From Candidatus Curtissbacteria bacterium RIFOXYA1_FULL_41_14 (GTDB lineage: Bacteria > Patescibacteriota > Microgenomatia > Curtissbacterales > GWA2-41-24): a stretch of 64,000 nt of DNA. Location: contig MFCA01000025.1 in NCBI GenBank assembly GCA_001775095.1, positions 22,994 through 86,993 of the forward strand, read 5' to 3'. Below the pieces are notes generated by a model. The model was not told the origin of the DNA. It saw nothing but the letters and a program-made list of their open reading frames with translations, and made no database searches. This document shows, in pieces, positions 1 through 64,000 of this stretch. Both the position numbers and the translations under genes were made by a program. Every line of letters starts with the position of its first letter. Position 1 is the first letter of the stretch.

Positions 1-75
1 TCGAAAGACTTGTCCAGAATCCCTACCGGGTAGATTCTGGAGTCACTCTACAATGTAGAGTTCCCCAGAATGATA
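1..75. repeat. Partial copy, cut by the window edge, of the palindromic structured element family (terminal inverted repeat tgtcattctgg/ccagaatgaca)
   Basis: Positions 1-75 match the 43683-43790 copy in module order: ggtcgaaag-cttgtccagaatcc-[variable loop]-gattctggagtc-[variable self-complementary hairpin]-ccccagaatga. The loops differ between copies but stay palindromic. Confidence 0.7.
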
Positions 76-159
76 ACTGAAAGACTCATAATAATTTTAT
101 TCCCCGGGTCTTAGCGTCGGAAATATCTTCCTCTTTAGTAAAGAGCGATATTTCCTAGC

Positions 160-1608
160 TCAAGTTTTTGACCTGAGTGTCGGAAATAATATTACATCTT
201 TGATCGAGGGAGAGTTTGTAAGAATCATCACTAAACGATCCATTGACGGGCCAATACCTGAAGTCGGCGGCATGCCATATTCAAGGGCCTCGTTAAAATC
301 TGTATCTGTTTGATGGGCTTCTTCCTCGCCTAATCTTTCTTTTTTCCTTTCGTCTTGAAAGCGAAGTTTAAGGTCCTGCGGGTCGTTTAGCTCGCTGTAA
401 TTATTGGAGGCTTCCATCCCGGCGACGAAATGCTCAAAGCGCTGGACAAATCGGGGATCTTTACCTTTTTTAGCAAGGGGTGAGGTTTCAACCGGGAAAT
501 CGTAAATAATTGTCGGGGAAATTAAAGTTTCGACAACTTTTTGGTCAAAAATTTCGGCCAGGATTAGCCCTGCGGTTTTCTGGAAAGGCTTTAGAGGTAC
601 ATTTAATTTTTTTGCATGCTGTTTGGCCTTGTCAGCATCTGTTATTTTGGAAAAATCAACTCCGGTTGCTTCTCTGACTGCATCAATCATTGTTACCCTC
701 TTCCAAGGCCTTTTAAAATTAACGGCCGAATTCTGGTATTTAACTTTGGTTGATCCTATGGTTTTTTTGACAACATATTCGGTCATCTGCTCAACCAAAT
801 CCATATTAACTTGATAATCGGCATAAGCTTCCATGGTCTCCAAAATAGTGAATTCGGGATTGTGCTGTCTGTCAATTCCTTCATTTCTAAAGACGCGGGC
901 AATTTCAAAAACTTTTTCAAAACCGGCAACGATTAATCTCTTTAAGTAAAGCTCGGTGGAGATTCGAAGATAAAGAGGGATACCCAAAGCATTGTGATAA
1001 GTTTTAAAAGGCCGTGCTAAACCTCCACCGTAAAGCGTTTGCAGAACCGGTGTTTCAACTTCGATGTAACCGCGATCCAGTAAGAATTGGCGGTGAGCCT
1101 GGATGACTTGCGATCGCAGCTCGAAAACTTTTTTGACCTGCGAATTAAATAGAAGATCTAAATAGCGTTTACGGTATCTTTCTTCGATATCTTTTAGGCC
1201 GTACCAGGTAGAAGGCAGAGGTCTTGTTGATTTGGTAAGCAGTTCAAAATCTGAGGCGAAAATTGTTGTTTCGCCGGCTTGGGTTTTGTCGACTTTGCCT
1301 GTAACCTGGATAAAGTCGCCGATATCCAAAAGCGTTAACAGTTCACGGTTCACAGTTGACAGTTTGTCTTTGGAAAAGAAGAGCTGGATTTTGCCGGACT
1401 CGTCAACAAGGTCAGCAAAAGTTGACCCGCCGTGTGACCGAAGTGCCATGACGCGGCCGGCAGTCTGCACATTTTTACCCTGTGATTTTAGACAATCGGA
1501 GATATTTACTTCTTTTTGGCTTTTGGCAGGATAAGGATTAATGCCTAATTTCCTGATTTTTTCAAGCTTTTCAAGGCGAATTTTACGCAGTTTCTCCAGC
1601 GGCTCCAT
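160..1608 (-). CDS. lysS: Lysyl-tRNA synthetase, class II
   Basis: The ORF-track protein has a typical LysRS N-terminal OB-fold domain and class II catalytic core (FRNEG..., GGxGxGxDR-like C-terminus). The likely start is the internal Met (MEPLEKL) at 1608, not the track start at 1704. Confidence 0.9.
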   Translation of the reverse strand: MEPLEKLRKIRLEKLEKIRKLGINPYPAKSQKEVNISDCLKSQGKNVQTAGRVMALRSHGGSTFADLVDESGKIQLFFSKDKLSTVNRELLTLLDIGDFIQVTGKVDKTQAGETTIFASDFELLTKSTRPLPSTWYGLKDIEERYRKRYLDLLFNSQVKKVFELRSQVIQAHRQFLLDRGYIEVETPVLQTLYGGGLARPFKTYHNALGIPLYLRISTELYLKRLIVAGFEKVFEIARVFRNEGIDRQHNPEFTILETMEAYADYQVNMDLVEQMTEYVVKKTIGSTKVKYQNSAVNFKRPWKRVTMIDAVREATGVDFSKITDADKAKQHAKKLNVPLKPFQKTAGLILAEIFDQKVVETLISPTIIYDFPVETSPLAKKGKDPRFVQRFEHFVAGMEASNNYSELNDPQDLKLRFQDERKKERLGEEEAHQTDTDFNEALEYGMPPTSGIGPSMDRLVMILTNSPSIKDVILFPTLRSKT

Positions 1609-3082
1609 GAGGTAAAGTATACGAGGAAGGCGAAGAATTATCAATGAAGCTTGGAAGAGTTTGGGAATCGCTAAATGGAGCTCTAATTGAACCGTATCTT
1701 CCACTACGATCTGATACTAATTGTAAAAAGTAGTGGTATTCCTGTTCAGGTGTTGTTGACTGACTGAAGATAAACCTTAATAGTTCTCTTTTACCTTCTA
1801 TCGTAAGATTACCTGCATACCACTGATGAAGACGGAAACCAATTCCATAGGCGTAGAGATAAGTTCGCTTCACAGGGTCATCTCTTCTTTCTTGAATCTG
1901 ATTTCTTATTTCGTCTTCGGGTTCTGCTGGTAAAAATCTGTGCATATATGCAATCATTTCCTCATCAGTGGACCCTGTGGTGTTGACCATAATGTGTATA
2001 TTGTTATAGATCATCTGTCTCAAACCTTCCAGCTCAAGCTCTGACTCTGTATGTTCTGAGAAATGCCGATGCAAACTTGGTACAAAAAGATGGACTGTCT
2101 GGGCAAACCCTTCAATGGGAATCTGTCCCGGATAATGAACGGATGTCAGGCCTAAAACCCGCAATAACTCACCCCTATCTATGGCATTTTTCCAGCTCTC
2201 CATTTGCGCCGCGTGTCCGGCAATCTCATGGGCTGCCATAGCTTCAACTTTACCTTCTGTCCACCTGCTTGCATGCCTGACAGGGTGAGTATTAATCTTT
2301 AATGAAAATCTTTCGTGGTCTCCGTCAATCCAATCAATCCAATAATCGTCTTCTTTGACGGCTTCAATATCGAGCTCTGGTGTTATCTTTTTACCCAGGA
2401 AGTCTGAAACTGTTCCAAGGTAAGTTGCAACATAATCTCTCATCTTATCCGGAAGTGTTTCTTCGGAAACTAGGTGTTCACGTCTATAGCGTTCAATCGA
2501 TTCACTGTCGATAGCTCCAAATCCCTTTGTGATTGAGTCAATCTGAGCCATAAGTGTGCTTTCTTCGATCATTTGCGGTCTTATACCCTGAGTTAAGCTG
2601 ATAAATTCTTCAAATGGAAATTCTTGGTTTGTTTTTCCTCGATAAAAGGTGGAGTGGGCTATAAGTTCTGCTAGTAGGAATTCCCGTTGGAGTTGGAGGG
2701 CTGCTGTTTTCCCATTTCTGGGCAGTATAATTCTTTCTGCTCTGCTACGAAGTTCGTCAATAGACCCCACAATTTCTGTCCATTCTCTTTTTGTGGGAGG
2801 GCCTTGATGCCATTTCTTCCTTCTTTCTAGGGCCCTGCGATCTCTTGGGCTTACAGGAACGAGGTCGAAATCAACTAGTTTACGGTGTGGTCCTTCCATC
2901 ACATACGCGTCGCGTAACACCTCTATGGCTTCGTCGGAGAGCTCATAAAGTTCATACTCTGGCCCTTTTTGCTCCCTCCTTCTAAAGATAGAGGGTATTA
3001 TTCCCCTGTCTTTGAATACTATTGGTCCCCTATCTCTGAATTGTTCTGGCCTACTGGCCATGTTTTGCCTCCATAAACCCAA
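1583..3082 (-). CDS. Hypothetical protein with an HEXXH motif (HEIAGH); putative zinc metallopeptidase
   Basis: A 499-aa ORF with the single motif 'AAHEIAGHAAQ'. I recognise no confident family. The C-terminus is low-complexity. Confidence 0.5.
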   Translation of the reverse strand: MGLWRQNMASRPEQFRDRGPIVFKDRGIIPSIFRRREQKGPEYELYELSDEAIEVLRDAYVMEGPHRKLVDFDLVPVSPRDRRALERRKKWHQGPPTKREWTEIVGSIDELRSRAERIILPRNGKTAALQLQREFLLAELIAHSTFYRGKTNQEFPFEEFISLTQGIRPQMIEESTLMAQIDSITKGFGAIDSESIERYRREHLVSEETLPDKMRDYVATYLGTVSDFLGKKITPELDIEAVKEDDYWIDWIDGDHERFSLKINTHPVRHASRWTEGKVEAMAAHEIAGHAAQMESWKNAIDRGELLRVLGLTSVHYPGQIPIEGFAQTVHLFVPSLHRHFSEHTESELELEGLRQMIYNNIHIMVNTTGSTDEEMIAYMHRFLPAEPEDEIRNQIQERRDDPVKRTYLYAYGIGFRLHQWYAGNLTIEGKRELLRFIFSQSTTPEQEYHYFLQLVSDRSGRYGSIRAPFSDSQTLPSFIDNSSPSSYTLPHGAAGETA

Positions 3083-3094
3083 GATTATACTACT

Positions 3095-4456
3095 TTAAAT
3101 GAGTTTCTTCAAATTCGGTCTGAAGCGCTCGAAGATTTCCAACGAGGCATACTTCTCAACAAAATGCTGGGCATCTTCATAAGTACCTACTGCTAAAATA
3201 CGCTCAAGGGTATCGGCGAGTTCATTGATTGAGACAAAAAGTTTCGTAAAATTTGGCCAGGAGAACCCTCCGGCTTCCCTAATTGCGCCGCTTTCCAAGA
3301 AATAATTCAAAGCAATTGCAAAACCTTGGGCATAGTGAATAATACTAGGTTCTTTTAGGTAAGAAGTCCACCAGGAAAATGCCCGGGCTACAAACATAAC
3401 CATAATCGCTTCCAGTTCTTTTTGACTAATTACGTCTTTTAAAAGTAATGACCCGCAGGCTTTAACCCCGTAGATTGAGGCACTAATTTCATCAAAAACA
3501 GGGAAGTATTCTTTGAGTCTTCTTTCACTGTCACGATACCTTAAAAGGGTATGGGAAATTTCATGCAGGTAAGAATTACGCAGAGAACCCATCTTGAGTA
3601 CATCAATTGGATATCCTTGCTGGAATTTTCCTTCAAAAATGGCATGGAATATAGGGTGATGCTCGGCGTTAAATTTAATGTCAAATGAGGGTTTGAAAAT
3701 TGTAATTTCTGACCCATGTTTTTCCATTAAGCCGACATCGTTTGGTAAGTTCGAGCTGGTAAACATAAAGTGGGCAATCAAACCTGAAAAGATAAGAACA
3801 TCATCAACACGAATCTGAATTTTATCCAAGAAATCGACCTTTTCCGAAGGGGCTAAAACCTTTCTTCTTCCTGACACAATGTAATTTTTGAAAACTGTGG
3901 TGTCACTGGTCCTTTGCTCGTCCATAATGCCAACCCAAGATTGATAGGCACATTTTGTGAAGAAAAGTTTGTCATCATACCGCTCAATCGGGCCGATAAC
4001 AAAGTTGATTTTGTAGGGTTTTAATGAAAGCCAATAAATGTCACTTGTTTCATAATTGCCATCTAAAAGTGAATTGGCCTGAACCTCGAGGCGTTTAGCA
4101 AAATCATGATTTTGGGTAATTTTGGCAGCCTCTTTAACTAAACGGGCTACCTTCTCCAGTTGTTTTACGAATTTAACATGATAAGGGATAGCTATAAGTT
4201 CTCCCTTTTTATTTTTTTCGACCATCGTATAGGGTGAAAGGATAGCCTTGTTGTGCCTGGCAGCTTTGACAATTTCTTCTTTGGTAACATCGTGAGGATA
4301 AAAATTGGCGCCTAAGTAGTTGGAGTTTTCTTGTTGTTCATAAATGGCGGAAATAGCCTCGGCCGCATCGATAAGCTTAGTTACCACCCGCTTTTCGGAA
4401 GCTGACAATTTTCGAATGGCTTTTGCTGAAAATTTAATTATTGGTTTTTTGGTCAT
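3095..4456 (-). CDS. Hypothetical protein with an HEXXH motif (HEISHT); putative zinc metallopeptidase
   Basis: A 453-aa ORF with the motif 'YLHEISHTLL'. It lies directly downstream of greA on the same strand. Confidence 0.5.
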   Translation of the reverse strand: MTKKPIIKFSAKAIRKLSASEKRVVTKLIDAAEAISAIYEQQENSNYLGANFYPHDVTKEEIVKAARHNKAILSPYTMVEKNKKGELIAIPYHVKFVKQLEKVARLVKEAAKITQNHDFAKRLEVQANSLLDGNYETSDIYWLSLKPYKINFVIGPIERYDDKLFFTKCAYQSWVGIMDEQRTSDTTVFKNYIVSGRRKVLAPSEKVDFLDKIQIRVDDVLIFSGLIAHFMFTSSNLPNDVGLMEKHGSEITIFKPSFDIKFNAEHHPIFHAIFEGKFQQGYPIDVLKMGSLRNSYLHEISHTLLRYRDSERRLKEYFPVFDEISASIYGVKACGSLLLKDVISQKELEAIMVMFVARAFSWWTSYLKEPSIIHYAQGFAIALNYFLESGAIREAGGFSWPNFTKLFVSINELADTLERILAVGTYEDAQHFVEKYASLEIFERFRPNLKKLI

Positions 4457-4929
4457 TTAATTTCTAAGACCCTGATCTTACTTTTAACCGGGCCAACTGC
4501 TACTTCTATTGTCTCTCCGACTCTTAAACCGAGAAGTGCTTGACCGACAGGCGATTCATTGGATATCTTTTTCGTTGCAGGGTCAGCCTCCATTGACCCA
4601 ACTATAGTAAATTCGTGAACTTCATCCCCCATCTCTACTACCACTGTAGAGCCAATAACAACAAATCCATTTTTGGGGGTTTCACTTATAATTTGAGCTT
4701 TATGCAGAACCTCTTCCAGTTCTGATATACGATGTTCTAAAAGAGACTGTTCTTCTTTGGCAGCATCATATTCCGAATTTTCGGAAAGATCTCCGAATTC
4801 TCTGGCTCTTTCGATCCTTTGAATAATCTGTGATCTCTTAACATTAACCAACAGATCATACTCCCCTTCTAACTTAGCCAGTCCTTGAGGGGTAAGGATA
4901 AATTTCTTGGAACTTTGAGTCATGTTCAT
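4453..4929 (-). CDS. greA: Transcription elongation factor GreA
   Basis: A 158-aa protein with an N-terminal coiled-coil (DLSENSEYDAAKEEQ) and a C-terminal FKBP-like domain typical of GreA/GreB. Confidence 0.9.
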   Translation of the reverse strand: MNMTQSSKKFILTPQGLAKLEGEYDLLVNVKRSQIIQRIERAREFGDLSENSEYDAAKEEQSLLEHRISELEEVLHKAQIISETPKNGFVVIGSTVVVEMGDEVHEFTIVGSMEADPATKKISNESPVGQALLGLRVGETIEVAVGPVKSKIRVLEIK

Positions 4930-5238
4930 ATATGTAGGAAGCTAATTCTATTGCAAAAATACCTCCAGGTCAAGAATTGTGAGTTTAACTATTCACCTTT
5001 CCCCAAATGGATATGTCATCGCGAGGCTACGTAGTAGCCGTGGCAATCTAAAAGATTGCTTCTCCAGCTGCGCCGGATCGCAATGACGATTTGGCTGGAC
5101 AAAACTGAATAGTTACTTGTGAGTTTGTTATTAGTTTGTTGAAAACCTCGTTATTCTTCGAACAATGTGAGAAGTCTGACAGTTCTCGCTACGGAGAGTA
5201 TCAGACGGTACTCTCCTACGCTCGAACAATATTGGTTT

Positions 5239-5266
5239 TTAACAAGCTCTAAGATTGTTATATAAT
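5239..5266 (+). promoter_or_regulatory. Sigma70-like promoter upstream of tRNA-Glu (TTAACA - 16 nt - TATAAT)
   Basis: Consensus -10 'tataat' at 5261-5266 with a -35-like 'ttaaca' 16 nt upstream. The tRNA begins about 20 nt downstream. Confidence 0.4.
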
Positions 5267-5285
5267 GATGATCGAATTTAGATTC

Positions 5286-5360
5286 GGCGCTATCGTCTAG
5301 TGGTCCAGGACACATGGTTCTCATCCATGAAACCGGGGTTCGACTCCCCGTAGCGCTACC
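5286..5360 (+). tRNA. tRNA-Glu (anticodon CUC)
   Basis: Hand-folded cloverleaf: acceptor GGCGCTA/TAGCGCT with G1-U72, U8, D-stem GTCT/GGAC, anticodon stem CATGG/CCATG, loop TTCTCAT (anticodon CTC), T-arm CGGGG-TTCGACT-CCCCG, discriminator A. The 3' CC is encoded. Confidence 0.85.
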
Positions 5361-5606
5361 TCGTCGGAACTAAACTTTTATGTTTCGCGAAGATTGCAAG
5401 CAACTTCGCTCAACTTTTAGTTTGTTCCTCCTCTCAAAATCCTTCGGATTTTGGGTGGGATTTTTGTAAGGATTATTATGAGAGTATTTTCAGCCTGCCC
5501 CGTTAGAAACCTATTGCAAAAAATTTCTCAAAATTTTTTGCGTCAAGTTAAGCTGACCTCTTCTACAAATAAATCTTTTGAATTAAATTCGACTTTCTAC
5601 AGAAAG

Positions 5607-6314
5607 ATGGTTTTTAACGGGGCCTGCCTTATCAGTCTAAGCCTGTTTTTTGCTATTACTTTTTATCATCCTTTAACTTTTGCACAAGCTGAAAAATATC
5701 AGCTTCCAGACATAACCGAAGGACAAATTAACGAGGCGCTGCAAAAAACTGTACCGATAAGGCTGCTTCCCTCTCATCCTTTATATTTTTTAATTAGCGC
5801 CAAAGAGATAATTTCAAGGTTTTTTCAGCCATCTTCCATTGAGAAAACACGCTTTGATTTTATTTTGTTAGGAAAACGATTAAAAGAAACTTATCTGCTT
5901 TTTGAAAAAGGCGATTTTAAAGGGGGCAGTAAAAATCTAAAAAGATATAGTCAAAGGGCCTCTTCGCTGGTCAAGCAAATGGAGAAGGCAAGAGCGCAAA
6001 ACCAATCTGTGGTAGCTTTTGCAGACGAAACCGCGCAAGAATTACAATTTCATGAGATTTTATTTTCGGCAATCGCTAATAAATGGCAAAATACCAAAGA
6101 GTACGATATGGAAGATAATTTTGGTAACGCTTTAGGTGATTTTGTTAAGGTGGTTTTGGCAATAGATAATGTCCAGCCAGGACTAAAAAATCGTTTTAAA
6201 ACAGCAACCAGCTCTGCAATTTTAGAAACTGCACCGGCTGCAAGCCCAAGCCCTACCCCATCAACACTTTTTGAAACCTCACCTTCTGCAAGGCCGAGAA
6301 GGATAATTTATTAG
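5607..6314 (+). CDS. Hypothetical secreted protein (signal peptide; Pro/Ser/Thr-rich C-terminus)
   Basis: The track ORF 5451-6314 has a probable true start at MVFNGACLISLSLFFAITFY...AQA (signal-peptide-like), overlapping the tRNA terminator region. I assign no family. Confidence 0.45.
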   Translation: MVFNGACLISLSLFFAITFYHPLTFAQAEKYQLPDITEGQINEALQKTVPIRLLPSHPLYFLISAKEIISRFFQPSSIEKTRFDFILLGKRLKETYLLFEKGDFKGGSKNLKRYSQRASSLVKQMEKARAQNQSVVAFADETAQELQFHEILFSAIANKWQNTKEYDMEDNFGNALGDFVKVVLAIDNVQPGLKNRFKTATSSAILETAPAASPSPTPSTLFETSPSARPRRIIY

Positions 6315-6355
6315 GGTCTAGCGACTAGGGTTTAGGGTTTAGGGACTGTATAAGA

Positions 6356-8371
6356 TTAAACCAGAAGGGGTATAAGTAGTAAGGCAACTATGTTGATAAT
6401 CTTGATCATTGGATTTATGGCTGGTCCTGCCGTATCCTTATACGGATCACCAACCGTATCGCCGGTAATAGCTGCCTTATGAGCCTTTGACCCCTTCCCA
6501 CCAAAATTACCAGCCTCTATATACTTCTTGGCATTATCCCAGGCAGCACCGCCGGTTGTCATCGAAATTGCCACAAAGACTCCAGAGACAATTGAACCCA
6601 TTAAAAGACCGCCAAGAGCCTTGGTACCTAAGGTAAAACCTATTGCAACTGGCGCAAATACTGGAATAAGAGCTGGTATGACCATTAATCTAAGAGCTTT
6701 CTTAGTTACAATATCAACGGCTTTATCGTACTGAGGTTTACTTCGGCCGCTTAAAATTCCGGGTATTTCCTTAAACTGCCGCCTGACTTCGTCAACAACA
6801 GCTGCTCCCGCAATACCTACCGCTTCCAGTCCATACGAAGCAAAAAGGAATGGCAGCGAGGCGCCAATTAAAAGTCCGACTAAAACTTTAGGGTCCGATA
6901 GAGTAAACTCGACATATGAACCTCTGGCAATTAACTCCTGTGAATATGCGGCAAATAACACTAAAGCCGCAAGAACTGCTGATGCGATCGCATAGCCCTT
7001 AGTTACAGCTTTAGTTGTATTCCCGACAGCATCAAGTTCGTCGGTGATACTTCTTACTTCTTTTGGCAGTTGGGCCATTTCGGCAATTCCCCCGGCATTG
7101 TCCGTAATGGGGCCGTAGGCATCTATCGCCACAATCATACCGGTCAAAGAAAGCATGGCAACGACTGCGATTGCGATTCCATAAAGGCCTGCCAGTGAGA
7201 AAGCAACCAAAATTCCTGAACAAATTACAACAATTGGCCAGAATGTGGATCTTAGAGAAAAAGCAAGTCCGGTAATTATATTGGTAGCATGTCCGGTTGT
7301 AGCTGCTTTGGCGATATTTTGAACCGTTTTAAACTTTGTCGAGGTGTAATATTCGGTTATCAACATAATAAATATTGTCGCAATAATGCCAACCAACGAT
7401 GTTAAATATATATTGAAGGGATCAAAAGAACCGTTAGCATTCATAAGTATCATTGTTGCCGGGTAAAAACCAAGAGCCGAAAGGGCTGCCGCGATGATGA
7501 GTCCTGTGTATAGGGCTCCCATAATACTTTTATTCCTTGGGAGTCTTACAAAAAAAGCGGCAATTATAGTTGCGATAATTCCAATAGCTCCAAGAACCAT
7601 CGGATAAACAAGTGCACTTAACGAATCAGGAAAAAGAAAAGACCCTAAAAGCATTGCGGCGACTAAGGTTACAGCATAAGTCTCAAAAAGATCAGCGGCC
7701 ATTCCGGCACAGTCACCGACATTATCGCCGACATTATCGGCAATTGTCGCCGGATTACGGGGATCGTCTTCAGGAATACCCGCTTCTTCTTTACCGACTA
7801 AATCGGCACCAACATCTGCCCCTTTTGTAAAAATACCGCCTCCAAGTCTTGCAAAAATAGAGATTAAAGAACCGCCAAATCCCAGTCCGACGAGTCCATC
7901 TAAGCTGCCACTAACCCCAAAATAGCCGGCAACAGCAAGTAGTGCCAAACCGACAACTAAAAGTCCGGTAACCGATCCTCCAGCAAAAGCCAGTGAGAGG
8001 GCTTGGGCAAGACCCTTTTTTGCAGCCTGGGCAGTACGGACATTGGCCCTTACGGAAATATTCATTCCTATAAAACCGGAGGCAGTAGAAGCAGCAGCGC
8101 CGATAGCGAATCCAATGGCAGGTTCAAGTGATAGTAGTAACCAAATTGCCCCAAAAATAATTATGGCCACTACTGCAATAACCGAATACTGTCTTGCCAG
8201 ATAGGCAGATGCCCCTTCAGCAATCGCATCGGCAATGCGGCGCATTTTAACAGTACCCGGATCCTGTGAAACAATTCGAAATGAGGTAATTACTCCATAC
8301 AAAATAGCTGCAGTAGAAGCAGCTAAAGCAATAGGCAGGCCAAGTGAGGGGTTAATACTTTCTATATCCAC
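6356..8371 (-). CDS. hppA: Membrane-bound proton-translocating pyrophosphatase (H+-PPase), K+-independent type
   Basis: A 671-aa polytopic protein with the [21 protein letters not shown] signature. GNTTKAV (Lys rather than Ala) indicates the K+-independent subtype. Confidence 0.9.
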
Positions 8372-8445
8372 AATTAATATGGGCGGGAGTTAGACGTCTT
8401 TGAAAAATAATACAAACTTTTGTTAAAATTTGCAAGGCTTTGGGA

Positions 8446-10866
8446 CTATGCTGTTGATTGAGGAATTGAAAATGGGCGCGGGATTTTTTCTTTCTTTGTC
8501 GAACTCCTCTTTGCTCTTTGTGCCTCTATAACAGACCGCGTTAGGCCAACCTTTAGAACCTCGTCCATATGCTCAGTTAGAATAAATTGGAGGTCCCGTC
8601 TTACGTTTTTGGGTATTTCTTCCAAGTCCTTGGCATTGGCTTTTGGTAGAATAATGGTAGTTAATCCTGCCCGATGAGCCGCTAATACTTTCTCTTTAAC
8701 CCCACCAATTTCCAAAACTCTTCCTCGAAGTGTTACTTCACCAGTCATACCTACTCCGCGCCTTACCGCGATTTTGGTTACTGCCGAAACGAGTGCGGTT
8801 GTGATAGCAATACCAGCCGAAGGTCCTTCTTTAGGAACAGCTCCTTCGGGGACGTGAATATGGATATCGCACTTAGCAAAGAAGTTGTCTCCAACACCCA
8901 CAACTTTAGCTCTTGATTTTACATAAGAAAGAGCTGCCTGGGCGGATTCTTTCATAACATCGCCAAGCTGGCCCGTTAGTATCAAATGGCCCTTACCTGG
9001 CATAAGCGTAACTTCAACGAATAAAATCTCGCCTCCCGCAGGAGTTACGGAAAGGCCGGTCGACATGCCGACTTCATCTTTTGTTTCGGCAATAGTCTTG
9101 GAGAACTTAAACGGTCCAAGATAACTATGGAGTTGCTTGGGGCTGACTTTAATTTTTTTCTGTTTGTTGTTTGAGGCGAATTTTTTAGCGACTTTTCTCA
9201 AGATAGCGGCAATTTCTCTTTCCAGTTCTCTGACTCCCGCTTCCCGTGTATACCTTGAAATAATCTCTTTGATAGCTGCATCTGAAATTTCGACTTTTTC
9301 CTTGGCTAATCCATGGGCTTCAAATTGTTTTGGTTTAAGGAATCTTTTGGCAATATGGAATTTCTCTTCTTCTGTATAGCCCGGAAAGCTGATAACTTCT
9401 AACCGATCACGGAGTGCCGGCGGAATGGTATCCAGAACATTAGCAGTCGTAATAAACATCACGTCGGAAAGATCATAGGGAACCTCCAGGTAATGATCGG
9501 AAAAGGCATTATTTTGTTCCGGGTCAAGAGCCTCAAGAAGCGCTGAGGAGGGATCACCTCTAAAATCCGTACCAACCTTGTCGATTTCATCAAGCATAAA
9601 AACCGGATTTTTGGTGCCGGCATTTTTGATTCCTTGAATAATCCTGCCCGGAAGAGCACCGACGTATGTTCTGCGATGACCACGGATTTCAGCTTCATCA
9701 TGAATTCCGCCCAAGGAAACTCTTATAAATTTGTGGTCAAGAGCCCGGGCAATCGATTTTCCAATCGAAGTTTTACCTACCCCGGGCGGTCCAACAAAAC
9801 AAAGTATCGGTCCTTTAATTTTGCCGACTAACTTATGGACTGCCAGATATTCCAAAATTCGCTCTTTTACTTTGGGCAAACCGTAATGATCCTCTTCTAA
9901 AACTTTGGCGGCGAAATCAACGTCGGCGGACTTCTTGTTTTTCACTACCCAAGGCAGATCGACAAGCCATTCTAAATACGTTCGAAGGTAAGAAGATTCA
10001 GGATTATAAGATGACATCTTAGCCAGTCTTACGAGCTCTCTATCAGCTTTATTCTTAACTTCCTGCGGCATTGCTGCTTCTTTGATTTTCCTGCGAAATT
10101 CGGTAATCTCCCGGCCGTCTTCGTCCTCTCCTAATTCTTTTTCGATAGATTTCATCTTTTCGCGAAGGATTGCCTCTTTGGTTACCTTGCCAACTCTTTC
10201 TTGGGTCTCAGTATCGATCTTTGAAGATATTTCCAAAATCCGAATCTCACGGCTTAACAGTTCCGAAAGCCTCTCCAGCCTTGCTTTGGTATCAACCATT
10301 TCCAGAATCTGCTGTTTATCCTGGGTTTTAAGATCAATTGATGCAGAAATGATGTTTACAAGCTGGTTGGGGTCGTCAGTTGAAAAAATATGAATCGATG
10401 ACTCAAGAGTCAAAACTCCACCAAGTTCACCGTATTTTTTTATTTTATTCAGAATATTTCGGAATAAGGCTTCAATTTCCTCGGTTTTCTGGGCCAGTTC
10501 CGGTATTTCCTCGACTCTTACGGCTAAATATGGATCAATTTGGGAAAATTCTTTAAGATAGACTCTACTTAGGCCTTCAACTGCTAAATTGTATTCGTTG
10601 TCAACTTTCCAGAGTCTTCTGATTAAACCGACAGTTCCGACAGGATAAATATCGTTTGGAGCCGGGTTTTCGACCCGTGGATTTTTCTGGGCAACAAAAA
10701 CGGTAAGCCTGTCTGTTGCCCAAGCACTATCAAGGCCAAGCTTAACTTTGGGCCGGCCGACTGTTATTGGTACCATTGAAGATGGAAAAACAACTGTATC
10801 TCGAAGCGGAACTACGGGAATTTCGCTTTTTAATCTTGGTTTTTGCTGTTCTAAGAAAATAGCCAT
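8446..10866 (-). CDS. lon: ATP-dependent Lon protease
   Basis: An 806-aa protein with a LAN domain, Walker A GPPGVGKTS, and a C-terminal Ser-Lys protease domain (PKEGPSAGIA...). Confidence 0.95.
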   Translation of the reverse strand: MAIFLEQQKPRLKSEIPVVPLRDTVVFPSSMVPITVGRPKVKLGLDSAWATDRLTVFVAQKNPRVENPAPNDIYPVGTVGLIRRLWKVDNEYNLAVEGLSRVYLKEFSQIDPYLAVRVEEIPELAQKTEEIEALFRNILNKIKKYGELGGVLTLESSIHIFSTDDPNQLVNIISASIDLKTQDKQQILEMVDTKARLERLSELLSREIRILEISSKIDTETQERVGKVTKEAILREKMKSIEKELGEDEDGREITEFRRKIKEAAMPQEVKNKADRELVRLAKMSSYNPESSYLRTYLEWLVDLPWVVKNKKSADVDFAAKVLEEDHYGLPKVKERILEYLAVHKLVGKIKGPILCFVGPPGVGKTSIGKSIARALDHKFIRVSLGGIHDEAEIRGHRRTYVGALPGRIIQGIKNAGTKNPVFMLDEIDKVGTDFRGDPSSALLEALDPEQNNAFSDHYLEVPYDLSDVMFITTANVLDTIPPALRDRLEVISFPGYTEEEKFHIAKRFLKPKQFEAHGLAKEKVEISDAAIKEIISRYTREAGVRELEREIAAILRKVAKKFASNNKQKKIKVSPKQLHSYLGPFKFSKTIAETKDEVGMSTGLSVTPAGGEILFVEVTLMPGKGHLILTGQLGDVMKESAQAALSYVKSRAKVVGVGDNFFAKCDIHIHVPEGAVPKEGPSAGIAITTALVSAVTKIAVRRGVGMTGEVTLRGRVLEIGGVKEKVLAAHRAGLTTIILPKANAKDLEEIPKNVRRDLQFILTEHMDEVLKVGLTRSVIEAQRAKRSSTKKEKIPRPFSIPQSTA

Positions 10867-11015
10867 TTTTAAAAACTTCCTGACCTCCCTTTTTGCCGGT
10901 CTATATATTATATACGACCTTGTACAGCTTGTCTTGATCCAGCTCTACTGGAGAAAGATTAGCAGTTAGAATATCACGAGTGCTAATTGATGTCAAGCCC
11001 CGTTGGCGACTTTAA

Positions 11016-11037
11016 GAAGGGGCTAGCCCCTTCTTTT
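11016..11037. terminator. Perfect hairpin (gaaggggctagccccttc plus tttt) centred on the lgt stop codon; possible terminator
   Basis: A 7-bp GC-rich stem with a ctag loop followed by TTTT on the plus strand. Its orientation relative to lgt (minus strand) is ambiguous. Confidence 0.3.
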
Positions 11038-11781
11038 GCGGAGAAAATATAACCAAATTCCGATTAAGAACGCTAAAATGGCTACGACGTGGGCTACTTT
11101 GACTTCTCCAATCATCCAAGTATCAATTCGCCAGAATTCGACGGCAAATCTGCCGACTGCGTACAAAATCAGGTAAAGGCCGAAGACCTGTCCGGGCAGT
11201 TTGAGCTTTTTGGACAAAAATAGAAGGAGAATAAAAAATATACCATCCAAGATTGCTTCATAGAAAAAGGTTGGGTGAAAATGTGTGGAGCTTATATATT
11301 CGGCCGGTCGGTAAGCTTGATCAATAAAGATCCCCCATGGTTTATCGGTCGGAGGACCGAATCCTTCCTGGTTGATAAAATTCGCAAAACGGCCGACAGC
11401 TTGACCTAAAAGTATAGAAGGTGCCGCCAGATCAAGAATTGATAAGAAATTTACCTTTTTGACCCTTGCAATGATCCAAAAACCCAAAACCATCCCTGCC
11501 AAGGCACCTAAAATACCTAGACCCCCATTTCCGATTGCAAAAATTCTTATAAGATTATTTGAATAGTAATCCCAATAATCTACGACATGATAAACACGGG
11601 CTGTGGCAATTGCCAGGATCAGAGGAATAATTAGAATCGGATCATCGAAAAGTTTATGGGGGACTTTGTAAATGGCCGCCCTTTTTTTGGCCAAAAACCA
11701 GCCAAGAAAAATAGCAATTGCAATGACCAGGCCATAAATATGGATAGTCAACGGGCCGATTGAAATCTGTCTGAGAATCAT
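11023..11781 (-). CDS. lgt: Prolipoprotein diacylglyceryl transferase
   Basis: A 252-aa polytopic protein with the Lgt signature region (GNGGLGILGALAGMVLG..., Y...G...N...F). Confidence 0.85.
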   Translation of the reverse strand: MILRQISIGPLTIHIYGLVIAIAIFLGWFLAKKRAAIYKVPHKLFDDPILIIPLILAIATARVYHVVDYWDYYSNNLIRIFAIGNGGLGILGALAGMVLGFWIIARVKKVNFLSILDLAAPSILLGQAVGRFANFINQEGFGPPTDKPWGIFIDQAYRPAEYISSTHFHPTFFYEAILDGIFFILLLFLSKKLKLPGQVFGLYLILYAVGRFAVEFWRIDTWMIGEVKVAHVVAILAFLIGIWLYFLRKRRG

Positions 11782-12404
11782 TTAAGGCGCTTTTTGACAA
11801 AAACAGCCGAGATTAATGCAATAACTGCGCAAGTCACAATAATGTTTACTGCCAGTGAATTTGCGAATAAAATAAAGAATTGCTGGGGGAAAAGTTTTAC
11901 CAAATTATCGTGGGCAGGAAACAGCCACAACTCGTTTTTAAACAGTAATATGTGAAATTTGGTAAATATTGGTTCAAAGTCCCAAATCAGGCCAAAGGCG
12001 AGAAGACAAATTGCGAAAATAGTAACAATTGATGAGGTAAAAAATGAACTGGTTAGTCTTTTGTACTGTTTCTTAACAACAAATATTGTGGAAATAACTG
12101 CAGTTGCTACTGCGGATAAATAAAAAAGGCCGGATTCAAACTGCAGTAAGTTTTTAACATCAGCAAGGTGTAAGATGGCCTGTTTTGAGAAAAAAATGTG
12201 ATCGAGTTCATTTTTTCCTCTAAAATAGCCAAAAAGATTGTCAGTTGCCCAGTTGACAATTTCCCGATCAGCAAAAGTCTGGTAAACGCCAGTTTTTTGG
12301 TAAAGATTCTGGTAAAAGTTAAAATTTAATATGAGAAAGTGGAAATTTCCAAGTATAATTAGGAGCGGAATTAAAATAATTAAAAAATACCCGGCAATCC
12401 TCAT
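11778..12404 (-). CDS. Integral membrane protein, overlapping and co-oriented with lgt
   Basis: A 208-aa protein with several TM helices. Its stop overlaps the lgt start by 4 nt, which suggests translational coupling. Confidence 0.5.
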   Translation of the reverse strand: MRIAGYFLIILIPLLIILGNFHFLILNFNFYQNLYQKTGVYQTFADREIVNWATDNLFGYFRGKNELDHIFFSKQAILHLADVKNLLQFESGLFYLSAVATAVISTIFVVKKQYKRLTSSFFTSSIVTIFAICLLAFGLIWDFEPIFTKFHILLFKNELWLFPAHDNLVKLFPQQFFILFANSLAVNIIVTCAVIALISAVFVKKRLK

Positions 12405-12502
12405 TCCTATTTATTTTAACACTCCGGGGGGGCTTAATTAATTTAATTCGAGCCTTCTTAGTGAAATAGCATTGAGAACTACAATGATTGAGCTTGTGGA
12501 CA

Positions 12503-13012
12503 TCAATAGGACGACTTATTCCGTCTTATTAAATATGCAAGCGCTCCAATGATTAAAAAGGAGGAGATGATGATTGGAACCAAAACTGGTCCAACCCATG
12601 GTGTTGGAAGTAAAAAGAAAATATCAAGATCCCCAACGCTTTTTGGCCAACCAATTGTCAGCTTTAAAAAAACATAGTAGAAAATGTCCCAAATTCCGAA
12701 AGCTAAAAAGAAAAAAGCTATTTTGTCTGTCAATTTTCTGCCGACAATGGCAGCAATCGATGCTAGTATCACTAAAGTAGCTGCTTCTCTAAGACGCTCA
12801 ATGTTAAGAAGAGTCGTATCCTGAATTATTTTAACGGCAGTTTGGGGCTCCAAGAAAGCAATCCCGGGAGTTAAAAATAAAATTTCGCTTCGGTCAATAT
12901 GTGGAGGAGTAAAACCGATTCCCAGAAGATGACGGAGATAAACAACAACCGCAGCCTCGACAAAACCAAAGGCAACTGAAAAGATTAAGACTGCTAAAAT
13001 TGTTCTTGTCAT
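12503..13012 (-). CDS. Hypothetical membrane protein
   Basis: A 169-aa hydrophobic ORF at the distal end of the minus-strand copper/thiol cluster. Confidence 0.45.
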   Translation of the reverse strand: MTRTILAVLIFSVAFGFVEAAVVVYLRHLLGIGFTPPHIDRSEILFLTPGIAFLEPQTAVKIIQDTTLLNIERLREAATLVILASIAAIVGRKLTDKIAFFFLAFGIWDIFYYVFLKLTIGWPKSVGDLDIFFLLPTPWVGPVLVPIIISSFLIIGALAYLIRRNKSSY

Positions 13013-13031
13013 TGATAAAACTCATTTTAAC

Positions 13032-13514
13032 TCACTGCAATTCCCATTTGAAGCTTCTTTCGTTAACATCTCCCATCTTTTCAATTCTTAGTTCGATTGA
13101 TTTAGGTTTTGGGGAAAGACGTTTAAATTTCAAAATCCCACTGCGATGATGTCCTTGCGGCGGATCACCTTCCCAAGCGACTGGAGTAAATCTATTTTCT
13201 TTATCGTCGATCAAAATCGAGATCTCGGTAAGGTTTTGATCTAAATTACCAGAGTGAGTATCCAAAACTATCTCAAAATCCCAACTTGAGGAAGATTGTG
13301 AGAGATCTTTCGGTGTAACCTTAACAGTTACCTGGCCTTCAGAGTTAGTTTGTGTGGATAAAACTTCCTGCCTGCCGGCAGACAGGCCTTGATTCGAAGA
13401 AGGAATATCTTCCCTTAAGGTTGAATTATCAGAATGATGGGAGTAAAGAATGGCGATAATAATAATAATTACTATTACTCCAACAATTAAAAAAATTGCC
13501 TTTGGATTCTTCAT
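13032..13514 (-). CDS. Hypothetical membrane-anchored secreted protein (His-rich patches)
   Basis: A 160-aa protein with an N-terminal TM helix (IFLIVGVIVIIIIIAILY) followed by a soluble domain. It overlaps the upstream gene by 4 nt. Confidence 0.5.
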   Translation of the reverse strand: MKNPKAIFLIVGVIVIIIIIAILYSHHSDNSTLREDIPSSNQGLSAGRQEVLSTQTNSEGQVTVKVTPKDLSQSSSSWDFEIVLDTHSGNLDQNLTEISILIDDKENRFTPVAWEGDPPQGHHRSGILKFKRLSPKPKSIELRIEKMGDVNERSFKWELQ

Positions 13515-13960
13515 AATCCTTTATGGTATCGAAAAACTTTATTCGCCATATAGGTGATACCGACAAGATTTGCGGCTAAACCAATCCAAAATAATTGGAC
13601 CTGATATTGCGTAACAATAGTGATTAATCCAGTGATACCCAGAATTGGTAAGATGTTCGCCAGATAGTGCGCGCAGCAGGAAATCATCGCCGCGGTCGAA
13701 GTTGTACCGGAAGCTACTAGAACCTTAGTTGATTGATTTTTATCGCTAATTAAGTTTTTAAGATAGGTGTAAAGTCCCACTTGGATTCCAAATCCAAAAG
13801 CAAGAGCTAAAATAAAATACCAAAATCGCGAGAATTGGTCCTGTGCAAACTGCCAACCTGAAATAAAAGTTACAACCGCGAAATAAAATATCAGTAGTCC
13901 CGACGCAGCCAACAGTCCTTTTGGAATTGATCCTCGAAGAATTTTCCCCATACTCTTCAA
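13511..13960 (-). CDS. Membrane protein with a conserved CC motif (SCCAHYLANILP)
   Basis: A 149-aa protein with four predicted TM helices. It overlaps the upstream Sco-like gene by 4 nt. Confidence 0.5.
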   Translation of the reverse strand: MKSMGKILRGSIPKGLLAASGLLIFYFAVVTFISGWQFAQDQFSRFWYFILALAFGFGIQVGLYTYLKNLISDKNQSTKVLVASGTTSTAAMISCCAHYLANILPILGITGLITIVTQYQVQLFWIGLAANLVGITYMANKVFRYHKGL

Positions 13961-14550
13961 CTTATCTTCTTAAGTTCTGCTTTCAGTTGGTCATTTCTGG
14001 TAGCCATTTGTGGATCGTCAAGAACAAAGCGGACAATACCGTCTCTATCAAGAATCAGGTATGTGTGGCCGGGATACTGACCTTTGTGCATGGAAGAAGG
14101 CAGCGAGAGCACTCCGTAATCCCTTGAGATATTTTTTGATGTATCAAGTAGAACCGTAGCAGGAGCAAGCTCTGGCATTTTACTAACCGCTTTTTTCCAC
14201 TCGTTTTGAGTATCAACCATAATATTTAAAGTAACTGTATCCTCACTGTTAAATGCACTATCTTTACCAAAAGCGGCTATTTGATTCCAGCAGGAAGGAT
14301 AACACATTGCTCCTTCAGTAAAGAAAAGCACAACCTTTTTCCCTCGATAGTCTCTGAGACTAATTTGCTTACCATCATAGCTTGTGAGTGTAAAATCAGG
14401 TGCTTCTTTATCAACCCATGAATTAAATTTGCCCTCATCTTGTGTCGTACCGGATGAATGATCCATCGTCTCCTCTTTGCTTTTACCTACCAGCAGGAAA
14501 GAAGCACCGACAATAGCCGAAATAAAAAGGGCAATCGCTGTTACTATCAA
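13957..14550 (-). CDS. SCO1/SenC-family thioredoxin-fold copper chaperone (CxxxC plus His)
   Basis: N-terminal TM anchor, then 'KKVVLFFTEGAMCYPSCWNQ' (the CxxxC of Sco proteins), and downstream 'PGHTYLILDRDGIVRFV' (the conserved His followed by the LiD..G motif). Confidence 0.7.
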   Translation of the reverse strand: MIVTAIALFISAIVGASFLLVGKSKEETMDHSSGTTQDEGKFNSWVDKEAPDFTLTSYDGKQISLRDYRGKKVVLFFTEGAMCYPSCWNQIAAFGKDSAFNSEDTVTLNIMVDTQNEWKKAVSKMPELAPATVLLDTSKNISRDYGVLSLPSSMHKGQYPGHTYLILDRDGIVRFVLDDPQMATRNDQLKAELKKIS

Positions 14551-14564
14551 AACTGTTCGCTTAT

Positions 14565-15452
14565 TTATTTATCATCACCTTCCTTCCTGTTATTTTTGGC
14601 TAAATTTAAAAATTGCCTTACTGAAATTACCAGAATTATCAAAAATGCAATAAAGAAAATAATTGCCCAACCAACCTCCGGAATAATTTTTGTGTACCGA
14701 CCGATAAATTGTATCAGTCTAGTAAGATACACATTGATAGAAATCTGATAAGAAGCGTGGGCTGTTAAGTTATTGGTTAAGGCCAAATAGAAGATGAATA
14801 TTCCAAGTACCAAAAACATCAATCCTGAAAAAAGGTTGGATAGAGTCAGACGGATTCTTTTTCCAAAAAGGTTATAGCTGACTGTTTTTCTAAATGTAAA
14901 AAATTTCTGAGTAAATTTTCCTTTATCAAGAAACGCGCTTAAGATAAATAAAGGTATAACCATGCCTAGAACATAGGCCAAGGTGTATGCTCCGCCTAAA
15001 AGAAATGACCCAGGCATAGCAGCAAGTGCCAAGACTCCTGCCAACACTGGCGCGCAACAAGTCGTGGCAATTCCGGAAAATACGCCTAAGACAAAAACGG
15101 ATCCTAAGCCAGAATTCTTGAGTTGCGGATGGACTAAGACGGGGAATGAAAATTGGACTCCAGAAATTAAAGTTAGACCGAGAACAATCAAAAAAATTGA
15201 ACCCAAAGTAAAAATGACATTATGGTAGGTATTGAATAATTGACTAAGTGCTGATGCCCCAAATCCGATTGGCAAGAAAACTACTAAAAGACCAAGGAAA
15301 TAGATGAAGGTCATTAAAAATATAGTAGAGCGCTGTTTAAAGATCGAGGCAAAGTATGTGGGCAGAAGAACCGTCACGCAACAGGGAGCAAACAGGGCGG
15401 CAACACCGGCAAAAAAAGAAGCAATAAATGACGCGCTAATTAAGAGTTCCAT
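14565..15452 (-). CDS. ccdA: Cytochrome c-type biogenesis / thiol-disulfide transporter CcdA (DsbD transmembrane domain family)
   Basis: A 295-aa protein with the polytopic CcdA/DsbD-beta topology. Conserved Cys pairs sit in TM segments (APCCVTVLLP ... TTCCAPVLAG). Confidence 0.75.
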   Translation of the reverse strand: MELLISASFIASFFAGVAALFAPCCVTVLLPTYFASIFKQRSTIFLMTFIYFLGLLVVFLPIGFGASALSQLFNTYHNVIFTLGSIFLIVLGLTLISGVQFSFPVLVHPQLKNSGLGSVFVLGVFSGIATTCCAPVLAGVLALAAMPGSFLLGGAYTLAYVLGMVIPLFILSAFLDKGKFTQKFFTFRKTVSYNLFGKRIRLTLSNLFSGLMFLVLGIFIFYLALTNNLTAHASYQISINVYLTRLIQFIGRYTKIIPEVGWAIIFFIAFLIILVISVRQFLNLAKNNRKEGDDK

Positions 15453-15456
15453 AATT

Positions 15457-15636
15457 TTAATGATGTTTTTCTCTATGTCCTCTCATCATTAGGATATGAC
15501 TGAGGGGACATAGGAGGAAAAGTAAAACGATTAAACTATTATTTGTAAATCCGAATAGAAGAAAAAAGCCAAAGATTAAAATTGGAGCAATACAACCAAT
15601 AATCATCAAAAGCCTATGTTTAAAAAAGTTATTCAT
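15457..15636 (-). CDS. Small His-rich membrane protein (59 aa; absent from the ORF track because under 60 aa)
   Basis: [59 protein letters not shown]. Its ATG overlaps the TGA of the upstream YHS gene (ATGA). It resembles the small proteins found beside heavy-metal ATPases. Confidence 0.5.
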
Positions 15637-15809
15637 GATAAATACTTTTCAGGGTCTTGTTTGAATTCTTCCCTACAATTTTCAGAACAAAAATAATAGG
15701 TTTTGCCTTTATAACTGTAAGTTATTGCTTTTTCGTCTTTTTCAACTTTCATTAGACAAACGAGGTCGGTTACTTTATTTGATGACTTAGTAAGAAAATT
15801 TAACTTCAT
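15633..15809 (-). CDS. YHS/TRASH-domain metal-binding protein (58 aa; absent from the ORF track because under 60 aa)
   Basis: [58 protein letters not shown] carries the YHS signature (C.M.V ... YYFCS..C...F). Its ATG follows the copA stop directly. Confidence 0.7.
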
Positions 15810-18059
15810 TTAAACTTCCACTAAATTTTTTTCCGCTCGGTTTAAAAGCACGGCATTTGTGGCGACAATAATTGAGGACAGACTCATCAAAAGTGCTGCC
15901 CATTCCGGGCGCAGTGAAATACCAAACTTAGGATAGAGAATTCCGGCTGCTATCGGAATGGCCAAGAGATTATAAATTGAAGCCCAGAATAAATTTTGTT
16001 TCATTTTGGTCACCGTGGCCTTTGATAGACGGATGGCGCGTAAAACATCTGCGGGGTCTGATTTCATCAAAACCACCTTGGCTGTTTCAATAGCAACATC
16101 GGTTCCTGCTCCAATGGCAATACCAATATCTGCCTGAGCTAAGGCCGGCGCGTCATTTACTCCATCGCCAACCATAGCTGTAAATTTCCCCTCATTCTGA
16201 AGCTTTTTTACGTACTTAGCTTTGTCTTCCGGCAAAACTTCGGCAAAAACCCGCTTAATACCAAGTTGCCTGCCTATCGCCTCTGCAGTTTTTTGGTTAT
16301 CACCGGTAATCATCGCTACTTCAAGACCCAATTGTTGCATGCGATCGATAGTCTTTTTGGCGGAAGGTTTAATTGGATCGGCAGCGCCTGCAACACCTGC
16401 AACCTGACCATCCACAGCAAGAACCATAATCGTTTTTCCTTCAGAAAGTAACCGATCAATATCTTTCTGTATAGGTACCAGGTCAACGTTTTGATCATTC
16501 ATGAGCTTAACTGTTCCAACTAGGACATACTTCCCTTCAACCTGCGCTTCAACACCGTGTCCTGCAATATTTTTAAATTTCTCGACTTTTGATGGAATTT
16601 TTATGTTCCTTATTTTCACCTCTTCCAGTATCGCCTGACTTAAGGGATGACTTGATTTAGCTTCAGCCGCAGCATCGAGTCTCAGAATTTCATTTTCCGT
16701 CAGTCCTTTAACGGTAACTATATCTGTAATCTTTGGCTTACCTTCCGTTAACGTTCCTGTTTTATCTAAAACTACAGCCTGGATCTTGGAAACCTGTTCC
16801 AAAGTTGGTGCATCCTTAATCAAGATATTGTGTTTGGCACCAAGACCTGTTCCTACCGCAACAGCGGTCGGAGTTGCCAAACCGAGTGCATCCGGACAAG
16901 CAATGACAGTTGTAGAAATAGCAAAAGTCAGGGCGATAAGAATCGGTACGCCCATCACAAAGTACCAGCCTCCAAAGGCAAGCAGGCCTCCACCGACTGC
17001 GACAATAACTAAATACTGAGCAAATTTGTCTGCTATTTTTTGGCCAGGAGCTTTGGAACTCTGGGCAGTCTCAACCATTTTGACGATTTGCGCCAGCGCT
17101 GTATCTTCACCGACTTTCGTTGCCGCAAATTTGACCGATCCTGATTGATTAATAGAACCGCCAATTACTTTGTCACCTTTTACCTTAGCGACTGGAATTG
17201 ATTCACCGGTGACTAATGATTCATCAATTGCCGTTTCTCCTTCTATAATTTCTCCGTCAACTGGGACTTTATCACCAGGCTTTAGAATAATAATGTCGTT
17301 TACTTTCACTTGAGCTGTAGGTATAAGAACTTCTTTCCCTTCCCGAATAATTCTTGTTTGCGGGGGAACTAAGTTAAAAAGGGCTTGTAGAGCATCAGTT
17401 GTTCCACGCCTTGATTTCATTTCCATCCAATGGCCAAAGAGCACAAAAGTGATAAGAAGAGTCGCTGCTTCGTAATATGAATCGCTTGAACCAAGAAATG
17501 TCAAGAGTACACTGAATGCATAGGCTGCGGTGATACCTACTGCTATCAAAACTGCCATATTAAGAGTTTTTGCCTGCAGTGCTTTATAAGTCGAATAAAG
17601 AAAGATCCAACCGGAGTAGAAAAATACCGGTGTAGTTAAAATGAATAGAATCCAAGCTGCCGGAACCGGTGTTGGTAATTGCAAGTTGAAAATCTTTTCA
17701 CCTAATGGAGAATAAGCAATAATTGGGATTGAGAGGATCAGAGCAAAGAAAAACTTATTGCGAATATCTTCTTCCATTAGTTTGGCCATTTCCCGGCCCG
17801 CCAAACCCCCGTGTTCCATACCCATGGCCATAAACATTCCCATCTTAAACTTTTCCCAAAACGACATTTCGGCAACGGGTTTCATTTTGTGTTCTGCCAT
17901 TTTGTGTCCTGCGTGATTTTCTGTTTGACTTTTTGACGGCTCTAAATTCATCCCACACTTTGGGCAATGGCCGGGTTTATCGGATTTTACTTCCGGATGC
18001 ATCGGGCAAGAATATGTATTTTTGGATGACATTCTAATTGACTGCTTATGGTCATTCAT
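15810..18059 (-). CDS. copA: Copper/heavy-metal translocating P1B-type ATPase
   Basis: A 749-aa protein with an N-terminal CPMHPEV...CPKCGM metal-binding motif, DKTGTLT and GDGVNDAPAL. The TM6 motif reads 'ACPDALGLATP', CPD rather than the usual CPC. Confidence 0.9.
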   Translation of the reverse strand: MNDHKQSIRMSSKNTYSCPMHPEVKSDKPGHCPKCGMNLEPSKSQTENHAGHKMAEHKMKPVAEMSFWEKFKMGMFMAMGMEHGGLAGREMAKLMEEDIRNKFFFALILSIPIIAYSPLGEKIFNLQLPTPVPAAWILFILTTPVFFYSGWIFLYSTYKALQAKTLNMAVLIAVGITAAYAFSVLLTFLGSSDSYYEAATLLITFVLFGHWMEMKSRRGTTDALQALFNLVPPQTRIIREGKEVLIPTAQVKVNDIIILKPGDKVPVDGEIIEGETAIDESLVTGESIPVAKVKGDKVIGGSINQSGSVKFAATKVGEDTALAQIVKMVETAQSSKAPGQKIADKFAQYLVIVAVGGGLLAFGGWYFVMGVPILIALTFAISTTVIACPDALGLATPTAVAVGTGLGAKHNILIKDAPTLEQVSKIQAVVLDKTGTLTEGKPKITDIVTVKGLTENEILRLDAAAEAKSSHPLSQAILEEVKIRNIKIPSKVEKFKNIAGHGVEAQVEGKYVLVGTVKLMNDQNVDLVPIQKDIDRLLSEGKTIMVLAVDGQVAGVAGAADPIKPSAKKTIDRMQQLGLEVAMITGDNQKTAEAIGRQLGIKRVFAEVLPEDKAKYVKKLQNEGKFTAMVGDGVNDAPALAQADIGIAIGAGTDVAIETAKVVLMKSDPADVLRAIRLSKATVTKMKQNLFWASIYNLLAIPIAAGILYPKFGISLRPEWAALLMSLSSIIVATNAVLLNRAEKNLVEV

Positions 18060-18072
18060 AATTACTGTTCAG

Positions 18073-18339
18073 TCACTTTTTGGAAAATTTGTTATAAAGC
18101 CAGGCAAATGCATAACCGGCTACCCAGCCAGCTGCAACAGCCGTTACAAATCCGAAAATCAGACCACCAGTATTTGGAGAAATGTATGGCAAGGTTTCCA
18201 GATCGATACCATGGATCCAGTTTCCAGAAAAGGCCATAAAACTATCTCTGGCAATTACAACCCAAGCTGCGCAGATAACATATATTGCGGCAATGATAAC
18301 TGCAAAAGCATTAGCGAGTGCCTGTTCTTTCATATTCAT
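18073..18339 (-). CDS. Small membrane protein (2 TM)
   Basis: An 88-aa hydrophobic ORF between csoR and copA on the same strand. Confidence 0.45.
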   Translation of the reverse strand: MNMKEQALANAFAVIIAAIYVICAAWVVIARDSFMAFSGNWIHGIDLETLPYISPNTGGLIFGFVTAVAAGWVAGYAFAWLYNKFSKK

Positions 18340-18350
18340 TAAGTCTTTTT

Positions 18351-18569
18351 TTAGCGACCTTTATCGCCTTTCTTCCAGAGCCAACGGATTAAAGCGATTA
18401 AGACAACGATAACCAATATCCAAGTTGCTAACCACAAAATCCCAAAAAACCAAAAAGCACCGGTATTACCTCCCATCCAGCCCATCATCGGGTGATGACC
18501 CCAAAAATAACCATTATCATAACCTTGCGGCGGGGGACTTGCACCATAACGCATCATGTCACCAAACAT
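18351..18569 (-). CDS. Small Gly/Trp/Met-rich membrane protein
   Basis: A 72-aa protein with an N-terminal G/M/W-rich segment (HHPMMGWMGGNTGAFWFFG), one TM helix and a basic C-terminus (IRWLWKKGDKGR). Confidence 0.45.
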   Translation of the reverse strand: MFGDMMRYGASPPPQGYDNGYFWGHHPMMGWMGGNTGAFWFFGILWLATWILVIVVLIALIRWLWKKGDKGR

Positions 18570-18574
18570 TCATC

Positions 18575-18841
18575 TCACCTCCTAGCCTTTCCGAACACAT
18601 CTACGATTTCCTGGATTGACTCTTGTTGATCCTTACCGTGCATGGCATGGGTAACATGTTCTTCTAAATGGCCTTTTAGAATAATATTGTCGATGGCACG
18701 AAGGGCTGCTTGAACCGCCAGTGATTGTTGCAGGATATCAATGCAATATTTTTCTTCTTCAACCTGCTTAATGACGTGATCTAAATGACCTTGCGCCGAC
18801 TTTAATCTTTTTAGAGCATTTTCCTTTACATACTTTTGCAT
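18575..18841 (-). CDS. csoR: CsoR/RcnR/FrmR-family metal-sensing transcriptional repressor
   Basis: An 88-aa protein alignable by eye to B. subtilis CsoR: RLKSAQGHLDHVIKQVEEEKYCIDILQQSLAVQAAL ... GHLEEHVTHAMHG. The conserved Cys (YC) and His are present. The second ligand position appears to be His rather than Cys. Confidence 0.8.
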   Translation of the reverse strand: MQKYVKENALKRLKSAQGHLDHVIKQVEEEKYCIDILQQSLAVQAALRAIDNIILKGHLEEHVTHAMHGKDQQESIQEIVDVFGKARR

Positions 18842-18851
18842 TTCTATATCC

Positions 18852-18876
18852 TACCCTATTGGGGAGGGTATGTCAA
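18852..18876 (-). promoter_or_regulatory. CsoR-type operator TACCCT-N7-AGGGTA in the spacer of a TTGACA / TAGGAT promoter for the csoR-copA operon
   Basis: The palindrome 'taccctattggggagggta' lies 11 nt upstream of the csoR ATG. On the minus strand it reads TTGACA-taccctccccaatagggTAGGAT-atagaa-ATG. It closely resembles the B. subtilis copZA operator (TACCC...GGGTA). Confidence 0.7.
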
Positions 18877-18890
18877 CCCGTCTCTTTTCT

Positions 18891-18981
18891 GTCATTCCGG
18901 ACCTGATCCGGAATCTATACTTATCTGGATTCCCGCCCTTCGGTCTTGAACTCAGGGTCGAAAGACTTTCGCGGGAATGAC
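18891..18981. repeat. Copy of the palindromic structured element (gtcattccgg ... ggaatgac) in the csoR-pduO intergenic region
   Basis: Has terminal inverted repeats, an inner hairpin ttccgg-acctgat-ccggaa, and the module 'cccttcggtcttgaactcagggtcgaaag' shared with the 43683 copy. Confidence 0.65.
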
Positions 18982-19001
18982 ATCTAATATATAATTCTGA
19001 C

Positions 19002-19670
19002 GTGAAGATTTATACAAAAACCGGGGATGGTGGTACCACTTCCCTGTTTGGTGCCCGAAGAGTGGATAAAAATTCGGCAAGGATTGCAGCTTATGGAGAA
19101 GTTGATGAGTTGAATTCGTTAATCGGCGTAATACTTGCAGAATTAACTCCATATCCTGACTGTCATTCTGGGGAGCGAAGCGACTCCAGAATCGATTCTG
19201 GACAAGTCCTTCGACCTCGCTCAGGACCGTTTAAGGATCGTGAGTTTAATCGAACGGCCAGAATGACAAAGCAGAAATTAATCATCAAGAAACTTTTGAG
19301 GATTCAGTCGGAACTTTTTGTTTTAGGTGCTGACTTAGCAACACCAGCTGATGTTAAAACCAAGGTGCCAAGAATCACTAAAAGATATATAACAAGACTT
19401 GAGGAAGAAATTGATTCATGGAGTGATAAATTACCCAAACTACGTAATTTTATATTGCCTGGTGGAAATAAGGTGGGATCAAAGCTTCATCTGGCAAGGT
19501 CGGTTGTCCGGCGTGCAGAAAGAGCAATTGTTGACCTTAATAGGCAAGAAAAAATTAACCAAAATGTATTAATTTACACCAACCGCCTCTCCGATTGGTT
19601 TTTTGTCGCAGCAAGATATATTAACAAACTGGAAAATATCAGGGAAAATATTTGGAAAGGCAGGGGTTAA
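19002..19670 (+). CDS. pduO: ATP:cob(I)alamin adenosyltransferase, PduO type
   Basis: GTG start. MKIYTKTGDGGTTSLFGARRVDKNSARIAAYGEVDELNS... and ...IQSELFVLGADLATP match the PduO/MMAB family. The ORF carries an extra ~36 aa between the first two helices, described in the next feature. Confidence 0.85.
   Translation: MKIYTKTGDGGTTSLFGARRVDKNSARIAAYGEVDELNSLIGVILAELTPYPDCHSGERSDSRIDSGQVLRPRSGPFKDREFNRTARMTKQKLIIKKLLRIQSELFVLGADLATPADVKTKVPRITKRYITRLEEEIDSWSDKLPKLRNFILPGGNKVGSKLHLARSVVRRAERAIVDLNRQEKINQNVLIYTNRLSDWFFVAARYINKLENIRENIWKGRG
19161..19268. mobile_element. Palindromic element copy (reverse orientation) inserted in-frame within pduO (108 nt = 36 codons)
   Basis: tgtcattctgg...ccagaatgaca with inner ccagaatcgattctgg. 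It aligns to the 43683 copy in reverse complement. It encodes PYPDCHSGERSDSRIDSGQVLRPRSGPFKDREFNRTARMTK, with no stop codon, in a loop region of PduO. Confidence 0.7.
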
Positions 19671-19680
19671 TCGATTAGAT

Positions 19681-20280
19681 ATGGCCCTCAACAGAACCGT
19701 GCAACTTAAAAAGATTCGCGATGAAATTTGGAATCTTTCTAAATCCCCTCTTTATAATTATCGCAAGAAAAACAACTACTTTCCGGTTATCGGTGAAGGG
19801 AATCATTTCTCCAAAATTATTTTTATTGGCGAAGCGCCGGGTCAGAGGGAAGCTGAAACGGGTAGGCCTTTCTGCGGAGCGGCTGGAAAAATTTTAGATG
19901 AGCTTTTGGTATCGATTGATTTAAAACGGAAAGATGTCTATATCACTAATGTAGTTAAGGATAGACCTCCTAATAATCGTGATCCGGAGCCTGAGGAAAT
20001 TAAACTTTATTCCCCTTTTTTAGATCGGCAAATTTTAATTATTAAACCCAAAATTATTGCGACCCTGGGGCGTTTCTCAACCAAATATATTTTGGAAAAG
20101 TTTAATTTGTCCGAGAAAAACGAGTCGATCACAAACCTTCATGGCAAGGTTATCGAAGCAAAAGTACCGTTTGGCAAGACAAAAATCATCCCTCTTTATC
20201 ATCCAGCAGTCGTACTTTACAGCGCAGGCAGCAGAAAAGTACTTGAGGAAGATTTTAGAATTTTGAAGGACTTAGTATAA
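19681..20280 (+). CDS. Uracil-DNA glycosylase, family 4
   Basis: The GEAPGQREAETGRPFCGAAGKILDELL motif is typical of family-4 UDG. The track ORF begins at 19603 inside pduO. The probable start is MALNRT at 19681. Confidence 0.8.
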   Translation: MALNRTVQLKKIRDEIWNLSKSPLYNYRKKNNYFPVIGEGNHFSKIIFIGEAPGQREAETGRPFCGAAGKILDELLVSIDLKRKDVYITNVVKDRPPNNRDPEPEEIKLYSPFLDRQILIIKPKIIATLGRFSTKYILEKFNLSEKNESITNLHGKVIEAKVPFGKTKIIPLYHPAVVLYSAGSRKVLEEDFRILKDLV

Positions 20281-20287
20281 TTAAGTT

Positions 20288-20734
20288 GTGAAGTTGATAG
20301 TTATTGCTTTACTTTCTCTGGGATTTGCAAGCGTCTTGGAGTACTTAGGGGCTTTCGTGATAAGCCCACCTTTATGTGGTATGTTCAACCTAGATGATGG
20401 CCTTGAATGTCTTCCACTGTATTTCTGGATTGCACTGCTACTTCTCCTGCTTGGATTATCTTTAGGTTTTGTGATTGGCAACTATCTTGTAAGCAAAGAG
20501 AGATTAACTTTTAACTTGAAAAATTTTTACCTATCATTAATTACTGGCAGTCTAACGATACTTATCGACGGTTTGATAATTGCTGGAGTGATTAATATTG
20601 CTAATAGCCGCTTTTTCGGAATGCGTGGGGTGCCTAGTCACCTAGACGGTCCCGGTTTTGTTTTACTTGGTGGACTTAGTTTTCTTTTCTGGTTATGGAT
20701 TACGACAAAACTAAAGCAAAAATTTTTGGCCTAA
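20288..20734 (+). CDS. Hypothetical membrane protein (4 TM)
   Basis: A 148-aa hydrophobic ORF with a GTG start. Confidence 0.45.
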   Translation: MKLIVIALLSLGFASVLEYLGAFVISPPLCGMFNLDDGLECLPLYFWIALLLLLLGLSLGFVIGNYLVSKERLTFNLKNFYLSLITGSLTILIDGLIIAGVINIANSRFFGMRGVPSHLDGPGFVLLGGLSFLFWLWITTKLKQKFLA

Positions 20735-20743
20735 ATTGATTTT

Positions 20744-20770
20744 TAGCTGCACTTGCTCCAGCCGCAGGAG
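20744..20770. repeat. 27-bp direct repeat (left copy) duplicating the last 8 codons plus stop of nrdJ
   Basis: tagctgcacttgctccagccgcaggag matches tagctgcatttgctccagccgcaggag at 21256-21282 at 26 of 27 positions. Its reverse complement also encodes SCGWSKCS*. It directly abuts the DUF2283 stop codon. Confidence 0.8.
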
Positions 20771-21001
20771 TTAAACTGAGTGAGAAATCCTCCCCCGATA
20801 TGTTGGGAGTGTAAAAGTCACCGAATCTAAATTTTTCTTTGAGAGCTTTTTGGAAGCGTCGAGAACTTCGATTCCAATTAGTTCTCTGCCTGCATAATCC
20901 ACAATAAGATCAGCACTCACCTCTTCTGTTCGAGTACTTTTCTTTTTATCCGAAAGATAAATATACATGGCATCTGCCACCGGATCATATGTGATTTTCA
21001 T
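20771..21001 (-). CDS. DUF2283-family protein (putative antitoxin paired with DUF4258)
   Basis: MKITYDPVADAMYIYLSDKK... is the characteristic DUF2283 N-terminus. It is 76 aa long. Confidence 0.7.
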   Translation of the reverse strand: MKITYDPVADAMYIYLSDKKKSTRTEEVSADLIVDYAGRELIGIEVLDASKKLSKKNLDSVTFTLPTYRGRISHSV

Positions 21002-21013
21002 AGTCAGTCTATT

Positions 21014-21250
21014 TTACTTTTCTGACCTTTTTTTCGCAAGCCAGTACAGAGTTACCACTACTAACTGTTTTTCTTCTTCGGATATTATTAATTTCAGGTA
21101 ATTTTTGCCGAAATTTTTTAAATAGATTTTTTTGTCTTCTCTTGCTGGCAATATTTTATCCGGGTTTTTAGCACATTCGTCCGCTAACTCTTTTTTAAGC
21201 TTGCGTTGTGCAAGCATTTCCAGAGCATGTTTTGTGTAAATAATAGTCAC
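21014..21250 (-). CDS. DUF4258-family protein (putative toxin)
   Basis: (V)TIIYTKHALEMLAQRKL... matches the DUF4258 pattern (I.FT.HA...M..R.I). The track ORF start (TTG at 21319) reads through the nrdJ 3' end. GTG at 21250 or ATG at 21217 is more likely. Confidence 0.6.
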   Translation of the reverse strand: MTIIYTKHALEMLAQRKLKKELADECAKNPDKILPAREDKKIYLKNFGKNYLKLIISEEEKQLVVVTLYWLAKKRSEK

Positions 21251-21254
21251 GTAC

Positions 21255-24080
21255 CTAGCTGCATTTGCTCCAGCCGCAGGAGGGATTGATGCATTGACGG
21301 CAGCCTTCGGCAAAGACAACCGGGCTTGCGCAATCTGGGCAAACTACAAATTTATTTTCAATTATTTTTTCCTGATGAATGCTACTTACCGAACCGGTGT
21401 CGATTTGGTACTTACCCCCGACTGGGATATTCATCTGGGTACTTTTGGTGTTTCCCTTTGTTAAACCATTACCACTTCCTGTTTGACCGTTGGTATAAGC
21501 TGATTTGGCCGGGTAGTTTGTATGGCCGTTGGTTAAGGGAGTTTTTACAATGGATTCGATTGGTTCGTCTTGCCCAACTACTGGAAGGGTAAGTTGTTTG
21601 GCTTTGGCAATCTCCAATAAGGATTTACCGACGGCATCAAAGGCGGAAAGGACGCTGTCCGGTCCGATACCATAGGGCGTACCACAGGATATCCCGACTA
21701 GGTCTGTAGCAACCTCCTCCAAGCTCGCACCATATTTCAGGGCGCGGGATGCCAATCTGCCTGTAACTTCAGCGGCACCAGCCACATAACCGCCTGTTTT
21801 ACCGATAGTTACAAAAACCTCAACCGGCATACCTTCAGCATCCCGAAATACGGATGTATAAACATATCCAACATCAGCTTTCTTGCGAACTCTCATTCCC
21901 ACAGCTTCAGTTGGGGTCGACTTTTTTCTAGGAATTTGTGGTTGTGGTTCTTGGTAAATACGTTTACCGGTAAGCTGGTCATAATAAGAGTTATCTTTTT
22001 TAACCTCCAGGACTTGCTTAATTCTTGAACCGTCGCGATAAATTGTAGTCATGCGGCAACCAAGTTCGTATGTCAGCCAATAAGCTTGCCGGACATCTTC
22101 GACAGTCGCTTCATTTGGAAAATTGATTGTTTTGGAAATTCCGTTGTCAGTGTATTTCTGGAAAGCTGCTTCCATACGGATATGATCAGCAGGAGAAATA
22201 TCTTGGGCAACTACAAAAACCCTTGTCAGATCCTGAGGTATCTCACCTAAATTCTGAATTGAACCACGATTCTCTTCAATCTTGGAAAGTAATTGGTCGG
22301 AATCAATCCCCTTATTTTTCAAGGCCCCTAAAAAGTAGGAGTTAGTATTAAAAAGTCTTTTACCCTCGATGGTATTTTTGGCAAATGTCAGCGCAAAATA
22401 CGGTTCAATACCGCTGGAACAATCAGCAAGCAGGGAAATTGTGCCGGTTGGAGCGATAGTTGTTCTGGCAGCATTTCTTGGATGAATTTTACCTGGTTGG
22501 TTGTAGATAGAATCTTTGAAGGATGGAAATACCCCGCGAACCTTTGCTAGGTTCACACTGGCATTGTCTGCTTCATCTTGAATGAACTTCATGACTTTTT
22601 CTGCCAAGGAGAAAGCTTCAAAAGTGTTATAGCCAATACCAAGTTTGGCCAGCATATCTGCCCAGCCCATAACTCCAAGGCCGATTCTTCTGATTTTTGA
22701 GGTCATCTGGTCAATTTCCGCAACCGGATATTCGTTCATATCAAGAACGTTATCCAAAAAGTGAACTGCCTTGTGGATTGTTTGTTTTAACTCTTGCCAG
22801 TCGATTCTTTCTTCGACCGGTTCATCATATTGAGCGGAAGCCCTTCGACTTTGCTCAGGATCTTCGACCCTTCGACTTTGCTCAGGATCTTCGACCCTTC
22901 GACTTTGCTCAGTGTCTTCGACTTCGTCTTTAACGAACTTGGAGAGATTAACAGAGCCTAAAGTACAGGCATCATATGGGAGAAGCGGCTGTTCTGCACA
23001 GGGATTGGTAGCTTCGATTTGGCCAAGTTTTGGAGTTGGATTAGCCCGGGAATCGTTGATTCTATCAATTAAAACCACTCCCGGATCTCCGTACTGCCAG
23101 GCAAGTCTGGTTATTAAATCAAAGACTCTTTTGGCATTGAGTTTGTCAGTAACTTCACCGGTCCGAGGATTAACAAGGTTGTATCCTTCCCCTTTATGTT
23201 TAGCACGACAAGCTTCATATAACTTTCTAACTGCTTCTTCAACGCGAACATTTTTAAGATCAAGGTCGCGAATTGTGTATGCTTCTCTTATTTCTTCTAT
23301 AATCTCGTTAATTTCCAACTCGCCATCCGCACCTCGACTACGCTCGGTGTCTTCGACAAACTTGGCATCTTTTTTGACTTTTTCCATAAATTCCTCAGTT
23401 ATACTTATGGAGATATTAAAGTTAGTTAGCGAAAACTCATCGACTTTGTGAACTGCAAAACGCAAAATATCAGGGTGTGTATAGTGAAGGATTCCCATAT
23501 TAGCACCGCGGCGAACTCCACCCTGTCTTATTTGCGAAGTTACGTCGTTATAGGCTTGCAAAAAAGCAACTGGACCGGTTGATTTGCCCTTTGAGGTACC
23601 AATAATATCGTCTTTTGGACGGAGCTTGGAAAAAGAAAAGCCTGTCCCACCGCCCATTTTATGAATCATTGCCATATCCCGCATCGTTCTGAGAATTGAT
23701 TCCATATCATCCTCAATAGGTAAGACAAAACAAGCTGAAAGCGATTGGCCGGTTTTACCGGAGTTGACTAAAGTCGGAGTATTGGGAATAAATCTCTGGG
23801 AAGCCATAAGTTTGTAAAATTCTTTGGCTGTCTTTTTGTGGATATTGCCTTCGTAAATTCTGTCGGCAGCGGCAATATAGTAGGCAACACGCCAGAAAAG
23901 TTTTTTTGGAGTTTCTACCGGTTCCCCTTTCTCGTTACGGAAAGAGTAACGGGTTTGGGCAATATAGGCAGCATTTTCGGATAGAGTCGGTTCAAATAAA
24001 TCTTTCGGGACAGCCGGAATCTTTCTGCCTATTGCGCGAACATCTTCTCTTGTGAATTTCTTCTTTAACACTTTTTTCAT
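21255..24080 (-). CDS. nrdJ: Ribonucleoside-diphosphate/triphosphate reductase, class II (adenosylcobalamin-dependent)
   Basis: A 941-aa protein with the class II RNR fold signature and a C-terminal Cys-rich zinc ribbon (CPDCASP...CRQCINPSCGWSKCS). It overlaps nrdR by 4 nt. It contains in-frame repeat insertions, described in the next feature. Confidence 0.9.
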   Translation of the reverse strand: MKKVLKKKFTREDVRAIGRKIPAVPKDLFEPTLSENAAYIAQTRYSFRNEKGEPVETPKKLFWRVAYYIAAADRIYEGNIHKKTAKEFYKLMASQRFIPNTPTLVNSGKTGQSLSACFVLPIEDDMESILRTMRDMAMIHKMGGGTGFSFSKLRPKDDIIGTSKGKSTGPVAFLQAYNDVTSQIRQGGVRRGANMGILHYTHPDILRFAVHKVDEFSLTNFNISISITEEFMEKVKKDAKFVEDTERSRGADGELEINEIIEEIREAYTIRDLDLKNVRVEEAVRKLYEACRAKHKGEGYNLVNPRTGEVTDKLNAKRVFDLITRLAWQYGDPGVVLIDRINDSRANPTPKLGQIEATNPCAEQPLLPYDACTLGSVNLSKFVKDEVEDTEQSRRVEDPEQSRRVEDPEQSRRASAQYDEPVEERIDWQELKQTIHKAVHFLDNVLDMNEYPVAEIDQMTSKIRRIGLGVMGWADMLAKLGIGYNTFEAFSLAEKVMKFIQDEADNASVNLAKVRGVFPSFKDSIYNQPGKIHPRNAARTTIAPTGTISLLADCSSGIEPYFALTFAKNTIEGKRLFNTNSYFLGALKNKGIDSDQLLSKIEENRGSIQNLGEIPQDLTRVFVVAQDISPADHIRMEAAFQKYTDNGISKTINFPNEATVEDVRQAYWLTYELGCRMTTIYRDGSRIKQVLEVKKDNSYYDQLTGKRIYQEPQPQIPRKKSTPTEAVGMRVRKKADVGYVYTSVFRDAEGMPVEVFVTIGKTGGYVAGAAEVTGRLASRALKYGASLEEVATDLVGISCGTPYGIGPDSVLSAFDAVGKSLLEIAKAKQLTLPVVGQDEPIESIVKTPLTNGHTNYPAKSAYTNGQTGSGNGLTKGNTKSTQMNIPVGGKYQIDTGSVSSIHQEKIIENKFVVCPDCASPVVFAEGCRQCINPSCGWSKCS
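21256..21282. repeat. 27-bp direct repeat (right copy) equal to the authentic 3' end of the nrdJ CDS
   Basis: Pairs with 20744-20770 at 26 of 27 positions and brackets the DUF4258/DUF2283 cassette. Confidence 0.8.
22841..22921. repeat. Three tandem in-frame copies of a 27-nt unit (ccttcgactttgctcaggatcttcgac) within nrdJ
   Basis: Encodes ...VEDTEQSRRVEDPEQSRRVEDPEQSRR... A further single copy sits at about 23332-23357 (VEDTERSRG). The same unit is in gltX and in the palindromic elements. Confidence 0.85.
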
Positions 24081-24541
24081 TTATTTTTTAATCCTTTCGA
24101 TAGCTTGGAAAGCTCTTTTTCAAAATCAGACAGATCAGCAAATTGTCTATAGACACTGGCAAAGCGAATATAAGAAATCTCATCTAATTTCTTGAGTCTT
24201 TTAATAACCATTTCTCCGATTTTCTTACTTAAAATCTCGCTAGCGTTAATCTTTCGCAGTTCAGCTTCTGACTCGTCGACAATTTTTTCAATATCCCCGG
24301 CAGAAACGGGTCTCTTTTCGCATGATTTTATAATGCCGCCCCTCAACTTTGCCCTATCAAAGATTTCTCTTCTGCCGTCTTTTTTAATAACCAAAAGATC
24401 CAGAGTCTCAATTTTTTCAAATGTAGTAAACCGACGACCACATTTCAGACATTCACGTCTGCGCCTGATTGTTTTGACATCATTGCCTTCTCTTTTATCG
24501 ACAACACGAGTCTTTCTGTGCTCACAAAAAGGACAAATCAC
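24077..24541 (-). CDS. nrdR: Transcriptional repressor NrdR
   Basis: MICPFCEHRKTRVVDKREG...CLKCGRRFTTFE zinc ribbon plus an ATP-cone domain. It is translationally coupled to nrdJ. Confidence 0.9.
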   Translation of the reverse strand: MICPFCEHRKTRVVDKREGNDVKTIRRRRECLKCGRRFTTFEKIETLDLLVIKKDGRREIFDRAKLRGGIIKSCEKRPVSAGDIEKIVDESEAELRKINASEILSKKIGEMVIKRLKKLDEISYIRFASVYRQFADLSDFEKELSKLSKGLKNK

Positions 24542-24632
24542 ACTACTTCCCTCACAAAATTATTCACTGCCCTGTACTTGAAAATCTTTGCCCTTAGCTG
24601 CAGGTTTCAATGTTTCACGAAATTGCTAAAGG

Positions 24633-24646
24633 CACAATATATTGTG
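24633..24646. promoter_or_regulatory. NrdR box (CACAATATATTGTG) upstream of nrdR-nrdJ
   Basis: A perfect 14-bp palindrome matching the established NrdR-box consensus (aCaCwAtATaTwGtGt), about 90 bp upstream of the nrdR start. Confidence 0.55.
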
Positions 24647-24786
24647 GTCTAATTCCAGATTAGACACTACATCTACGATTTGTCAAGACCCTAAAAATAT
24701 TAAATTCCAATTTCCAAATTCCAATTTCCAATGAAGAATAAGACAAGTATAAACCGAAGGAAACCCGAAGTCAAGAAGGTCGAAGC

Positions 24787-25128
24787 TTAATTAATAAACC
24801 CAAGAAGCTCCTTTGAGTCCTGGGACATTTTTGAAGGATTCCAGGGAGGATCAAATGTTAATTCGACTAAAACAGCAGAGACCCCCTTAAGGGCTCGAAC
24901 CTTGTCTGTGATATCTTTTATGAAGAATGAGCCCATCGGGCATCCAGAAGTGGTAACGGTCATTAAGACATTGACTCTGCTGCCTTCGATATTGACAGCG
25001 TATATTAGGCCCAAATCAACAATATTGATACCCAATTCGGGATCGATACACTGCTTTAATTTCTTAATTACCTCTTCTTGAGTAATCATTTTAACCTTAA
25101 ATTCATTATACGGCTTATCCCCAGTCAA
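24787..25128 (-). CDS. DUF59-family protein (MIP18/SufT-like Fe-S assembly factor)
   Basis: CIDPELGINIVDLGLIY... is the core DUF59 motif. It is 113 aa long. Confidence 0.7.
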   Translation of the reverse strand: MTGDKPYNEFKVKMITQEEVIKKLKQCIDPELGINIVDLGLIYAVNIEGSRVNVLMTVTTSGCPMGSFFIKDITDKVRALKGVSAVLVELTFDPPWNPSKMSQDSKELLGFIN

Positions 25129-25236
25129 TGATAGTTTGACAAATTATATTTGACTTCTTAAGAAATATTGATCTATTCTAACATAGAGTGGAGCTCTCTT
25201 TCGTTAAAACTTTGGAGGGCGAGGGAGGTGATTGTA

Positions 25237-25638
25237 ATGGACCAAAAAAAGGTTGTTAATTTTTTAAGCTTTTGGGTAGCAAATACGGTAGTTCTGCTTT
25301 TAGGCTCGGTCGTTTTGAAAAGTAATGTAGTTTTGGGAAATGATAAACTTTCGGCTCCCCTGGCCGCCATTATTTCGGGTCTTATTCTGACTGGCCTAAT
25401 CTACTTGGTTCCTGAGGTTGTTAAAAGAAGCGGTTATAAAATAAAGGACCAGAATATCTGGGTCGCAGCATATTTTATAGCCAATGTGGCCATCATCTGG
25501 ATTATTAAAAGGCTGGCGATAATAACTGCTTTTGGGATTTCAAGTATTTTTTGGGTACTGGTTGTGGCTTTAGTTGTCACGCTCGTTGAATTGGGCGTTG
25601 CCAAAATTACGGGAGCGATGAAATTGGCCAAAAAGTAG
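25237..25638 (+). CDS. Hypothetical membrane protein
   Basis: A strong SD (gggaggtg) lies 5 nt before the ATG at 25237. There are four predicted TM helices. The track start at 25168 is probably too early. Confidence 0.5.
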   Translation: MDQKKVVNFLSFWVANTVVLLLGSVVLKSNVVLGNDKLSAPLAAIISGLILTGLIYLVPEVVKRSGYKIKDQNIWVAAYFIANVAIIWIIKRLAIITAFGISSIFWVLVVALVVTLVELGVAKITGAMKLAKK

Positions 25639-25698
25639 AAATTAGGACACTGGGAATTAAATTTGCTCAAGTACAAATTTTTTACTCGATAGCTTCTT

Positions 25699-26262
25699 GT
25701 GAACAATTTTGACAAAAAAACACTCAGAGATATTTTTCTTTCCAAGAGACTTGCGCTTTCCAAAAAATTTATTGCCCAAACAAGCCGGAACATAACAGAC
25801 AAAATTCTTTCTGTTGGTAAGATTGCAGACAGTCAGCTTTTCTCCATATATTTACCAATCAAAAATGAGGTTGAAACTAAATTAATTATTGACTCTCTTA
25901 ATCTACGGGACGCCAAAATCTTGGTACCTGCCTATTCTACAAAGATTAAAGACTACGTATTTAGCAAATTTGGAAATTGGCAAAGTTTGGAAAAAGGACC
26001 AAGGGGAATTCTCCAGCCAAGAATCATTGAGCCTGTCGATCCATCACTTGTTGACGTGGCTATTTTGCCCGGACTGGCATTTTCCAAAAGGGGCGTAAGA
26101 CTTGGGTACGGTAAGGGAGTTTTTGATAGACTATTTTCCAATTCAAAAGCTATTAGAATTGGGCTTGCCTATGACTTCCAGATTGTCGATAAAATTCCCC
26201 AAGAAGAACATGATCTGGTGATGGACATTATAATCACGGAAAAAAGAGTTCTTCGTTCATAG
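25699..26262 (+). CDS. 5-formyltetrahydrofolate cyclo-ligase
   Basis: ILVPAYS...LPGLAFSKRGVRLGYGKGVFDRL is the 5-FCL family signature. Confidence 0.75.
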   Translation: MNNFDKKTLRDIFLSKRLALSKKFIAQTSRNITDKILSVGKIADSQLFSIYLPIKNEVETKLIIDSLNLRDAKILVPAYSTKIKDYVFSKFGNWQSLEKGPRGILQPRIIEPVDPSLVDVAILPGLAFSKRGVRLGYGKGVFDRLFSNSKAIRIGLAYDFQIVDKIPQEEHDLVMDIIITEKRVLRS

Positions 26263-26283
26263 TTCACAGTTCATAGTTCATGG

Positions 26284-27189
26284 TTATTTGATAATGACCG
26301 CGTTTGGCAAATTGCGTCCCGGACCGACTTTGTAGCCACCGTCGTAGAGGGCAACTGAGCCTCCCCCATCAAGATTTAAGGCTTCTTGGGCGCCAAGAGA
26401 CTTAAAGATATTAGCAAGGTCAAAGTAACTTGAGGATCTGGCAACAACTAAAAACAATTTACCTCCCCCGAATCCGATTCCGCTTCTCGTACCTTTGGCG
26501 CCGTCACTAACCAATACCTGGCCGCCGGAGACTAAAGAGGGATAATTAACGATACCTCCGGTGATATCGGCTGGTGCTCCGACACAACCTGCACAAGGAA
26601 AGAATTGAGCAGATCCGGGGCGAAAAACCATCATTCCCCTGCCGCCCCAAAAAAGGGTTGTGGCGTTAATCCATTTTTTGTTGCGGTTGTTCCAAACGGC
26701 AAAATCGAAAGAATTAACTTTACCACCGCAGGACGCATAATCCGGCGGGCAAAAGTATGTACCGTTCATGCCTGCTCTTCCTCCGTTTTCAGCTATGTAT
26801 TGAGCTAAAGGTTTGACCGGACAATCGTTGCCGCAATCATTATCATTGGCGCTATCTGTAACTATGGTTGTTGAGGCAAGATCGAAAGTTAAAACGGTGT
26901 AGTTGCCGCCTGAGGTGACAGTTGCATTTGACGATTGAGAAGAAGATGTTGGAGATGGCTTCGGCGAAAGAGAAGGCGTGGGATTTGGAGTTGGTGTTTG
27001 GGTGGGACTTGGGCTTGGAGTTGGACTTGGTGTAATAGAAGGTGTCGGGGAAACTTCGGAAGTTGGGGTTGACAAAACGGCTTGCGTATTTGGTAACTGG
27101 CTCTTGAAGGTGACGTAGGCGATTGAAATAAGGCTGGTTATGGCGATTGGGATAACGATGAGGAAGGCAGTGAATCCCTTTTTGCTCAC
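26284..27189 (-). CDS. Secreted phosphodiester glycosidase-like protein (DUF2233) with a Pro/Thr/Ser-rich linker
   Basis: N-terminal TM/signal sequence, a PT-rich low-complexity linker, and a C-terminal domain with the NLDGGGS motif. Confidence 0.55.
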   Translation of the reverse strand: MSKKGFTAFLIVIPIAITSLISIAYVTFKSQLPNTQAVLSTPTSEVSPTPSITPSPTPSPSPTQTPTPNPTPSLSPKPSPTSSSQSSNATVTSGGNYTVLTFDLASTTIVTDSANDNDCGNDCPVKPLAQYIAENGGRAGMNGTYFCPPDYASCGGKVNSFDFAVWNNRNKKWINATTLFWGGRGMMVFRPGSAQFFPCAGCVGAPADITGGIVNYPSLVSGGQVLVSDGAKGTRSGIGFGGGKLFLVVARSSSYFDLANIFKSLGAQEALNLDGGGSVALYDGGYKVGPGRNLPNAVIIK

Positions 27190-27239
27190 TGTCTAATTAT
27201 AACTTGCTCAAAGATATTGCGCATGCGGATTATTTTTAA

Positions 27240-28130
27240 TTAAGATGTGTCTTTTAAATCTCTAAGATTCTCAAGTGCATTAAAAGCAAGCGCCGCATGT
27301 TGGCCTGGATGAATTGATAGCTCATTGTGTCCGCCTATTACAGAATAGTACCCTTTTATTTCTATAGGTAATACACCATTAGACTCCTTAGACTTGAGCA
27401 TATTTGCAGTTTGGCGGCTAACCGGAAATAACGGATCATCAACGCCTGCTATTACACTAAATTTGATGCCTTGCTCCCAAAGCTTCTTCATTATTTCCCC
27501 AAGATCAAAACTGGTTAGCGCACCCACTTCTTTAGGCACTCTTAAGGGATGCTCCACGAAGTATCGTGCGGTTCTTCCACCTGCCCTAATTGAACTTGTA
27601 GAATCCGTCAGTGCTTTAGGTCGAGTCTTCATCTCTTGAGATAAGAGCTCTTTAAATCTTCCGGCCAAAGCTTTTATTGAATCTTGTCCAATGAGACCGG
27701 CCGGCTTATCAAGGACTATATTGCGAAATTTATCCGGCTTAAGCATAGCCGCAATCAAACTATTTATTGCCCCTTCCGAATGCGCAATAACGTCTGCTTT
27801 TTCTATTCCTTTTTTATCAAGAACATCAAGAAGTAATAAGGCTTTTTGAAGCTCTATTTTTGGATATTCTCCCCCACTTGTAACTTTGCCTCCATGGCCT
27901 GAATATTCAACTGTCAAAACTCTTCTTCCTTCTCTAAAACCAACAGCTAAAGTTTCCTCGTAGGTTTTAGGATTTTCGGCCCAGCCGGGTGCGATAAGCA
28001 CCGGTACATCATCTTTTAACACCTCCGGCGCAACATCAACAACTGTTATTTTACCTTCCGGGAATTTTAAAGTGTCACGATTTCTGAATTGTTGTTCAAA
28101 CGAGGGGGCTGGTGCTTCTCCGGTTTCCAT
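27240..28130 (-). CDS. Alpha/beta-fold hydrolase
   Basis: GxSxG nucleophile elbow (AHSEGA), 296 aa. Confidence 0.55.
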   Translation of the reverse strand: METGEAPAPSFEQQFRNRDTLKFPEGKITVVDVAPEVLKDDVPVLIAPGWAENPKTYEETLAVGFREGRRVLTVEYSGHGGKVTSGGEYPKIELQKALLLLDVLDKKGIEKADVIAHSEGAINSLIAAMLKPDKFRNIVLDKPAGLIGQDSIKALAGRFKELLSQEMKTRPKALTDSTSSIRAGGRTARYFVEHPLRVPKEVGALTSFDLGEIMKKLWEQGIKFSVIAGVDDPLFPVSRQTANMLKSKESNGVLPIEIKGYYSVIGGHNELSIHPGQHAALAFNALENLRDLKDTS

Positions 28131-28233
28131 TCGAATATTATAGCATCAGATAAGGCTAAAACATTTAACAGCTGAGGGTATAAGTAGCGAGGGTACAGTT
28201 ACATTGGTGCGCAGTCGTGCTGAAATGGCCGGT

Positions 28234-29208
28234 CTAGAATCTTCCGATTTTGTTAGTATATCGAAGGCCGATTCTTCCCATTCCTAAGAAGTATTCATTT
28301 TCGGCAGATGTATTACCATTTACAACCTTTTCATAACTGGCTAAAAGAACATGCATTGCATGGGCTAATTTTACATAATCAGGCAATTTCTTGATTTCAT
28401 CTGCAGTTAGTGTAATATACTTCTGATACTCGCTTAAGGCTAAATCGTAGTTTTTGGGAAAGCTCCCAAAACCCTTTGGATTAAAGAACAAATCACATAA
28501 AATAACCGCAAGTTCTTGAATTCTTGGGTAATAGTTTGCTACCGCGAAATCTAAGATATAAATATCCCCATTAACACTCTTCATTGTATTTGTCTTGGTA
28601 ATATCCCCATGTACAAAACAGTGAGGTAAATTTTCGACGGATAGAGAATTAAATACATCCACAAGCGGTTCTATCAGGTTTTTATCCTCTTTATTAAGAT
28701 ACTGGCCTTTCTTTTTATACTCTTTGGGGAAATTTGTTATCGCCCATTGGTCATATACCAGTGATGGACGAATATCAATCTTATTGACTAGTGCTGCCTG
28801 TTTGATAATAAAACGCATTTCTTTGACAGTTGGCGTAGTTTGAAGCTGGTAGAAATTTTGTCCATCGATAAACTCCATCACACAAAGTCTATCTGTTTGG
28901 CTATTATTTGATATCTCGTAAAGATGGTCTTGGTTAGATTTGTAAAGTCTGGGGTATGATATACCGGCTTTTAAAACACTATCCATAATTTCAACATATC
29001 GGCTGCATTCGTTCTTATTCCGAAAAGAGGCAAAGATTTTGACAAAATACCTACCCCTTTTTGTTTTTAAAAATAGGTTAAAATCTTCATAGCCAATCGG
29101 GACTATTTTGCAAGAACCATATTCGCCAATATGGAAGTCTTGGCAAACTTGCTTAAGAAATGGCTTTAAGTCACCTCGATAATGAATTCTTTTTTGAAAG
29201 TTATACAT
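28234..29208 (-). CDS. Aminoglycoside/choline-kinase-like phosphotransferase (APH family fold)
   Basis: HGDITKTN catalytic-loop motif and ILDFAVANY (DFG-equivalent) typical of APH/ChoK-like kinases. Confidence 0.6.
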   Translation of the reverse strand: MYNFQKRIHYRGDLKPFLKQVCQDFHIGEYGSCKIVPIGYEDFNLFLKTKRGRYFVKIFASFRNKNECSRYVEIMDSVLKAGISYPRLYKSNQDHLYEISNNSQTDRLCVMEFIDGQNFYQLQTTPTVKEMRFIIKQAALVNKIDIRPSLVYDQWAITNFPKEYKKKGQYLNKEDKNLIEPLVDVFNSLSVENLPHCFVHGDITKTNTMKSVNGDIYILDFAVANYYPRIQELAVILCDLFFNPKGFGSFPKNYDLALSEYQKYITLTADEIKKLPDYVKLAHAMHVLLASYEKVVNGNTSAENEYFLGMGRIGLRYTNKIGRF

Positions 29209-29277
29209 TTCAGTCAGCTGGGCATGCCGGTCAAGACCCTATTCTTTTGACTCCTCAATTTATTTCTCGTTTGTGTT

Positions 29278-29685
29278 TTATACGAGACCTACGCCGGAAA
29301 CATATTTGCCATTTCTTTTAACTTTTACTCTTTTAAATATATCTGGGTAGGTTAAAAGAAGATCATTTATATTTTTCTCTGTAAATTCATTTTTCCAGTT
29401 CCATTCTTTACTGAGATGACTAATGCTGTGTCTCTTTTCCTTTTCCAAGTAGTTAAGTAGGATGGTTTTCCGGCGCCATGTTATTATCTCTTTTCTTAAT
29501 CGAAAACCCGCGATAACCCACATTACTATGATTAAAAAGACCACTGGCGGTCTCCACGATTCTGGAAACTGAGACCCCCATTGATTAAATATAAAAGGGA
29601 GAAACACTATTGACAATATAATCAACACCGACCAGGGCTCATCCTTGATAATATTTGCTATTTCTCTCACAGATTTGGTGTTCAT
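29278..29685 (-). CDS. Hypothetical membrane protein
   Basis: A 135-aa protein with two TM helices. Confidence 0.4.
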   Translation of the reverse strand: MNTKSVREIANIIKDEPWSVLIILSIVFLPFIFNQWGSQFPESWRPPVVFLIIVMWVIAGFRLRKEIITWRRKTILLNYLEKEKRHSISHLSKEWNWKNEFTEKNINDLLLTYPDIFKRVKVKRNGKYVSGVGLV

Positions 29686-29703
29686 ATCTACTTGTGTCCA
29701 ATC

Positions 29704-29719
29704 TGGCTGCCAGACTAGG
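29704..29719. repeat. Duplicate of the tRNA-Gln 3' end (tggctgccagactagg versus tggctgccggactagg at 30151-30166; 15 of 16 match)
   Basis: Same orientation as the tRNA copy and 431 bp away. The enclosed segment carries the GIY-YIG ORF plus repeat-derived sequence. This is an att-like direct-repeat signature. Confidence 0.6.
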
Positions 29720-29775
29720 TATCTTTCGTTCTTCGAACTTCAGAATACCATGGGGTCCATCAGAAAAATCTTTCA

Positions 29776-30045
29776 CTAAAGCTTCTTTAGTAATTCCAAC
29801 TCCCCTTTTATCAAAGCCTCTTTTTTAGCTCTTGTCCATTTTTTTACTTGAAGCTCTCGGTTCATTGCAGATTTTATGTCTAGATACTTTTCTGTGTAAA
29901 CAATGCTTACTGGTGTTTTGCCTCGCAAATATTTTGCGCCTCTTGATGAATTTGAATTATGTTCTTTTAACCTTTTATCTATATCGGTCGTCATCCCACA
30001 ATAAAAGGAATTATCCGAACATCGAAGAATGTAAAAGTGGTACAT
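29776..30045 (-). CDS. GIY-YIG nuclease domain protein (UPF0213/YhbQ-like)
   Basis: MYHFYILRCSDNSFYCGMTTDIDKRLKEHN...GAKYL is the stand-alone GIY-YIG domain. It is 89 aa long. Confidence 0.8.
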   Translation of the reverse strand: MYHFYILRCSDNSFYCGMTTDIDKRLKEHNSNSSRGAKYLRGKTPVSIVYTEKYLDIKSAMNRELQVKKWTRAKKEALIKGELELLKKL

Positions 30046-30150
30046 GAGTTCTTCGATTACCCTTCGACTCGGTCAATAAATTGATCTCGCTCAGGGCATT
30101 CAACTCACTTCTTAAGGGGCAATAGTCATGAGCGAACGAAGTGAGTCGAA

Positions 30151-30224
30151 TGGCTGCCGGACTAGGATTCGGACCTAGATAAGCAGATCCAGAATCTGCT
30201 GTCCTACCATTAGACGATCCGGCA
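30151..30224 (-). tRNA. tRNA-Gln (anticodon CUG)
   Basis: Hand-folded on the minus strand: acceptor TGCCGGA/TCCGGCA with U1-A72, discriminator G73, CCA encoded, D-stem GTCT/GGAC, anticodon arm GCAGA-TTCTGGA-TCTGC (CTG), T-arm CTAGG-TCCGAAT-CCTAG. The T-loop has C at position 55, which is unusual. Confidence 0.7.
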
Positions 30225-30317
30225 ATATGAGATGTATTTTACCAAATTTCGAGCTTGGCTGATATTCCGAGAATGCGACTGGACAAGGAATAGAAAGCAT
30301 CCTATAATCTCATACTA

Positions 30318-31190
30318 ATGATAAGAGGTCCTGAAGCTAGTGTTTATAAGGGTTTTGGCCCAGAAGATCAAGACATGTTCTCACGTACACTTCGTGAATG
30401 CGAGGCGACTTGGAATTGTACAGAGTTAAAGCCTGGAACGCTTGACGACATGCTTGTTTATCAGTTTGAATTAGCAATTGCTCAAGGTAGGAATGCAGTA
30501 AATGTTCTAGATCTGGGATGTGGCAGTGGTGCTGCAATCAAAAATATCATTAATGACTCAGCAGTACCAGAAAGACAACTGATACCTAAAAGCCGTGGGA
30601 TACTTACCAGTCATCCTAGCCTTACCCTTAGAGTTGTCGGTTTGACTGATGCAACTGACACACAGCAGTTTTTACAAAGAGAACCGATTGTACTTTCTGC
30701 TTACTCTACTCCGCCCCTAGTAAGCCAACAAGTTGAAGCCGAAATCGTTTACTATTCTATTACAGAAGCCCAAGGGCTCGGACAATTTACAGAAGCTGTA
30801 GGAATGCCAAAAGTAGACCTTATCATAGCGACGGGCTTTTTCTGTTACATCGAAGGCGATGATCAATTCAGACAAATACTCTCAGATGCAATCAGTGTAC
30901 TCAGAGCAAATGGGGGAAGATTATTAGCCTTCAAGTACGGTAATATTCCTGATAGAGAGTGGTCGGAAGAATATATCTCCAATGCCCTATGCCAGTTAAT
31001 GGCTTTTTCTGGAAAAGATCTATTGGAAGCGGGCGAAAGTGTATGGCAAGAAGCACGTGGCAAGATAGAATTGTCAACTAAGAGGAGAAATGAAATACTA
31101 GAACAGTTTGAGACCGATAAGGGATTATCTCTTCAATACAACAAGGATATTTTAATTGTTGATAGAGTAAGGTCAACTCCAGATCGATAG
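30318..31190 (+). CDS. Class I SAM-dependent methyltransferase-like protein
   Basis: Motif I 'VLDLGCGSGAA'. Its composition is noticeably more GC-rich and codon-distinct than its neighbours. Confidence 0.5.
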   Translation: MIRGPEASVYKGFGPEDQDMFSRTLRECEATWNCTELKPGTLDDMLVYQFELAIAQGRNAVNVLDLGCGSGAAIKNIINDSAVPERQLIPKSRGILTSHPSLTLRVVGLTDATDTQQFLQREPIVLSAYSTPPLVSQQVEAEIVYYSITEAQGLGQFTEAVGMPKVDLIIATGFFCYIEGDDQFRQILSDAISVLRANGGRLLAFKYGNIPDREWSEEYISNALCQLMAFSGKDLLEAGESVWQEARGKIELSTKRRNEILEQFETDKGLSLQYNKDILIVDRVRSTPDR

Positions 31191-31289
31191 ACGATTTTTA
31201 GACGATTTGCAAGTATTTTCTTAGTTCAAATTATTACTTCGTGCCTGTGGACGACGAGGATATAGTTAGAATCGCATTCCGCAAATTTT

Positions 31290-31434
31290 ATAAACTTCCG
31301 AGGGCTAAGAGCACTCGGTATTGTTCTTTAAGTTTACATGAGCGAGCAGATGTTTCCTCGGCTCGGAAGTATGTATTCGTTCTCACATTCATCCGTGGGC
31401 TAATAGTCCATGGTCTTCTGCGAACGAATATAAA
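31290..31434. repeat. Structured repeat family 2, copy A (about 145 nt)
   Basis: About 80% identical to 38156-38295. Shared blocks are ataaacttccgagggctaa, aagtttacatgag.gagcaga, aagtatgtattcg, cattcatccg and ctgcga.cgaatataaa. The hairpin ccgtgg...ccatgg corresponds to ccgagg...cctcgg in copy B with a compensatory change. Confidence 0.7.
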
Positions 31435-32278
31435 TTTCCTCGAAACCAAACAGTAACTCTTTCGCACCGTTTCTGTTAAACAACGCTATTGAATGCGACC
31501 AGGCACTAGGAAGATCTGGCCGATTCTTTAATCTCAACCTTGGTTCTATAGTAAAAGCCATCGGAGCTTCTATTTTAAAATCTTCAGCTTCGTTTACAAA
31601 TATCCTCTTTTTACTTATCAGCTGGCAAACCTTTCCCCATTCATTTTCTCCACCTTTCAACATATCTCTTTCATCACTAGTCCAGTCTTCATAAGTTGCA
31701 GGAATTGTGTGGCCAATATTGACACTTTGAGGATCACTTGTGCTTAGAATGTTGTTTGTAAAACCTCTACTTGTTATTAATTTGTTGGCAAATTTAGTAA
31801 CATCAGAAAATTGTTCGCCAACACGGACAAATTCAAAAATTTCTCTATTTATCTCGATACAAGTTTTTAAAGTTTTTATAACTTCTTTATTATTTCCTAA
31901 ATAAATCATTACTTCGGTATCTCCAATAATTCCTGATTCTTTGTCAACGGGAGAACCATAGAAAGCGAGAATACCATCTGTTTTATCTAAATAGACATCG
32001 TCCCTAGGCCATGTTTCTTCAAGCCTCATGTTGGGGTATAAAACTCTCTTTGGATTCTTAACAGTTGCAAACAGAACAATAAGCCCGTTAGGTGGAGGAA
32101 TATACCAGCCGTTTGGAAAAATCTTTGGGTTTTTTCTGAGTTCTCCCAGCCATAGGTCTCGAAATTCTTTTTCCGAAATCCTATTTTTCCTCAGAGATTT
32201 TCTTAACGCTTTAGCCAACGCATCGGTCGCTATTTTTCGAGTTTCTTTGCAAACTTGAAGTTTTTTATTAGGATCCAT
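31400..32278 (-). CDS. M24-like (creatinase/prolidase fold) domain protein
   Basis: C-terminal 'NIGHTIP...KIEAPMAFTIEPRL' resembles the M24 pita-bread motif. Its 3' end overlaps repeat copy A. Confidence 0.4.
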   Translation of the reverse strand: MDPNKKLQVCKETRKIATDALAKALRKSLRKNRISEKEFRDLWLGELRKNPKIFPNGWYIPPPNGLIVLFATVKNPKRVLYPNMRLEETWPRDDVYLDKTDGILAFYGSPVDKESGIIGDTEVMIYLGNNKEVIKTLKTCIEINREIFEFVRVGEQFSDVTKFANKLITSRGFTNNILSTSDPQSVNIGHTIPATYEDWTSDERDMLKGGENEWGKVCQLISKKRIFVNEAEDFKIEAPMAFTIEPRLRLKNRPDLPSAWSHSIALFNRNGAKELLFGFEEIYIRSQKTMDY

Positions 32279-32779
32279 AGGTTTATGATAGCAAATTGAA
32301 GCTAATTAGAGCTGGCACAGGCTAAAGTTCTGAATACTCTTTACTCCAACAATCTTTCTCAGGACCGTCCCAAATCACCCCTGGATATTTGGTAAGTTCA
32401 GCCCAATTCGCGGTTCGGAAATCATCAACTACTCCCAGCACGACTGTGCACCCATGTAACCGTACCCTCGACATTCACCCTTCAAATACCCCGATAATGA
32501 GGCTACGGTTGCAAAAGCGTCCTTGTTTTCACCTTGTTAACGATACACCCCCAACCATAGTCTTGGTTTCCAGTAAGGTTTTTAGGGTTAATAGAAATTT
32601 AATCTCGCCCGCTTAGTGAAGAATGTATGGTAGAGTCTAAGAAAGAGGTCTAAGCTACGTTAATTGAAGTACCAGACTATCTATCGATAAGTCAGAATTT
32701 TGCTCGTGAGTTATCACTTGCGTCACAAGGGGAAACTACGAGCGTACCATTTATAAAAAATCCACTTCCAGAATACCCA

Positions 32780-33799
32780 TTGGTTCAGTCAAATCAGGTA
32801 TTTCAAGCATTCGTTATCGGTGGAACGCATGGAGCCATGGTAGTTGTAAAACTCAATGAGGATAAGAAATTTGCAATTTTGAAGCAGAAAACATTCACCC
32901 CTCTTCCTAGGTTTGCTACTAAAGATGATTTTTTAGCATTCATTGAAGCCAATCTTGAACAGCAAACGGCTGCGATAGGAATCAATTTTGCGTACAATCT
33001 TATTCCTGTTGTCGGAGAAATGGGAGAACTTGATGGCATTATGAATCAAGGAGATACCAAAGGACACGCCTTTCAGGGACTGCAACAAGAACAAGTTGGA
33101 AAAACCATTGAGGATTACCTAAAAGAAACAACTAACAGAGATATTGCAGTGACAGTTGCAAATGACTCAGTATGTCTTATTACTTCTGGGCTAGAAGAAG
33201 ATACAGATAGAGAAAATCTTATAGCAGCTATTGCTGGAACGGGATATAACGTTGCGATATTTTTAGATAATAATACTGTCGTTAATCTTCAGGCTTCTGA
33301 CTTTACTGGATTTACACAAACTTCAACAGGAAAAGTGGTTGATTCGGAATCTAAAAATGCTGGTGAGCAGTTATTTAATAAAGAAGTTGCTGCTGGTGAT
33401 CTATATAAACACTACAATGTGCTTATTCCATTAATGCACTTGGCGACACCGCCCCTCCAATCGAGCGAAGAACTATCACGGTTAGCGCAAAAAGGAATTG
33501 GAGCAGAATCACAAGTTGCAAGGGAACTTTTTAAACGATCTGCCTCACTTATTGCTGCTCAATTAGCAGGTATATATGAATTCAAAGGTAGGCCTGTAAG
33601 ATTAACTTGTATTGTGCAAGGAAGTCTTTTCTTAAAAGAACCAGGCTACCTTTTAAACATACAGACTCAACTTGAAGCACTCGGAGTATCACAGAATGCC
33701 TTTGAATTTAAGAAAATAGAAAATAGCGATGTCTTGGGAATGATAAAGTTGATAACTGGAATAAATGCCTCGTTGATGGCAGAGGAGTTATTTATTTAA
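32780..33799 (+). CDS. ASKHA-superfamily sugar kinase (ROK/BadF/hexokinase-like)
   Basis: N-terminal 'FVIGGTHGAMVVVK', central 'VTVANDSVCL', and 'AAIAGTGYNVAIF' match phosphate-1, connect and phosphate-2 type motifs. Confidence 0.5.
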   Translation: MVQSNQVFQAFVIGGTHGAMVVVKLNEDKKFAILKQKTFTPLPRFATKDDFLAFIEANLEQQTAAIGINFAYNLIPVVGEMGELDGIMNQGDTKGHAFQGLQQEQVGKTIEDYLKETTNRDIAVTVANDSVCLITSGLEEDTDRENLIAAIAGTGYNVAIFLDNNTVVNLQASDFTGFTQTSTGKVVDSESKNAGEQLFNKEVAAGDLYKHYNVLIPLMHLATPPLQSSEELSRLAQKGIGAESQVARELFKRSASLIAAQLAGIYEFKGRPVRLTCIVQGSLFLKEPGYLLNIQTQLEALGVSQNAFEFKKIENSDVLGMIKLITGINASLMAEELFI

Positions 33800-33842
33800 G
33801 TCGCTATGTTAATGTAGTATTACTTAATTAAATTCTATTATA

Positions 33843-35039
33843 ATGCAGGATTTTAAAACAAAAGTTTACGAAATAATGCTTGCTAATAGGAGGCACAAAG
33901 GTAAGTATCAATACACACTCCCTTCACCTGACTCCTATCCTTATCAATGGCTTTGGGATTCCTGCTTTCATGCTATCATTCTCACCCACTACAACACCGG
34001 GGATGCTAAAAAAGAATTATTATCTCTCGTAGCCAAACAGTTTACCAACGGAATGATACCTCACATGAACTATTGGCAAGAACCTGAAAAAACGAATTTC
34101 CCTAAGATTGATTGGGGGAAAGAAGATAGTTCATCAATTACTCAGCCACCAATGCTTGCTTACGCAGTTTGGCAGATTTATCAAAAAGATCAAGACTTAG
34201 AGTTTTTATCTAACATATATGGTCATATAAAACGTTTTTATGATTACCTTTTAAAAGAGAGAGATCCGAGAGGACATCATCTAGTCAGCATTATCAACCC
34301 AGATGAATCTGGAGAGGATAACTCTCCTCGTTTTGATCTTCCTTTGAATCTACCGCCCAAACAAACAATTGAAGAAAATTATAAAAAAAGGCTTGAATTA
34401 ATTAGTAAGAATCATAAATGTAATTTTGATGCACCTTTTTGTATGAAAAACTTTTTTTGGGCTAAAGATGTACCATTCAACTCCATTTTAGTTGAAAATT
34501 TAAAGATCTTGTCATCTATAGCCGATAAATTAAACTTTGATGAAGAAAGTGAATATTATCATCATCAGGCATCGCTTATAAAGGAGGCGATGAGAAGTTT
34601 AATGCTTGAAGACGGAATTTTTTGGTCAACATATGGAAAGGATTATAAAAAAATTAAAGTTAAAACTTGGGCAATTTTTTCCCCTTTATTTGCTAAAGTT
34701 GCAACTGATTCGGAAGCGAAGAATTTAATTAAAAACTATTTTTTAAATCCAGATGAATTTTATCTACCTTTTATCCTTCCAACAACTTCAAAGTCTGACC
34801 CGGCTTTTGATCCAAAGGGATTCTGGCGTGGTCCAATTTGGATCTCAACGAACTGGATAGTTTTTAAAGGATTAAAAAATTATGGGTTTGAGGTGGAAGC
34901 TAAATATCTGCTTGATTGTTCTATCAAATTATTAGAAAAATCTGGCTTTAGGGAACAATATAATCCGCTTACCGGTGAAGGGTTTGGTGCGAGAAACTTT
35001 ACATGGGGTGGCCTAATTGCAGATATGTTAGAAAATTAA
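33843..35039 (+). CDS. Glycoside hydrolase, (alpha/alpha)6-barrel GH63/mannosylglycerate-hydrolase-like
   Basis: YQWLWDSCFHAII and WRGPIWISTNWIVFKGL are hallmark GH63/GH37-like motifs. Confidence 0.65.
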   Translation: MQDFKTKVYEIMLANRRHKGKYQYTLPSPDSYPYQWLWDSCFHAIILTHYNTGDAKKELLSLVAKQFTNGMIPHMNYWQEPEKTNFPKIDWGKEDSSSITQPPMLAYAVWQIYQKDQDLEFLSNIYGHIKRFYDYLLKERDPRGHHLVSIINPDESGEDNSPRFDLPLNLPPKQTIEENYKKRLELISKNHKCNFDAPFCMKNFFWAKDVPFNSILVENLKILSSIADKLNFDEESEYYHHQASLIKEAMRSLMLEDGIFWSTYGKDYKKIKVKTWAIFSPLFAKVATDSEAKNLIKNYFLNPDEFYLPFILPTTSKSDPAFDPKGFWRGPIWISTNWIVFKGLKNYGFEVEAKYLLDCSIKLLEKSGFREQYNPLTGEGFGARNFTWGGLIADMLEN

Positions 35040-35044
35040 GTTTG

Positions 35045-36115
35045 TTATTGACTTAAAATTTTGTTGTAGATCTGCTCATACCCGTCGACCATATTTTTGA
35101 CATTGAATTTATTCAAAACGTATTTCCTACAATACTCCCTGTCAATTTTTAAGATATTAGCGACTGCCTCTATCATCGAAGAAACATCTTCGACTATATA
35201 TCCTGATTTTCCATTTTCAATTACTTCTGGTATCGAACCTAAGTTAAATGCCACTACCGGAGTTCCGCAAGCCATCGATTCGATGAGTGTTAACCCAAAC
35301 GGTTCTGGCCAAGTAACAGGATGTAAAGAACACATCGCCTCACTCATTAACTTATTTCTTTCTGTTTCATTAACTTCACCAACCCATTTGATTTGGTCAG
35401 ATAATTTGGGTTCAACAAATTGTTTGAAATACGAAACATCGTGAGGAGCATCTACTGCACTATCTAATTTGGCTGCAATTATCAAGGGGATGTCTAAATA
35501 TTGAGCAACCTCAATCGCAAAATGTACCCCTTTTTCCATGGATATCCTTCCTGTGAAAAGTAAATATTTACCCGGCTTTTTCGAAAATGGAAAATGTTTC
35601 ATCTCTAAACCATGGTAGACATTCCCCATAAATTTTAAATTGGGAGCGGAAGCCGCTTGAGCTTTTGAAACAGGAACCAGGTATGGGTTTTTTAAATTTT
35701 CAAAGATTCTTTTTTCATTTACACCAAAATACCCGTGTATAGTCATTACTACGGGAGTTTTGGAAAAGTTAGCTGTTGGTAAGCTTAGATAACCGTTATG
35801 ATCATGGATTATGTTAAATTGATCTTGTCTTTGATAAGCATAACCTATATTTAGCAGGGATAGGATATTCGCACCATATACATTATCCAAAACCCTGGAA
35901 TAACGCAGCGCCTTTGGATAAATCGAAATGAGTTTAGCAGAAGTAATAGAATCACCACTAGCAAACAGAGTAACCTCATGACCTCTTTTAACTAACTCCT
36001 CAGTCAGCGCATAAACAACTCTTTCTGTTCCTCCATATTTTTGTGGCGGAACTCTTTCTGCAATATTTGCTAACTGCGCTATTCTTAATCTTCTTTTTGC
36101 CATACTACTTGCCAT
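35045..36115 (-). CDS. Glycosyltransferase family 4 (GT-B)
   Basis: EPFGLTLIESMACGTPVVAFNLGSIPEVIENGKSGYIV is the GT4 E-X7-E region. Confidence 0.8.
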   Translation of the reverse strand: MASSMAKRRLRIAQLANIAERVPPQKYGGTERVVYALTEELVKRGHEVTLFASGDSITSAKLISIYPKALRYSRVLDNVYGANILSLLNIGYAYQRQDQFNIIHDHNGYLSLPTANFSKTPVVMTIHGYFGVNEKRIFENLKNPYLVPVSKAQAASAPNLKFMGNVYHGLEMKHFPFSKKPGKYLLFTGRISMEKGVHFAIEVAQYLDIPLIIAAKLDSAVDAPHDVSYFKQFVEPKLSDQIKWVGEVNETERNKLMSEAMCSLHPVTWPEPFGLTLIESMACGTPVVAFNLGSIPEVIENGKSGYIVEDVSSMIEAVANILKIDREYCRKYVLNKFNVKNMVDGYEQIYNKILSQ

Positions 36116-36533
36116 TCCTAAATCATTTTACACTTCATATAATGATTATGTTTTTGCGAAGCAAAAGGCAAGACTTCGACGATGAGCTCAGTCGAATCGC
36201 TTCTGCGAATACGAAGTATAATTTAACATTAATTAAGAAATTTGATCTAATCAAAAAATATTTTCAAAGTTAAACAGACATATTACTTAATCTGCTAATT
36301 ACGAAGCTAAGCATATCTGGGAGTACTCTTAAGGTCAAATTTTCTTATGCTAAAGTAGCTTATTAGAAACTGATGCTAGTTGGATCTACTGAATAGCGAA
36401 GCTAGGGAGAGAATCGCAACGCGGCAATCGCCTGAGACTATAACCCTAGGCACCGCATCCGACTATAATGACGGAATGGGTCTTGACCGACACGCTCAGC
36501 TTTTTTCCCAGCAGGAAGTAAAGGTCGCTTTGG

Positions 36534-37763
36534 TTACTTAGTGAAATAGTGTTTAATTAAATTCCAAAGATCCGGATAGTCTTTGTCATATCCTAGGGTC
36601 CAGATAGCAATCCCTCCTAAATTATGTGTTTTTGCAAAATCAAACTTTATTTCAATTGATTTATTATCTTCTAACCAAACCTCTCTTTGAATTTTGTTTA
36701 AATCTGTGTAAGCACACCAGGTTGCTTTGGCCGTATCATCCCATTGACAGTTTTGGGGCTTCAGGTCTGTGTTTGTTCTGGCTCTCCCGTAAGAAATAAC
36801 CTCAGGATACCCATTTTCGTCATTTTGAGGAAGAACCTTACTTAGGGCGACAGTATTGTCTTCAACCGGATAATCCCAACCATAATAAGGAACTCCCATA
36901 ATCAATTTTTCTTTTGGCACCACTTTCTGGAAATCGTTGTAGGTGGTCTTAACATCGAAGAAGTAACTTGTTTGGTCGGCAGAAGGGTTGGCAATATAGC
37001 CAAAGATGGGGGCTACCGGACCGGCAAGGTCAGAAGAGCCTGAGTAGTAATCATAAGACATAACAATTACTTTATCGAAAAGCGGCGCCAGGGAAGCTAC
37101 ATCATTAAGCCTGGGTTTTTCGACAGATAAAGGGAAAAAATCTATGCTCAGCTCTGTTTTAGGAGATTGGGTTCTAAAAGTTGAGGTCAGCTCTTTAGCA
37201 AAATTGGTAAACTCGGATTGGTATTTATCATCCGGCTCTCCATCATATTCAAAATCAAGATTTAGTCCATCGATTTTATTTGACTTTACAATCTGGATCA
37301 GGTTACTGATAAGAGTCTTTTGAGCCGAAGGGTTATCAAGAAAGCTTTCCAAAGTTTTATTCTTTTGCATGGCAATAGTTAAACCAAATTTTGCCCCTGT
37401 GATTTGAGTTTTAGCAATTAAATTTTGGATTGTGGGAGAGCTCCACCACCTCCAGCCGGGATCAGTTTCATTGTTAACTATTTTAATAATTTGCCCATTC
37501 TCATCGACGCTTAAGCTGAAAAAGAAAACCTCTGATAAAAGATCAAAGTGCAGATATTTTGAATTATCTAAATTCCAATAGGGTAAAAATCCGACTACAT
37601 CTTTTTGCATCTTCGCATGAGAGTGACCTAAATTAGAAAGTATGTATTGTCCGGAAACTAAAGGAGAGACAGTAGGATAACGGAAGTGAAGATATAAGCC
37701 TATGCCAGTAAAAATCAAAAAGAGAGCAGGAAAAATATAAAAAAAGGCTTTTTTATCCACCAT
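36534..37763 (-). CDS. Glycoside hydrolase family 18 (chitinase-like), membrane-anchored
   Basis: N-terminal TM helix. The DGLNLDFEY catalytic motif (DxxDxDxE) is present. Confidence 0.75.
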   Translation of the reverse strand: MVDKKAFFYIFPALFLIFTGIGLYLHFRYPTVSPLVSGQYILSNLGHSHAKMQKDVVGFLPYWNLDNSKYLHFDLLSEVFFFSLSVDENGQIIKIVNNETDPGWRWWSSPTIQNLIAKTQITGAKFGLTIAMQKNKTLESFLDNPSAQKTLISNLIQIVKSNKIDGLNLDFEYDGEPDDKYQSEFTNFAKELTSTFRTQSPKTELSIDFFPLSVEKPRLNDVASLAPLFDKVIVMSYDYYSGSSDLAGPVAPIFGYIANPSADQTSYFFDVKTTYNDFQKVVPKEKLIMGVPYYGWDYPVEDNTVALSKVLPQNDENGYPEVISYGRARTNTDLKPQNCQWDDTAKATWCAYTDLNKIQREVWLEDNKSIEIKFDFAKTHNLGGIAIWTLGYDKDYPDLWNLIKHYFTK

Positions 37764-37765
37764 TT

Positions 37766-38110
37766 TTAGTAACCTACATCCTTGTAAAACCTAAGCTGGT
37801 TGTTAAGTTCCCTGTTGAATGAATTTATAAAGCTTGTGGTTAGCCAAATTGTTAATAAAATTGAAATTATGGTTAGAAAAATCGCGGCAAGTCCAATTTT
37901 TTTTGATTTTTCATCCTGTTGTCTTAAATAACGAACGGCAGGCCAAAGTCCAAAAGGCGGAAGAAAAAAACTTATAACATAAACTGTCAACTGCCGTGAG
38001 AAGGTTGTGGACGGGGGTTTATCTTTTAGCTTCTTCCCGCACTGGTGGCAAAAATATTCTGTTGGTAAAATATTCTTATTACAGTTGGGACAAGTTAGTT
38101 GTAATTCCAT
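37766..38110 (-). CDS. Zinc-ribbon plus TM small protein
   Basis: CPNCNKNI...CHQCGKK followed by two TM helices. It is 114 aa long. Confidence 0.45.
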   Translation of the reverse strand: MELQLTCPNCNKNILPTEYFCHQCGKKLKDKPPSTTFSRQLTVYVISFFLPPFGLWPAVRYLRQQDEKSKKIGLAAIFLTIISILLTIWLTTSFINSFNRELNNQLRFYKDVGY

Positions 38111-38155
38111 ATCATGTCAATATTACTACATTTCTTGATATGTATAATGAAATCA

Positions 38156-38295
38156 ATAAACTTCCGAGGGCTAAAAGCCCTCGGTATTTGCTCTTCAAGT
38201 TTACATGAGAGAGCAGAATACCCTCGGAAGTATGTATTCGCTTTCGCATTCATCCGAGGATTAATAATCCTCGGTATTCTGCGAGCGAATATAAA
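38156..38295. repeat. Structured repeat family 2, copy B (about 140 nt), immediately 5' of the 38307 gene
   Basis: See copy A. It contains five ccgagg/cctcgg hexamers in alternating orientation, able to form mutually exclusive hairpins. It ends 11 nt before the ATG at 38307. Confidence 0.7.
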
Positions 38296-38306
38296 ATCTA
38301 CTTGAC

Positions 38307-39863
38307 ATGAGCTATCTTGCTTCCCGAAAAAAAGTTTTGGCGCTTTTGTTGATTTTAGTGGTGTTTTATGTCTTTCAATTAAAATATTTACAGAAGAGCA
38401 TTTTTAACATTCAATTTGTAGATGAGGACGACAATTTTGTAACAGGTGCTTGGATACTACGGGGCCAAAAATTATATAAGGACATATTTTTTCAGCATCA
38501 GCCAACTGCAACATATATCAGTGCCACAGTACAAGAAATAACAAAGCCAAATAGTATCTTTCTTTTGGTTAAGCGTCATCGGGAGTTAATTTATCTTTAT
38601 TCTGCTGCCGCTTTTTTCTTCTTAACTCTAAGGTTTGGTTTTGCGGGCTTTGCGACAGCAGTACTATACGAGACAACTAAGTTCTATTTTTTGGGTAATT
38701 TATTTTTGGCTGAGACTCTCGTAATACCGCCGCTATTATTCGTGACCGGACTCATTCACGAAACAGTTTTCAAAAGAGAAAAATTATCCAGTAGACTTAA
38801 TTTGGCGGTAGCATTAATTTCGATAATCTTTATTCAATGGACCCTGTTACCCTTGGCTCCATTTGCAATAATATCTTTTGCCATTATTTGGTATTTATCT
38901 TCAAAACATTTGAGGAGTTTCTTTCTGAAATTCATAGGTATTTATATCCTACTTTTATCTTTCATTTTTCTTAAGTTATTCCCCATTTCTGGTTACCTCA
39001 AAGACACCGTATTTATAACTTCAACTCAAAATATTCCGGCAGAAGTTGGTCATCTGGGTATCTTTATTGCAAGATTTTTCTTTTATCCTTTATTTGCCAT
39101 TGATTTTCAAAACAGCGGATTTTTCCTTACATTTAAAGTTTTATCTATCTTCTTTGTAATTTCGCTTCTATTTCTTGTAAAAAGAAAGTGTAACCTTCTT
39201 GCTTTTCTTTCTGTTTTACTTTTTTGGCTTACAAATTTGCGGCCGGCCCCTTTTGGTCTTTTCTACAGCGGATTTCATTTGTTGCCAATGTATGTCGCCC
39301 TTCTCTGGCTCACCGTTTTAAATGCTAATTTTATAATTTTAAAATCAAATGGGAAAATTTCTAAAATATTAATTTCAAGTATTTTCTTTGGGACTTTAAT
39401 TTCGCTTTCTGCGATTTCGTACAAAAAAGAAATCACCACCACATTTGACAGGGAAAGTATTTTTTACACAAACTATTCACCCAGATTTGATTATGGAGAA
39501 GCTGTAAAACTTCTTTCTGAACCTCAGGATAAATTGATAGTCGGCTCCAGTGAGTCATTAATCTATTGGCAAAGCAAATTACTTCCTAGTTCGCCATTTT
39601 TCTATACTTACGCGTTTATGTATAAAAGTGATGCCTTGAAAAAGGAGGTAGGTGATAATTTTTCTAAAAGTTTACCAAAATTTTTCTATATTAATGGGGA
39701 TTTCGAGAATGACGCTATATATAGCAGTCAAGCAAACTATTACTCAAATGTGCTGCTTCGCGATAAACCTTCCAGACTTTATGTTTTAAAAAGCAAGTTA
39801 AAAGATATAACAGATGATAAATGGGAGGAAGTAAAAAGGTTAGGGTTTACTAAAAAGAAATAA
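38307..39863 (+). CDS. Polytopic membrane protein, putative GT-C-fold glycosyltransferase
   Basis: A 518-aa protein with more than 10 TM helices and an early acidic loop motif (FVDEDDNFVTGAW), reminiscent of PMT/ArnT-type enzymes. Confidence 0.4.
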   Translation: MSYLASRKKVLALLLILVVFYVFQLKYLQKSIFNIQFVDEDDNFVTGAWILRGQKLYKDIFFQHQPTATYISATVQEITKPNSIFLLVKRHRELIYLYSAAAFFFLTLRFGFAGFATAVLYETTKFYFLGNLFLAETLVIPPLLFVTGLIHETVFKREKLSSRLNLAVALISIIFIQWTLLPLAPFAIISFAIIWYLSSKHLRSFFLKFIGIYILLLSFIFLKLFPISGYLKDTVFITSTQNIPAEVGHLGIFIARFFFYPLFAIDFQNSGFFLTFKVLSIFFVISLLFLVKRKCNLLAFLSVLLFWLTNLRPAPFGLFYSGFHLLPMYVALLWLTVLNANFIILKSNGKISKILISSIFFGTLISLSAISYKKEITTTFDRESIFYTNYSPRFDYGEAVKLLSEPQDKLIVGSSESLIYWQSKLLPSSPFFYTYAFMYKSDALKKEVGDNFSKSLPKFFYINGDFENDAIYSSQANYYSNVLLRDKPSRLYVLKSKLKDITDDKWEEVKRLGFTKKK

Positions 39864-39871
39864 CTTGTACC

Positions 39872-40639
39872 TTACGCAGTCCTGATTAACTGAAGCATTT
39901 GCGGGTGAAGTAAGCCGTTTGTGGCAAGAGATGTTTCGCCTAAAGCGTACTCATCACCTTTAAAATTGGAATATTTCCCTCCGGCTTGTTTGATAATTAT
40001 TTGGTATGCTGATATATCCCAAGCCTTCATCCCTATTTCAAAAAAGACGTCTGATCGACCAGTAGCAATAAGATGGTAGCCATAGGTATCGGCAAATCCC
40101 CGCATATTCAAAGCTTGTCTATCAACGGCTTTCACGATACTGGTAAATTTTGGGTTATCAAAATGATTTGGAGCGAAGTTTACAAAGGCCTTTTCAAGTT
40201 TTTTAATTTGGGAAACATGTATTGGTTTATTATTAAGAGTGGCTTTTTCAATGGATGAAGCAAATAAAAGTTCATCAATAGCAGGCATATTAGAGACGCC
40301 GAGTATTATTTTCCCCTGATGTTTTAAGCCAAGTACAGTTCCAAAGAAGCCTAAGCCGTGAATAAAATTCTTCGTGCCGTCAATCGGGTCTATAATCCAT
40401 ATAAATTCGGCGTTCTTCTTATCTTCCCCAAATTCCTCTCCCATAAAACCATGCGACGGGAAAGTTTTCCTTATTGTGGTTACAATTATTTCTTCTGCTT
40501 CCCTATCCGCTTTGGTAACAGGCGTACTGTCGGCTTTTGTTTCAACCTTTGGTTGATTTTTAAAATAATAAAGGATCCTTTTCTCTGCTTTCCATATAGC
40601 CTCAAGTGCTACCTTTTTGAATTCAGTAAGGTCATTCAT
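39872..40639 (-). CDS. Inositol monophosphatase family protein (SuhB/CysQ-like)
   Basis: WIIDPIDGTKNFIHG and the metal-binding motifs of the IMPase fold. Confidence 0.8.
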   Translation of the reverse strand: MNDLTEFKKVALEAIWKAEKRILYYFKNQPKVETKADSTPVTKADREAEEIIVTTIRKTFPSHGFMGEEFGEDKKNAEFIWIIDPIDGTKNFIHGLGFFGTVLGLKHQGKIILGVSNMPAIDELLFASSIEKATLNNKPIHVSQIKKLEKAFVNFAPNHFDNPKFTSIVKAVDRQALNMRGFADTYGYHLIATGRSDVFFEIGMKAWDISAYQIIIKQAGGKYSNFKGDEYALGETSLATNGLLHPQMLQLIRTA

Positions 40640-40688
40640 ATTTCAAATTGTACCAAATATTAATGTACCCTTCTGTTATAATTCGTTC

Positions 40689-40994
40689 ATGCAAATTACT
40701 TCCGAAATTAAGGATATATTTTCAACTAGAGATAAGGCTGTTGCAAAACAGGATGAAAAGCTCTTTTTGTCCACTCAAATTGCGGAGATTGAAGGTGGAT
40801 CGAGTGAAGGGTATCTGGATATAGACAAAATGAAAACAGAAGTGCTTTACGTCCTAAATGAGAGTGAAATTGAAAAAGTTGTTTTTGCTAAGGAAACCTA
40901 TCTGCCAAAGGGAAAAAAGTCACATCACGGCTTCATAATCTACTTTTTGACCAACACTGTCAAAGGTTGGAAGATTTACAAAGTTCGTTACTGA
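40689..40994 (+). CDS. Hypothetical protein
   Basis: A 101-aa ORF. The track start at 40617 overlaps the IMPase gene. MQITSE at 40689 is more likely. Confidence 0.35.
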   Translation: MQITSEIKDIFSTRDKAVAKQDEKLFLSTQIAEIEGGSSEGYLDIDKMKTEVLYVLNESEIEKVVFAKETYLPKGKKSHHGFIIYFLTNTVKGWKIYKVRY

Positions 40995-41044
40995 TTTAGG
41001 TGTATCTCGACTTTATTTGGAGAACGAGGTATATTTGATCTAGA

Positions 41045-41236
41045 ATGAAAAACGGAAAATGGAGAGGGCCGTGTACCCCAGGTGGAGGTGCAGTTTATGG
41101 ACTGGGCTTAATCGGCGCGCTGGTTTATTTCATCCAACAGTCAACTACGTTTGGACAGGGAGTTCTTGGTGTGTTAAAATCCATCGTCTGGCCGGCAATA
41201 CTGGTATACAAACTCCTTGAGCTTCTCCAATTATGA
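41045..41236 (+). CDS. Small membrane protein
   Basis: A 63-aa ORF with one TM helix, overlapping the next ORF by 4 nt. Confidence 0.35.
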   Translation: MKNGKWRGPCTPGGGAVYGLGLIGALVYFIQQSTTFGQGVLGVLKSIVWPAILVYKLLELLQL

Positions 41237-41709
41237 TTCTTAAAATCATCTATTCAATATTTATTGGAGTTCTTTTTGCTGTGCTTGTTGGGGTTGGAAT
41301 TGCGGCGTTTTATCCTGAACCTAAGCCTCCCGAATACCCTTCCGCATTGAAAATTCCAAGAGAAGGAGGATTGAATCAACCGGTTTTTAACGAGTTGAAG
41401 GGGGAGCAGGAAGAATTCGATCGGCTTGAGAAAGCTTTTGAGCAGAATTTGGAAACCTATAACCGTAATGTTTCAATCATAGCAATAGTTGCTTCAATTA
41501 TTACCTTAGTAGTCAGCCTGACGCTTTTTGGCAAACTTCTTCTTATTGCTGACGGATTACTTCTCGGGGGCGTATTAACACTTCTTTATAGTATTATCCG
41601 GGGCTTTGGTAGCGGTAATAACAAGTTTCAATTTATTATAGTTTCTTTAAGTTTTACTGTTGCTCTTATTCTTGGATATATTAAACTAGCCAAACCTCCA
41701 AAAGCTTAG
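41233..41709 (+). CDS. Hypothetical membrane protein (3 TM)
   Basis: A 158-aa protein with an N-terminal TM helix, a coiled soluble segment and two C-terminal TM helices. Confidence 0.45.
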   Translation: MILKIIYSIFIGVLFAVLVGVGIAAFYPEPKPPEYPSALKIPREGGLNQPVFNELKGEQEEFDRLEKAFEQNLETYNRNVSIIAIVASIITLVVSLTLFGKLLLIADGLLLGGVLTLLYSIIRGFGSGNNKFQFIIVSLSFTVALILGYIKLAKPPKA

Positions 41710-41736
41710 TTACCAAGAGATTGATGCATGTAAATT

Positions 41737-42036
41737 TCAGGGAGTGAATTTGATTTCCAGATGAGAATTAAGGGCTTGAGCTAATTTTTTAAGGAAACCA
41801 ATGGAAGGATTAGCCCTGCCCGATTCGAGTCTCGAAATAACTGATTGTTTTGTACCAAGTTTTTTAGCTAGTTCTTCTTGTGAAATGCCATTCATACTTC
41901 TTGCTCTGACAATAGCTCTAATTACTGCGAATTCCGGCTGTTGACGGTCGTACTCCGCTTTTAATTCAGGATCTTTTAAAACTTGCTTTTTCCAAGTATT
42001 AAAATCCAAATGTTTTCTGTCTTTAGGTTGAATCAT
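41737..42036 (-). CDS. XRE-family HTH antitoxin (HigA-like)
   Basis: C-terminal HTH 'ISQEELAKKLGTKQSVISRLESG'. It lies immediately downstream of the RelE/HigB-like gene. Confidence 0.75.
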   Translation of the reverse strand: MIQPKDRKHLDFNTWKKQVLKDPELKAEYDRQQPEFAVIRAIVRARSMNGISQEELAKKLGTKQSVISRLESGRANPSIGFLKKLAQALNSHLEIKFTP

Positions 42037-42060
42037 ATTATAAGGATTATAGCATATATG

Positions 42061-42390
42061 CTATACTAATTCTCCCATCCTGTCAAGTGCGGTTTTCAAT
42101 TCTTTTGCTGGTGTTTTTTGAGACTTCTTTTTAAAAGCATGCAAAAGGTAATATTCCCCGTTTTTGATTGTATAAAAGATTCTAACTGCTACTTTCCCCG
42201 AAATCCGCAACTCATACAATTTATTTTTGACTTTTTTAATATAAGGTGGTTTCAGGTAAGGACCATCGGTTTCCAAAAGTTCAATAGCACCTATGAGCTT
42301 AGCATATGTCGGTTTATTCTGTTCGATCATAAAATCTTGAACAGGATAATTGCCTCTTGTGATTTGGAAGAATTTAACTTTCCATGCCAT
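42061..42390 (-). CDS. RelE/ParE-superfamily toxin, Gp49/HigB-like (DUF891)
   Basis: A 109-aa protein. The MAWKVKFF...YLLHAFKKKSQKTP pattern is typical of HigB/Gp49-like toxins, with a toxin-first arrangement. Confidence 0.65.
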   Translation of the reverse strand: MAWKVKFFQITRGNYPVQDFMIEQNKPTYAKLIGAIELLETDGPYLKPPYIKKVKNKLYELRISGKVAVRIFYTIKNGEYYLLHAFKKKSQKTPAKELKTALDRMGELV

Positions 42391-42419
42391 GACTTTAGTC
42401 TAGCAAAAAACAAGTTATC

Positions 42420-43607
42420 TTAAGAGGTCAGGGTAAGATTTCGACTTCTTGTCAGAATTAACAAAGCAACGCTGCCGACCCCTGCAAAAATGGCTCCGTA
42501 GATAAAAACAGCCGAGTGACCGACTTTATCCCACAATTGTCCGGCAACAACACTTGCAATGAGTCCGGTTAAACCAACCGTTGTGTTATACCAGCCTACC
42601 CCGCTTGCCCTAAGCGCTTGAGGCACAAAATCGGTCGCGAATGCTTTACCGACAGAACGAAAGGTACCCTGATATAGACCGTACAGGGCAAAAAGTCCGG
42701 CTACAACCAGAATATTTCCGGTTATGGCGAAGCCGACATAGGTAGTAAAAAAGATAAGAAAGGCAGCAAGCAGTATATTTTTCCGGCCGAATTTGTCCGA
42801 CAAAAATCCTGAAGGGTAGGAAATCAGGGCTGCTATCAGGTTATATACCGCATAAATTAAGATGGTTGCCTCAAGTGAGACCCCCAGGCTTTTAGTCTGC
42901 AGAATCAGGAAAGCATTGCTTGAATTACCAATCCCAAAAAGCATAATCACAGAAAGGTATTTCCAATAATCTTTGGGGAACTGACGAAAGTTAACGTCAA
43001 GCTTGGCCTTTGATTTTACTTTGACTTTCCCCTCTTTAACAAACAGGATCATCAAAACTGCCAAAAGACCCGGTATTATTGCCAGGTAGAAAATATGGCG
43101 GATATCTACATGAAATGAAAAAAGGATAAGCACAGCAATTAAAGGGCCCAAAAATGCCCCCAAGTGATCCCCGATTCCTTCCAGCCCGAAGGCTTTGCCT
43201 CTGCTTCTTTCGTCTGCCGATGCGGCGATCAATGCGTCTCGAGGGGCTGAGCGAGTTCCGGTTCCTATTCTATCGATAGATCTAAAAGCTAAAACTGCCT
43301 GCCAAATTGTGGCCAATCCAATTAAAGGTTTGGAAATTGCTGCCAGAATATAACCAAAAAGAGCAATTGGTTTCCTTTTTTGAATTTTGTCCGATAAATA
43401 GCCTGAAGCCCCCTGAATAATATTTTGAGCGGCCTCGGCTATGCCTTCCACAATGCCGACAATACTGCCCCCGACTTTGAGGTTTTGGGTTAGGAAGATG
43501 GGCAACACAGGATAAAGCATTTCTGTGGAAATATCGGCAAATAAACTGGCAAAAGCCAAAAGAAAAGTATTTTTTGATAGTCCACGAAAATATTTTTTAG
43601 CTAACAT
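42420..43607 (-). CDS. MFS transporter
   Basis: A 395-aa protein with 12 TM helices and MFS-type loop motifs (G..SDK.GRK). Confidence 0.8.
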   Translation of the reverse strand: MLAKKYFRGLSKNTFLLAFASLFADISTEMLYPVLPIFLTQNLKVGGSIVGIVEGIAEAAQNIIQGASGYLSDKIQKRKPIALFGYILAAISKPLIGLATIWQAVLAFRSIDRIGTGTRSAPRDALIAASADERSRGKAFGLEGIGDHLGAFLGPLIAVLILFSFHVDIRHIFYLAIIPGLLAVLMILFVKEGKVKVKSKAKLDVNFRQFPKDYWKYLSVIMLFGIGNSSNAFLILQTKSLGVSLEATILIYAVYNLIAALISYPSGFLSDKFGRKNILLAAFLIFFTTYVGFAITGNILVVAGLFALYGLYQGTFRSVGKAFATDFVPQALRASGVGWYNTTVGLTGLIASVVAGQLWDKVGHSAVFIYGAIFAGVGSVALLILTRSRNLTLTS

Positions 43608-43682
43608 TTTAGATATGCATATCGTAACATTTTTTGTTATTTAACTTCTTCTTGTATAATGAGGGGCACGTTCCGCACGTCT

Positions 43683-43790
43683 GTCATTCTGGCCCTTCGG
43701 TCTTGAGCTCAGGGTCGAAAGGCTTGTCCAGAATCCATATCTTGATTAGATTCTGGAGTCGTCGAGTCAGACTCGACTCCCCAGAATGAC
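43683..43790. repeat. Full-length copy (108 nt) of the palindromic structured element in the dxr 5' region
   Basis: gtcattctgg-[cccttcggtcttgagctcagggtcgaaaggctt]-gtccagaatcc-atatcttgatta-gattctggagtc-gtcgagtcagactcgac-tccccagaatgac. It has nested inverted repeats and a -10-like tataat about 25 nt upstream. Confidence 0.8.
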
Positions 43791-43822
43791 AAATGGGAAA
43801 TCGTGATGACAAAAAGTACAGC

Positions 43823-45001
43823 ATGAAAAATATTGCACTTTTAGGATCAACAGGTTCTATCGGTACCCAAACACTTGATGTCGTTAGTCAATTCCCCGGT
43901 TCCTTCAAAGTCACAGGCCTTGCTGCGGGTTCAAATATACAGCTATTAAAACAACAGGTTTCTAAATTTCACCCAAAGGAGATTTCAGTTAAAGACGAAG
44001 GGGATGCCGCGATATTGCAGAAAGATTTTAAAAAGGACAATTTGAAGGTTTATTTCGGTGACGAGGGTATTGTAAGAGTCGCAACCAATCCAAGAGTTGA
44101 GACAGTCGCGGTGGCAACTTCGGGCCTAGCCGGTATTAAGCCGACTCTTGCCGCAATTAGGGCGCACAAAACCGTGGCTTTAGCAACTAAAGAAGTTTTA
44201 GTCTCGGCAGGTAGTGTCGTGATAACCGAAATCAAAAAAAAGAAAGTTAAGCTTCTGCCTATAGATTCTGAGCACAGCGCAATTTTTCAATGCTTGGAAG
44301 GTAAAAGCACCCAAGAAATAGCCACAATATATTTAACATGTTCGGGCGGGCCCTTCCGTACAAAAACTTTCAAAGAATTAAAAAACGTGAAGGCTAGCCA
44401 AGCTCTTAAACACCCTACCTGGAATATGGGCAAGAAGATAACTATTGATAGTGCAACTCTGATGAATAAGGGTTTTGAGATTATTGAAGCGATGTGGTTA
44501 TTTAAAGTTCCACTGGCCAAAATTAAAGTTATTGTCCATCCGCAAAGCGTCATCCATTCGGCCGTAGAATTTGTCGATGGGTCGATTATCGCCCAACTTG
44601 GTCCTGCCGATATGCGCCTGCCTATTCAACATGCTCTTTTCTATCCCCATGAAAGAAGACCGAATAATTTCAAACGCTTCAGATTTAGCGACTATCCAGC
44701 TCTTTCTTTTGAAGAACTGGATTTAGACAAATTTCCATGTCTGGCACTCGCTTACCAAGCGGCAAGACTTGGTGGTACCTGTTGTGCTGTTTTAACAGCA
44801 GCAAATGACGTAGCTGTTGAGGCGTTTTTAAAGGATGAACTATCCTTTTATGGTATACCCAGGGTTATCGAAACGACCCTGGCAAAGCATCGCAACAAAA
44901 AGCGTCCTAAAATCGAAGAAATTTTAGAAAGCGATCTTTGGGCAAGAAAGACAGCAGGGCAACTTGTTAAAATTTCAGGCCGAGGATTTGGCCGCAGGTA
45001 G
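43823..45001 (+). CDS. dxr: 1-deoxy-D-xylulose 5-phosphate reductoisomerase
   Basis: The NIALLGSTGSIGTQTLDV NADPH-binding motif and the DXR core. The alternative start at 43793 lies inside the element terminus. Confidence 0.9.
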   Translation: MKNIALLGSTGSIGTQTLDVVSQFPGSFKVTGLAAGSNIQLLKQQVSKFHPKEISVKDEGDAAILQKDFKKDNLKVYFGDEGIVRVATNPRVETVAVATSGLAGIKPTLAAIRAHKTVALATKEVLVSAGSVVITEIKKKKVKLLPIDSEHSAIFQCLEGKSTQEIATIYLTCSGGPFRTKTFKELKNVKASQALKHPTWNMGKKITIDSATLMNKGFEIIEAMWLFKVPLAKIKVIVHPQSVIHSAVEFVDGSIIAQLGPADMRLPIQHALFYPHERRPNNFKRFRFSDYPALSFEELDLDKFPCLALAYQAARLGGTCCAVLTAANDVAVEAFLKDELSFYGIPRVIETTLAKHRNKKRPKIEEILESDLWARKTAGQLVKISGRGFGRR

Positions 45002-46151
45002 ATATCAACTCCCCCGCCTTTTGACCTCTGGTTCTGGCGAGGTTGACAAGAATTTCCAAAGCTCTTGGCGTATTAAGATTTTCATCCATGACTTTAAAAA
45101 ATGCCGGCAATAATTTTTTGGCTTGTTGACTGGTTAGTTTTGGATTTTTTTGAGAAGATTTTTCTAAGGTTTGGGCAGTTTTAACAGATTCATCCAACTT
45201 TCTTTGTTCATAATTCCATGCTTTTTGCCAATGATGAGAGAGAAGAAAAATTCTAATTGCATTAGGGCTATATTTCTTAAGAAGGTCATAGACAAAAACC
45301 ATGTTGCCAAGGCTTTTGCTCATTTTCTTGCCTTCACAGTAAACCATGGCTGTATGCATCCAGATTTTGACAAATTTTTTACCTGTGTAGTTTTCACTTT
45401 GGGCGATTTCCGCCTCGTGATGAGGAAAAAGCAGATCTGACCCCCCACCGTGGATGGTGATTGTCTGCCCGAGGTATTTCATACTCATTGCTGAACACTC
45501 AATATGCCATCCGGGTCTGCCTCTACCCCATGGAGAATTCCAAAAAGGCTCGATAAATTTCTCGCTTGCAGACCAGCCGGCAGATGTTTTGGACTTTTGC
45601 CAAAGGACAAAATCCAATGGATCCTTTTTATTGGGATCCAAGGGAAAATTTCCCCGGTCATTGGCGATTTCCAGCATTGCCCCATAGCTGAATCTGGAAA
45701 GATCGCCAAATTTTTGGTCGCTTTTGACATTAAAATACACCGAACCATTGACTTCGTAAGTCAAACCCTTGTCAACTAAAACCTTAATAATCGAAATCAT
45801 TTCGTTTATGTGTTTTGTCGCCCAAGGAAAGAAGTCCGGCCGGAGAAGCCCAAGTCTATCCATGTTTTTCAAGTGTTTTTTGGTTTCCGTTGTTGCCAGT
45901 TTTTTCCAATTGGTACTGGTCAATTTGGCGTGGATTAATATATCGTCATCAATGTCCGTGACATTCTGGACATAAATGACTTTGCCGCCCAAAAACCTCA
46001 AATATCTGACAAGAACATCATATATAAGAAATGTGAAAGCGTGACCGATATGAGTTGTATCATAAGGCGTAATCCCGCAGACATAAATGCCAATCTTTTG
46101 AGAAATATCAACGTTTTCAAATTTGCGGGAGAAAGAATTGTAGAGTTTCAT
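44967..46151 (-). CDS. cysS: Cysteinyl-tRNA synthetase
   Basis: HIGH motif (TTHIGHAFT), KMSKS, and zinc-binding Cys. Confidence 0.9.
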   Translation of the reverse strand: MKLYNSFSRKFENVDISQKIGIYVCGITPYDTTHIGHAFTFLIYDVLVRYLRFLGGKVIYVQNVTDIDDDILIHAKLTSTNWKKLATTETKKHLKNMDRLGLLRPDFFPWATKHINEMISIIKVLVDKGLTYEVNGSVYFNVKSDQKFGDLSRFSYGAMLEIANDRGNFPLDPNKKDPLDFVLWQKSKTSAGWSASEKFIEPFWNSPWGRGRPGWHIECSAMSMKYLGQTITIHGGGSDLLFPHHEAEIAQSENYTGKKFVKIWMHTAMVYCEGKKMSKSLGNMVFVYDLLKKYSPNAIRIFLLSHHWQKAWNYEQRKLDESVKTAQTLEKSSQKNPKLTSQQAKKLLPAFFKVMDENLNTPRALEILVNLARTRGQKAGELISTCGQILGLKF

Positions 46152-46155
46152 CTAT

Positions 46156-46863
46156 TTAGCGAAGGACTATTCTTTTAAAGCCTTCTGCATATTTTGCCTT
46201 GATTTTTCTACCTGAACGCCTGGCCCACAATTTAATCATTTTTTCCATTTGGCTGGGGTCTTTAATCTGACTTTTATGTTCCTTAAGGGCCTTGATTTTT
46301 AAATCGAGAGTATCAGTGATATCAACAATAAAATTCGGCTTTTCAAAAGCAGTTAATAAGATTTCTTTGACTTTATGAGGTGCAAATCCTTTTTTCGCGA
46401 GGTCTGGAAATGTTAAGCGGTCGCGGGCTAGGGGGAAAACCGCAGACAAAGTGGCTTCGGCAGCTGCGATATGATCCGGGTGATTGATATAGCCGAGATC
46501 GATCGAGTAGCGTGCAGTTGGATCCAGGGTAACTACCAAGGCCGGTCTAATCTTTCGAATAACTTTAACTATCTCTTTTTTAAGTTCGAGTGTCGGTTCA
46601 AGCTCAGTATCGTGATGATTCAAAAAATATACTTTTTTGACCCCTAAAACTTTGGCCGCATCTTCCTGTTCTTTCCTTCGGATTTTGGCAAGTTTTGCCG
46701 ATGTCATTTTAGGATCATCGGAACCCTTGTTGCCATTTGTGCAAAGGAGGTAATAAACAACTGCCCCTTCCCCAATCCATTTGGCGATTGAGCCGGAAGC
46801 TATAAAATCAATGTCGTCTTGATGGGCTCCAACAGCAAGAATTACCTCATTTCTTTTTGACAT
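46156..46863 (-). CDS. PIG-L/LmbE-family N-acetylglucosaminyl deacetylase
   Basis: The AHQDDIDF and HPDH motifs of the LmbE-like fold. The start is probably MSKRNEV at 46863 rather than 46899. Confidence 0.7.
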   Translation of the reverse strand: MSKRNEVILAVGAHQDDIDFIASGSIAKWIGEGAVVYYLLCTNGNKGSDDPKMTSAKLAKIRRKEQEDAAKVLGVKKVYFLNHHDTELEPTLELKKEIVKVIRKIRPALVVTLDPTARYSIDLGYINHPDHIAAAEATLSAVFPLARDRLTFPDLAKKGFAPHKVKEILLTAFEKPNFIVDITDTLDLKIKALKEHKSQIKDPSQMEKMIKLWARRSGRKIKAKYAEGFKRIVLR

Positions 46864-48181
46864 AATTTTTAAGTCTGGTAATCGTCTCCTCTTGACCAAG
46901 TTGTTCCATAGATTCGTAAAGAGGAGGGGTAATTATACTACCTGAGACAATATTTCTGACAGCAGAAATTAACTCTATCCTGTCGATTTTTTTAAGGACA
47001 GCTGTTTCCTCGATTAATTTCCTGATGACAGAATTATTCCAAACCTTACTTTTTTCAAAAACTGAGATTACATCAGCAATCAATGAAACAGACAGTGATA
47101 TTTTGGGAATATTTGAAATTTTCGGGCGGTTGAAAAAGAAGTCCGCCATTTTTGGGAATTCCAACAATGTTTTCATCCGTTCCCTGACAAGTGGTATTAA
47201 AGATCTGATTTTTTCAAGATCATATTGGGGAAAAAGGGTTTTAATCTGTTTGGCAAGTCTGTCGTCTTTGATCTTTTTCATCCACTCCCGATTAAACCAA
47301 TTTAATTTTTCGCCGTTGAAGATCGGGCTGTTTTTGTTAAGGCGATCAAGCGAAAATTCGCGAGTTAAATCATTTAGAGAAAATATTTCTCTATCGTCTT
47401 TGGGCGCCCAACCAAGAAGGCTCAAAAAGTTAACTAGAGCTTCGGGCAGATAACCTTCATCTATATATTCGATAACTGATTTTGCACCTTCGCGCTTTGA
47501 AAGCTTTTTACGATCAGGTCCCAGGATTGGCGGCAGATGAATAAAAGCAGGATATAGCCACGAAAAGGCCTCGTACAAAAGAAGATGTTTTGGAGTTGAT
47601 GATATCCATTCGTCCCCGCGGATGACGTGGGAGATTTGCATATCGTGATCATCAACAACAGAGGCAAAGTGATACGTCGGGAAACCGTCGGATTTTACTA
47701 TGATAAAGTCTTCGAGTACATCGGATAAAAACTTAATTTCGCCATGAACCAAATCTTGCCATTTTAGGGTTTTTCCTTTTGGAATTTTGAAGCGCCAAGA
47801 TCCTTGGTCTTCATAAACCAGCTTCTGGTCTTTTAGAATTTTCAGGTGTTTCTGGTAAAGATCCAGTCTTCTGGACTGCTCGTAATACTCATCCCATTTC
47901 AAACCAAGAACCGAGAGGCTTTCTTGAATTATTTCTCGAGAGCCTGGAACTAGTCTTTTACGATCGGTGTCCTCAAGCCTGAGTATGAAGGTGCCATCCT
48001 GATTTTTTGCATACAAAAAATCAAAAAGGGCTGTTCTTATATTGCCGATATGAGGAACTCCAGTTGGCGACGGGGCATATCGAACACGGACCCTTCGACT
48101 ACGCTCAGGGTCTTCGACCTTTCGACTACGCTCAGGGTCTTCGACCTTTCGACTACGCTGCGGGTCTTCGGTCTTTTTCAT
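46847..48181 (-). CDS. gltX: Glutamyl-tRNA synthetase with an N-terminal repeat-encoded extension
   Basis: RVRYAPSPTGVPHIGNIRTA (HIGH) and KLSKREG (KMSKS). The first 30 residues, MKKTEDPQRSRKVEDPERSRKVEDPERSRR, are encoded by the 27-nt tandem repeat. There is no alternative start downstream of the repeat. Confidence 0.85.
   Translation of the reverse strand: MKKTEDPQRSRKVEDPERSRKVEDPERSRRVRVRYAPSPTGVPHIGNIRTALFDFLYAKNQDGTFILRLEDTDRKRLVPGSREIIQESLSVLGLKWDEYYEQSRRLDLYQKHLKILKDQKLVYEDQGSWRFKIPKGKTLKWQDLVHGEIKFLSDVLEDFIIVKSDGFPTYHFASVVDDHDMQISHVIRGDEWISSTPKHLLLYEAFSWLYPAFIHLPPILGPDRKKLSKREGAKSVIEYIDEGYLPEALVNFLSLLGWAPKDDREIFSLNDLTREFSLDRLNKNSPIFNGEKLNWFNREWMKKIKDDRLAKQIKTLFPQYDLEKIRSLIPLVRERMKTLLEFPKMADFFFNRPKISNIPKISLSVSLIADVISVFEKSKVWNNSVIRKLIEETAVLKKIDRIELISAVRNIVSGSIITPPLYESMEQLGQEETITRLKNYVKKK
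48092..48172. repeat. Three tandem in-frame copies of the 27-nt unit (ccttcgactacgctcagggtcttcgac) at the 5' end of gltX
   Basis: It is the same unit as in nrdJ with 2-3 substitutions, and it encodes VEDPERSRK repeats. Confidence 0.85.
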
Positions 48182-48198
48182 GGTAAAATTGTATCACG

Positions 48199-49233
48199 GT
48201 GACAAACTTAACCGAAACTGCATCTTTTTCAAGAAAATCTTTTATTTGGGTCCTTCGGTTGGTTGGGGTAATTATTATTTTAATCCTTTTAATATCACTG
48301 GGCAGAGTTTTAAAAAATACGATCTTTCCACCCAAACCACTGCCCGCAACGGTTGCCTTCGGCAAATTACCAAAGCCTGATTTGACAGAGGGTATAAAGC
48401 CAAGTGCAGGAATTACCTATAAAATCGAGACGATCAGCGGTCAATTACCAACGCTGCCCAATACGGCTAAAGTTTTTGCGATAGTCGCCAATGAATCTTC
48501 ATTTGGAGCACTGGAGAGGACCCGTACAATTGTTTCAAAACTTGGATTTACACAGGAGCCTCAAAAAATCTCGGGTAATATTTATAAGTTTCAAAACACT
48601 AAAGAGGGAGGAACTATTACAATTGATATTTCCAGCAATAACTTTATTCTGGAGGGTGACTATTTTAATAATCCAGAAATAATTTCAACACGACCGAGAA
48701 GCCTTGAGGATGCTGTCGATTTGGCCAAAGATTTCTTTAGTAACTTTGATCTTGTCTGGGAAGAATTTCCTAAGGACAGGATCCAAACTTCTACTCTGCG
48801 ACTTGACGCCGGACAGTTAACAGAAACACCATCGCTTTCTTCTGCAAATTTAGTGCGGGTAAATTTTCAGAGGGCAAGTTTGGATGGCTTAAATATAATC
48901 AGCCCGCAAGAGGATAGACCCCCGGCACAAGCATTGGTTTCTGAAAGAAAAGTAGTCGAAGCAGAACTTTCAAAGCTTTCAACTGCCCATAACGAATTTG
49001 CAACATATCCTCTAAAGGGAACAGCAAAAGCATTTGAGCAGATAACATCAGGTCAGGGTGCTTTGAACAAAAGACCAACAGGCGCAAATATTCCAATAAG
49101 AAGTGTTGATCTTTGTTATCTTGAAACTAAAAACTATCAAAGTTATTTGCAGCCGGTATACGCTTTTAAAAGTGACGATGGCTTGATAGTGTATGTGGCA
49201 GCGGTTGATGATTTTTGGATCACTGCGGATTAA
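48199..49233 (+). CDS. Hypothetical membrane-anchored secreted protein
   Basis: A 344-aa protein with an N-terminal TM helix and no recognised domain. Confidence 0.45.
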   Translation: MTNLTETASFSRKSFIWVLRLVGVIIILILLISLGRVLKNTIFPPKPLPATVAFGKLPKPDLTEGIKPSAGITYKIETISGQLPTLPNTAKVFAIVANESSFGALERTRTIVSKLGFTQEPQKISGNIYKFQNTKEGGTITIDISSNNFILEGDYFNNPEIISTRPRSLEDAVDLAKDFFSNFDLVWEEFPKDRIQTSTLRLDAGQLTETPSLSSANLVRVNFQRASLDGLNIISPQEDRPPAQALVSERKVVEAELSKLSTAHNEFATYPLKGTAKAFEQITSGQGALNKRPTGANIPIRSVDLCYLETKNYQSYLQPVYAFKSDDGLIVYVAAVDDFWITAD

Positions 49234-50113
49234 GCCACTGGTGGTTGGTAAAGGCCCACTCTATAAGCTGCTTTGATTCTCCAAAACGGTCATATGAGCC
49301 TAAGACTACAGTGGTAATTGTATGGTCATTGCGAGTCGTTTTGGTAATTAAAACTTCTAGAGAGCCTTCTGTTTGGCCTGTTTTGACGCCTTCAACCCCT
49401 TCTATTTCGCCAAGTAACTCGTTAATATTTTCTAAATAATAAATTTTGAAACCATTAACATCATTCAAAACAGCGTTCTTTGTGGCGACTATTTTGGATA
49501 TTAAGGGACTAGCAACCGCAACTTTGGCGAGCTTCGCAAGATCACGGGCAGACGAATATTGAAGTGGATCGTCGAATCCGGCCGGATTAAGAAAGTGGCT
49601 ATTTTCCATTTTCAATTCCTTGGCCTTTTGGTTCATTGACTCCACAAAGCGATAGGAGGAGTCCGAACAAGAATCAGCCAACACAAAAGCCGCATCGTTA
49701 CCGGAGGCAACTAATAAGCCATAGAGTAAATCTTTGACCGTAACTAAATCACCCTGGGTAAGTCCCATCTGGGTTCCTTCTCCAACTACCTTTCCAACCC
49801 TTATTACTTGCTCTGGATCACATTTCTCAAGCGCAACAATTGCTGTCATCAATTTGGTAGTTGATGCGGGTAAATGGCGAGTATCGGGATTTTTCGTAAA
49901 AAGCTCAATTGCTGTTTTACTGTCGATTACAATTGCTGAGCTTGCGGAAATCTCCGGCGGTTGATGGGGGTTTTCAACTGCGACCGGGTAAGGATAAAGT
50001 TCAGGTACCTCGTTTATAATCGGCAATTTTTGAGGCTGACTTTTGGCAAAGGCAATAAATACAGTAAAAGATAGAAGTATTAAAACTGCGCAAAGATAAC
50101 GGGTAAGATTCAC
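49220..50113 (-). CDS. D-alanyl-D-alanine carboxypeptidase (S11, PBP5-like)
   Basis: SxxK (ASTTK), SGN (ASGND) and KTG (KTGQT) motifs are present. Confidence 0.8.
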   Translation of the reverse strand: MNLTRYLCAVLILLSFTVFIAFAKSQPQKLPIINEVPELYPYPVAVENPHQPPEISASSAIVIDSKTAIELFTKNPDTRHLPASTTKLMTAIVALEKCDPEQVIRVGKVVGEGTQMGLTQGDLVTVKDLLYGLLVASGNDAAFVLADSCSDSSYRFVESMNQKAKELKMENSHFLNPAGFDDPLQYSSARDLAKLAKVAVASPLISKIVATKNAVLNDVNGFKIYYLENINELLGEIEGVEGVKTGQTEGSLEVLITKTTRNDHTITTVVLGSYDRFGESKQLIEWAFTNHQWLNPQ

Positions 50114-51471
50114 AACTGTCTAATGCCAAGTTCTTTCAGGGTTTCTTTGTCGACATCCGAAGGCGCATCCATAACCGCAGTCCGGCCGGTTGAAGTCATC
50201 GGAAAAGGAATGACCTCGCGTATATCTTTCTCTCCGGTTAAAAGCATTAACCAGCGATCAATGCCGCAAGCAATTCCGCCGTGAGGAGGAGCGCCATAGG
50301 CAAAAGCCTCAAGCATATGGCCAAACTTTTCCTCAATATCTTTTCTCTTGTGGCCTAAAACTTCAAAAACTTTGGTCAGAATTTGCCCATCATTACTTCT
50401 GATGCTCCCGCCTCCCATCTCAACACCGTTAGCGACCAGATCGTATTGGCAGGTTTTAATCCCTTCAATTTGGCCCCTTAAAAAGGCCTCTTTATCATCC
50501 GGGGCAAGATCGGAAAAGGGATTGTGGGAATAAGTCCATTTACTGTTTGCATCTTTTACAAAAAACGGGAAATCAACCACCCAGGCAAAGGCAAAAGTGT
50601 TTGGCTTTTTCTCGCCTTCTGCACGCAGATCGAATTTATCTGAACCGAATTTTTTCATTGCCTCCTCATAGGTAAAGACTGGAAAGGGTTTTTTAAAAAT
50701 CTTAGCACCCATTTTTTCAAAAACTTGAGTCGCCAGGCCTTCTGTCATGGCCATCACATCTTCTCTTTTGACAAAGCTCATTTCCAGATCAATCTGGGTA
50801 TGTTCAAAAGCCCGGTCTGAACGCAGGTCCTCATCTCTAAGGCATCTGGCAATTTGGAAATACTTCTCAAAACCGGCAATCATCAAAAGTTGTTTATATT
50901 GCTGGGGAGATTGGGGGAGGGCATAAAATTTGCCTTTCTGAAAACGGGAAGGGACGATGAAGTCTCTAGAGCCTTCCGGTGTTGATTTGGTTAAAATTGG
51001 AGTTTCAATTTCGACAAAGTCGTTTTCAAAAAGATACTGACGGGCAATTTCGACAAGTTTTGACCGCAGCTTAATATTTTTCTGCAATCTTTTGCGCCTC
51101 AGATCGAGATAACGGTACTTAAGCCTTAAATCTTCCTCTATATCATATCCATCCGTATCAATTGGGAATGGTGGGGTTTTTGACTCGTTTAAAACGGTAA
51201 ATTTTGTTGCTTTAACTTCAACTTCGCCGGTCTCAATTTTAGGGTTGACGAGATTTTTTGGTCGTTTGTTTACTTCTCCTTCAATCTCGACCACAAATTC
51301 GGGCCTTAAACTTTTGGCTTCTTGGCCGCAGACAACTTGGATAATCCCCGATCGGTCCCGAAGATCAAGAAAAATTAGTTTTCCATGATCGCGACGGGTA
51401 TCGACCCAGCCCTGAAGTTTTACTTTCTGACCGATTTTTTTAATACTTTCAACGGCTAATGTCCTGTCCAT
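50110..51471 (-). CDS. aspS: Aspartyl-tRNA synthetase, archaeal/eukaryotic type (no GAD insertion)
   Basis: N-terminal OB fold, FYALPQSPQQYKQLLM and FRDEDLRSDR class II motifs. Its length of 453 aa lacks the bacterial insertion domain. Confidence 0.85.
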   Translation of the reverse strand: MDRTLAVESIKKIGQKVKLQGWVDTRRDHGKLIFLDLRDRSGIIQVVCGQEAKSLRPEFVVEIEGEVNKRPKNLVNPKIETGEVEVKATKFTVLNESKTPPFPIDTDGYDIEEDLRLKYRYLDLRRKRLQKNIKLRSKLVEIARQYLFENDFVEIETPILTKSTPEGSRDFIVPSRFQKGKFYALPQSPQQYKQLLMIAGFEKYFQIARCLRDEDLRSDRAFEHTQIDLEMSFVKREDVMAMTEGLATQVFEKMGAKIFKKPFPVFTYEEAMKKFGSDKFDLRAEGEKKPNTFAFAWVVDFPFFVKDANSKWTYSHNPFSDLAPDDKEAFLRGQIEGIKTCQYDLVANGVEMGGGSIRSNDGQILTKVFEVLGHKRKDIEEKFGHMLEAFAYGAPPHGGIACGIDRWLMLLTGEKDIREVIPFPMTSTGRTAVMDAPSDVDKETLKELGIRQL

Positions 51472-51529
51472 TGACTTTTGGAAAATCTATCTATTTTATT
51501 TTCTTCAGTCAATTCTAAACTAAACAAGG

Positions 51530-51559
51530 TTGACAATCAAAGATTATGTTGAGTAATAT
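51530..51559 (+). promoter_or_regulatory. Near-consensus sigma70 promoter TTGACA - 18 nt - TAATAT
   Basis: ttgaca at 51530-51535 and taatat at 51554-51559, in the aspS/recJ intergenic region. Confidence 0.5.
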
Positions 51560-51566
51560 TTTTAAG

Positions 51567-51701
51567 TATGGTTTTTAACTTAAACAGAACTCCCCTTACT
51601 TTAGGTCTCTTGCTTTGCAGGAGCTACGGGGAGGTTATGGTTTAGGTTACAAAAACCCAACCGAATCGGAAAAGATACCTCCCCAAAAGGGAGGGTTTTT
51701 T
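51567..51701 (+). ncRNA. Candidate small RNA or cis-regulatory leader (about 135 nt) between the consensus promoter and an intrinsic terminator
   Basis: Bounded by the promoter above and the hairpin cctccc-caaaa-gggagg plus TTTTTT. It contains a long-range pairing ggggaggt...acctcccc. I recognise no match to a known RNA family. Confidence 0.35.
51678..51701 (+). terminator. Intrinsic terminator (cctccc caaaa gggagg tttttt)
   Basis: A 6-bp GC stem with a 5-nt loop and a T6 tract. Confidence 0.55.
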
Positions 51702-51718
51702 ATGGGTGAAAGGTTAAA

Positions 51719-51886
51719 ATGCCGGAAAGAGAAAATCAGGATAATAATCAGTTTGATCAAGATAAATCCCCGGATACTAACAAAGATCAACGAGTTGGCC
51801 CTCAGAACTATGACATTCTCGAGGAGGTTGGAAAGATTGTTGATGAAAAGTCAAGACAAGATTTCATTGATCAAATGAATGCCTAA
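51719..51886 (+). CDS. Small acidic ORF (55 aa) downstream of the leader
   Basis: MPERENQDNNQFDQDKSPDTNKDQRVGPQNYDILEEVGKIVDEKSRQDFIDQMNA. It competes with the overlapping track ORF 51615-51878 in another frame. Neither frame is supported by homology. Confidence 0.25.
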   Translation: MPERENQDNNQFDQDKSPDTNKDQRVGPQNYDILEEVGKIVDEKSRQDFIDQMNA

Positions 51887-51919
51887 TTTTAGATTTATTG
51901 TCGAGAACTTCTCGACTCT

Positions 51920-51944
51920 CCCGCCCTTTTTGAAAAAAGGCGGG
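51920..51944. terminator. Bidirectional terminator hairpin cccgccctttttgaaaaaaggcggg downstream of recJ
   Basis: A near-perfect palindrome with a GC-clamped stem and A/T tracts on both sides, 25 nt past the recJ stop. Confidence 0.55.
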
Positions 51945-51968
51945 ATCGCTCGAAGAATAAAAAGGGGG

Positions 51969-53600
51969 TCAGGATTTGATTTTTAAATCCCTTAGCTTGA
52001 GCTGGATTGCGTTGTTGCCGTTGTAACGGTCTTCGGCTAAAGTATAAACCGCATCTACTGAATATCCCGGCCTGATTTGGGATCTAAATTCACCCATGTT
52101 AAATCCGATTGCCGAAAAACCGTCAATTTGAAGTTTTAAATGATCGTTCTTTTGACCGACACACCTAACATCTTCAACTAACATTCCTTTTGTTAAAAAT
52201 AGAGGTTCACGATTACCAACACCAAAAGGCTCAAACTCGTCGATAATTTCCAAGGTATTGCGGCTGATATCATCGAGTTGCAACTCACATTCGATGGAAA
52301 GTTTTCGTGCAAGCGATTCCACCGATAGCTTTCCTTTGGCATAGTAGTTTATCGAATCTGAAAAACTTTGGATATGGCAAGTTTCGATGGTAAATCCGGC
52401 TGCCATTGGGTGTCCGCCAACATTAAGTACCAGATTACTTGACTTACTAATCGCTTCAACAATATTAAAACCGGCAACAGAACGGGCGGACCCTTTGGAA
52501 AAAGTCTCTCCTTGCGATATGACAATCATTGGCTTGTTATGGATTTCCATTAGCCGAGCGGCGACTAACCCGATAATTCCCTCGTGCCAATTTGGGTGTG
52601 ATATGACTCCAATTGGACTCTCTCCATTAACCATTACTTTTGCTTCCTGAATAATTTTGGAGGTTAAATCCTGTCTTTTGGTATTGGTTTTACAAAGCAA
52701 TCTAGCAAGACTAGCAGCTTGATCCTGATTTTTGGCACAAATGAGCCTTAAAGCATCAATTGCGTGTTCGATTCTGCCCATGGCGTTAATCCGCGGAGCT
52801 ATAATATGGCCTATTTCAAAAGTTCCAATTTGCCCCGAAATTGAAGTTTCTCTGATTAAAGCCTGTAGCCCTGGCCTTGAAGTTTTTGAAATCTTTTCCA
52901 GCCCAAGTTTAACAATCGCCCGATTGGCACCAAGAAGGGGCACCAAATCCGCAACAGTAGCTATGCTTGCCAGCTCCAGTTTCTCGATCAGGTTTTCTCT
53001 ATATGAAGGTTTTAATTTTTCTGAAATTTCATAAGCTAAACGCCAGGCAACTCCGGCCCCGCACAAATCAGTCGAGTGAACAAGGGCAACAGCTTTAGGG
53101 AGTTTTTTGGGTAAAATGTGGTGATCAGTGACGATTACATCGATTCCTAGATCTTTCGCGTGATCGACTTGATCGACAGCTGCTACGCCATGGTCTACCG
53201 TGATAATTAACTTTACTTTTTTCTTGGCAAGTTCTGAAATTGCTTCTTTGGAAAGACCGTATCCTTCCTTTATTCTATGAGGTACATAGGGTAAGGTATC
53301 AGCGCCAAGATCATGGAGAGTTTCCCATAAAATTGCTGTACCGCAAATGCCGTCAGCGTCATAATCGGAATAAATAATTACCTTTTCCTTACTGCTGATG
53401 GCTTTTGAAATCCGTTTCAACGCTTTCTCAACATCAGTCAGTTTGACCTCAAGAATCTGTTCGAACTTGGGATTCAAAAATTCTTCAAGTTTCTTTTTAG
53501 AAGTCAGTCCCCTATTTTTTGCAAGTAGGGAGGGGAGCCAATTTTTACCTTTATTGCTAACAGAAGGTGAAATTACGTTCCAGATGTGTGTAACCACCAA
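51969..53600 (-). CDS. recJ: Single-stranded-DNA-specific exonuclease RecJ
   Basis: DHH motifs (YSDYDADG, VIVTDHH) and a DHHA1 domain with a C-terminal OB fold. Confidence 0.85.
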   Translation of the reverse strand: MVVTHIWNVISPSVSNKGKNWLPSLLAKNRGLTSKKKLEEFLNPKFEQILEVKLTDVEKALKRISKAISSKEKVIIYSDYDADGICGTAILWETLHDLGADTLPYVPHRIKEGYGLSKEAISELAKKKVKLIITVDHGVAAVDQVDHAKDLGIDVIVTDHHILPKKLPKAVALVHSTDLCGAGVAWRLAYEISEKLKPSYRENLIEKLELASIATVADLVPLLGANRAIVKLGLEKISKTSRPGLQALIRETSISGQIGTFEIGHIIAPRINAMGRIEHAIDALRLICAKNQDQAASLARLLCKTNTKRQDLTSKIIQEAKVMVNGESPIGVISHPNWHEGIIGLVAARLMEIHNKPMIVISQGETFSKGSARSVAGFNIVEAISKSSNLVLNVGGHPMAAGFTIETCHIQSFSDSINYYAKGKLSVESLARKLSIECELQLDDISRNTLEIIDEFEPFGVGNREPLFLTKGMLVEDVRCVGQKNDHLKLQIDGFSAIGFNMGEFRSQIRPGYSVDAVYTLAEDRYNGNNAIQLKLRDLKIKS

Positions 53601-53657
53601 ATCATTCTATCAAGAAATATGAATGTCTGCTTAAGAAAAGAGATATAATTTTAGTAG

Positions 53658-55013
53658 ATGGATAAAGAACTTGTAAACATTCTGCAGGCCATAGTAAAAG
53701 CCGGTTTTGAGGTAGCTATTGTTGGAGGTGCGGTCAGGGATTTTTTGGCAAAAAAAGATATTAGCGATTGGGATTTTACAACCAATGCCAGACCCGAGGA
53801 AATTTTAAAATTAATTAAGGGGTCATTTTACAATAATCGATTTGGTACGGTGGGGGTAGTACTTCAAAGTCAAAAGTTAACTATTCAAATTACGACTTAC
53901 CGAACGGAAGAAAAATATACAGACAAAAGACATCCCGACGTAATTGTCTGGGGAAAGACACTAGAGGAGGACTTGTCACGGCGTGATTTTACGATTAATG
54001 CAATGGCCCTGCGAATTGAAAATGGAAAGTTGAAAGTTGAAAAAGACAATTTGGTTGACCCGTTTGATGGCCAAAAAGATCTAAGAAACAAACTAGTTCG
54101 CGCGGTTGGCGATCCGGATAAACGATTTAGGGAGGACGCATTAAGACTTTTAAGAGCGACTCGTTTTGCTACAACATTAGGTTTTAAAATTGAAGATAAA
54201 ACAGCTGCAGCAATCAAGAAAAATGCTAAAGCTCTTTTGTTAATCTCCGGCGAGAGAATTCGGGATGAACTTTTTAAAATACTAGGATCTGAGAATGCTG
54301 CTGACGGCATTCTCTTGGCTCGTGATCTTGGACTTCTGCAAATAATTTTGCCGGAACTTAATGAGTGTTTTACTGTTGAGCAAAAAAGTCCCCAGCGCCA
54401 TCATATTTATGACGTCGGAACTCACTGTGTCATGAGTCTGAGAAATTGTCCTTCCAAAGATACAATCACTCGTCTGGCGACCCTACTTCATGATACTGGT
54501 AAAGCCAAAGTAGCGGCTGTTACCGAAGAAGGCGTAAGAACTTTTCATAATCATGAGCTTGTCTCCTCAAGACAAGCTTTACAAATTGCCAAAAGACTCC
54601 ATCTTACTAATACCCAGAGAGAAAAATTATTCAAATTGGTCCGTTGGCATCAATTTAGCGTTAATGAAAATCAGACAGACAAGGCTTTGCGACGATTTAT
54701 CAGAAATATCGGGATCGAAAACATCGAGGATATGATGGATTTGAGAATCGGCGACAGGCTTGGCGGCGGATTGCAGCAGCCGGAATCCTGGAGACTTAAA
54801 CTTTTCAGAAAACGGCTAAAGGATGTTATGAAAAAACCGTTTACTGTTGCTGATCTTAAAGTCGACGGTCACGACGTAATGAAGATTCTAAATATCAAAC
54901 CTGGACCAAAAGTCGGCGAAGTGTTAAAAATGCTTTTCGAACAAGTCGCCGACGATCCTAAGAAAAATAACCGCGATTATTTGCAAAAAAGATTAAAAGA
55001 ATATAAAAATTGA
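53658..55013 (+). CDS. cca: CCA-adding tRNA nucleotidyltransferase / poly(A) polymerase family with HD domain
   Basis: N-terminal IVGGAVRDFLAK...DWDF polymerase-beta-like head and a central HD domain (LLHDTGK). Confidence 0.85.
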   Translation: MDKELVNILQAIVKAGFEVAIVGGAVRDFLAKKDISDWDFTTNARPEEILKLIKGSFYNNRFGTVGVVLQSQKLTIQITTYRTEEKYTDKRHPDVIVWGKTLEEDLSRRDFTINAMALRIENGKLKVEKDNLVDPFDGQKDLRNKLVRAVGDPDKRFREDALRLLRATRFATTLGFKIEDKTAAAIKKNAKALLLISGERIRDELFKILGSENAADGILLARDLGLLQIILPELNECFTVEQKSPQRHHIYDVGTHCVMSLRNCPSKDTITRLATLLHDTGKAKVAAVTEEGVRTFHNHELVSSRQALQIAKRLHLTNTQREKLFKLVRWHQFSVNENQTDKALRRFIRNIGIENIEDMMDLRIGDRLGGGLQQPESWRLKLFRKRLKDVMKKPFTVADLKVDGHDVMKILNIKPGPKVGEVLKMLFEQVADDPKKNNRDYLQKRLKEYKN

Positions 55014-55571
55014 AGAATTATTTTTAATCTTCTTTTTAATTAACTCAATAATTTCCGGAAATTCTTTTTTAGGGTTAGGGTAGCCAAAATGTTGCTCATT
55101 TTCAAACTCGAAATATTCCGTATTTAATTTGTTATTAATGAATCGTGAATGCTCAATTGGAATAAAGGGGTCATCTTTAGAGGCAAACTGAGCAATCCAT
55201 TTGGTATTCTTTTTAATTGTCGACCACTTCCAAGGTTCATCAAAATAGCCGCTTAATTTATCTTCCCTATAACCAAGGTCTGTGTAATGCCCAGCAACTA
55301 AAATTGCACCAAAAACTTTTATCTTTTCAAGCACACGCATAGTCGCGGCTGCGCCGGATGAGTGTCCAACAAGAATTGAGTTTTTGTCTGCTTTTAATGT
55401 ATCAATAATAAAAGGCTCCCAATATTTCCGACGTGCAAGATACCAGTCCGGCATATTTTTGGCAATAACTTCTAAGCCCAAATGTGTCAGTTTTTCAATT
55501 AAGTATGGGAACCAGTAATATTTATTAATGTCATCATGATAACCATTCCCTGGAAGCAATACTACTTTCAT
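54993..55571 (-). CDS. Alpha/beta hydrolase, RBBP9/YdeN-like serine hydrolase
   Basis: GHSSGA nucleophile elbow. It is 192 aa long. Confidence 0.6.
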   Translation of the reverse strand: MKVVLLPGNGYHDDINKYYWFPYLIEKLTHLGLEVIAKNMPDWYLARRKYWEPFIIDTLKADKNSILVGHSSGAAATMRVLEKIKVFGAILVAGHYTDLGYREDKLSGYFDEPWKWSTIKKNTKWIAQFASKDDPFIPIEHSRFINNKLNTEYFEFENEQHFGYPNPKKEFPEIIELIKKKIKNNSSIFIFF

Positions 55572-56467
55572 TTTTTATTTCGAAGCTTTAAATTCTGCCA
55601 GACGACTAGGAGTGGGCTGGCGCTGAAGATTGAGGAGTAGGTACCGGAAATTATCCCTACCAAAAGCGCCAGTACGAAGTTTCTGATAGATGCACCGCCA
55701 AAAAGCAGAAGTGCCAGAAGAACAAAAACTACTGTCAGTGATGTGGAAAGTGATCTTCCCATCGTCTGCAGAAGCGAATGGTTAACTACTTCTTCAAATG
55801 GAAAATCACCATGTTTTTTGAGATTTTCGCGGATTCTGTCAAAAACGACTATTGTGTCGTGAACCGAAAACCCGATAACAGTCAAAAGTGCCGTTATAAA
55901 AAGCGAATCAACTTCAATTGCAAAGAAATGTCCCAAAATTGCAAAAATCCCTACAACTACAATAACGTCGTGGATCAGCGCGATTATCGTACAAATACCA
56001 AAGGCAATCGACGATGCCGGCTTTGGGACTTGCCTAAAAGCCCAAGTGATATATAAAACAATTGCCAAGATTGAAATGGCGACAGCGATGAAAGCTTTTT
56101 GGGCTAACTCTTTGGAAACAACCGGCCCGACAGTCTCCAGACGGACATCTTCGGTTTCACCGAAATTTGAATTGAGTTTAGTCTTTAGATCATTGATTTT
56201 TGCTTCATCGGTAACTTTCATCCGCACTAAGGCTGAATTATCGGAAGTCTGAGCAACTGATGAGGCTTCCACTTGTTCTTGAACAAAGAAGTTGTGGATT
56301 TCGTCTCTTTCAACTTTTTCCTTTTGTGTAAATTTAATTTCCCATAAAGTTCCACCGGCAAAATCAATTCCCAGTTTTAGCCTCCAAGTCGAAAGGGCAA
56401 TCACGCCAGGAATAATGACCAGAAGTGATAAGACAAAAAACCAGTTGCGGTATTTTATAAGATTCAT
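55568..56467 (-). CDS. secF: Protein translocase subunit SecF
   Basis: Six TM helices and a periplasmic P1 domain. It is translationally coupled to secD. Confidence 0.85.
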   Translation of the reverse strand: MNLIKYRNWFFVLSLLVIIPGVIALSTWRLKLGIDFAGGTLWEIKFTQKEKVERDEIHNFFVQEQVEASSVAQTSDNSALVRMKVTDEAKINDLKTKLNSNFGETEDVRLETVGPVVSKELAQKAFIAVAISILAIVLYITWAFRQVPKPASSIAFGICTIIALIHDVIVVVGIFAILGHFFAIEVDSLFITALLTVIGFSVHDTIVVFDRIRENLKKHGDFPFEEVVNHSLLQTMGRSLSTSLTVVFVLLALLLFGGASIRNFVLALLVGIISGTYSSIFSASPLLVVWQNLKLRNKK

Positions 56468-57777
56468 TCTATCTTCCTCACCCAGAACACTCTAATAAAG
56501 GTTCTGGTTACTGTAATTGCCGAAAACATCGAGACTAAAATTCCGATTGCCAGTGTTAGGGCAAATCCTCTGATTGAACCCGTACCAAAATTAAAAAGGA
56601 TAGCCGTAGTAATCAAAGACGAAACATTTGAATCACGGATTGACGACCAAGCTCTGTCAAATCCTGTAAAAAAAGCGTCGTGTTTGGGCTTACCCCAGCG
56701 GAGTTCCTCTTTTATTCTTTCAAAGATCAATATGTTGGCATCGACGGCCATACCAATAGAAAGGACGAAACCGGCAATACCTGCTAAAGTCAGGGTAACT
56801 GGAATTATTTTGAAAATTGCAAAAACAATAAGAGTATAGATACAAAGGGCGGCAACTGCGAATATACCAAGTACCCGGTAACAAACGATCATAAAAATTG
56901 CAACGGACACCAGACCAACTGCCGTTGCAAAGAGACTTTTTTGTATTGAATCAGTGCCAATCGTTGGGCCGATTCTGGTTTGGCTTTCAATGTTTAAAGG
57001 TACTGGAAGTGCACCGGCATTAAGTTGGATAGCTAGTTGTTTGGCTTGCTGGGAAGTAAACCCACCAGTGATTTGAGCATTGCCATCGGTTATAACGGCT
57101 TTAATAATAGGCGGTGGCCAGGAGATTGGTTGATCGTCAAGATACATAGCCATAGGTTTTTCGAGGTTGTTTGTAGTAATTTCTTCCAATTTCTTGGCTC
57201 CTTCACTGTTAAATTCTAAGTTGACCACATAGCCTGGTGATTGGGGATCTTGACTGGGAGCAGCGGTGGCTCTTTTTAGATCTTTACCAGTAAGCCCAGA
57301 AGCTTCAAAGTATTCCGGTGTAGCGGCATAAGTAGCTTCCGGTGGAGCATCAGCTTTGATAATTTGAAACTCAAGATGAGCTGTTTTTTTAACTATTGAG
57401 ACCGCCTGATCAATATCGGAAATTCCCGGAATTTCTACAATCAGCCGGTATTGACTCTGTGTTTTAGCAGTTTGAATCACCGGCTCAGCAACACCCAGCG
57501 AATTTATTCGATTCTCCACAATGTCTTTAGCAGAACCAAGTGCCGTATCACGATCCTGCGGTTCAATATTGGTCATATCTGCCGACATTGTTAACTGAAC
57601 CCCTCCGGCAAGATCTAAACCGAGTTTTGGTTCCAGGTCTCTTTTGAATATTCTTGTATTAATTTTTGGATGGGAAAGTTCTACACCTTTAAACTTAATT
57701 ATGGGAAGATCAAGATAAAACGCGGCGACTGTTAATATTAGAATTAAAAAAAGGATACGTCTTGGCTTTTTAAGCAT
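56464..57777 (-). CDS. secD: Protein translocase subunit SecD
   Basis: A 437-aa protein with the typical SecD topology and conserved C-terminal TM bundle. Confidence 0.85.
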   Translation of the reverse strand: MLKKPRRILFLILILTVAAFYLDLPIIKFKGVELSHPKINTRIFKRDLEPKLGLDLAGGVQLTMSADMTNIEPQDRDTALGSAKDIVENRINSLGVAEPVIQTAKTQSQYRLIVEIPGISDIDQAVSIVKKTAHLEFQIIKADAPPEATYAATPEYFEASGLTGKDLKRATAAPSQDPQSPGYVVNLEFNSEGAKKLEEITTNNLEKPMAMYLDDQPISWPPPIIKAVITDGNAQITGGFTSQQAKQLAIQLNAGALPVPLNIESQTRIGPTIGTDSIQKSLFATAVGLVSVAIFMIVCYRVLGIFAVAALCIYTLIVFAIFKIIPVTLTLAGIAGFVLSIGMAVDANILIFERIKEELRWGKPKHDAFFTGFDRAWSSIRDSNVSSLITTAILFNFGTGSIRGFALTLAIGILVSMFSAITVTRTFIRVFWVRKIE

Positions 57778-57788
57778 TGGCAGAAATC

Positions 57789-58367
57789 TTAAAGCTTAAC
57801 CATTTCCTCTTCATCGCCAATTAGCATGACTTTGGGTTTTGCTAAAATTCCCATGACGAATGGGTCACGGCGATTTTTGCGAAAATTAAATTCTTCCTCG
57901 GTCATTGGAGTAAAATTTATCTCGCGGTTACGCCTTGCTTCTTCTTCCCGAATAATACTGCCAAGTTCCGGCAGAATAATTGTACCGACAACAAAAAGAT
58001 CAACTTCATTCTGCGTATAGGGTCTTCCTTTAGCAAATGAGCTCGAAAGCATTGCATACTTAATTTTGCCAAGTTTGGCTTTACTTGTTAAAATTGCCCC
58101 TCCAAGACCCACACTTTTATTGATAATTGAGAGTAATTCATTAAAAAAGACATAATCACGACGAAGAGAATAGAATCTCCTGTTAGCCCGCCACTCACTC
58201 AGCAAAAGTCCGGTTTTTTCAAGCCTTGCAAGCTCTCGCCTGACAGCATTTATTTCCTCATCCACTCTTCTTACGATCTCTCTGACATGGTAAATTTGAC
58301 CCGGATTACTCAAGAAAAGCTCAAGGATTTTGACTCTGACTTTTGAGATTAAAATATCAACTAACAT
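57789..58367 (-). CDS. Winged-helix DNA-binding domain protein
   Basis: N-terminal wHTH (KVRVKILELFLSNPGQIYHVREIVRRV...LARLEKTGLL). The C-terminal half is of unknown function. Confidence 0.45.
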   Translation of the reverse strand: MLVDILISKVRVKILELFLSNPGQIYHVREIVRRVDEEINAVRRELARLEKTGLLLSEWRANRRFYSLRRDYVFFNELLSIINKSVGLGGAILTSKAKLGKIKYAMLSSSFAKGRPYTQNEVDLFVVGTIILPELGSIIREEEARRNREINFTPMTEEEFNFRKNRRDPFVMGILAKPKVMLIGDEEEMVKL

Positions 58368-58447
58368 TTATTATCGCTTTCAAATCAAAGATTTGATTGT
58401 TAGATTAAATGGCAGACTGGAAAATAGTTTTTGGGCAGGCTACTTTG

Positions 58448-59575
58448 TTAATATTCGATATCACTGTCAACTGGCACAGTTTCAATCCAAATCATACCTC
58501 TATTAAGTTGAATTTCTTTACCTTGGGCATCTACAAACTGGGTTCTTGATATTCTATCTTTCTTAACCCATTTACCTTTAATCACCTGGCCGTCTAGAAA
58601 AACAAGAGCATTGCCTGTGCCTGTTGTTCCGTAAAGAAGATGGCCGTCGGGATAACCGTCATTAGCAGTCTTTTCAATCTGAAACTGAACTATCATATTT
58701 TTGGCGGAAAGCTGTTCATTAGTAATTGGATCGTTTTGGGCCACGTTTTGATGAGTCCTACGATACAAATTCGCTTGTTTGTCGTAATTCCAAGTAACTG
58801 TGTAATCGGAAGACTGCTGCCAAAAAGGAACGATAACTGGTTTCTGATCGCCACGCGCCTCAAGGCTGGCATCATCTTTAAATTTCCACTCTATAAAATT
58901 CTTATCCCATCTGACGCCTTCTTCATCTTCCGGGCCAAATTTACGCTCACTTGCTGCTTCCCAAAGTTTTTGAGTCGTTGAGTGAACGTTATGGGGAGCA
59001 AGCTTATCCGTGCCTCGCCAGAAAGTCGGGAATCCTAAACCAAACTGATCCATATCCAAAATACCGTACTGTCTTATTTGACCAAGAGCATCGGCAGGTC
59101 CGGGTGTATTCGCACCGCCTACATGAGCATAGAGTGCATTGTACTCAGATACCCAGTCTAAAAAGTAAGTCCTGGCAGATCTTACAGGTGCAATATCTCC
59201 AGCGTCTTGACAGAGATAGACAGCTAAAAACCTGGTAATACCCCCTTCGGCAACTGCTTCATAAATTACGTCTGCCCGAGACAAGCCAAGTGTTGGTCTG
59301 GCATCCACGTGATTTTCAACCATAACACCAAGCGGCCTTCTCTCTTGCCATTTTTGTTCCCTATTCTTGGTGTAAAGGGCACCATTTAATGGGCAAGGAC
59401 GATCTTTTACGCCTTCCTCGTTGCCCGAAGTGACATCAGTTAAACTCCCGAAAGGTGTGACTATATTTACTGGTCCCTTCAAAACTGCATTAAATACCAT
59501 ATATGACAGTCCTGCCGACGCAAAATATAAAACTAGTATCCCAATAAGAACTAATAGCAGTTTTTTCTTATTCAA
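58448..59575 (-). CDS. DUF3048 (YerB-like) lipoprotein/secreted protein
   Basis: The RPLGVMVENHVDARPTLGLSRADVIYEA motif of DUF3048, with a signal/TM N-terminus. Confidence 0.7.
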   Translation of the reverse strand: MNKKKLLLVLIGILVLYFASAGLSYMVFNAVLKGPVNIVTPFGSLTDVTSGNEEGVKDRPCPLNGALYTKNREQKWQERRPLGVMVENHVDARPTLGLSRADVIYEAVAEGGITRFLAVYLCQDAGDIAPVRSARTYFLDWVSEYNALYAHVGGANTPGPADALGQIRQYGILDMDQFGLGFPTFWRGTDKLAPHNVHSTTQKLWEAASERKFGPEDEEGVRWDKNFIEWKFKDDASLEARGDQKPVIVPFWQQSSDYTVTWNYDKQANLYRRTHQNVAQNDPITNEQLSAKNMIVQFQIEKTANDGYPDGHLLYGTTGTGNALVFLDGQVIKGKWVKKDRISRTQFVDAQGKEIQLNRGMIWIETVPVDSDIEY

Positions 59576-59603
59576 AGTTATTTTTTACCAAGCCGAGCTT
59601 TAG

Positions 59604-60077
59604 TTAAACGGCTTGGCGGGCAGCTTTTTCAACTACCTCTTTTTCCTCCTTAGAGAATGGATGGGTTGTTGGTTTTGCACCAGAAACCCCTTTCGCATAA
59701 ACTCTAGTTCCGCCTCTTGAGTGTAGAGATGATATAACCACGCCATTATTAGCACCATCCAGAAGGGCTAAAACAAAGCTTTGGTCTCCTCCCGTATCCT
59801 CAAAAGGGTTGAATCTGATAAGTGCGTGTTTAGTAAAACTGCCCTTCTGGGCCTGGTCAAGTTTTTGAATTTGTTTTGTAAGCTGCTGTCTATTTTCATT
59901 TTGCAAGTTAACTTTTTCAATTACCTCTTCTAATATCCTATCGAGGGTCTGTCCCTTAGCTCCTTTTGTAAGTCTTCGATAGTGGCCAATCGTTTTTATA
60001 AGATAAACACTTAAGATTGCCAGCCAGATTCCTAATACGATAAGTAAATAATCGGTGGCTCTTACCTGTTGCCACAT
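59604..60077 (-). CDS. DUF4446-like membrane-anchored protein
   Basis: N-terminal TM helix, coiled region, and C-terminal RFNPFEDTGGDQSF motif. Confidence 0.5.
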   Translation of the reverse strand: MWQQVRATDYLLIVLGIWLAILSVYLIKTIGHYRRLTKGAKGQTLDRILEEVIEKVNLQNENRQQLTKQIQKLDQAQKGSFTKHALIRFNPFEDTGGDQSFVLALLDGANNGVVISSLHSRGGTRVYAKGVSGAKPTTHPFSKEEKEVVEKAARQAV

Positions 60078-60170
60078 CTTTTAGCCTAAGCTTTGCTTGG
60101 AAAACACCAGTGTCATGTTGAATAAATTTAGTACCCCTTCTTTTACCATGCAAGTTGCAGGATTGTCAAT

Positions 60171-60242
60171 CCTTCGACTTCGCTCAGGATGACTCTGAGT
60201 TAAATCGAAGAGTCAATGGGTTCGACAAGCTCACCATTGACT
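60171..60242. repeat. Repeat-derived segment: one 20-nt core unit (ccttcgacttcgctcaggat) plus the hairpin gagtcaatgg...ccattgactc
   Basis: The core is identical in pattern to the nrdJ/gltX tandem unit. The 10-bp inverted repeat is separated by 14 nt. Confidence 0.6.
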
Positions 60243-60310
60243 CTTCAGTCAAATCGAGTGATTGATGGATCGGTGAGTCGGAGTGTTGTGTTAATATATG
60301 TCATAGAGTT

Positions 60311-60580
60311 ATGCCGTTTAAAACCAGGAGAGCAAAAATTTCTGCAGCCTCCCGTCGATTTATTATTGTTAAGGAGCAAGTTTTTGATTATCTGGGAAAA
60401 GAAGCAAAAACTGAATCAGAAAAGAAACTGTCTTCATCAAATGTTAAACAGGGAGTTGGTATACGGACAATCGAGAGTAATTATAATTACGTAAAAGGAG
60501 ATTTAGTGAAAATTATCTTACTCACTAGCTTAATTATATCAGCTCAAATTACACTGCTTTTCTTCCTAAGATATCATTGA
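60311..60580 (+). CDS. Hypothetical protein (weak)
   Basis: An 89-aa track ORF with no homology support and a C-terminal hydrophobic helix. Confidence 0.25.
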   Translation: MPFKTRRAKISAASRRFIIVKEQVFDYLGKEAKTESEKKLSSSNVKQGVGIRTIESNYNYVKGDLVKIILLTSLIISAQITLLFFLRYH

Positions 60581-60784
60581 TTCTAAAACCAAATTGAGGA
60601 GCGGCTGTAGCCTGATGGGGACTGCGCACTACCCATTTAGATTGGTGGTGCTTGACTTTAGCTTCGAGGCTATGCTATGGTTGAGGCTAGTTGAAGCTAG
60701 GTAGCCTCAAATTTATCCTGAGTGAAATCGAAGGATAGAACCTAGACTTTCAAATATTTCTGTCTAAGGAGGTGATTAAATAGA

Positions 60785-60925
60785 ATGGCTGAAATGTATT
60801 GCGTCAAGTGTCGCGCAAAGAGAGACGATCCCAATGCTCAAAAAGTAACCATGAAGAATGGGAAACCAGCAATGAAAGGTAAATGTCCGGTTTGCGGCAC
60901 GACAATGTTCAAAATTGGTGGTTAG
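60785..60925 (+). CDS. Small zinc-ribbon protein (46 aa; absent from the ORF track because under 60 aa)
   Basis: MAEMYCVKCRAKRDDPNAQKVTMKNGKPAMKGKCPVCGTTMFKIGG. A strong SD (aaggaggtg) lies 8 nt upstream. Two CxxC pairs are present. Confidence 0.6.
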   Translation: MAEMYCVKCRAKRDDPNAQKVTMKNGKPAMKGKCPVCGTTMFKIGG

Positions 60926-60965
60926 AAAACGACTAAATATTTTTAAATTCGGTTACGAAATTAGA

Positions 60966-61010
60966 GAAAACCCCAAGATAAACTATGTAGTTATTTTTGT
61001 GGGGTTTTTT
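60966..61010. terminator. Possible bidirectional terminator (aaaacccca ... tggggtttttt)
   Basis: A 9-bp stem with a long loop and a T7 tract, between convergent genes. Confidence 0.35.
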
Positions 61011-61019
61011 CTTTCCATA

Positions 61020-61640
61020 TTAGCCTCCAAGTAATCCTATTACTAAATGAGGAAGACTATAAAGTATCTTCAATATGAATGAAGGATATGCAGCTAATTT
61101 AGTATATTCTTGAGTCAAATCCTCAGTCAGATTCACCTTATCATACTGCCAAGTAATTTTGACTGTTTGTTGGGTATCTTCTTTAACTGAAAGCATTATT
61201 TTGCTATATCCTGATTCCTGATTTGCTGATAAATTTGCTTTTTTAACATCAAGAGCTGAATTTACCGATTGCTTATCGGTTATTATCGCCGGCAAAACTT
61301 TATCAAAAATACTGGCATCTGACCCTTCGGGCATTTCCAAAGTCGCCACTATGACATTTTGATCTTTCAAAAAGGCAGGCGTGTAGGTAAATTTTACGCC
61401 GATCACTTCTTTTTCAGTTGTTTCCATTTCCCAAAGATAACTGGTTTGGTTGAAATCTATATTCGGAGGCAAAATACCTTTGGGAATACGCACAATTTTA
61501 GAAAAATGCTCCGTTAGTTTTTGATTGATTGCCTCGGTGGTAGGTTTTACAATCACAAAGCTGGCAATAACCGCAGCAACTGCCAAAACAATTAGAAAAA
61601 TAATGACGAGTAACAGGAAGATAATAGTAATTTTCTTCAC
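61020..61640 (-). CDS. Hypothetical membrane-anchored secreted protein
   Basis: A 206-aa protein with an N-terminal TM helix (IIFLLLVIIFLIVLAVAAVIASFVIV) and a soluble domain of unknown function. Confidence 0.5.
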   Translation of the reverse strand: MKKITIIFLLLVIIFLIVLAVAAVIASFVIVKPTTEAINQKLTEHFSKIVRIPKGILPPNIDFNQTSYLWEMETTEKEVIGVKFTYTPAFLKDQNVIVATLEMPEGSDASIFDKVLPAIITDKQSVNSALDVKKANLSANQESGYSKIMLSVKEDTQQTVKITWQYDKVNLTEDLTQEYTKLAAYPSFILKILYSLPHLVIGLLGG

Positions 61641-61740
61641 GCTCTTATTCTAACATCTCTCATATTTTACTAGACAGGTTTAAATTAATAAGAAAGTGGG
61701 GTTTACTGCTAAGCGATTATAAGTTTATTATTAAATTAGG

Positions 61741-64000
61741 ATGACAGATGGAAAAGACGGCCGTTTTCCCCAAATAAATCAGGATTCATTACCGCCTGTT
61801 GGGAATACTTCCAATGTTTCCCAAGTTGATTCGCCTCCTGAAGAACCTCTTCCGGAAGCCTCACTTCCAACTGATCCTCCGCCTCCGATTCCCCAAAATC
61901 CCACTTCAGCTCTATTTCAATCGCCCCAAGCTCCTCAAGAAGAACCAGCACTGCCTGCATCTCCCTCCCAGTTTCCACCTATTCCCAGTGCAGGGGTTTC
62001 TGTCAATCAACCACCAGTCCCGCCTCCCGGTGAATCTCCATCGAGATTAGGTTTTCTAAAAAGTAAGCTGGTTTTGGCCTTTGTTTTGTTGGTTCTTGTT
62101 ATCGGTCTTGGGGCAGGAGGAGTCTTTTACTACTTAAACCAAAGAGTTACCAGCTACACATTACTGCCCGATGATACCCAGTTCTATTTGGGACTTTCCG
62201 TTAAAAAACACCCCCAAGTGCAAAAACTTTTGGATTTATCCAAAAAACTGCCGGGAGGAGAGAAGATGATTAAGTATCTTGATGATTGGCGAGGGGAAAT
62301 TTTTGGCACCCAAAAGGATCCGTTTAAAGAGATTCTAAATTTGGCAGAGGAGGAAATTTTCCTGGCTAAAATCTCCCCTGAAGACTCAAGCGTAGGGGGA
62401 AATGCTTTAGAACAGCTTGTTAATATTGTCGCCTTGAAAGATGCAAAAGAAGCCAAGGAAAAGCTTGCCAACCTTGAAGATGACGCAAACATTACAACAA
62501 CTAAAGAAGCCTATGGTAGTGCCAAAATTGCAAAGTTTGAACTTAAAAGTCAGAAGATGGATGAAAGTGCGCAAAGATTTTCCACCGGCCCTATTCCTTA
62601 CCAAGTGACCTTGCCTCTTTCTAAGTCAATCTTTTCGGTAAACCTCAATGAGTTTTTGGTAGCAGCAGAAAGAGAAAGCGATGTTAAAAAAATTATTGAT
62701 TTGGCAACAAACGCTAAGGAGAAAAAACTAAAAAGTATTGAGGAGGACGAAGAGCATAATGAAATTACCAGCCACTTTCCCAAAGAATATCTTTTGAAAT
62801 TTTATCAAAGGCAAGTTTTGGACCCGTTCTCAAACATAATGCCTGCAACAACTTTGCCACAGAATTTTTGGTTTGGCCAAAGTTACGATACGCGTGAAAG
62901 AAATAGTCAAGGTGATAACGTTTTTACAACCAAACGAGGCTTAACCATTGTTGCCCAAGACAATGGTGTCGATTTTACTTCTTATCAGCTAACCAAAAAA
63001 TCAGAAATTAGCGAAAAAATCGAGAATATGCTTAAGCACGGATTTTCCATGGAAAGTTCGCTGGCCAATAAGCTGCCGGCTACTTTCGACGGTAAATCGC
63101 CACTGTTTTACGGAGAGGCTAAAAACATTAGAGATTCGATTCAAGACCAGCTAAACCAATTGGAGGATGTTTCAAAAAATTCCAGTGACGAGCAGCAGAA
63201 GAAGGCTTTTGAGGATGCGAAAAAAGGCATCGAGGAATTTAAAAAGCAGATTAAAGAGGCTTTTCAGATTGATGTTGATGCGGATTTACTTTCCTGGATG
63301 GACCAGAATGCGGCCATGATTGTCGCCGCGGATTCCCAAAAAGCTCCGGAGATTTTGTTTGTCTTTGAGATCAAAGATCCTCAACTGGTGGAGCAAAAAT
63401 TGGTCAAATTTAGAATGGTGGATTTTATGGGTACCAGATTAAAACAAGCGCAAGACGCAAGTATGAAAAACGACGTCGGACAAATAGCGACAGCTCTTCA
63501 GGCGTATTACACTACACCAGGACAGGGTTTGTATCCGACTTCCTTGAATGATCTGGTATCTTCTGAGTACCTTAAAACCTTACCTAAACCAGCTTCAGGG
63601 GGAAATTACAATTACTTAAGATGTGATAACGGGACAGAAGCTGCCATTTTTGCAAAGTCTGAAGAAACCGGACGTTATTGGGCTTTTAGTTCCAAATTAG
63701 GAAGAGCCGGTTATATCGATGGAACAAATCCTCCTGTTGATTGCAATTTTAATGTTCTTAAACAGACTCCGGAAACTCTTTTCGACAAGCCGCGGATCGA
63801 ACCAGAAATTGAACCCTATCAAACCAGTAAGATCTATTCATTTCCCATTTATGATTATGAGGGCGATAAGTTTGCTTTTCGTTTTACGGTGACTGACAGT
63901 TTGACAATTTTTTCCGTCGGTGCTTCCAGCCAATCGCTGAAAGAACTTATTGATTTCCCAAAGGAGAGCGATAGTACCTTAATCAAAGATCCTCGCTGGA
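61741..64000 (+). CDS. Large membrane-anchored protein (over 753 aa, runs off the window end) with a Pro-rich N-terminus and a type IV pilin/pseudopilin-like (GspG-like) domain
   Basis: An open frame from the ATG at 61741 to the window end with no stop. It is not in the ORF track because it is unterminated. It has a Pro-rich segment, a TM helix (LVLAFVLLVLVIGLGAGGVFYYL), and 'GQIATALQAYYTTPGQGLYPTSLNDLVSSEYLKTLPKPASGGNYNY', which resembles pseudopilins. The antisense track ORFs 61736-62783 are spurious. Confidence 0.6.
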   Translation, partial: MTDGKDGRFPQINQDSLPPVGNTSNVSQVDSPPEEPLPEASLPTDPPPPIPQNPTSALFQSPQAPQEEPALPASPSQFPPIPSAGVSVNQPPVPPPGESPSRLGFLKSKLVLAFVLLVLVIGLGAGGVFYYLNQRVTSYTLLPDDTQFYLGLSVKKHPQVQKLLDLSKKLPGGEKMIKYLDDWRGEIFGTQKDPFKEILNLAEEEIFLAKISPEDSSVGGNALEQLVNIVALKDAKEAKEKLANLEDDANITTTKEAYGSAKIAKFELKSQKMDESAQRFSTGPIPYQVTLPLSKSIFSVNLNEFLVAAERESDVKKIIDLATNAKEKKLKSIEEDEEHNEITSHFPKEYLLKFYQRQVLDPFSNIMPATTLPQNFWFGQSYDTRERNSQGDNVFTTKRGLTIVAQDNGVDFTSYQLTKKSEISEKIENMLKHGFSMESSLANKLPATFDGKSPLFYGEAKNIRDSIQDQLNQLEDVSKNSSDEQQKKAFEDAKKGIEEFKKQIKEAFQIDVDADLLSWMDQNAAMIVAADSQKAPEILFVFEIKDPQLVEQKLVKFRMVDFMGTRLKQAQDASMKNDVGQIATALQAYYTTPGQGLYPTSLNDLVSSEYLKTLPKPASGGNYNYLRCDNGTEAAIFAKSEETGRYWAFSSKLGRAGYIDGTNPPVDCNFNVLKQTPETLFDKPRIEPEIEPYQTSKIYSFPIYDYEGDKFAFRFTVTDSLTIFSVGASSQSLKELIDFPKESDSTLIKDPRW

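Follow-up and report, generated by a model that had tools for sequence, protein, structure and literature searches.

A stretch of 64,000 nucleotides from Candidatus Curtissbacteria bacterium RIFOXYA1_FULL_41_14 (referred to here as the window) carries several similar palindromic elements, which raises the question of what these elements are and how they come to be copied. A first-pass annotation had described them as a dispersed, MITE- or RPE-like family of structured palindromes at five sites. All five sites are present, at or no more than 1-2 nt from the positions given then, and the family is indeed dispersed and structured, with hairpins preserved through sequence change. At four of the sites (c1 to c4, Table 1), one hairpin unit, YGTC-AT-stem...stem'-AT-C, which can be written 5'-Y GTC AT-S ... 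S'-AT C-3', is doubled in a tail-to-tail arrangement. The inverted GTCATTCYGG ends recognised earlier are part of a fuller form, YGTCATTCYGG...CCRGAATGACR, but such terminal repeats are only a consequence of the doubling, and what is conserved is the single hairpin unit. An inner CCAGAATC-loop-GATTCTGG hairpin, said to be common to the copies, is found in c1, c3 (with a zero-length loop) and c4 but is missing from c2, which folds as DNA into two separate hairpins. The site at 60171-60242 had been listed as a fragment of the family but shows a different arrangement, with three 'ccttcg..gctcagg' hairpins and no GTCAT termini. The complete copy of c1 (107 nt, in L136/L145) has a degenerate outer terminus, ATCATTCTGG, and the sequence past c1 is not the same in L136 and L141. 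c4 is unchanged across 6 assemblies.

Table 1. Elements, X-core sites and associated genes in the window.
Feature	Position	Strand	Remarks
c1	1..75	-	doublet truncated at window edge
c1, X-type unit end	1-21		followed by spacer
c1, Y-type unit	33-74		degenerate terminus
c2	18890..18982	.	doublet, two other stem dialects (TCCGG, TCCCG)
c2, short unit	18891-18915	+	GTCATTCCGG-acctgat-CCGGAATC
c2, X-carrying unit	18928-18981	-	stem TCCCG
c3	19161..19268	+	doublet in frame, PduO-type adenosyltransferase gene
c3, Y-type unit	19162-19193	+	
c3, X-type unit	19194-19267	-	
X module of c3	19206..19256	-	51 nt (17 codons), within CTTGT loop of c3 unit
Three 27-nt tandem X-core units	22829..22922	-	in class II ribonucleotide reductase gene; translated VEDxEQSRR
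Single X-core hairpin	23330..23349	-	in ribonucleotide reductase gene
16-nt degenerate duplicate of tRNA-Gln 3' end	29704..29719	-	downstream of GIY-YIG gene
UPF0213-type single-domain GIY-YIG gene (89 aa)	29776..30045	-	PF01541, E = 6e-19; PDB 1zg2, 1ywl, E = 2e-16
Structured leader between tRNA-Gln and GIY-YIG gene	30046..30153	-	X-like motifs CCATTCGACTC..GCTCA and CCCTGAGCGAG..GAGTCGAAGGG
tRNA-Gln(CTG)	30151..30224	-	immediately upstream of GIY-YIG leader
Solitary palindromic X-core site	36172..36199	.	intergenic
c4	43682..43791	-	intergenic doublet, between MFS (-) and dxr (+)
c4, X-type unit	43683-43735	+	
c4, Y-type unit	43749-43790	-	
Three 27-nt tandem X-core units	48079..48172	-	GltX N-terminal extension; translated VEDPERSRK
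Fifth site	60158..60260	.	three X-core hairpins, clustered; GTCAT termini absent
Solitary X-core hairpin	60716..60735	+	TCCTGAGTGAAATCGAAGGA

These motifs are far more frequent than expected: CCAGAATC is found 12 times where 2.45 would be expected, a count reached in 0 of 100 shuffles, and CCTTCG-N4-8-GCTCAG is found 7 times where 0.02 would be expected. DNA folds gave z = -4.6, -4.5, -3.6 and -3.3 (-4.6 for c4), and -3.5 for the fifth site. Across the window and 717 kb of related loci, 107 units with 18 stem variants fitted the pattern GTCAT-S-loop-rc(S)-ATC, as compared to 2 units when S was shuffled. When candidates were chosen by their flanks alone, their complementarity was bimodal, and 10 of 29 were fully complementary. 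In a set of sequences pre-selected for complementarity at 4 or more of 5 positions, both sides had changed in 4 of 8 unit stem pairs, with no one-sided changes, and the covariation of the unit stem was 0.451 versus 0.184, a value that none of 500 shuffles reached. Further copies and covariation, whose absence would have spoken against the first-pass annotation, both exist. The stem covaries while GTC, AT..AT and C are invariant across dialects, and genuine covariation is found in unit stems and X-core stems alike. The second hairpin, which had been thought to vary by compensatory change, does vary, but by exchange of whole hairpin modules rather than by point compensation: loops are expanded by interchangeable modules of 14-74 nt, giving 31 different loops, many of them with GCGAAGC, an unusually stable DNA mini-hairpin.

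Doublets are strongly oriented (32 tail-to-tail, 0 head-to-head and 1 tandem), and single units and half elements are also common. As six doublets, c2 among them, carry unlike stems in their two units, pairing takes place within each unit.

A likely source of the doublets lies just outside the window. Look-ups in neighbouring contigs led to an Ssn-type GIY-YIG gene (L145, 13053-13550) on the same JGI contig, about 1.4-1.9 kb left of the window. Its product matches PF01541, and its core shares 55% identity (E = 1e-33) with a protein of the Ssn type; identity is likewise 55% with proteins encoded by genes that have canonical NTS on their flanks. Upstream of ssn, a Y-unit stops 15 nt short of the ATG, and inverted X-units are located at the 3' end of the gene. 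Daviesbacteria, Levybacteria and one further Patescibacteria contig show the same bracket, their two units lying 286-303 nt apart, so that four genomes were inspected in all. Ssn-type genes of a Nitrospinae member and of a Nitrosomonas, serving as a positive control, have canonical NTS flanks in the same geometry. The cassette is about 370 nt long, with a Y-type unit as its left end and a CTTGT-type unit as its right end, and 29 of 37 doublets consist of a Y plus an X/CTTGT unit, the CTTGT loop being able to carry an X module. As the halves of the doublets are the cassette ends in four genomes, the doublets appear to be versions of the cassette without the gene, in other words MITE-like derivatives. 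Eight elements are found within 10 kb around ssn, and an in-frame element is also present in the nuclease's own C-terminus.

This arrangement closely resembles that of Neisseria. The partner that defines the published system is a GIY-YIG protein with a single domain, about 94 aa long and from the cd10448 clade, for which the motif is a target only as ssDNA and in one orientation; for SsnA, cleavage and binding depend on the 3 nt that precede the palindrome and the C that follows it, and only ssDNA is accepted (PMC11893778). These positions are the invariant ones in the units described here. Other features shared with the NTS and Ssn-related motif (SRM) repeats are: a stem that begins with AT; a nuclease gene closely preceded by a forward unit and followed by an inverted one; many clustered repeats per genome; and a nuclease that appears to be a small single-domain protein, with the same Tyr/Tyr/Glu spacing. 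A Roizmanbacteria copy (L042), GTCATTCCCGCGAAAGCGGGAATCCAG, matches the Neisseria NTS consensus almost exactly, with a T in place of the C that flanks it on the 5' side. The short repeat dRS3 (ATTCCC-N8-GGGAAT) is the NTS core, and the elements resemble dRS3/NIME sequences in forming short-repeat mosaics around genes. However, the stem dialects seen here (TCTGG, TCCGG, CCTGA and others) escape the published degenerate SRM pattern, HGTCWYN(0-2)YYVSBRHN(0-5)WNVSBRGN(0-2)RNCYNB, which matches NTS, NTSvar and the Roizmanbacteria copy but has 0 matches in the window and 10 kb beyond. Moreover, the units here form obligatory tail-to-tail doublets equivalent to two cassette ends, their loops are enlarged by modules, about 40% of the copies are translated in frame, and the hosts are Patescibacteria, a group that is unmentioned in PMC11893778.

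Most likely, with a probability that we put at about 65%, the doublets are non-autonomous, gene-less derivatives of the Ssn-type nuclease cassette, built of units that follow the NTS/SRM grammar. The MITE comparison thus holds insofar as the elements are non-autonomous, but they are not classical MITEs, as they have neither target-site duplication nor transposase, and their partner is a GIY-YIG nuclease. By analogy with SsnA, the hairpins would act as ssDNA, to which the Ssn homologue would bind via the C after the palindrome and which it would cut via the GTC before it; we infer that this homologue may cleave the stem dialects found here. Nuclease-initiated repair, gene conversion or template switching from one copy to another might then give rise to new copies and loop modules; the conserved stems would provide short homology, and no transposase reaction would be involved. 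As hydrolytic enzymes, GIY-YIG nucleases are unable to rejoin DNA, which counts against the cassette origin of the doublets and makes any route of copying conjectural.

Several observations bear on recent copying. At least 4 units of 74 nt are identical at several loci, and L128, which has 1 SNP relative to the window over about 490 nt, is a strain variant without precisely the 51-nt X module. Identical copies together with module indels point to recent copying. No empty site was recovered for a whole doublet, the only polymorphism seen being that of the X module. Copies were found in several Microgenomates lineages, and they have spread without the gene across the tiny (~1-Mb) Patescibacteria genome, often in frame within essential proteins (34 of 73 elements lie within open frames of at least 150 aa). 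c3, for instance, is 108 nt or 36 codons long and in frame in a PduO-type adenosyltransferase ORF (19002-19670); the loop at this position is hypervariable, relatives without the insert have 181-183 aa, and the insert is predicted to lie in a disordered loop between two helices. Presumably, genic copies would survive only if they are stop-free, have a length that is a multiple of three and lie in surface loops. The earlier likening to RPEs is apt in that the elements are tolerated in frame within genes. RPEs, which occupy fold-compatible positions in frame in unrelated housekeeping genes (PMC10969869), are likewise palindromic, about 100-150 bp long and resident in unrelated protein genes, but neither a nuclease partner nor a doublet grammar is described for them in the literature searched, whereas the elements here have both.

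It is also conceivable, although we consider it rather improbable, that the hairpins are not selfish but are signals recruited by the host, marking ssDNA for cutting by Ssn and thereby tuning uptake, recombination or repair in a bacterium dependent on imported DNA, with copy number reflecting selection for that role. In Neisseria, SsnA does restrict transformation when the DNA carries NTS (PMC11893778); here, the recognition positions stay the same from one dialect to the next, the elements cluster around ssn, and one of them lies at a synteny breakpoint. However, the roughly 40% of copies in coding sequence bring no obvious benefit there, identical copies and module indels suggest recent copying, and the layout of a cassette without its gene resembles that of a parasitic derivative. 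Such a role is compatible with the origin of doublets from the cassette, as the two are not mutually exclusive.

A REP/REPIN-type system, in which a RAYT (a Y1 HUH enzyme related to IS200/IS605) moves the doublets by acting on single-stranded hairpins, appears very unlikely. The likeness is considerable: hairpin units with a conserved 5' flank, single units besides inverted doublets that form the replicating unit, a partner gene flanked by repeats, module mosaics like BIMEs and no target-site duplications. However, the conserved 5' trinucleotide is GTC here, not the GTAG of REPs; no Y1_Tnp gene was found in about 84 kb of this genome, and no other transposase family among the genes of the window and the 10 kb to its left; and what the two unit types enclose, in four genomes, is a gene for a hydrolytic GIY-YIG nuclease, not for an HUH Y1 transposase.

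Even less can be said for a classical MITE, mobilised by cut and paste through a DDE transposase that acts in trans on GTCATTCTGG terminal inverted repeats. The elements are small (about 90-110 nt), dispersed and bounded by such repeats, but there is no abutting direct repeat indicative of a target-site duplication in 35 of 37 doublets, six doublets have mismatched termini, half elements and single units are common, and the cassette that shares these ends, the only long element found with them, encodes a GIY-YIG nuclease, no transposase having been detected in the region searched. Correia elements are DDE-type MITEs with a TA duplication, whereas the elements here differ from them in sequence and lack a duplication. 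Finally, a functional structured RNA (an sRNA, cis-regulator or terminator) selected at the transcript level is hardly credible in spite of strong predicted folds and the location of c2 and c4 just upstream of genes, as the elements lie in both orientations relative to genes and in coding sequence, show no one-sided changes of the G.U type, have no following T-tract, often carry GCGAAGC loops and match no Rfam 15 family in a covariance-model search even at E = 1 (only two tRNAs were matched). Selection for hairpins as RNA or as a DNA cruciform, as first proposed, can therefore be narrowed: the hairpins are kept, and DNA is favoured.

The 2025 description of Ssn (PMC11893778) left two questions: how the hairpin repeats multiply; and whether the repeat-gene-repeat arrangement is a mobile unit. 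Dispersed repeats that equal the two ends of such a unit without its gene, together with identical copies and a module indel, are what one would expect to see if the autonomous parent were the cassette, and a single small protein and a handful of oligonucleotides would be enough to test the question. The elements also extend the Ssn system to Patescibacteria, in dialects that escape the published pattern. Rickettsia is listed among the SRM-rich genera (PMC11893778), and the in-frame habit seen here is Rickettsia-like, affecting essential genes of a ~1-Mb genome and even the C-terminus of the nuclease.

A second GIY-YIG gene lies within the window, behind tRNA-Gln. Its UPF0213-type product has all of Y5, Y15, R25 and E64, and its leader was matched at E = 1.5e-19 by an nhmmer profile of 18 leaders. 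The literature searched describes neither a function nor a cognate repeat for UPF0213/YhbQ-type proteins. The window gene is like those of known structure (PDB 1zg2, 1ywl), but its relatives differ in being flanked by X-core hairpins, and the X-core is thus a possible cognate repeat for this uncharacterised family. A bolder and quite tentative picture, which we think has the odds against it, is that: Ssn-type cassettes are unrecognised autonomous mobile elements, with a hydrolytic single-strand nuclease, two hairpin ends and no target duplication; the doublets of the window are their MITEs; and the UPF0213-type nuclease has its own X-core (stem-TGAGC..GTCGAA-stem), which would colonise the loops of the first family and form the 27-nt genic arrays, giving a nested, two-tier hairpin parasitism that remodels Patescibacteria proteins.

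The X-core tandem repeats within the ribonucleotide reductase and GltX genes had been overlooked in the first-pass annotation.

The hairpin elements in the window represent the Ssn system published in 2025 in a new dialect and with a new architecture; a literature search with the terminus GTCATTCC led to that system (PMC11893778). The Neisseria repeat, NTS, reads CGTCATTCCCGCGMAVGCGGGAATCYRG, and SsnA, a 94-aa single-domain GIY-YIG protein, binds it as single-stranded DNA only; the C right after the palindrome is key to binding, the three bases ahead of the palindrome are key to cleavage, and the ssnA gene often has NTS on both sides (PMC11893778). These same positions are the invariant ones in the patescibacterial units, and at a Roizmanbacteria locus the NTS consensus is matched almost exactly, its first C being replaced by T. 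However, the published degenerate search pattern (PMC11893778) matches none of the stem variants (dialects) of the window. Literature searches with sequence and peptide strings, and for Patescibacteria in-frame palindromic repeats, YhbQ and GIY-YIG with hairpins or tRNA, returned no description of this family, and Rfam searches of the elements, at the gathering threshold and at E <= 1, returned tRNAs only.

Each half of an element, read on its own strand, has the form GTC-AT-S...S'-AT-C, a single hairpin referred to here as a unit. When 717 kb of collected loci plus the window were searched for GTCAT, a 5-mer, a loop, the complementary 5-mer and ATC, 107 units were found, versus 2 with a shuffled 5-mer. 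There are 18 different stems among them (TCTGG in 78, CCTGA in 8, TCCCG in 3, and others), and complementarity was bimodal in candidates picked by their flanks alone. For 12 short units with an 8-bp stem, preselected for complementarity at 4 or more of 5 positions, both sides had changed in 4 pairs (16 cells) and one side alone in none; the covariation score of these preselected rows was 0.451 versus 0.184 after shuffling, with 0 of 500 shuffles as high. Paired units form doublets, of which 32 are tail to tail, one is tandem and none is head-to-head. As six doublets, including c2, have unlike stems in their two units, it is pairing within the unit that is conserved, and the terminal inverted repeat, noted in the first-pass annotation as shared termini, is a by-product of two inverted units. 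In line with pairing inside units, c2 folds into two separate hairpins. A nested four-way-junction fold with paired termini was not adopted, as the heterologous doublets pair inside units only.

All five sites listed by that annotation are present in the window sequence, and its structural intuition was right; a named relative and a partner gene can now be attached to the element. Folding of the copies, modelled as single-stranded DNA, gave z values of -4.6, -4.5, -3.6 and -3.3. The copies share words that greatly exceed chance expectation: CCAGAATC occurs 12 times (2.45 expected) and CCTTCG-N4-8-GCTCAG 7 times (0.02 expected). The fifth site (60158-60260) does hold three clustered inner 'ccttcg..gctcagg' hairpins but no GTCAT termini. 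The 'second hairpin' is self-complementary and varies among copies, but it is a slot taking different hairpin modules and not one helix drifting by compensatory substitutions.

Features of the hairpin family and its nuclease genes (window positions unless a locus is named; L145 is the contig of the window beyond its left edge)
Feature	Position	Remarks
Doublet c1	1-75	cut by window edge; full 107-nt copy on overlapping contigs
Doublet c2	18890-18982
Doublet c3	19161-19268	108 nt; PduO-type adenosyltransferase ORF stays open
Doublet c4	43682-43791
Ssn-type ORF	L145 13053-13550 = window -1941 to -1444	92-aa core at L145 13053-13328
UPF0213-type GIY-YIG ORF	29776-30045	minus strand; HMM match
Second doublet family	L031, L033, L047, L145 20572-20623, window 18890-18982 (c2)
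X-core	19207-19257, 22841-22887, 36172-36199, 43701-43722, 48091-48110, 60170-60212, 60716-60735	one form is TCCTGAGCGAAGTCGAAGGA
X-core tandem array	22829-22922	class II ribonucleotide reductase gene; translated as VEDPEQSRR
Single X-core copy	23330-23349	class II ribonucleotide reductase gene
X-core tandem array	48079-48172	N-terminus of GltX; translated as VEDPERSRK
Peptides expected from translated inserts		DSGQVLRPRSGPFKDREFNRTARMT, VEDPEQSRR

TCTGG units have loops of two classes. Y-type loops (31 different ones, 5-62 nt) take the form GGA-hairpin-GACT or TAAG-hairpin-CGCAT, and many of them contain GCGAAGC, a DNA mini-hairpin of unusual stability. X-type loops are derivatives of a plain CTTGT loop, into which a module of 21-69 nt may be inserted; this module has as its core (X-core) a hairpin, stem-GAGY-N2-14-TCGA-stem', whose stem covaries (TCTT/AAGA, TCCT/AGGA, CCCT/AGGG, TGGT/ACCA, GTCT/AGAC, and others). 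Tandem X-core arrays with a 27-nt (9-codon) period also lie inside genes, at sites missing from the earlier list. In its 3' half (GTCGAAGG), the X-core is similar to the tRNA T-loop GGTTCGAATCC, as seen in T-arms of L062 and the window, and at L083 381-420 an X-core passes directly into a duplicated tRNA 3' end; more speculatively, this sequence likeness may reflect mimicry or common origin.

The region to the left of the window was reached via window proteins on overlapping contigs (window position = 11609 - L145 position). The 92-aa core of the Ssn-type ORF found there has 55% identity to an Ssn-type protein (E = 1e-33). A Y-type unit stops 15 nt upstream of its ATG, and its 3' end reads into inverted X-type units, the last 73 of the 165 codons being translated repeats. 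Ssn homologues range from 91 to 149 aa because their ORFs read through their own downstream repeats. As a control, the Ssn-type genes of a Nitrospinae and a Nitrosomonas, with canonical NTS, have the same geometry. Close homologues of the Ssn-type protein are common in Patescibacteria, and in one genome each of Daviesbacteria and Levybacteria and in a third contig the gene sits between two units 286-303 nt apart: a Y-type unit precedes the start codon by 1-23 nt, and an inverted GTCATTCTGG-CTTGT-CCAGAATC unit lies at the stop codon. Since 29 of 37 doublets likewise consist of one Y unit and one X/CTTGT unit in cassette order, a doublet is a cassette without its ORF. Simple GIY-YIG regular expressions missed both this gene and the UPF0213 nuclease gene.

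Copies beyond the window were sought in a species-representative genome collection with an exact 21-mer from the junction common to c1, c3 and c4. This gave 41 stretches, in Curtiss-, Davies-, Roizman- and Gottesmanbacteria, several MAGs labelled Gammaproteobacteria, and Treponema; the two Treponema matches, both inside a coding sequence, were rejected as chance. Aligned copies share one order: YGTCATTCTGG; at least one X module ending TCGAARGRCTTGT; CCAGAATC; a spacer of 0-31 nt; GATTCTGG; a Y hairpin; and CCAGAATGACR. Half elements are present too. The MAGs titled Gammaproteobacteria hold complete doublets with the same junction (L010, L014, L021, L022, L028, L035, L043 and L046), which means either cross-phylum spread or mislabelled bins. 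The genome of the window, a Curtissbacteria-like Patescibacterium, has been recovered many times from aquifer metagenomes. A scan of IMG/VR with the TCTGG unit pattern gave 41 viral-labelled stretches (L155-L195), roughly the number in a rough chance estimate, and only some look genuine; the loop is CTTGN in at least eight, and L189 is a genuine heterologous doublet. These matches were left out of the evidence. A second doublet family joins a variable-stem unit (ACCGA, GCTGA, TCCGG or GCCGA) to a CCTGA or TCCCG unit, and may originate from a different nuclease allele.

A GIY-YIG family consensus used as query retrieved more than 8000 PF01541 proteins, and an HMM built from the top 120 matches detected the UPF0213 gene. 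The encoded protein matches PDB 1zg2 and 1ywl (E = 2e-16) and has only 31% identity to the Ssn type. Its gene lies 105 nt behind tRNA-Gln(CTG) with a structured leader between them, and a 16-nt copy of the tRNA-Gln 3' end follows downstream; this region (29704-30224) looks like a small tRNA-targeting cassette. In L049, the gene for a 99%-identical protein follows another tRNA-Gln, and its leader differs too. Metagenomes yielded 280 relatives, of which 80 loci were kept (L048-L127); in close relatives the gene follows tRNA-Gln, and in four loci 12-17 nt of the tRNA 3' end are repeated downstream. Within 250 nt of the UPF0213 gene, the motif TTCGA..GCTCA / TGAGC..TCGAA has 22 times the density seen farther off. 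Of 68 loci, 36 have an X-core with a complementary stem in the 150 nt upstream of the gene and on its strand, with a peak 2-30 nt ahead of the start, and the upstream density is about 55 times background; 16 loci have an X-core downstream and 11 have one on both sides. This enrichment points to the X-core as the cognate hairpin of the UPF0213 nuclease family. As an nhmmer profile of 18 GIY-YIG leaders gave only marginal matches to X modules (E = 0.04-0.8), a shared motif is claimed, and not homology.

The elements have been copied without target duplication, an abutting direct repeat being absent at 35 of 37 doublets; doublets are flanked by Y to the left and R to the right, and no transposase family was found among the genes of the window and its left 10 kb. 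Several observations point to recent change. Three units near ssn match the 74-nt X-carrying unit of c3 exactly, and there are eight elements in the 10 kb around ssn versus four or five in the 64-kb window. Modules are gained or lost: in a strain variant, L128 (1 SNP in ~490 nt), c3 is without precisely its 51-nt X module, and a plain CTTGT loop remains there with 1 nt of microhomology. Elements are also tolerated inside genes, 34 of 73 lying in frames open for 150 aa or more, including those of enolase and large membrane proteins. In PduO relatives, the inter-helix loop that contains c3 is either empty (181-183 aa) or holds varied repeat-derived peptides, and AlphaFold predicts the c3 insert to be a low-confidence loop between helices 26-48 and 78-113.

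We propose that units would act as single-stranded hairpins recognised by the Ssn homologue. Nicks or breaks at units would be repaired from other copies, with the shared stems as homology, which would spread loop modules and, more rarely, seed new sites. Because rejoining DNA is beyond a hydrolytic nuclease, host repair must take part; this repair-based copying step is the weakest part of the account. A rival reading, a role beneficial to the host by analogy with transformation control in Neisseria, would also be compatible with the data.

Outside c1, the adjoining sequence differs between two contigs with identical LysS (L136 20790-20900 and L141 1750-1900), so synteny breaks at c1. Two intergenic arms of 35 nt (28188-28222 and 32436-32470; 91% complementary) form an inverted repeat that encloses 4.2 kb; besides the UPF0213 nuclease and tRNA-Gln, this interval holds an APH-like gene and two ORFs. 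A two-copy repeat of ~145 nt (31290-31434 and 38156-38295; 85-94% identical), unrelated to the hairpin family, has internal hairpins of its own, e.g. CCGAGGGCTAAGAGCACTCGG.

What the first reader, a model, noticed from the sequence alone, without database searches (positions are those of the whole stretch)
19161..19268. Palindromic repeat element inserted in-frame inside the cobalamin adenosyltransferase gene pduO
A 108-nt copy (36 codons, no stop) of the tgtcattctgg...ccagaatgaca element lies within the pduO reading frame. It adds about 36 residues (PYPDCHSGERSDSRIDSGQVLRPRSGPFKDREFNRTARMTK) between the first and second helices. Homologous PduO/MMAB proteins have only a short loop there. The same element, in reverse orientation, occurs intergenically at 43683-43790. 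This mirrors Rickettsia palindromic elements that insert in-frame into genes and are tolerated.
Basis: partly seen in the sequence, partly recalled or inferred. Interest (0 to 1): 0.75.

Follow-up and report, generated by a model that had tools for sequence, protein, structure and literature searches.

The report
Palindromic repeat translated inside enzyme gene
A 108-base hairpin-forming repeat sits in-frame inside the vitamin-B12 adenosyltransferase gene of a groundwater Curtissbacteria (CPR) genome. It belongs to a large repeat family that often lives inside essential genes of these bacteria, a habit known until now mainly from Rickettsia.

Summary
Window 19161-19268 is a 108-nt element with perfect 11-nt terminal inverted repeats. 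It occupies exactly codons 54-89 of a PduO-type ATP:cob(I)alamin adenosyltransferase gene (19002-19670). It adds a 36-residue, low-confidence loop between helices 1 and 2. The element is composite. A near-identical strain and a roughly 75%-identical relative carry only a 57-nt core. The extra 51 nt is a second small palindrome nested in that core. A syntenic relative with 82% identity has an empty loop.

A metagenome scan found at least 107 loci with this family. Of 97 unique copies, 38 lie in-frame inside conserved genes such as GatB, LeuRS, UvrA, RecG and TsaD. None of the genic copies has a length of 2 mod 3.

In about half of Microgenomates PduO orthologues the same loop holds some insert. 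At least three DNA-confirmed palindromic families are involved.

The inserted DNA is far more conserved than the flanking coding sequence. It almost lacks synonymous changes and shows compensatory stem changes. It is therefore not a decaying passenger.

No transposase and no target-site duplication were found. The element is Rickettsia-palindromic-element-like, a new member of a known kind. I found no report of such elements in CPR.

The parts
19002..19670 (+). Host gene: PduO-type ATP:cob(I)alamin adenosyltransferase, 222 aa, GTG start
   Evidence: ORF. Pfam PF01923 at 2e-57. PDB PduO homologues at 1e-42. AF2 model matches 3ci1/2nt8 with target-normalised TM-score 0.83-0.86. NCBI names it as Candidatus Curtissbacteria.
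19161..19268 (+). Composite palindromic element, 108 nt, equal to codons 54-89 of the host gene
   Evidence: (RNA fold z = -4.9).
19161..19171 (+). Left terminal inverted repeat TGTCATTCTGG
   Evidence: present by construction in the 97 copies retrieved with this pattern.
19172..19187 (+). Hairpin module 1, GGAGCGAAGCGACTCC. This is the commonest form in the family. Other copies carry different 7-bp-stem hairpins at this position.
19186..19201 (+). Hairpin 2, CCAGAATC/GATTCTGG with a zero-length loop here; the loop is 0-22 nt in other copies
19207..19257 (+). Nested 51-nt palindromic module (TCCTTCGACC...TCGAACGG), encoding VLRPRSGPFKDREFNRT. It is absent from strain L005 and relative L006.
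   Evidence: The identical module is in two other element copies in L162. A standalone relative lies at 60168-60214.
19258..19268 (+). Right terminal inverted repeat CCAGAATGACA
19146..19160 (+). 15 nt (ACTCCATATCCTGAC, TPYPD) directly left of the element. L006 lacks it. Its origin is unknown; it may be a remnant of an older element.
   Evidence: the remnant idea is inference only.
18890..18982 (+). Degenerate family copy in the csoR-like/pduO divergent intergenic region (TGTCATTCCGG...GGGAATGACA)
   Evidence: Present in L005 and L008, absent from L006.
43682..43791 (-). Intact 110-nt family copy in opposite orientation, intergenic between a transporter-like gene and dxr
   Evidence: (z = -5.2 and -6.0).
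1..75 (-). Family copy cut by the window start
60168..60214 (+). Standalone intergenic copy of the small palindrome family to which the nested 51-nt module belongs
   Evidence: (D3).
22839..22922 (-). Three in-frame 27-nt units (VEDxEQSRR) in the ribonucleotide reductase gene. The unit resembles the left half of the 51-nt module. Copy number differs between strains.
48089..48172 (-). Three in-frame 27-nt units of the same kind directly after the start codon of gltX

Best explanation
The feature is a non-autonomous, MITE-like palindromic repeat lying in-frame in the codons for the helix 1-helix 2 connector of a PduO-type adenosyltransferase.

Shown:
- The family has conserved 11-nt inverted termini (TGTCATTCTGG / CCAGAATGACR) and a modular interior: hairpin 1, the CCAGAATC-loop-GATTCTGG hairpin, ACAAG, and an optional third hairpin.
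- The core is 57-58 nt.
- Many copies exist, in intergenic DNA and inside genes.
- The pduO copy is the 57-nt core plus a 51-nt second palindrome, placed exactly at the ACAAG|CCAGAATGACA junction where other copies carry other hairpins.
- A near-identical strain has the core only.
- A syntenic relative has no insert.

Inferred:
- The core entered the loop in an ancestor of this Curtissbacteria lineage.
- The 51-nt module was added later, by nested insertion or by conversion from a long copy.
- The element is transcribed and translated with the gene. The result is a hydrophilic, disordered 36-residue surface loop that leaves the five-helix bundle intact.
- Only in-frame, stop-free copies in permissive loops survive selection.

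The element does not then decay like neutral DNA. Its nucleotide sequence and hairpins are held nearly constant while the surrounding gene diverges. This points to selection on a DNA or RNA hairpin, or to correction against other family copies. How the family moves is unknown; neither a transposase nor a target duplication was seen.
For: - Repeat family and termini.
- In-frame position and split domain match.
- Short allele, core-only relative and empty syntenic site: using loci.
- The same 51-nt module in other copies, and a standalone relative.
- Disordered loop with the fold kept.
- Host gene under purifying selection. Against L006, 44 flank codons changed synonymously and 40 non-synonymously, out of 182.
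- Family-wide in-frame residence. 38 of 97 unique copies are spanned by long ORFs. Pfam domains run across the insert in GatB, Iso_dh, the P-type ATPase, the LeuRS editing domain, TsaD, UvrD_C, RecG and RVT_1.
- Frame constraint. Genic copies have length 0 mod 3 (9) or 1 mod 3 (29), never 2 mod 3. Other copies split 17/30/12 (Fisher p=0.003). No out-of-frame genic copy was found.
- Nucleotide-level maintenance. Insert versus flank identity is 96 vs 78%, 90 vs 74% and 87 vs 74% in three orthologous pairs. Synonymous-only changed codons are 1/62 in inserts against 165/553 in flanks (p=4e-8). Two compensatory stem changes occur in L092 vs L202.
Against: - No autonomous parent element and no recurrent transposase-like ORF in 695 kb of element-bearing loci.
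- No target-site duplication.
- No near-identical strain with a clean empty site for the 57-nt core, so the insertion event itself is inferred from more distant relatives.
- Most genic copies have length 1 mod 3, which a simple insertion without duplication does not explain.
- Translation of the insert is inferred from frame statistics, not observed.
- The strong conservation does not fit a purely selfish, neutral passenger.
Confidence: 0.8

Rival explanations
1. The hairpin element has a function and is kept by selection, as DNA or RNA. Possible roles are an mRNA stability or translation-pausing hairpin, a recombination or replication signal, or a binding site. The in-frame peptide would then be a by-product. 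This rival does not exclude a mobile origin.
For: The inserts are 87-96% identical in nucleotides where the flanking CDS is 74-78% identical. Synonymous-only changes are nearly absent (1/62 vs 165/553 codons). Stem changes are compensatory even though they alter the peptide. Hairpin modules of unrelated sequence occupy the same positions in different copies. The inserted peptides are as conserved as the enzyme core, or more so, in several clades.
Against: Copies sit in many unrelated genes and in intergenic DNA in both orientations. Many orthologues, including a syntenic relative with 82% identity, do without any insert. No Rfam family matches. Module and copy number vary between strains. No partner protein has been identified.
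Confidence: 0.3
2. The insert is young in each lineage. The same family re-inserted, or was copied in by recombination, at the same loop independently after the lineages split. This would be site-preferring or 'homing-like' behaviour, or targeting of a resident hairpin. It would explain why the insert is so much less diverged than the gene.
For: The window and L006 share the right junction but differ by 15 nt at the left junction. Different Microgenomates clades carry different palindromic families in this one loop. Identity drops sharply at the element ends. An identical 57-nt core exists at an unrelated locus, L114. Modules are found nested exactly at hairpin junctions.
Against: Each insert family is confined to a clade of PduO sequences, as vertical descent predicts. 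Insertion points differ by up to 5 codons between families, which fits a permissive-loop filter better than a precise target. No enzyme that could give site preference was found.
Confidence: 0.15
3. The segment is removed before the protein is made, by an intron-like or other RNA processing step, or it marks a pseudogene.
For: The termini can pair and bring the two gene halves together. CPR genomes are known for introns in rRNA and tRNA genes (title of bioRxiv 10.1101/2025.07.03.662931, listed).
Against: All genic copies are stop-free and none has length 2 mod 3, whereas 12 of 59 other copies do. Removal before translation would impose no such constraint. No out-of-frame genic copy was seen. 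The host gene shows purifying selection and an intact fold. At 36 residues the segment is far too small for an intein, and it matches no Rfam intron family.
Confidence: 0.03
4. The segment is a native, lineage-specific loop expansion or an assembly artefact, not a repeat element.
For: Relatives with about 75% identity carry 19 of the 36 residues at the same place.
Against: The same DNA, with the same termini, occurs elsewhere in the window and in at least 107 metagenome loci in unrelated contexts. The exact protein is found in 69 assembly blocks from several projects. Basal orthologues and solved structures have a 16-aa or 6-residue connector.
Confidence: 0.02

Closest known systems
Rickettsia palindromic elements (RPE; Ogata et al. 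2000 Science 290:347; 2002 Genome Res 12:808, as summarised in PMC10969869 and PMC6649704)
   Same: A short palindromic repeat family with many copies and no coding capacity of its own. A large share of copies is inserted in-frame in unrelated housekeeping genes. The inserts add hydrophilic peptides at positions compatible with the fold. The host is a small-genome bacterium.
   Different: The host phylum is unrelated (CPR/Microgenomates). The core is much shorter, 57-58 nt against roughly 100-150 bp. The interior is built from exchangeable hairpin modules, with nesting. Several distinct families use the same protein loop. RPEs are reported to lose repeat identity with time (PMC6649704, discussion), whereas these inserts are held nearly constant. 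Sequence similarity to RPEs was not tested.
Bacterial MITEs found inside genes: Coxiella QMITE1/2 (PMC5896051), intragenic ERIC and other enterobacterial small mobile sequences (Delihas 2007, cited in PMC10969869)
   Same: Terminal inverted repeats, non-autonomous, multicopy, with occasional in-frame fusions to host ORFs.
   Different: Those elements are mostly intergenic, or extend gene ends or hypothetical ORFs. Here about 39% of the sampled copies sit in the middle of conserved enzyme domains. No target-site duplication and no parent IS were found here.
REP/BIME elements mobilised by RAYT (Y1) transposases, and IS200/IS605-type hairpin-dependent transposition (established knowledge)
   Same: Small imperfect palindromes that cluster and nest. 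No target-site duplication. Hairpin structure matters more than sequence. Hairpin 1 contains GCGAAGC, known from the work of Hirao and colleagues as an unusually stable single-stranded DNA mini-hairpin (my own knowledge, not tested here).
   Different: REPs are extragenic by definition. No RAYT or TnpA gene was seen near any copy, though whole genomes were not searched.
Coding palindromes in Nematomorpha mitochondrial genes (PMC6649704)
   Same: Inverted repeats inside protein-coding sequence that are translated and appear to be actively maintained as hairpins.
   Different: Those are perfect repeats formed from conserved native coding sequence in mitochondria. They are not a dispersed multicopy family with common termini.

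Membership tests
MITE (miniature inverted-repeat transposable element) | Short (under about 500 bp), with no transposase ORF | tested here: met
   Copies are 56-121 nt.
MITE (miniature inverted-repeat transposable element) | Terminal inverted repeats | tested here: met
   11-nt perfect termini at 19161-19171 and 19258-19268, and in the other copies.
MITE (miniature inverted-repeat transposable element) | Multiple dispersed copies, with presence/absence differences between related genomes | tested here: met
   4 copies in the window and at least 107 metagenome loci. Empty loop in L008, core only in L005/L006, and the upstream copy absent from L006.
MITE (miniature inverted-repeat transposable element) | Target-site duplication flanking the copies | tested here: not met
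   Flanks of 71 unique copies show no shared duplication, apart from one possible case in L123.
MITE (miniature inverted-repeat transposable element) | A related autonomous IS with the same termini that supplies the transposase | tested here: inconclusive
   No terminus pair encloses a transposase. No recurrent transposase-like ORF in 695 kb of loci. Complete genomes were not searched.
Rickettsia palindromic elements (RPE) | Palindromic repeat inserted in-frame in many unrelated genes, at fold-compatible sites | tested here: met
   38 of 97 copies are genic and in-frame. Pfam domains run across the inserts. The pduO insert is a low-confidence loop.
Rickettsia palindromic elements (RPE) | Sequence relatedness to the RPE-1 to RPE-10 consensus; host genus Rickettsia | not tested
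   No RPE consensus was compared, and the session offered no curated RPE library. The host here is Candidatus Curtissbacteria, so at most this is an analogue.
REP/BIME with RAYT | Extragenic location | tested here: not met
   39% of copies lie inside genes.
REP/BIME with RAYT | An associated RAYT (Y1 transposase) gene flanked by the repeats | tested here: inconclusive
   None was seen in the fetched loci. The window's proteins were not all scanned.
PduO-type ATP:cob(I)alamin adenosyltransferase (host gene) | PF01923 domain, five-helix bundle, N-terminal KIYTKxGDxGxT ATP motif | tested here: met
   The motif is MKIYTKTGDGGTT.
PduO-type ATP:cob(I)alamin adenosyltransferase (host gene) | Membership of a pdu (propanediol utilisation) operon, as the name pduO suggests | tested here: not met
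   The neighbours are a csoR-like repressor, UDG, a B12-type ribonucleotide reductase and nrdR. No pdu genes are present.

The most novel reading that the evidence does not exclude
CPR/Microgenomates genomes may carry a diverse superfamily of hairpin-modular elements. Its members have GTCAT...ATGAC termini and a GCGAAGC-type mini-hairpin, with no transposase and no target duplication. They routinely reside inside essential genes and repeatedly occupy the same surface loops. Unlike Rickettsia elements, they are actively maintained as nucleic-acid hairpins within coding sequence. That would mean one of three things. They could be a new hairpin-based mobility or copy-correction mechanism. They could be functional DNA or RNA signals embedded in genes. 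They could also act as a regular source of strain-variable protein loops.
Probability: 0.25. Interest if true: 0.8.

Novelty: new member of a known kind. Interest (0 to 1): 0.62.

Why it matters
In-frame 'selfish' palindromes have been treated as a peculiarity of Rickettsia, with scattered cases elsewhere. Here the same habit appears in an unrelated and very large radiation of small-genome bacteria, and at high frequency. About 39% of sampled copies lie inside conserved genes. About half of the PduO orthologues surveyed have an occupied loop. In this 64-kb window alone, three proteins carry in-frame repeats: PduO, the ribonucleotide reductase and GltX.

Practical consequences:
- The repeats split domain matches.
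- They shift or truncate gene calls. Public versions of this protein cluster are 85, 135 and 159 aa long.
- They create strain-level length variants.
- They inflate the apparent count of 'novel' loops in CPR proteins.

Biological consequences:
- The inserts offer a natural experiment on which enzyme loops tolerate 20-80 extra residues.
- The frozen synonymous sites and compensatory stem changes raise a testable question. What keeps a hairpin intact inside a coding sequence?

Tried and rejected
It returned almost only distant phyla, and only L010 was useful. Orthologue DNA was therefore fetched one protein at a time.
- Search for an autonomous parent: terminus pairs 0.3-3.5 kb apart were all adjacent small copies. 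L097 proved to be a large inverted duplication or hairpin contig without a transposase.
- Clustering all ORFs of at least 150 aa from 107 element-bearing loci gave only housekeeping families, no transposase.
- Target-site duplication and flank logos showed nothing. The only signals were that G is rare just before the left terminus and that purines follow the right one.
- Three candidates for genes split out-of-frame by an element were all ordinary intergenic copies.
- Rfam gave no family, at either gathering or E<=1 threshold.
- Viral contigs held no copy.
- Literature searches for the element's nucleotide or peptide strings, and for MITEs in CPR, found nothing relevant.
- An apparent same-locus pair (L102/L138) turned out to share only about 145 nt of a larger composite repeat.

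Full report
**1. The observation**

Window 19161-19268 reads TGTCATTCTGG ... CCAGAATGACA, so the 11-nt ends are perfect inverted repeats. The terminus, with at most one mismatch, occurs 8 times in the window against 1.05 expected; no shuffle reaches 8.

The ORF 19002-19670 (+, GTG start, 222 aa) reads straight through. The element starts at the first base of codon 54 and ends at the last base of codon 89. It encodes CHSGERSDSRIDSGQVLRPRSGPFKDREFNRTARMT.

The protein is a PduO-type ATP:cob(I)alamin adenosyltransferase:
- Pfam PF01923 matches at E=2e-57, in two stretches.
- L. reuteri PduO (3ci1) aligns to residues 1-46 and 92-217, with only six residues in between in the crystal protein.

Other family copies lie at 43682-43791 (intact, opposite orientation, intergenic before dxr), at 18890-18982 (degenerate, between the csoR-like gene and pduO) and at 1-75 (cut by the window edge). 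The 43682 copy shares the termini, the CCAGAATC/GATTCTGG hairpin and ACAAG, but has different internal hairpins. It is a family member, not an identical sequence.

The single strand folds well: z = -4.9 for the pduO copy, and -5.2 and -6.0 for the two strands of the 43682 copy.

**2. Source, and whether it is an artefact**

The exact 222-aa protein is on record in 69 blocks of independent assemblies (ENA, JGI, NCBI), on contigs up to several hundred kb. NCBI names it as ATP:cob(I)alamin adenosyltransferase of Candidatus Curtissbacteria (Microgenomates, CPR). It is not an assembly artefact.

The gene sits in conserved synteny in all related loci: csoR-like repressor | pduO | uracil-DNA glycosylase ... 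B12-type ribonucleotide reductase | nrdR. There is no pdu operon. The likely role, by inference, is to supply adenosylcobalamin to the reductase.

**3. Anatomy and history at this locus**

An alignment of the 5' half of the gene from four loci shows three things.
- L005, whose aligned 5' half differs from the window by a single substitution, has a 57-nt element: TGTCATTCTGGGGAGCGAAGCGACTCCAGAATCGATTCTGGACAAGCCAGAATGACA. The window has 51 extra nt (19207-19257) exactly between ACAAG and CCAGAATGACA.
- L006/L007, syntenic and about 75% identical in protein, has the same 57-nt core. It lacks the 15 nt ACTCCATATCCTGAC to the left of it.
- L008/L009, syntenic and 82% identical outside the loop, has no insert (ILADFEGVRPLKKKL).

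The 108 nt is therefore composite. The 51-nt piece is itself a small palindrome:
- It occurs, 100% identical, inside two other family copies upstream of serS in L162.
- A related copy stands alone in intergenic DNA at window 60168-60214.
- Its left half resembles the 27-nt unit that forms in-frame arrays in the reductase and gltX genes.

The long allele could have arisen by nested insertion or by conversion from a long copy. These data cannot separate the two.

**4. Effect on the protein**

An AlphaFold2 model built from 38 orthologues has mean pLDDT 77 and pTM 0.70. It keeps the helical bundle, with helices at 26-48, 78-113, 127-143, 157-182 and 187-210. Residues 51-84 have pLDDT below 50. 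The model matches solved PduO-type enzymes with a target-normalised TM-score of 0.83-0.93.

Outside the insert, the comparison with L006 shows 44 codons with synonymous-only changes and 40 with non-synonymous changes, out of 182. The host gene is under purifying selection.

**5. The family at large**

These gave 97 unique complete copies of 56-121 nt. The modal length is 57-58 nt, and 75 of 96 distinct sequences lack the third hairpin.

The variable positions hold hairpins of unrelated sequence. At hairpin 1, for example, GTCCCGC-AAT-GCGGGAC, GTCCGTC-AGA-GACGGAC and ATCGAGT-CTG-ACTCGAT all occur. Structure is conserved, sequence is not.

Location of the copies:
- 38 of the 97 (39%) are spanned by long open frames.
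- For ten that were tested, Pfam domains run across the insert or flank it on both sides. The hosts are a P-type ATPase, GatB, isopropylmalate/isocitrate dehydrogenase, YchF, TsaD, the LeuRS editing domain, RecG, UvrD and a reverse transcriptase. UvrA was identified by alignment.
- Genic copies have lengths of 0 mod 3 (9) or 1 mod 3 (29), never 2 mod 3. The other copies split 17/30/12 (p=0.003).
- The three candidates for out-of-frame 'split genes' were ordinary intergenic copies.

This is the pattern expected if genic copies are translated and frame-breaking ones are removed by selection.

The sample has two biases.

**6. The same loop in orthologues**

Among the 113 parsable sequences of the top 120 homologues:
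- 42 have the basal 16-17-residue connector.
- 16 have 18-28 residues.
- 55 have 32-79 residues.

At the DNA level, the inserts in syntenic loci are different palindromic elements:
- GTCATCCTGA...TCAGAATGAC in L090.
- TGTCATTGCGAGG...CGCGATGACA in L092 and L010.
- A compound of two or three elements in L093.
- A less clearly palindromic one in L091.

Each type is confined to a clade. Insertion points differ by up to five codons. This loop is therefore either a strongly permissive site hit repeatedly, or a site where resident hairpins attract or are replaced by others. This is unresolved.

**7. The inserts do not evolve like coding sequence or like junk**

Three orthologous pairs were retrieved by protein homology, which avoids the pattern bias. 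The table gives nucleotide identity.

| Pair | Insert identity | Flanking CDS identity | P |
|---|---|---|---|
| window / L006 | 96.3% | 78.4% | 2e-4 |
| L090 / L201 | 89.5% | 73.5% | 0.003 |
| L092 / L202 | 86.7% | 73.5% | 0.005 |

Codons with synonymous-only changes number 1 of 62 in the inserts and 165 of 553 in the flanks (Fisher p=4e-8).

In L092 versus L202 an internal stem changes from GTCGAG/CTCGAA to GCCAAG/CTTGGC. That is two compensatory pair changes and one gained pair, although the peptide changes from TSSHTRSAMT to TPSLTWLAMT. Identity drops right at the element ends.

A neutral passenger inherited vertically is therefore excluded for these inserts. The remaining options are selection on a nucleic-acid hairpin, correction against other copies, or recent same-site re-insertion. 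This differs from Rickettsia elements, which are reported to lose repeat identity with time (PMC6649704).

**8. Mobility mechanism**

Nothing was found:
- no target-site duplication;
- no parent IS;
- no recurrent transposase;
- no copies in viral contigs.

The lack of duplication, the nesting and the reliance on hairpins recall REP/RAYT and IS200/IS605 biology. The GCGAAGC core of hairpin 1 is a known stable single-stranded DNA mini-hairpin. Both points are my own knowledge and serve as leads, not tests.

**9. Comparison with what is known**

The phenomenon matches Rickettsia palindromic elements and, more loosely, intragenic MITEs of Coxiella and enterobacteria (PMC10969869, PMC5896051).

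As a MITE, it meets four criteria: size, terminal repeats, multicopy, and presence/absence differences. It fails the duplication criterion, and the parent-IS criterion is undecided.

Full-text searches found no paper linking MITEs or in-frame palindromes to CPR, and no paper containing the element's sequence strings. No Rfam family matches.

I file the finding as a new member of a known kind. The family-level properties (modular hairpins, maintenance inside coding sequence, recurrent use of one loop) are the part that could be more than that.

**10. Verdict**

Interest is 0.62. It is not a new principle. It is a clear, well-supported second major instance of protein-coding palindromic repeats, in a phylum where I found no report of it, with an unexplained conservation signal that can be tested directly.

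Noticed in passing
window 22839-22922 and about 23334-23357 (gene 21255-24080, minus strand): The B12-type ribonucleotide reductase carries three in-frame 27-nt units (VEDTEQSRR, VEDPEQSRR, VEDPEQSRR) and one more unit (VEDTERSRG) further upstream in the protein. Strains L003, L001 and the window have 1, 2 and 3 units. The syntenic relative L090 has none at either site.
   Followed up: partly
window 48089-48172 (gltX 46847-48181, minus strand): Three copies of the same 27-nt unit lie directly after the start codon of glutamyl-tRNA synthetase (MKKTEDPQRSRKVEDPERSRKVEDPERSRR...), ahead of the catalytic core.
   Followed up: partly
window 60168-60214: A standalone intergenic copy of the small palindrome family that is nested as the 51-nt module in the pduO element.
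   Followed up: partly
window 31290-31434 and 38156-38295: An unrelated repeat of about 145 nt, 84% identical between its two copies, with CCGAGGGCT..AGCCCTCGG hairpins. One copy lies between convergent genes and the other between divergent genes. No Rfam match at gathering threshold.
   Followed up: partly
window 28188-28222 and 32436-32470: A 35-nt inverted repeat, 91% complementary, whose arms are 4.2 kb apart and enclose a tRNA gene (30154-30224). It could bound a mobile or invertible segment.
   Followed up: no
window 19146-19160: 15 nt (ACTCCATATCCTGAC, TPYPD) abut the left end of the element and are absent from L006. They loosely resemble the terminus of the GTCATCCTGA family found in this loop in L090-type relatives.
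   Followed up: partly
L133 (LeuRS), L126 (TsaD), L110 (NusG), L092 7632-7700 (copper ATPase), L092 reductase: Single proteins carry two different palindromic elements in-frame. Examples: VILGSKATPESDSGQARMT plus VIARSETTKQSH... in LeuRS, and a tandem pair at the NusG N-terminus. Other genes near pduO in relatives also carry inserts.
   Followed up: partly
L128 and L131 (UvrA): Each UvrA has a full element at a site where the other has a short sequence that looks like a collapsed remnant (SDKAQVTS against SDSGQARMI). This suggests in-frame shrinkage of old inserts.
   Followed up: partly
protein cluster of the window PduO (P0122, P0123, P0129; P0008, P0016): Public gene calls for this protein include 159-aa, 135-aa and 85-aa versions. 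Some relatives have N-terminal extensions that read into the upstream repeat copy. The repeats disturb automatic gene calling.
   Followed up: no
L154 (C687J35021_10077001) 700-807: This locus has the same 108-nt element and the same left flank as pduO, but a different right flank that runs into another repeat. It is either an assembly chimera at the repeat or a rearrangement mediated by it.
   Followed up: no
L106 and L142: Two diverged reverse-transcriptase genes (RVT_1, 61% identical) carry the element at the same site, with the right half read in different frames (GFWTSQND against DSGQARMT).
   Followed up: partly

Follow-up and report, generated by a model that had tools for sequence, protein, structure and literature searches.

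The locus described here lies in a 64-kb stretch of DNA, the window, from a Candidatus Curtissbacteria genome and is centred on nrdJ, the essential ribonucleotide reductase (RNR) gene, whose last codons occur twice: once as the end of the gene itself and once on the far side of a small two-gene cassette. Its features, in order of coordinates, are:

19603..20280, plus strand: uracil-DNA glycosylase (UDG) family gene (Pfam UDG, E 1.6e-32)
20288..20734, plus strand: predicted membrane protein of 148 aa, no Pfam family
20744..20770, minus strand: distal repeat copy, read as a displaced, non-coding former nrdJ terminus
20771..21001, minus strand: DUF2283-family putative antitoxin, 76 aa (Pfam PF10049, E 2e-15), with a TAA stop that abuts the distal repeat
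21014..21250, minus strand: DUF4258-family putative toxin, 78 aa (Pfam PF14076, E 5.6e-7, above the gathering score)
21256..21282, minus strand: proximal repeat copy, the functional last 8 nrdJ codons plus two bases of the TAG stop
21255..24080, minus strand: nrdJ, class II (adenosylcobalamin-dependent) ribonucleotide reductase, 941 aa (Pfam Ribonuc_red_lgN, Ribonuc_red_lgC and TSCPD)

The two repeat copies, TAGCTGCACTTGCTCCAGCCGCAGGAG at 20744-20770 (distal) and TAGCTGCATTTGCTCCAGCCGCAGGAG at 21256-21282 (proximal), are in direct orientation and identical at 26 of 27 positions, as the preliminary description had reported. No third copy with up to three mismatches is present elsewhere in the window, none of 100 shuffles gave a match, and a scan of the whole window showed no other near-perfect dispersed repeat in direct orientation whose copies lie under 4 kb from each other. 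The same two-copy arrangement is found in 15 independent assemblies from the same population that span both copies, which excludes an assembly artefact. The proximal copy is the genuine nrdJ terminus: read on the minus strand within the 941-aa open reading frame (21255..24080; Ribonuc_red_lgC, E 3.6e-124), it comprises the last base of a Pro codon, the codons for S C G W S K C S and the first two bases of the TAG stop, and the protein closes with the conserved Zn-finger tail ...CINPSCGWSKCS*. The distal copy directly adjoins the DUF2283 stop codon (20771-20773) and carries a synonymous change from aaa to aag and a change of stop from TAG to TAA, the would-be stop being at 20743-20745; the 485 nt between the copies hold exactly the DUF4258-DUF2283 pair, as identified by the Pfam matches. 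On all these points the earlier account was accurate. Folding is non-significant for both window copies on both strands (z-scores 0.2-0.6; the best value in the related locus L020 is -1.56) and the repeat matches no Rfam family; an attC-like or terminator-like structure was rejected accordingly.

Judged by their sequences, the two cassette genes have the characters of a type II toxin-antitoxin (TA) module with a putative DUF4258 toxin and DUF2283 antitoxin; the toxin gene lies upstream, the intergenic spacing is 12 nt, and the DUF4258 protein also matches the Pfam PBECR3 nuclease family weakly. Its start was placed at the GTG at 21250, 4 nt past the nrdJ stop, because the orthologues in two other species (loci L020 and L063) start there, with ATG in L063. 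Since no promoter-like site was detected between the nrdJ stop and this start, the pair is likely to be co-transcribed with nrdJ. The gene for the 148-aa protein stands outside the TA cassette; it is a lineage-specific addition that separates UDG from the old nrdJ end and is missing at the empty sites described below. A candidate pseudo-UDG 3' end beside it, which would have made the window symmetrical, was rejected, since 221 of 2000 shuffles and 159 of 3458 genomic 49-mers aligned with as high a score.

The nrdJ loci of other Candidatus Curtissbacteria species (L numbers) served as the comparison set; nrdR and a FeS-assembly gene are the upstream neighbours in all of them. In L044, the closest other species found (nrdJ 86% identical to that of the window at the nucleotide level), and in L048/L062 the site is empty: nrdJ and UDG converge with 5 nt between their stop codons, and a single copy of the terminus is present. 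From these sequences, the convergent arrangement with a 5-nt spacer appears to be the ancestral one. An orthologous DUF4258-DUF2283 cassette occupies the same nrdJ site in two other species (L063 and L020), and in L020 it forms part of an array of three cassettes with four nrdJ-end copies in a row, in the order nrdJ, Peptidase_S51, copy, DUF4258-DUF2283, copy, PsbP_2, copy, UDG. From proximal to distal, the L020 copies match the real nrdJ end at 34 of 34, 30 of 33 and 44 of 50 positions, and copies 1 and 2 are identical across 34 nt, including 3 nt past the stop. Beyond the last copy the sequence runs directly into the ancestral spacer and UDG end seen in L048, and this junction with ancestral downstream DNA indicates that the original nrdJ end was pushed away. 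The preliminary description had proposed an insertion into the 3' end of nrdJ, with the gene end now in use adjoining the cassette, and had pointed to single-copy empty sites in relatives as the check; the empty sites, the same cassette at this site in other species and the displaced L020 end bear this out.

Other cargo has entered at the nrdJ end as well, namely an RHH and RelE-like pair (L045), a Phd/ParE pair (L056) and an 84-aa gene (L070), and a decayed copy of the nrdJ end comes after each of them. One 25-nt stretch serves at least five different cassettes, at least two cassettes in related species have promoter-like sequences of their own, and four unrelated cassettes begin with CTCTTG 1-4 nt past the nrdJ stop, a motif that might be an element of a site common to them and not a -35 box or ancestral spacer. 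Across eight comparisons the right edge of the repeat always lies at the stop codon (-4 to +3) and the left edge falls anywhere between -25 and -53, a combination that two nrdJ ends from different genomes would give. Genes other than nrdJ are affected too: a divergent second TA pair in L063 is followed by a pseudo UDG 3' end, left by an event of the same kind, and a TA locus in L064 has duplicated the Peptidase_S51 5' end. Homologous TA pairs in other contexts (L064, L067/L068 and L072) have no nrdJ-like site, and a site that travels with the TA pair was therefore rejected. A phage or plasmid carrier was likewise rejected, as IMG/VR contains none for the cassette and none of the 19 phage RNR genes that share the CGWSKCS* tail of nrdJ has a second nrdJ-end copy beside it. 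For the window's own population, an unoccupied junction (nrdJ left flank joined to core and downstream flank) had 0 matches among metagenome contigs, and there is therefore no sign of ongoing excision at the contig level.

By sequence comparison, the cassette is less diverged than nrdJ and the housekeeping genes of its host species. It is 81-89% identical at the amino acid level between the window and L063, with the L063 UDG only 68-71% identical to the others, and the DUF2283 orthologues in L063 and L020 show 89-91% amino acid identity; same-codon fractions between the window and L020 are 0.74 and 0.58 for the cassette genes versus 0.47 for nrdJ. There is also a mosaic signal at the nrdJ end, based on 60 nt: the last 60 nt of the window gene are 73% identical to sister L044 (86% gene-wide) and 88% identical to L048 (73% gene-wide). 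The proximal copies of the window and of L063, both beside the orthologous cassette, are of the AAA...AGC TAG type, and the distal copies, including that of the window, as well as nrdJ of the other species are of the AAG...TAA type; differences within young copy pairs are synonymous or conservative. Synonymous-site conservation in the last 8 nrdJ codons is 0.845 versus 0.527 in a six-species clade, a level reached by only 1 of 752 compared segments. A recombination site would predict both this conservation and the use of one stretch by several cassettes; repeated replacement of the terminus would do likewise.

The 27-mer of the window is what deletions have left of a longer copy, which in relatives measures at least 34-50 nt. 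In L063 the copy at the orthologous cassette is at least 34 nt long, in L020 the range is 33-50 nt, and other copies are as long as 50-54 nt; relative to L063 the distal copy of the window is shortened on its left by a deletion of about 20 nt, and relative to the orthologous cassettes deletions in the window have removed about 20 nt at the cassette 3' edge and about 34 nt of leader. The joints of the window cassette are secondary deletions. The cassette, which the preliminary description had called minimal, is so partly through these later losses.

We give about an even chance to an nrdJ-anchored import in which a foreign nrdJ end, together with the cassette, displaced the resident gene end, and our confidence is similarly balanced that the 27-mers are the scar of a horizontal acquisition rather than a working recombination site. 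From a starting state in which nrdJ and UDG converged with almost no spacer, a donor segment in which the nrdJ end of another Curtissbacterium was followed by the DUF4258/DUF2283 pair would have recombined into the chromosome. On the left side the donor would have paired with conserved nrdJ sequence over a tract of apparently only about 60 nt or less, so that a short-homology Campbell-type crossover of a circle and a one-sided homologous exchange would both be possible; on the right side the joint would have formed some dozens of bases short of the resident nrdJ stop, on its upstream side. The product would be nrdJ with an imported end, the cassette, the resident nrdJ end as a dead copy, and the old downstream DNA. 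If, in a tightly packed genome, only insertions that duplicated a gene terminus survived, the repeat would end at the stop codon and start at a variable point, as is seen. Subsequent deletions removed the left part of the dead copy as well as the leader and promoter region of the window cassette, so that the toxin gene starts this close to the nrdJ stop and is probably transcribed with it. The sequences show that there was an insertion, that the site is empty in relatives, that it has been filled repeatedly and in arrays, and that the window cassette was trimmed; we infer an imported end, a recombination route of this kind, the absence of a dedicated enzyme and co-transcription. Against such an import, at least five cassettes on one 25-nt stretch and the conserved last 8 codons are what a recombination site would predict, homologies of 25-50 nt are short for a RecA-driven crossover, the recombinase scan of this genome covered 64 kb, and a donor whose joint sequence is known did not turn up.

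The preliminary description had instead regarded the repeats as an att core served by a site-specific integrase, a reading that the analysis does not support. In a rival account a dedicated trans-acting recombinase, encoded elsewhere, would use the nrdJ terminus as attachment site, with the 27-mers as attL and attR, and circular recombinase-less cassettes would be inserted serially, as in an integron-like or SCC/pseudo-SCC-like capture platform. This is possible, though on balance rather unlikely. It would account for the variety of cassettes at one site, for tandem arrays in which the best-preserved copy is nearest nrdJ, for the identity of L020 copies 1 and 2 beyond the stop, for the exceptional synonymous-site conservation and for the CTCTTG of four unrelated cassettes. 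The L020 terminus also forms an imperfect 14-7-14 palindrome (11/14), but the palindrome is poor in the window (6/14), where no significant hairpin was found, and it is largely a by-product of the Cys, Ser and stop codons; it was dropped as evidence. No recombinase or integrase was found in any related array, between the window repeats or among 30 open reading frames of 110-450 aa scanned in the window. The variable left and fixed right edges of the repeats, the analogous duplication of UDG 3' and S51 5' ends of unrelated sequence, the homologous TA pairs that lack the site and the absence of the empty junction from same-population contigs also speak against a dedicated recombinase. Xer/dif-dependent modules (IMEX, pdif modules) are bounded by 28-bp dif-like sites (11-6-11); by eye, the repeat, whose sequence is the nrdJ coding end, contains no ATAA/TTAT-type dif arms, and GTTRRRY core sites are absent on visual inspection (not a formal motif test), the window boundaries reading GCAGCTAGG and GCAGCTAAA. 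An integron-like platform without a linked integrase in Curtissbacteria, and perhaps in other CPR bacteria, in which a trans recombinase reads the DNA of the nrdJ Zn-finger terminus and inserts one small recombinase-less cassette after another, mostly TA pairs that each bear a copy of this terminus, would explain the arrays, the reuse of 25 nt, the synonymous conservation and the shared CTCTTG; we regard it as unlikely.

If foreign DNA had been ligated into a staggered break and overhangs of about 25-55 nt filled in, both copies would be resident and the repeat a true target-site duplication. The 34-nt identity of L020 copies 1 and 2 and the duplication of three different gene termini agree with this, and restriction-modification units provide a documented precedent, with duplications of 30-400 bp that span start or stop codons (PMC2853133). 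It is nevertheless quite improbable, given that the right edge falls at the stop codon in 8 of 8 comparisons and never extends into the adjacent UDG end, that the functional window copy is derived (AAA, TAG) and shares its derived states with the L063 proximal copy whereas the non-coding copy keeps the states of the relatives, and that young pairs differ by synonymous or conservative changes; on these sequences, a target origin of both copies is doubtful. An old, vertically inherited pair without mobility, whose repeat arose by local duplication or slippage or was kept for termination or translational coupling, would suit an arrangement that is fixed in all population assemblies spanning the site and a toxin start 4 nt after the nrdJ stop. 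Such a history is very improbable and is largely refuted by the empty sites, found even in the closest relative (L044), and by the arrays, in which the distal L020 copies decay with distance; moreover, the cassette is more similar between the window and more distant species than nrdJ or UDG are, cassettes of other types are present at this position, and the repeat has neither structure nor Rfam match.

Several known systems resemble the nrdJ locus in part. In 'insertion with long target duplication' (Nobusato et al. 2000, Gene 259:99; Furuta, Abe and Kobayashi 2010, PMC2853133), restriction-modification units are inserted with long target duplications, often spanning a start or stop codon, without mobility genes and mostly in naturally competent species. 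The 485-nt insert, consisting of two TA genes only, falls within the definition of Furuta et al. 2010 (less than 20 kb, addiction genes, no mobility gene); as to their repeat length of more than 30 bp, the copies measure at least 34 nt in L063 and 33 nt in L020, with L044/L048 single-copy, and the 27 nt of the window are shorter because of later deletion. [quoted passage not shown] The present case differs in its cargo of type II TA pairs, in its CPR host, in serial reuse of the site to give arrays, and in that only one of the two copies seems to stem from the target, the other apparently being imported. As in integrative elements, direct repeats lie at both junctions, relatives have an empty site and the target gene end is restored, but no gene for a tyrosine or serine recombinase lies between the repeats, and none was found among the 30 open reading frames scanned or in the related arrays.

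Staphylococcal SCC elements, which extend over kilobases, depend for their movement on the serine recombinases CcrAB/CcrC and a defined 15-bp core. SCC and pseudo-SCC at the 3' end of rlmH (orfX) likewise restore the end of a housekeeping gene, have direct repeats at each junction and accrete in tandem, and some lack recombinase genes; however, neither a CcrAB/CcrC-type recombinase nor a fixed core boundary was found at the nrdJ locus, and the variable left repeat edges argue against an SCC-like fixed core. Integron arrays and CALINs are similar as ordered series of small cassettes of 1-2 genes, often TA, each followed by a repeat and with the newest by a fixed entry. In contrast, the nrdJ locus has no IntI integrase at the array entry point, where nrdR and the FeS-assembly gene lie, no attC-type palindrome or hairpin and no GTTRRRY boundaries, its repeats are copies of a coding gene end, and cassettes of at least two relatives have their own promoter-like sequences. 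In the minimal mobile elements of Neisseria and in homology-facilitated illegitimate recombination, one-sided homology and an illegitimate joint can insert foreign DNA. The Neisseria elements, too, comprise different cassettes between the same conserved flanking genes, with recombination anchored in the flanks, but neither system is known for duplicating the terminus of a flanking gene. In Curtissbacteria, competence and transformation would be putative traits. Literature searches returned nothing specific on TA cassettes that duplicate gene ends in CPR bacteria.

Curtissbacteria are uncultivated and thought to depend on DNA uptake, and CPR genomes are ultra-compact. How such genomes acquire new genes at all, and how TA modules spread on chromosomes without transposases or integrases, is poorly understood. 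The nrdJ locus provides a clean natural series at one conserved gene terminus, which may be empty, hold one cassette, hold several different ones or carry an array of three. If insertion is homology-anchored, duplication of a gene terminus would be the price of insertion where intergenic space amounts to a few bases, and 'long target duplication' would be extended from restriction-modification units to TA modules; should a dedicated enzyme be at work, the locus would represent a new kind of cassette-capture system. With either mechanism, the nrdJ end would be a practical marker of recently acquired cargo in these genomes.

A 27-nt sequence occurs twice in direct orientation around the 3′ end of nrdJ, the class II ribonucleotide reductase (RNR) gene of this Candidatus Curtissbacteria (Microgenomates, CPR) bacterium, and the two copies bracket a DUF4258/DUF2283 pair, a putative toxin and antitoxin (TA). 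This observation of the preliminary description is confirmed. The copies are identical at 26/27 positions by sequence comparison, the window contains no third copy at ≤3 mismatches, none of 100 shuffled sequences (0/100) contains a match, and in a scan of the whole window the pair is the sole near-perfect dispersed direct repeat whose copies are separated by <4 kb. The right, proximal copy is indeed the genuine nrdJ end: its minus strand carries the codons for the final eight residues (SCGWSKCS) plus two bases of the TAG stop. The 485 nt separating the copies comprise the two TA genes, as had been claimed.

Features at the nrdJ 3′ end in the window
20288-20734: gene for a predicted membrane protein of 148 aa, no Pfam family, between the uracil-DNA glycosylase (UDG) gene and the displaced nrdJ end
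20744-20770: left (distal) repeat copy, TAGCTGCACTTGCTCCAGCCGCAGGAG, direct orientation relative to the right copy
21001..20771: DUF2283 gene; its TAA stop adjoins the left copy
21250 (best start, GTG) to 21014: DUF4258 gene, starting 4 nt past the nrdJ stop
21256-21282: right (proximal) repeat copy, TAGCTGCATTTGCTCCAGCCGCAGGAG, direct orientation relative to the left copy
21255..24080, minus strand: nrdJ, class II ribonucleotide reductase, 941 aa

Of the independent assemblies of one groundwater population, 15 reach across the two copies; they all show this layout, which is therefore not an artefact. Rifle groundwater data sets in which the population occurs include those behind ERZ909580, 3300025152 and 3300002727. 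Several independent assemblies of this population break within the cassette or at its edge (L017 ends there at locus position 9334 and L018 at 9053, and L009 starts there), and one contig stops 3 nt short of the end of the distal repeat; such breaks may stem from strain heterogeneity hidden by consensus contigs.

Other features of nrdJ were noted in passing. A different 27-nt unit is present three times in in-frame tandem inside the gene (22839-22926, VEDPEQSRR x3), and this same unit is found three times in tandem at the 5′ end of a GluRS-like gene (48089-48176, MKKTEDPQRSRKVEDPERSRKVEDPERSRRV...). The nrdJ of the strain variant L006 is one unit shorter (932 aa), and the nrdJ of L020, a relative's locus, also bears the motif; two unrelated essential genes here share an identical 9-aa repeat. 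In four Curtissbacteria species the last 25 nt of nrdJ are identical, against just 72-76% nucleotide identity between the genes, and many phage RNR genes (phage contigs L025-L043) share the conserved C-terminal CGWSKCS* of the class II enzyme.

Empty sites with a single copy, which the preliminary description proposed to seek in related genomes, are present in L044 and L048/L062. In L044, from the closest other species recovered (nrdJ 88% identical in amino acids and 86% in nucleotides to the window), 5 nt lie between the stop codons of nrdJ and the convergent UDG, and the TA pair, the second repeat copy and the 148-aa gene are all absent; the more distant L048/L062 have the same arrangement. 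The ancestral order is therefore nrdJ, convergent UDG, Cob_adeno_trans, and the window lineage acquired the TA pair and, separately, the 148-aa gene. Neither the empty-site relatives nor L020 have the latter gene, and the window gave no evidence of a repeat bracketing it. For the window population an empty junction would read ATCAATCCCTCCTGCGGCTGGAGCAARTGCAGCTAAAAATCAATTT, and the circle junction predicted for the excised cassette would be ...CACTCAGTTTAA + CTCCTGCGGCTGGAGCAARTGCAGCTA + GGTACGTGACT....

L063 has an orthologous cassette right behind nrdJ, and in L020 an orthologue occupies the second cassette position; a three-way alignment with the window gives 82% mean column identity. Compared with these, two stretches are missing from the window cassette: ~34 nt of the leader that separates the nrdJ stop from the toxin start, and ~20 nt past the antitoxin stop, before CCTGCGG. 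Because of these losses the 27-nt extent is secondary: the repeat exists as described, but not at its original length, which is at least 34 nt in L063 (31/34 identical; the contig end limits the extent, and visible similarity continues leftward) and 33 nt in L020. The cassette is less diverged than the housekeeping genes: between window and L020 the TA genes have same-codon fractions at conserved residues of 0.74 and 0.58, versus 0.47 for nrdJ. Furthermore, the L063 UDG is only 68-71% identical to other UDGs, which are themselves 82-85% identical to that of the window, and the L063 TA proteins are 81-93% identical to their window and L020 counterparts.

Other genes follow nrdJ elsewhere in Curtissbacteria, several of them with a decayed copy of its end.

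Cargo downstream of nrdJ in other loci
L045/L050/L051: RHH-like protein and RelE/YafQ-like toxin, then decayed nrdJ-end copy (18/21)
L056: Phd/YefM antitoxin and ParE toxin, then decayed nrdJ-end copy (20/23)
L070: 84-aa gene, then decayed nrdJ-end copy (24/28)
L019: two reverse-strand genes; old nrdJ-end copy (40/54) after a PsbP_2 gene
L020/L052 array: nrdJ, Peptidase_S51, copy (34/34), DUF4258-DUF2283, copy (30/33), PsbP_2, copy (44/50), UDG

The remaining species have unrelated genes or nothing directly after nrdJ. The last copy of the L020/L052 array reaches 50 nt into nrdJ-like sequence and is still attached to the spacer and UDG end seen in the L048 empty site; the original nrdJ end has therefore been displaced by 2.1 kb, and the end in use is a later arrival. 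Together, the empty sites, the sharing of the cassette by other species and the L020 array support the proposed insertion that reconstitutes the nrdJ end.

The nrdJ–Cob_adeno_trans interval is hypervariable across Curtissbacteria (L069, L070, L071 and L056 downstream of nrdJ), its cargo varying by species among PsbP_2, Peptidase_S51, APH, Ser_hydrolase, DUF2079, pseudouridine synthase, and acetyltransferase or glycosyltransferase. Window ORFs elsewhere match some of these Pfam families (APH, 28234-29208; Abhydrolase, 27240-28130; Ser_hydrolase, 54993-55571).

The att-core/integrase mechanism suggested in the preliminary description is not demonstrated and is somewhat disfavoured, several facts speaking against an integrase dedicated to an att site. 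No integrase or recombinase was found in any array or among 30 window ORFs of 110-450 aa, and the repeat shows no significant secondary structure or RNA-family match. In nine comparisons the right edge of the repeat falls at the stop codon (-4 to +3) and the left edge varies from -25 to -53, the pattern to be expected if each copy is simply an nrdJ end and the varying edge marks an illegitimate joint. Young copy pairs differ by synonymous or conservative changes; the derived states (AAA, TAG) are in the functional copy of the window, in common with the L063 proximal copy, and the dead copy retains the states of other species' nrdJ, which points to an imported nrdJ end. In its last 60 nt the window nrdJ is 73% identical to the sister L044 (86% gene-wide) and 88% to L048 (73% gene-wide), which suggests a mosaic tract of short length. 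Duplication scars like the one at nrdJ also mark other termini. A second pair, divergent and consisting of DUF4258-like (98 aa) and DUF2283-like (78 aa) genes, has been inserted behind UDG in L063 (1183-1840); past it stands a pseudo-copy of the UDG 3′ end (~43 nt overall, one frameshift, with a 24-nt core at 92%). In this species a TA cassette with terminus duplication therefore accompanies each of the two convergent genes. In L064 (2480-5090; Curtissbacteria GW2011_GWA1_40) the cassette-rich fusA-tuf (EF-G/EF-Tu) interval holds a YafQ toxin with antitoxin, a DUF4258/DUF2283 pair and Peptidase_S51, with a 60-nt pseudo-copy (2872-2931) of the Peptidase_S51 leader and the first 30 nt of that gene, a 5′ end. 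Homologous TA pairs in other contexts have no nrdJ-like copy beside them. The L020 nrdJ array likewise places Peptidase_S51 next to a DUF4258/DUF2283 pair.

In favour of a dedicated system, at least five cassette types reuse the same 25 nt, the L020 array decays in a gradient away from nrdJ, and the last eight nrdJ codons have a same-codon fraction of 0.845 in a six-species clade versus 0.527 gene-wide, with 1/752 windows as high. Moreover, CTCTTG, 1-4 nt past the nrdJ stop, opens four unrelated cassettes.

Cassette starts bearing CTCTTG
L020: 7231-7245 and 8031-8045
L045: 7854-7865
L056: 3761-3772
L058: 252-265

All four observations are, however, also explicable without a dedicated enzyme, by repeated terminus replacement, nrdJ-anchored insertion, a -35 box or ancestral spacer, although they may still speak for a site. 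CTCTTG overlaps good promoter-like boxes in L056 (TTGACA-17-TACACT) and L045 (TTGTAA-17-TATAAT), and in L045 the bases after it are similar to the ancestral spacer between nrdJ and UDG and to the UDG end; it could belong to a promoter or to a recognition site, or be left over from the spacer. We consider it unlikely that a genuinely new, integrase-unlinked cassette-capture system lies behind the insertions.

The most likely mechanism, with in our judgement about an even chance of being correct, is an nrdJ-anchored import that left the resident end as the distal copy. A donor segment consisting of an nrdJ end plus the TA pair, from another Curtissbacterium, would have recombined via conserved nrdJ sequence, its far side being joined a few dozen bases before the stop codon of the resident nrdJ; the distal copy would be the surviving resident end. 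Since just a few bases separate nrdJ from UDG (or the next gene), the only insertions to leave both genes intact would be those duplicating a terminus, and long duplications would disappear through recombination, which together would explain the observed range of repeat sizes. Later deletions in the window removed the cassette leader. No promoter-like site was found between nrdJ and the toxin start in the window, so that the TA pair is probably transcribed by read-through from nrdR-nrdJ.

The nearest described phenomenon is the 'insertion with long target duplication' of restriction-modification units (PMC2853133; PMC3874152), small addiction units without mobility genes and with direct target repeats of >30 bp on each side (PMC2853133), whose mechanism is not known (PMC2853133; PMC3874152). 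We found no literature report of such insertions for classical TA pairs or CPR bacteria. Pseudo-SCC accretion at the rlmH 3′ end and integron arrays follow a similar logic, but their defining recombinases and site structures were not found here in the arrays, the 30 window ORFs or the folding of the repeat. From the comparison of loci, the position right after nrdJ is a hotspot for different cargo, and the DUF4258/DUF2283 cassette is shared horizontally among species.
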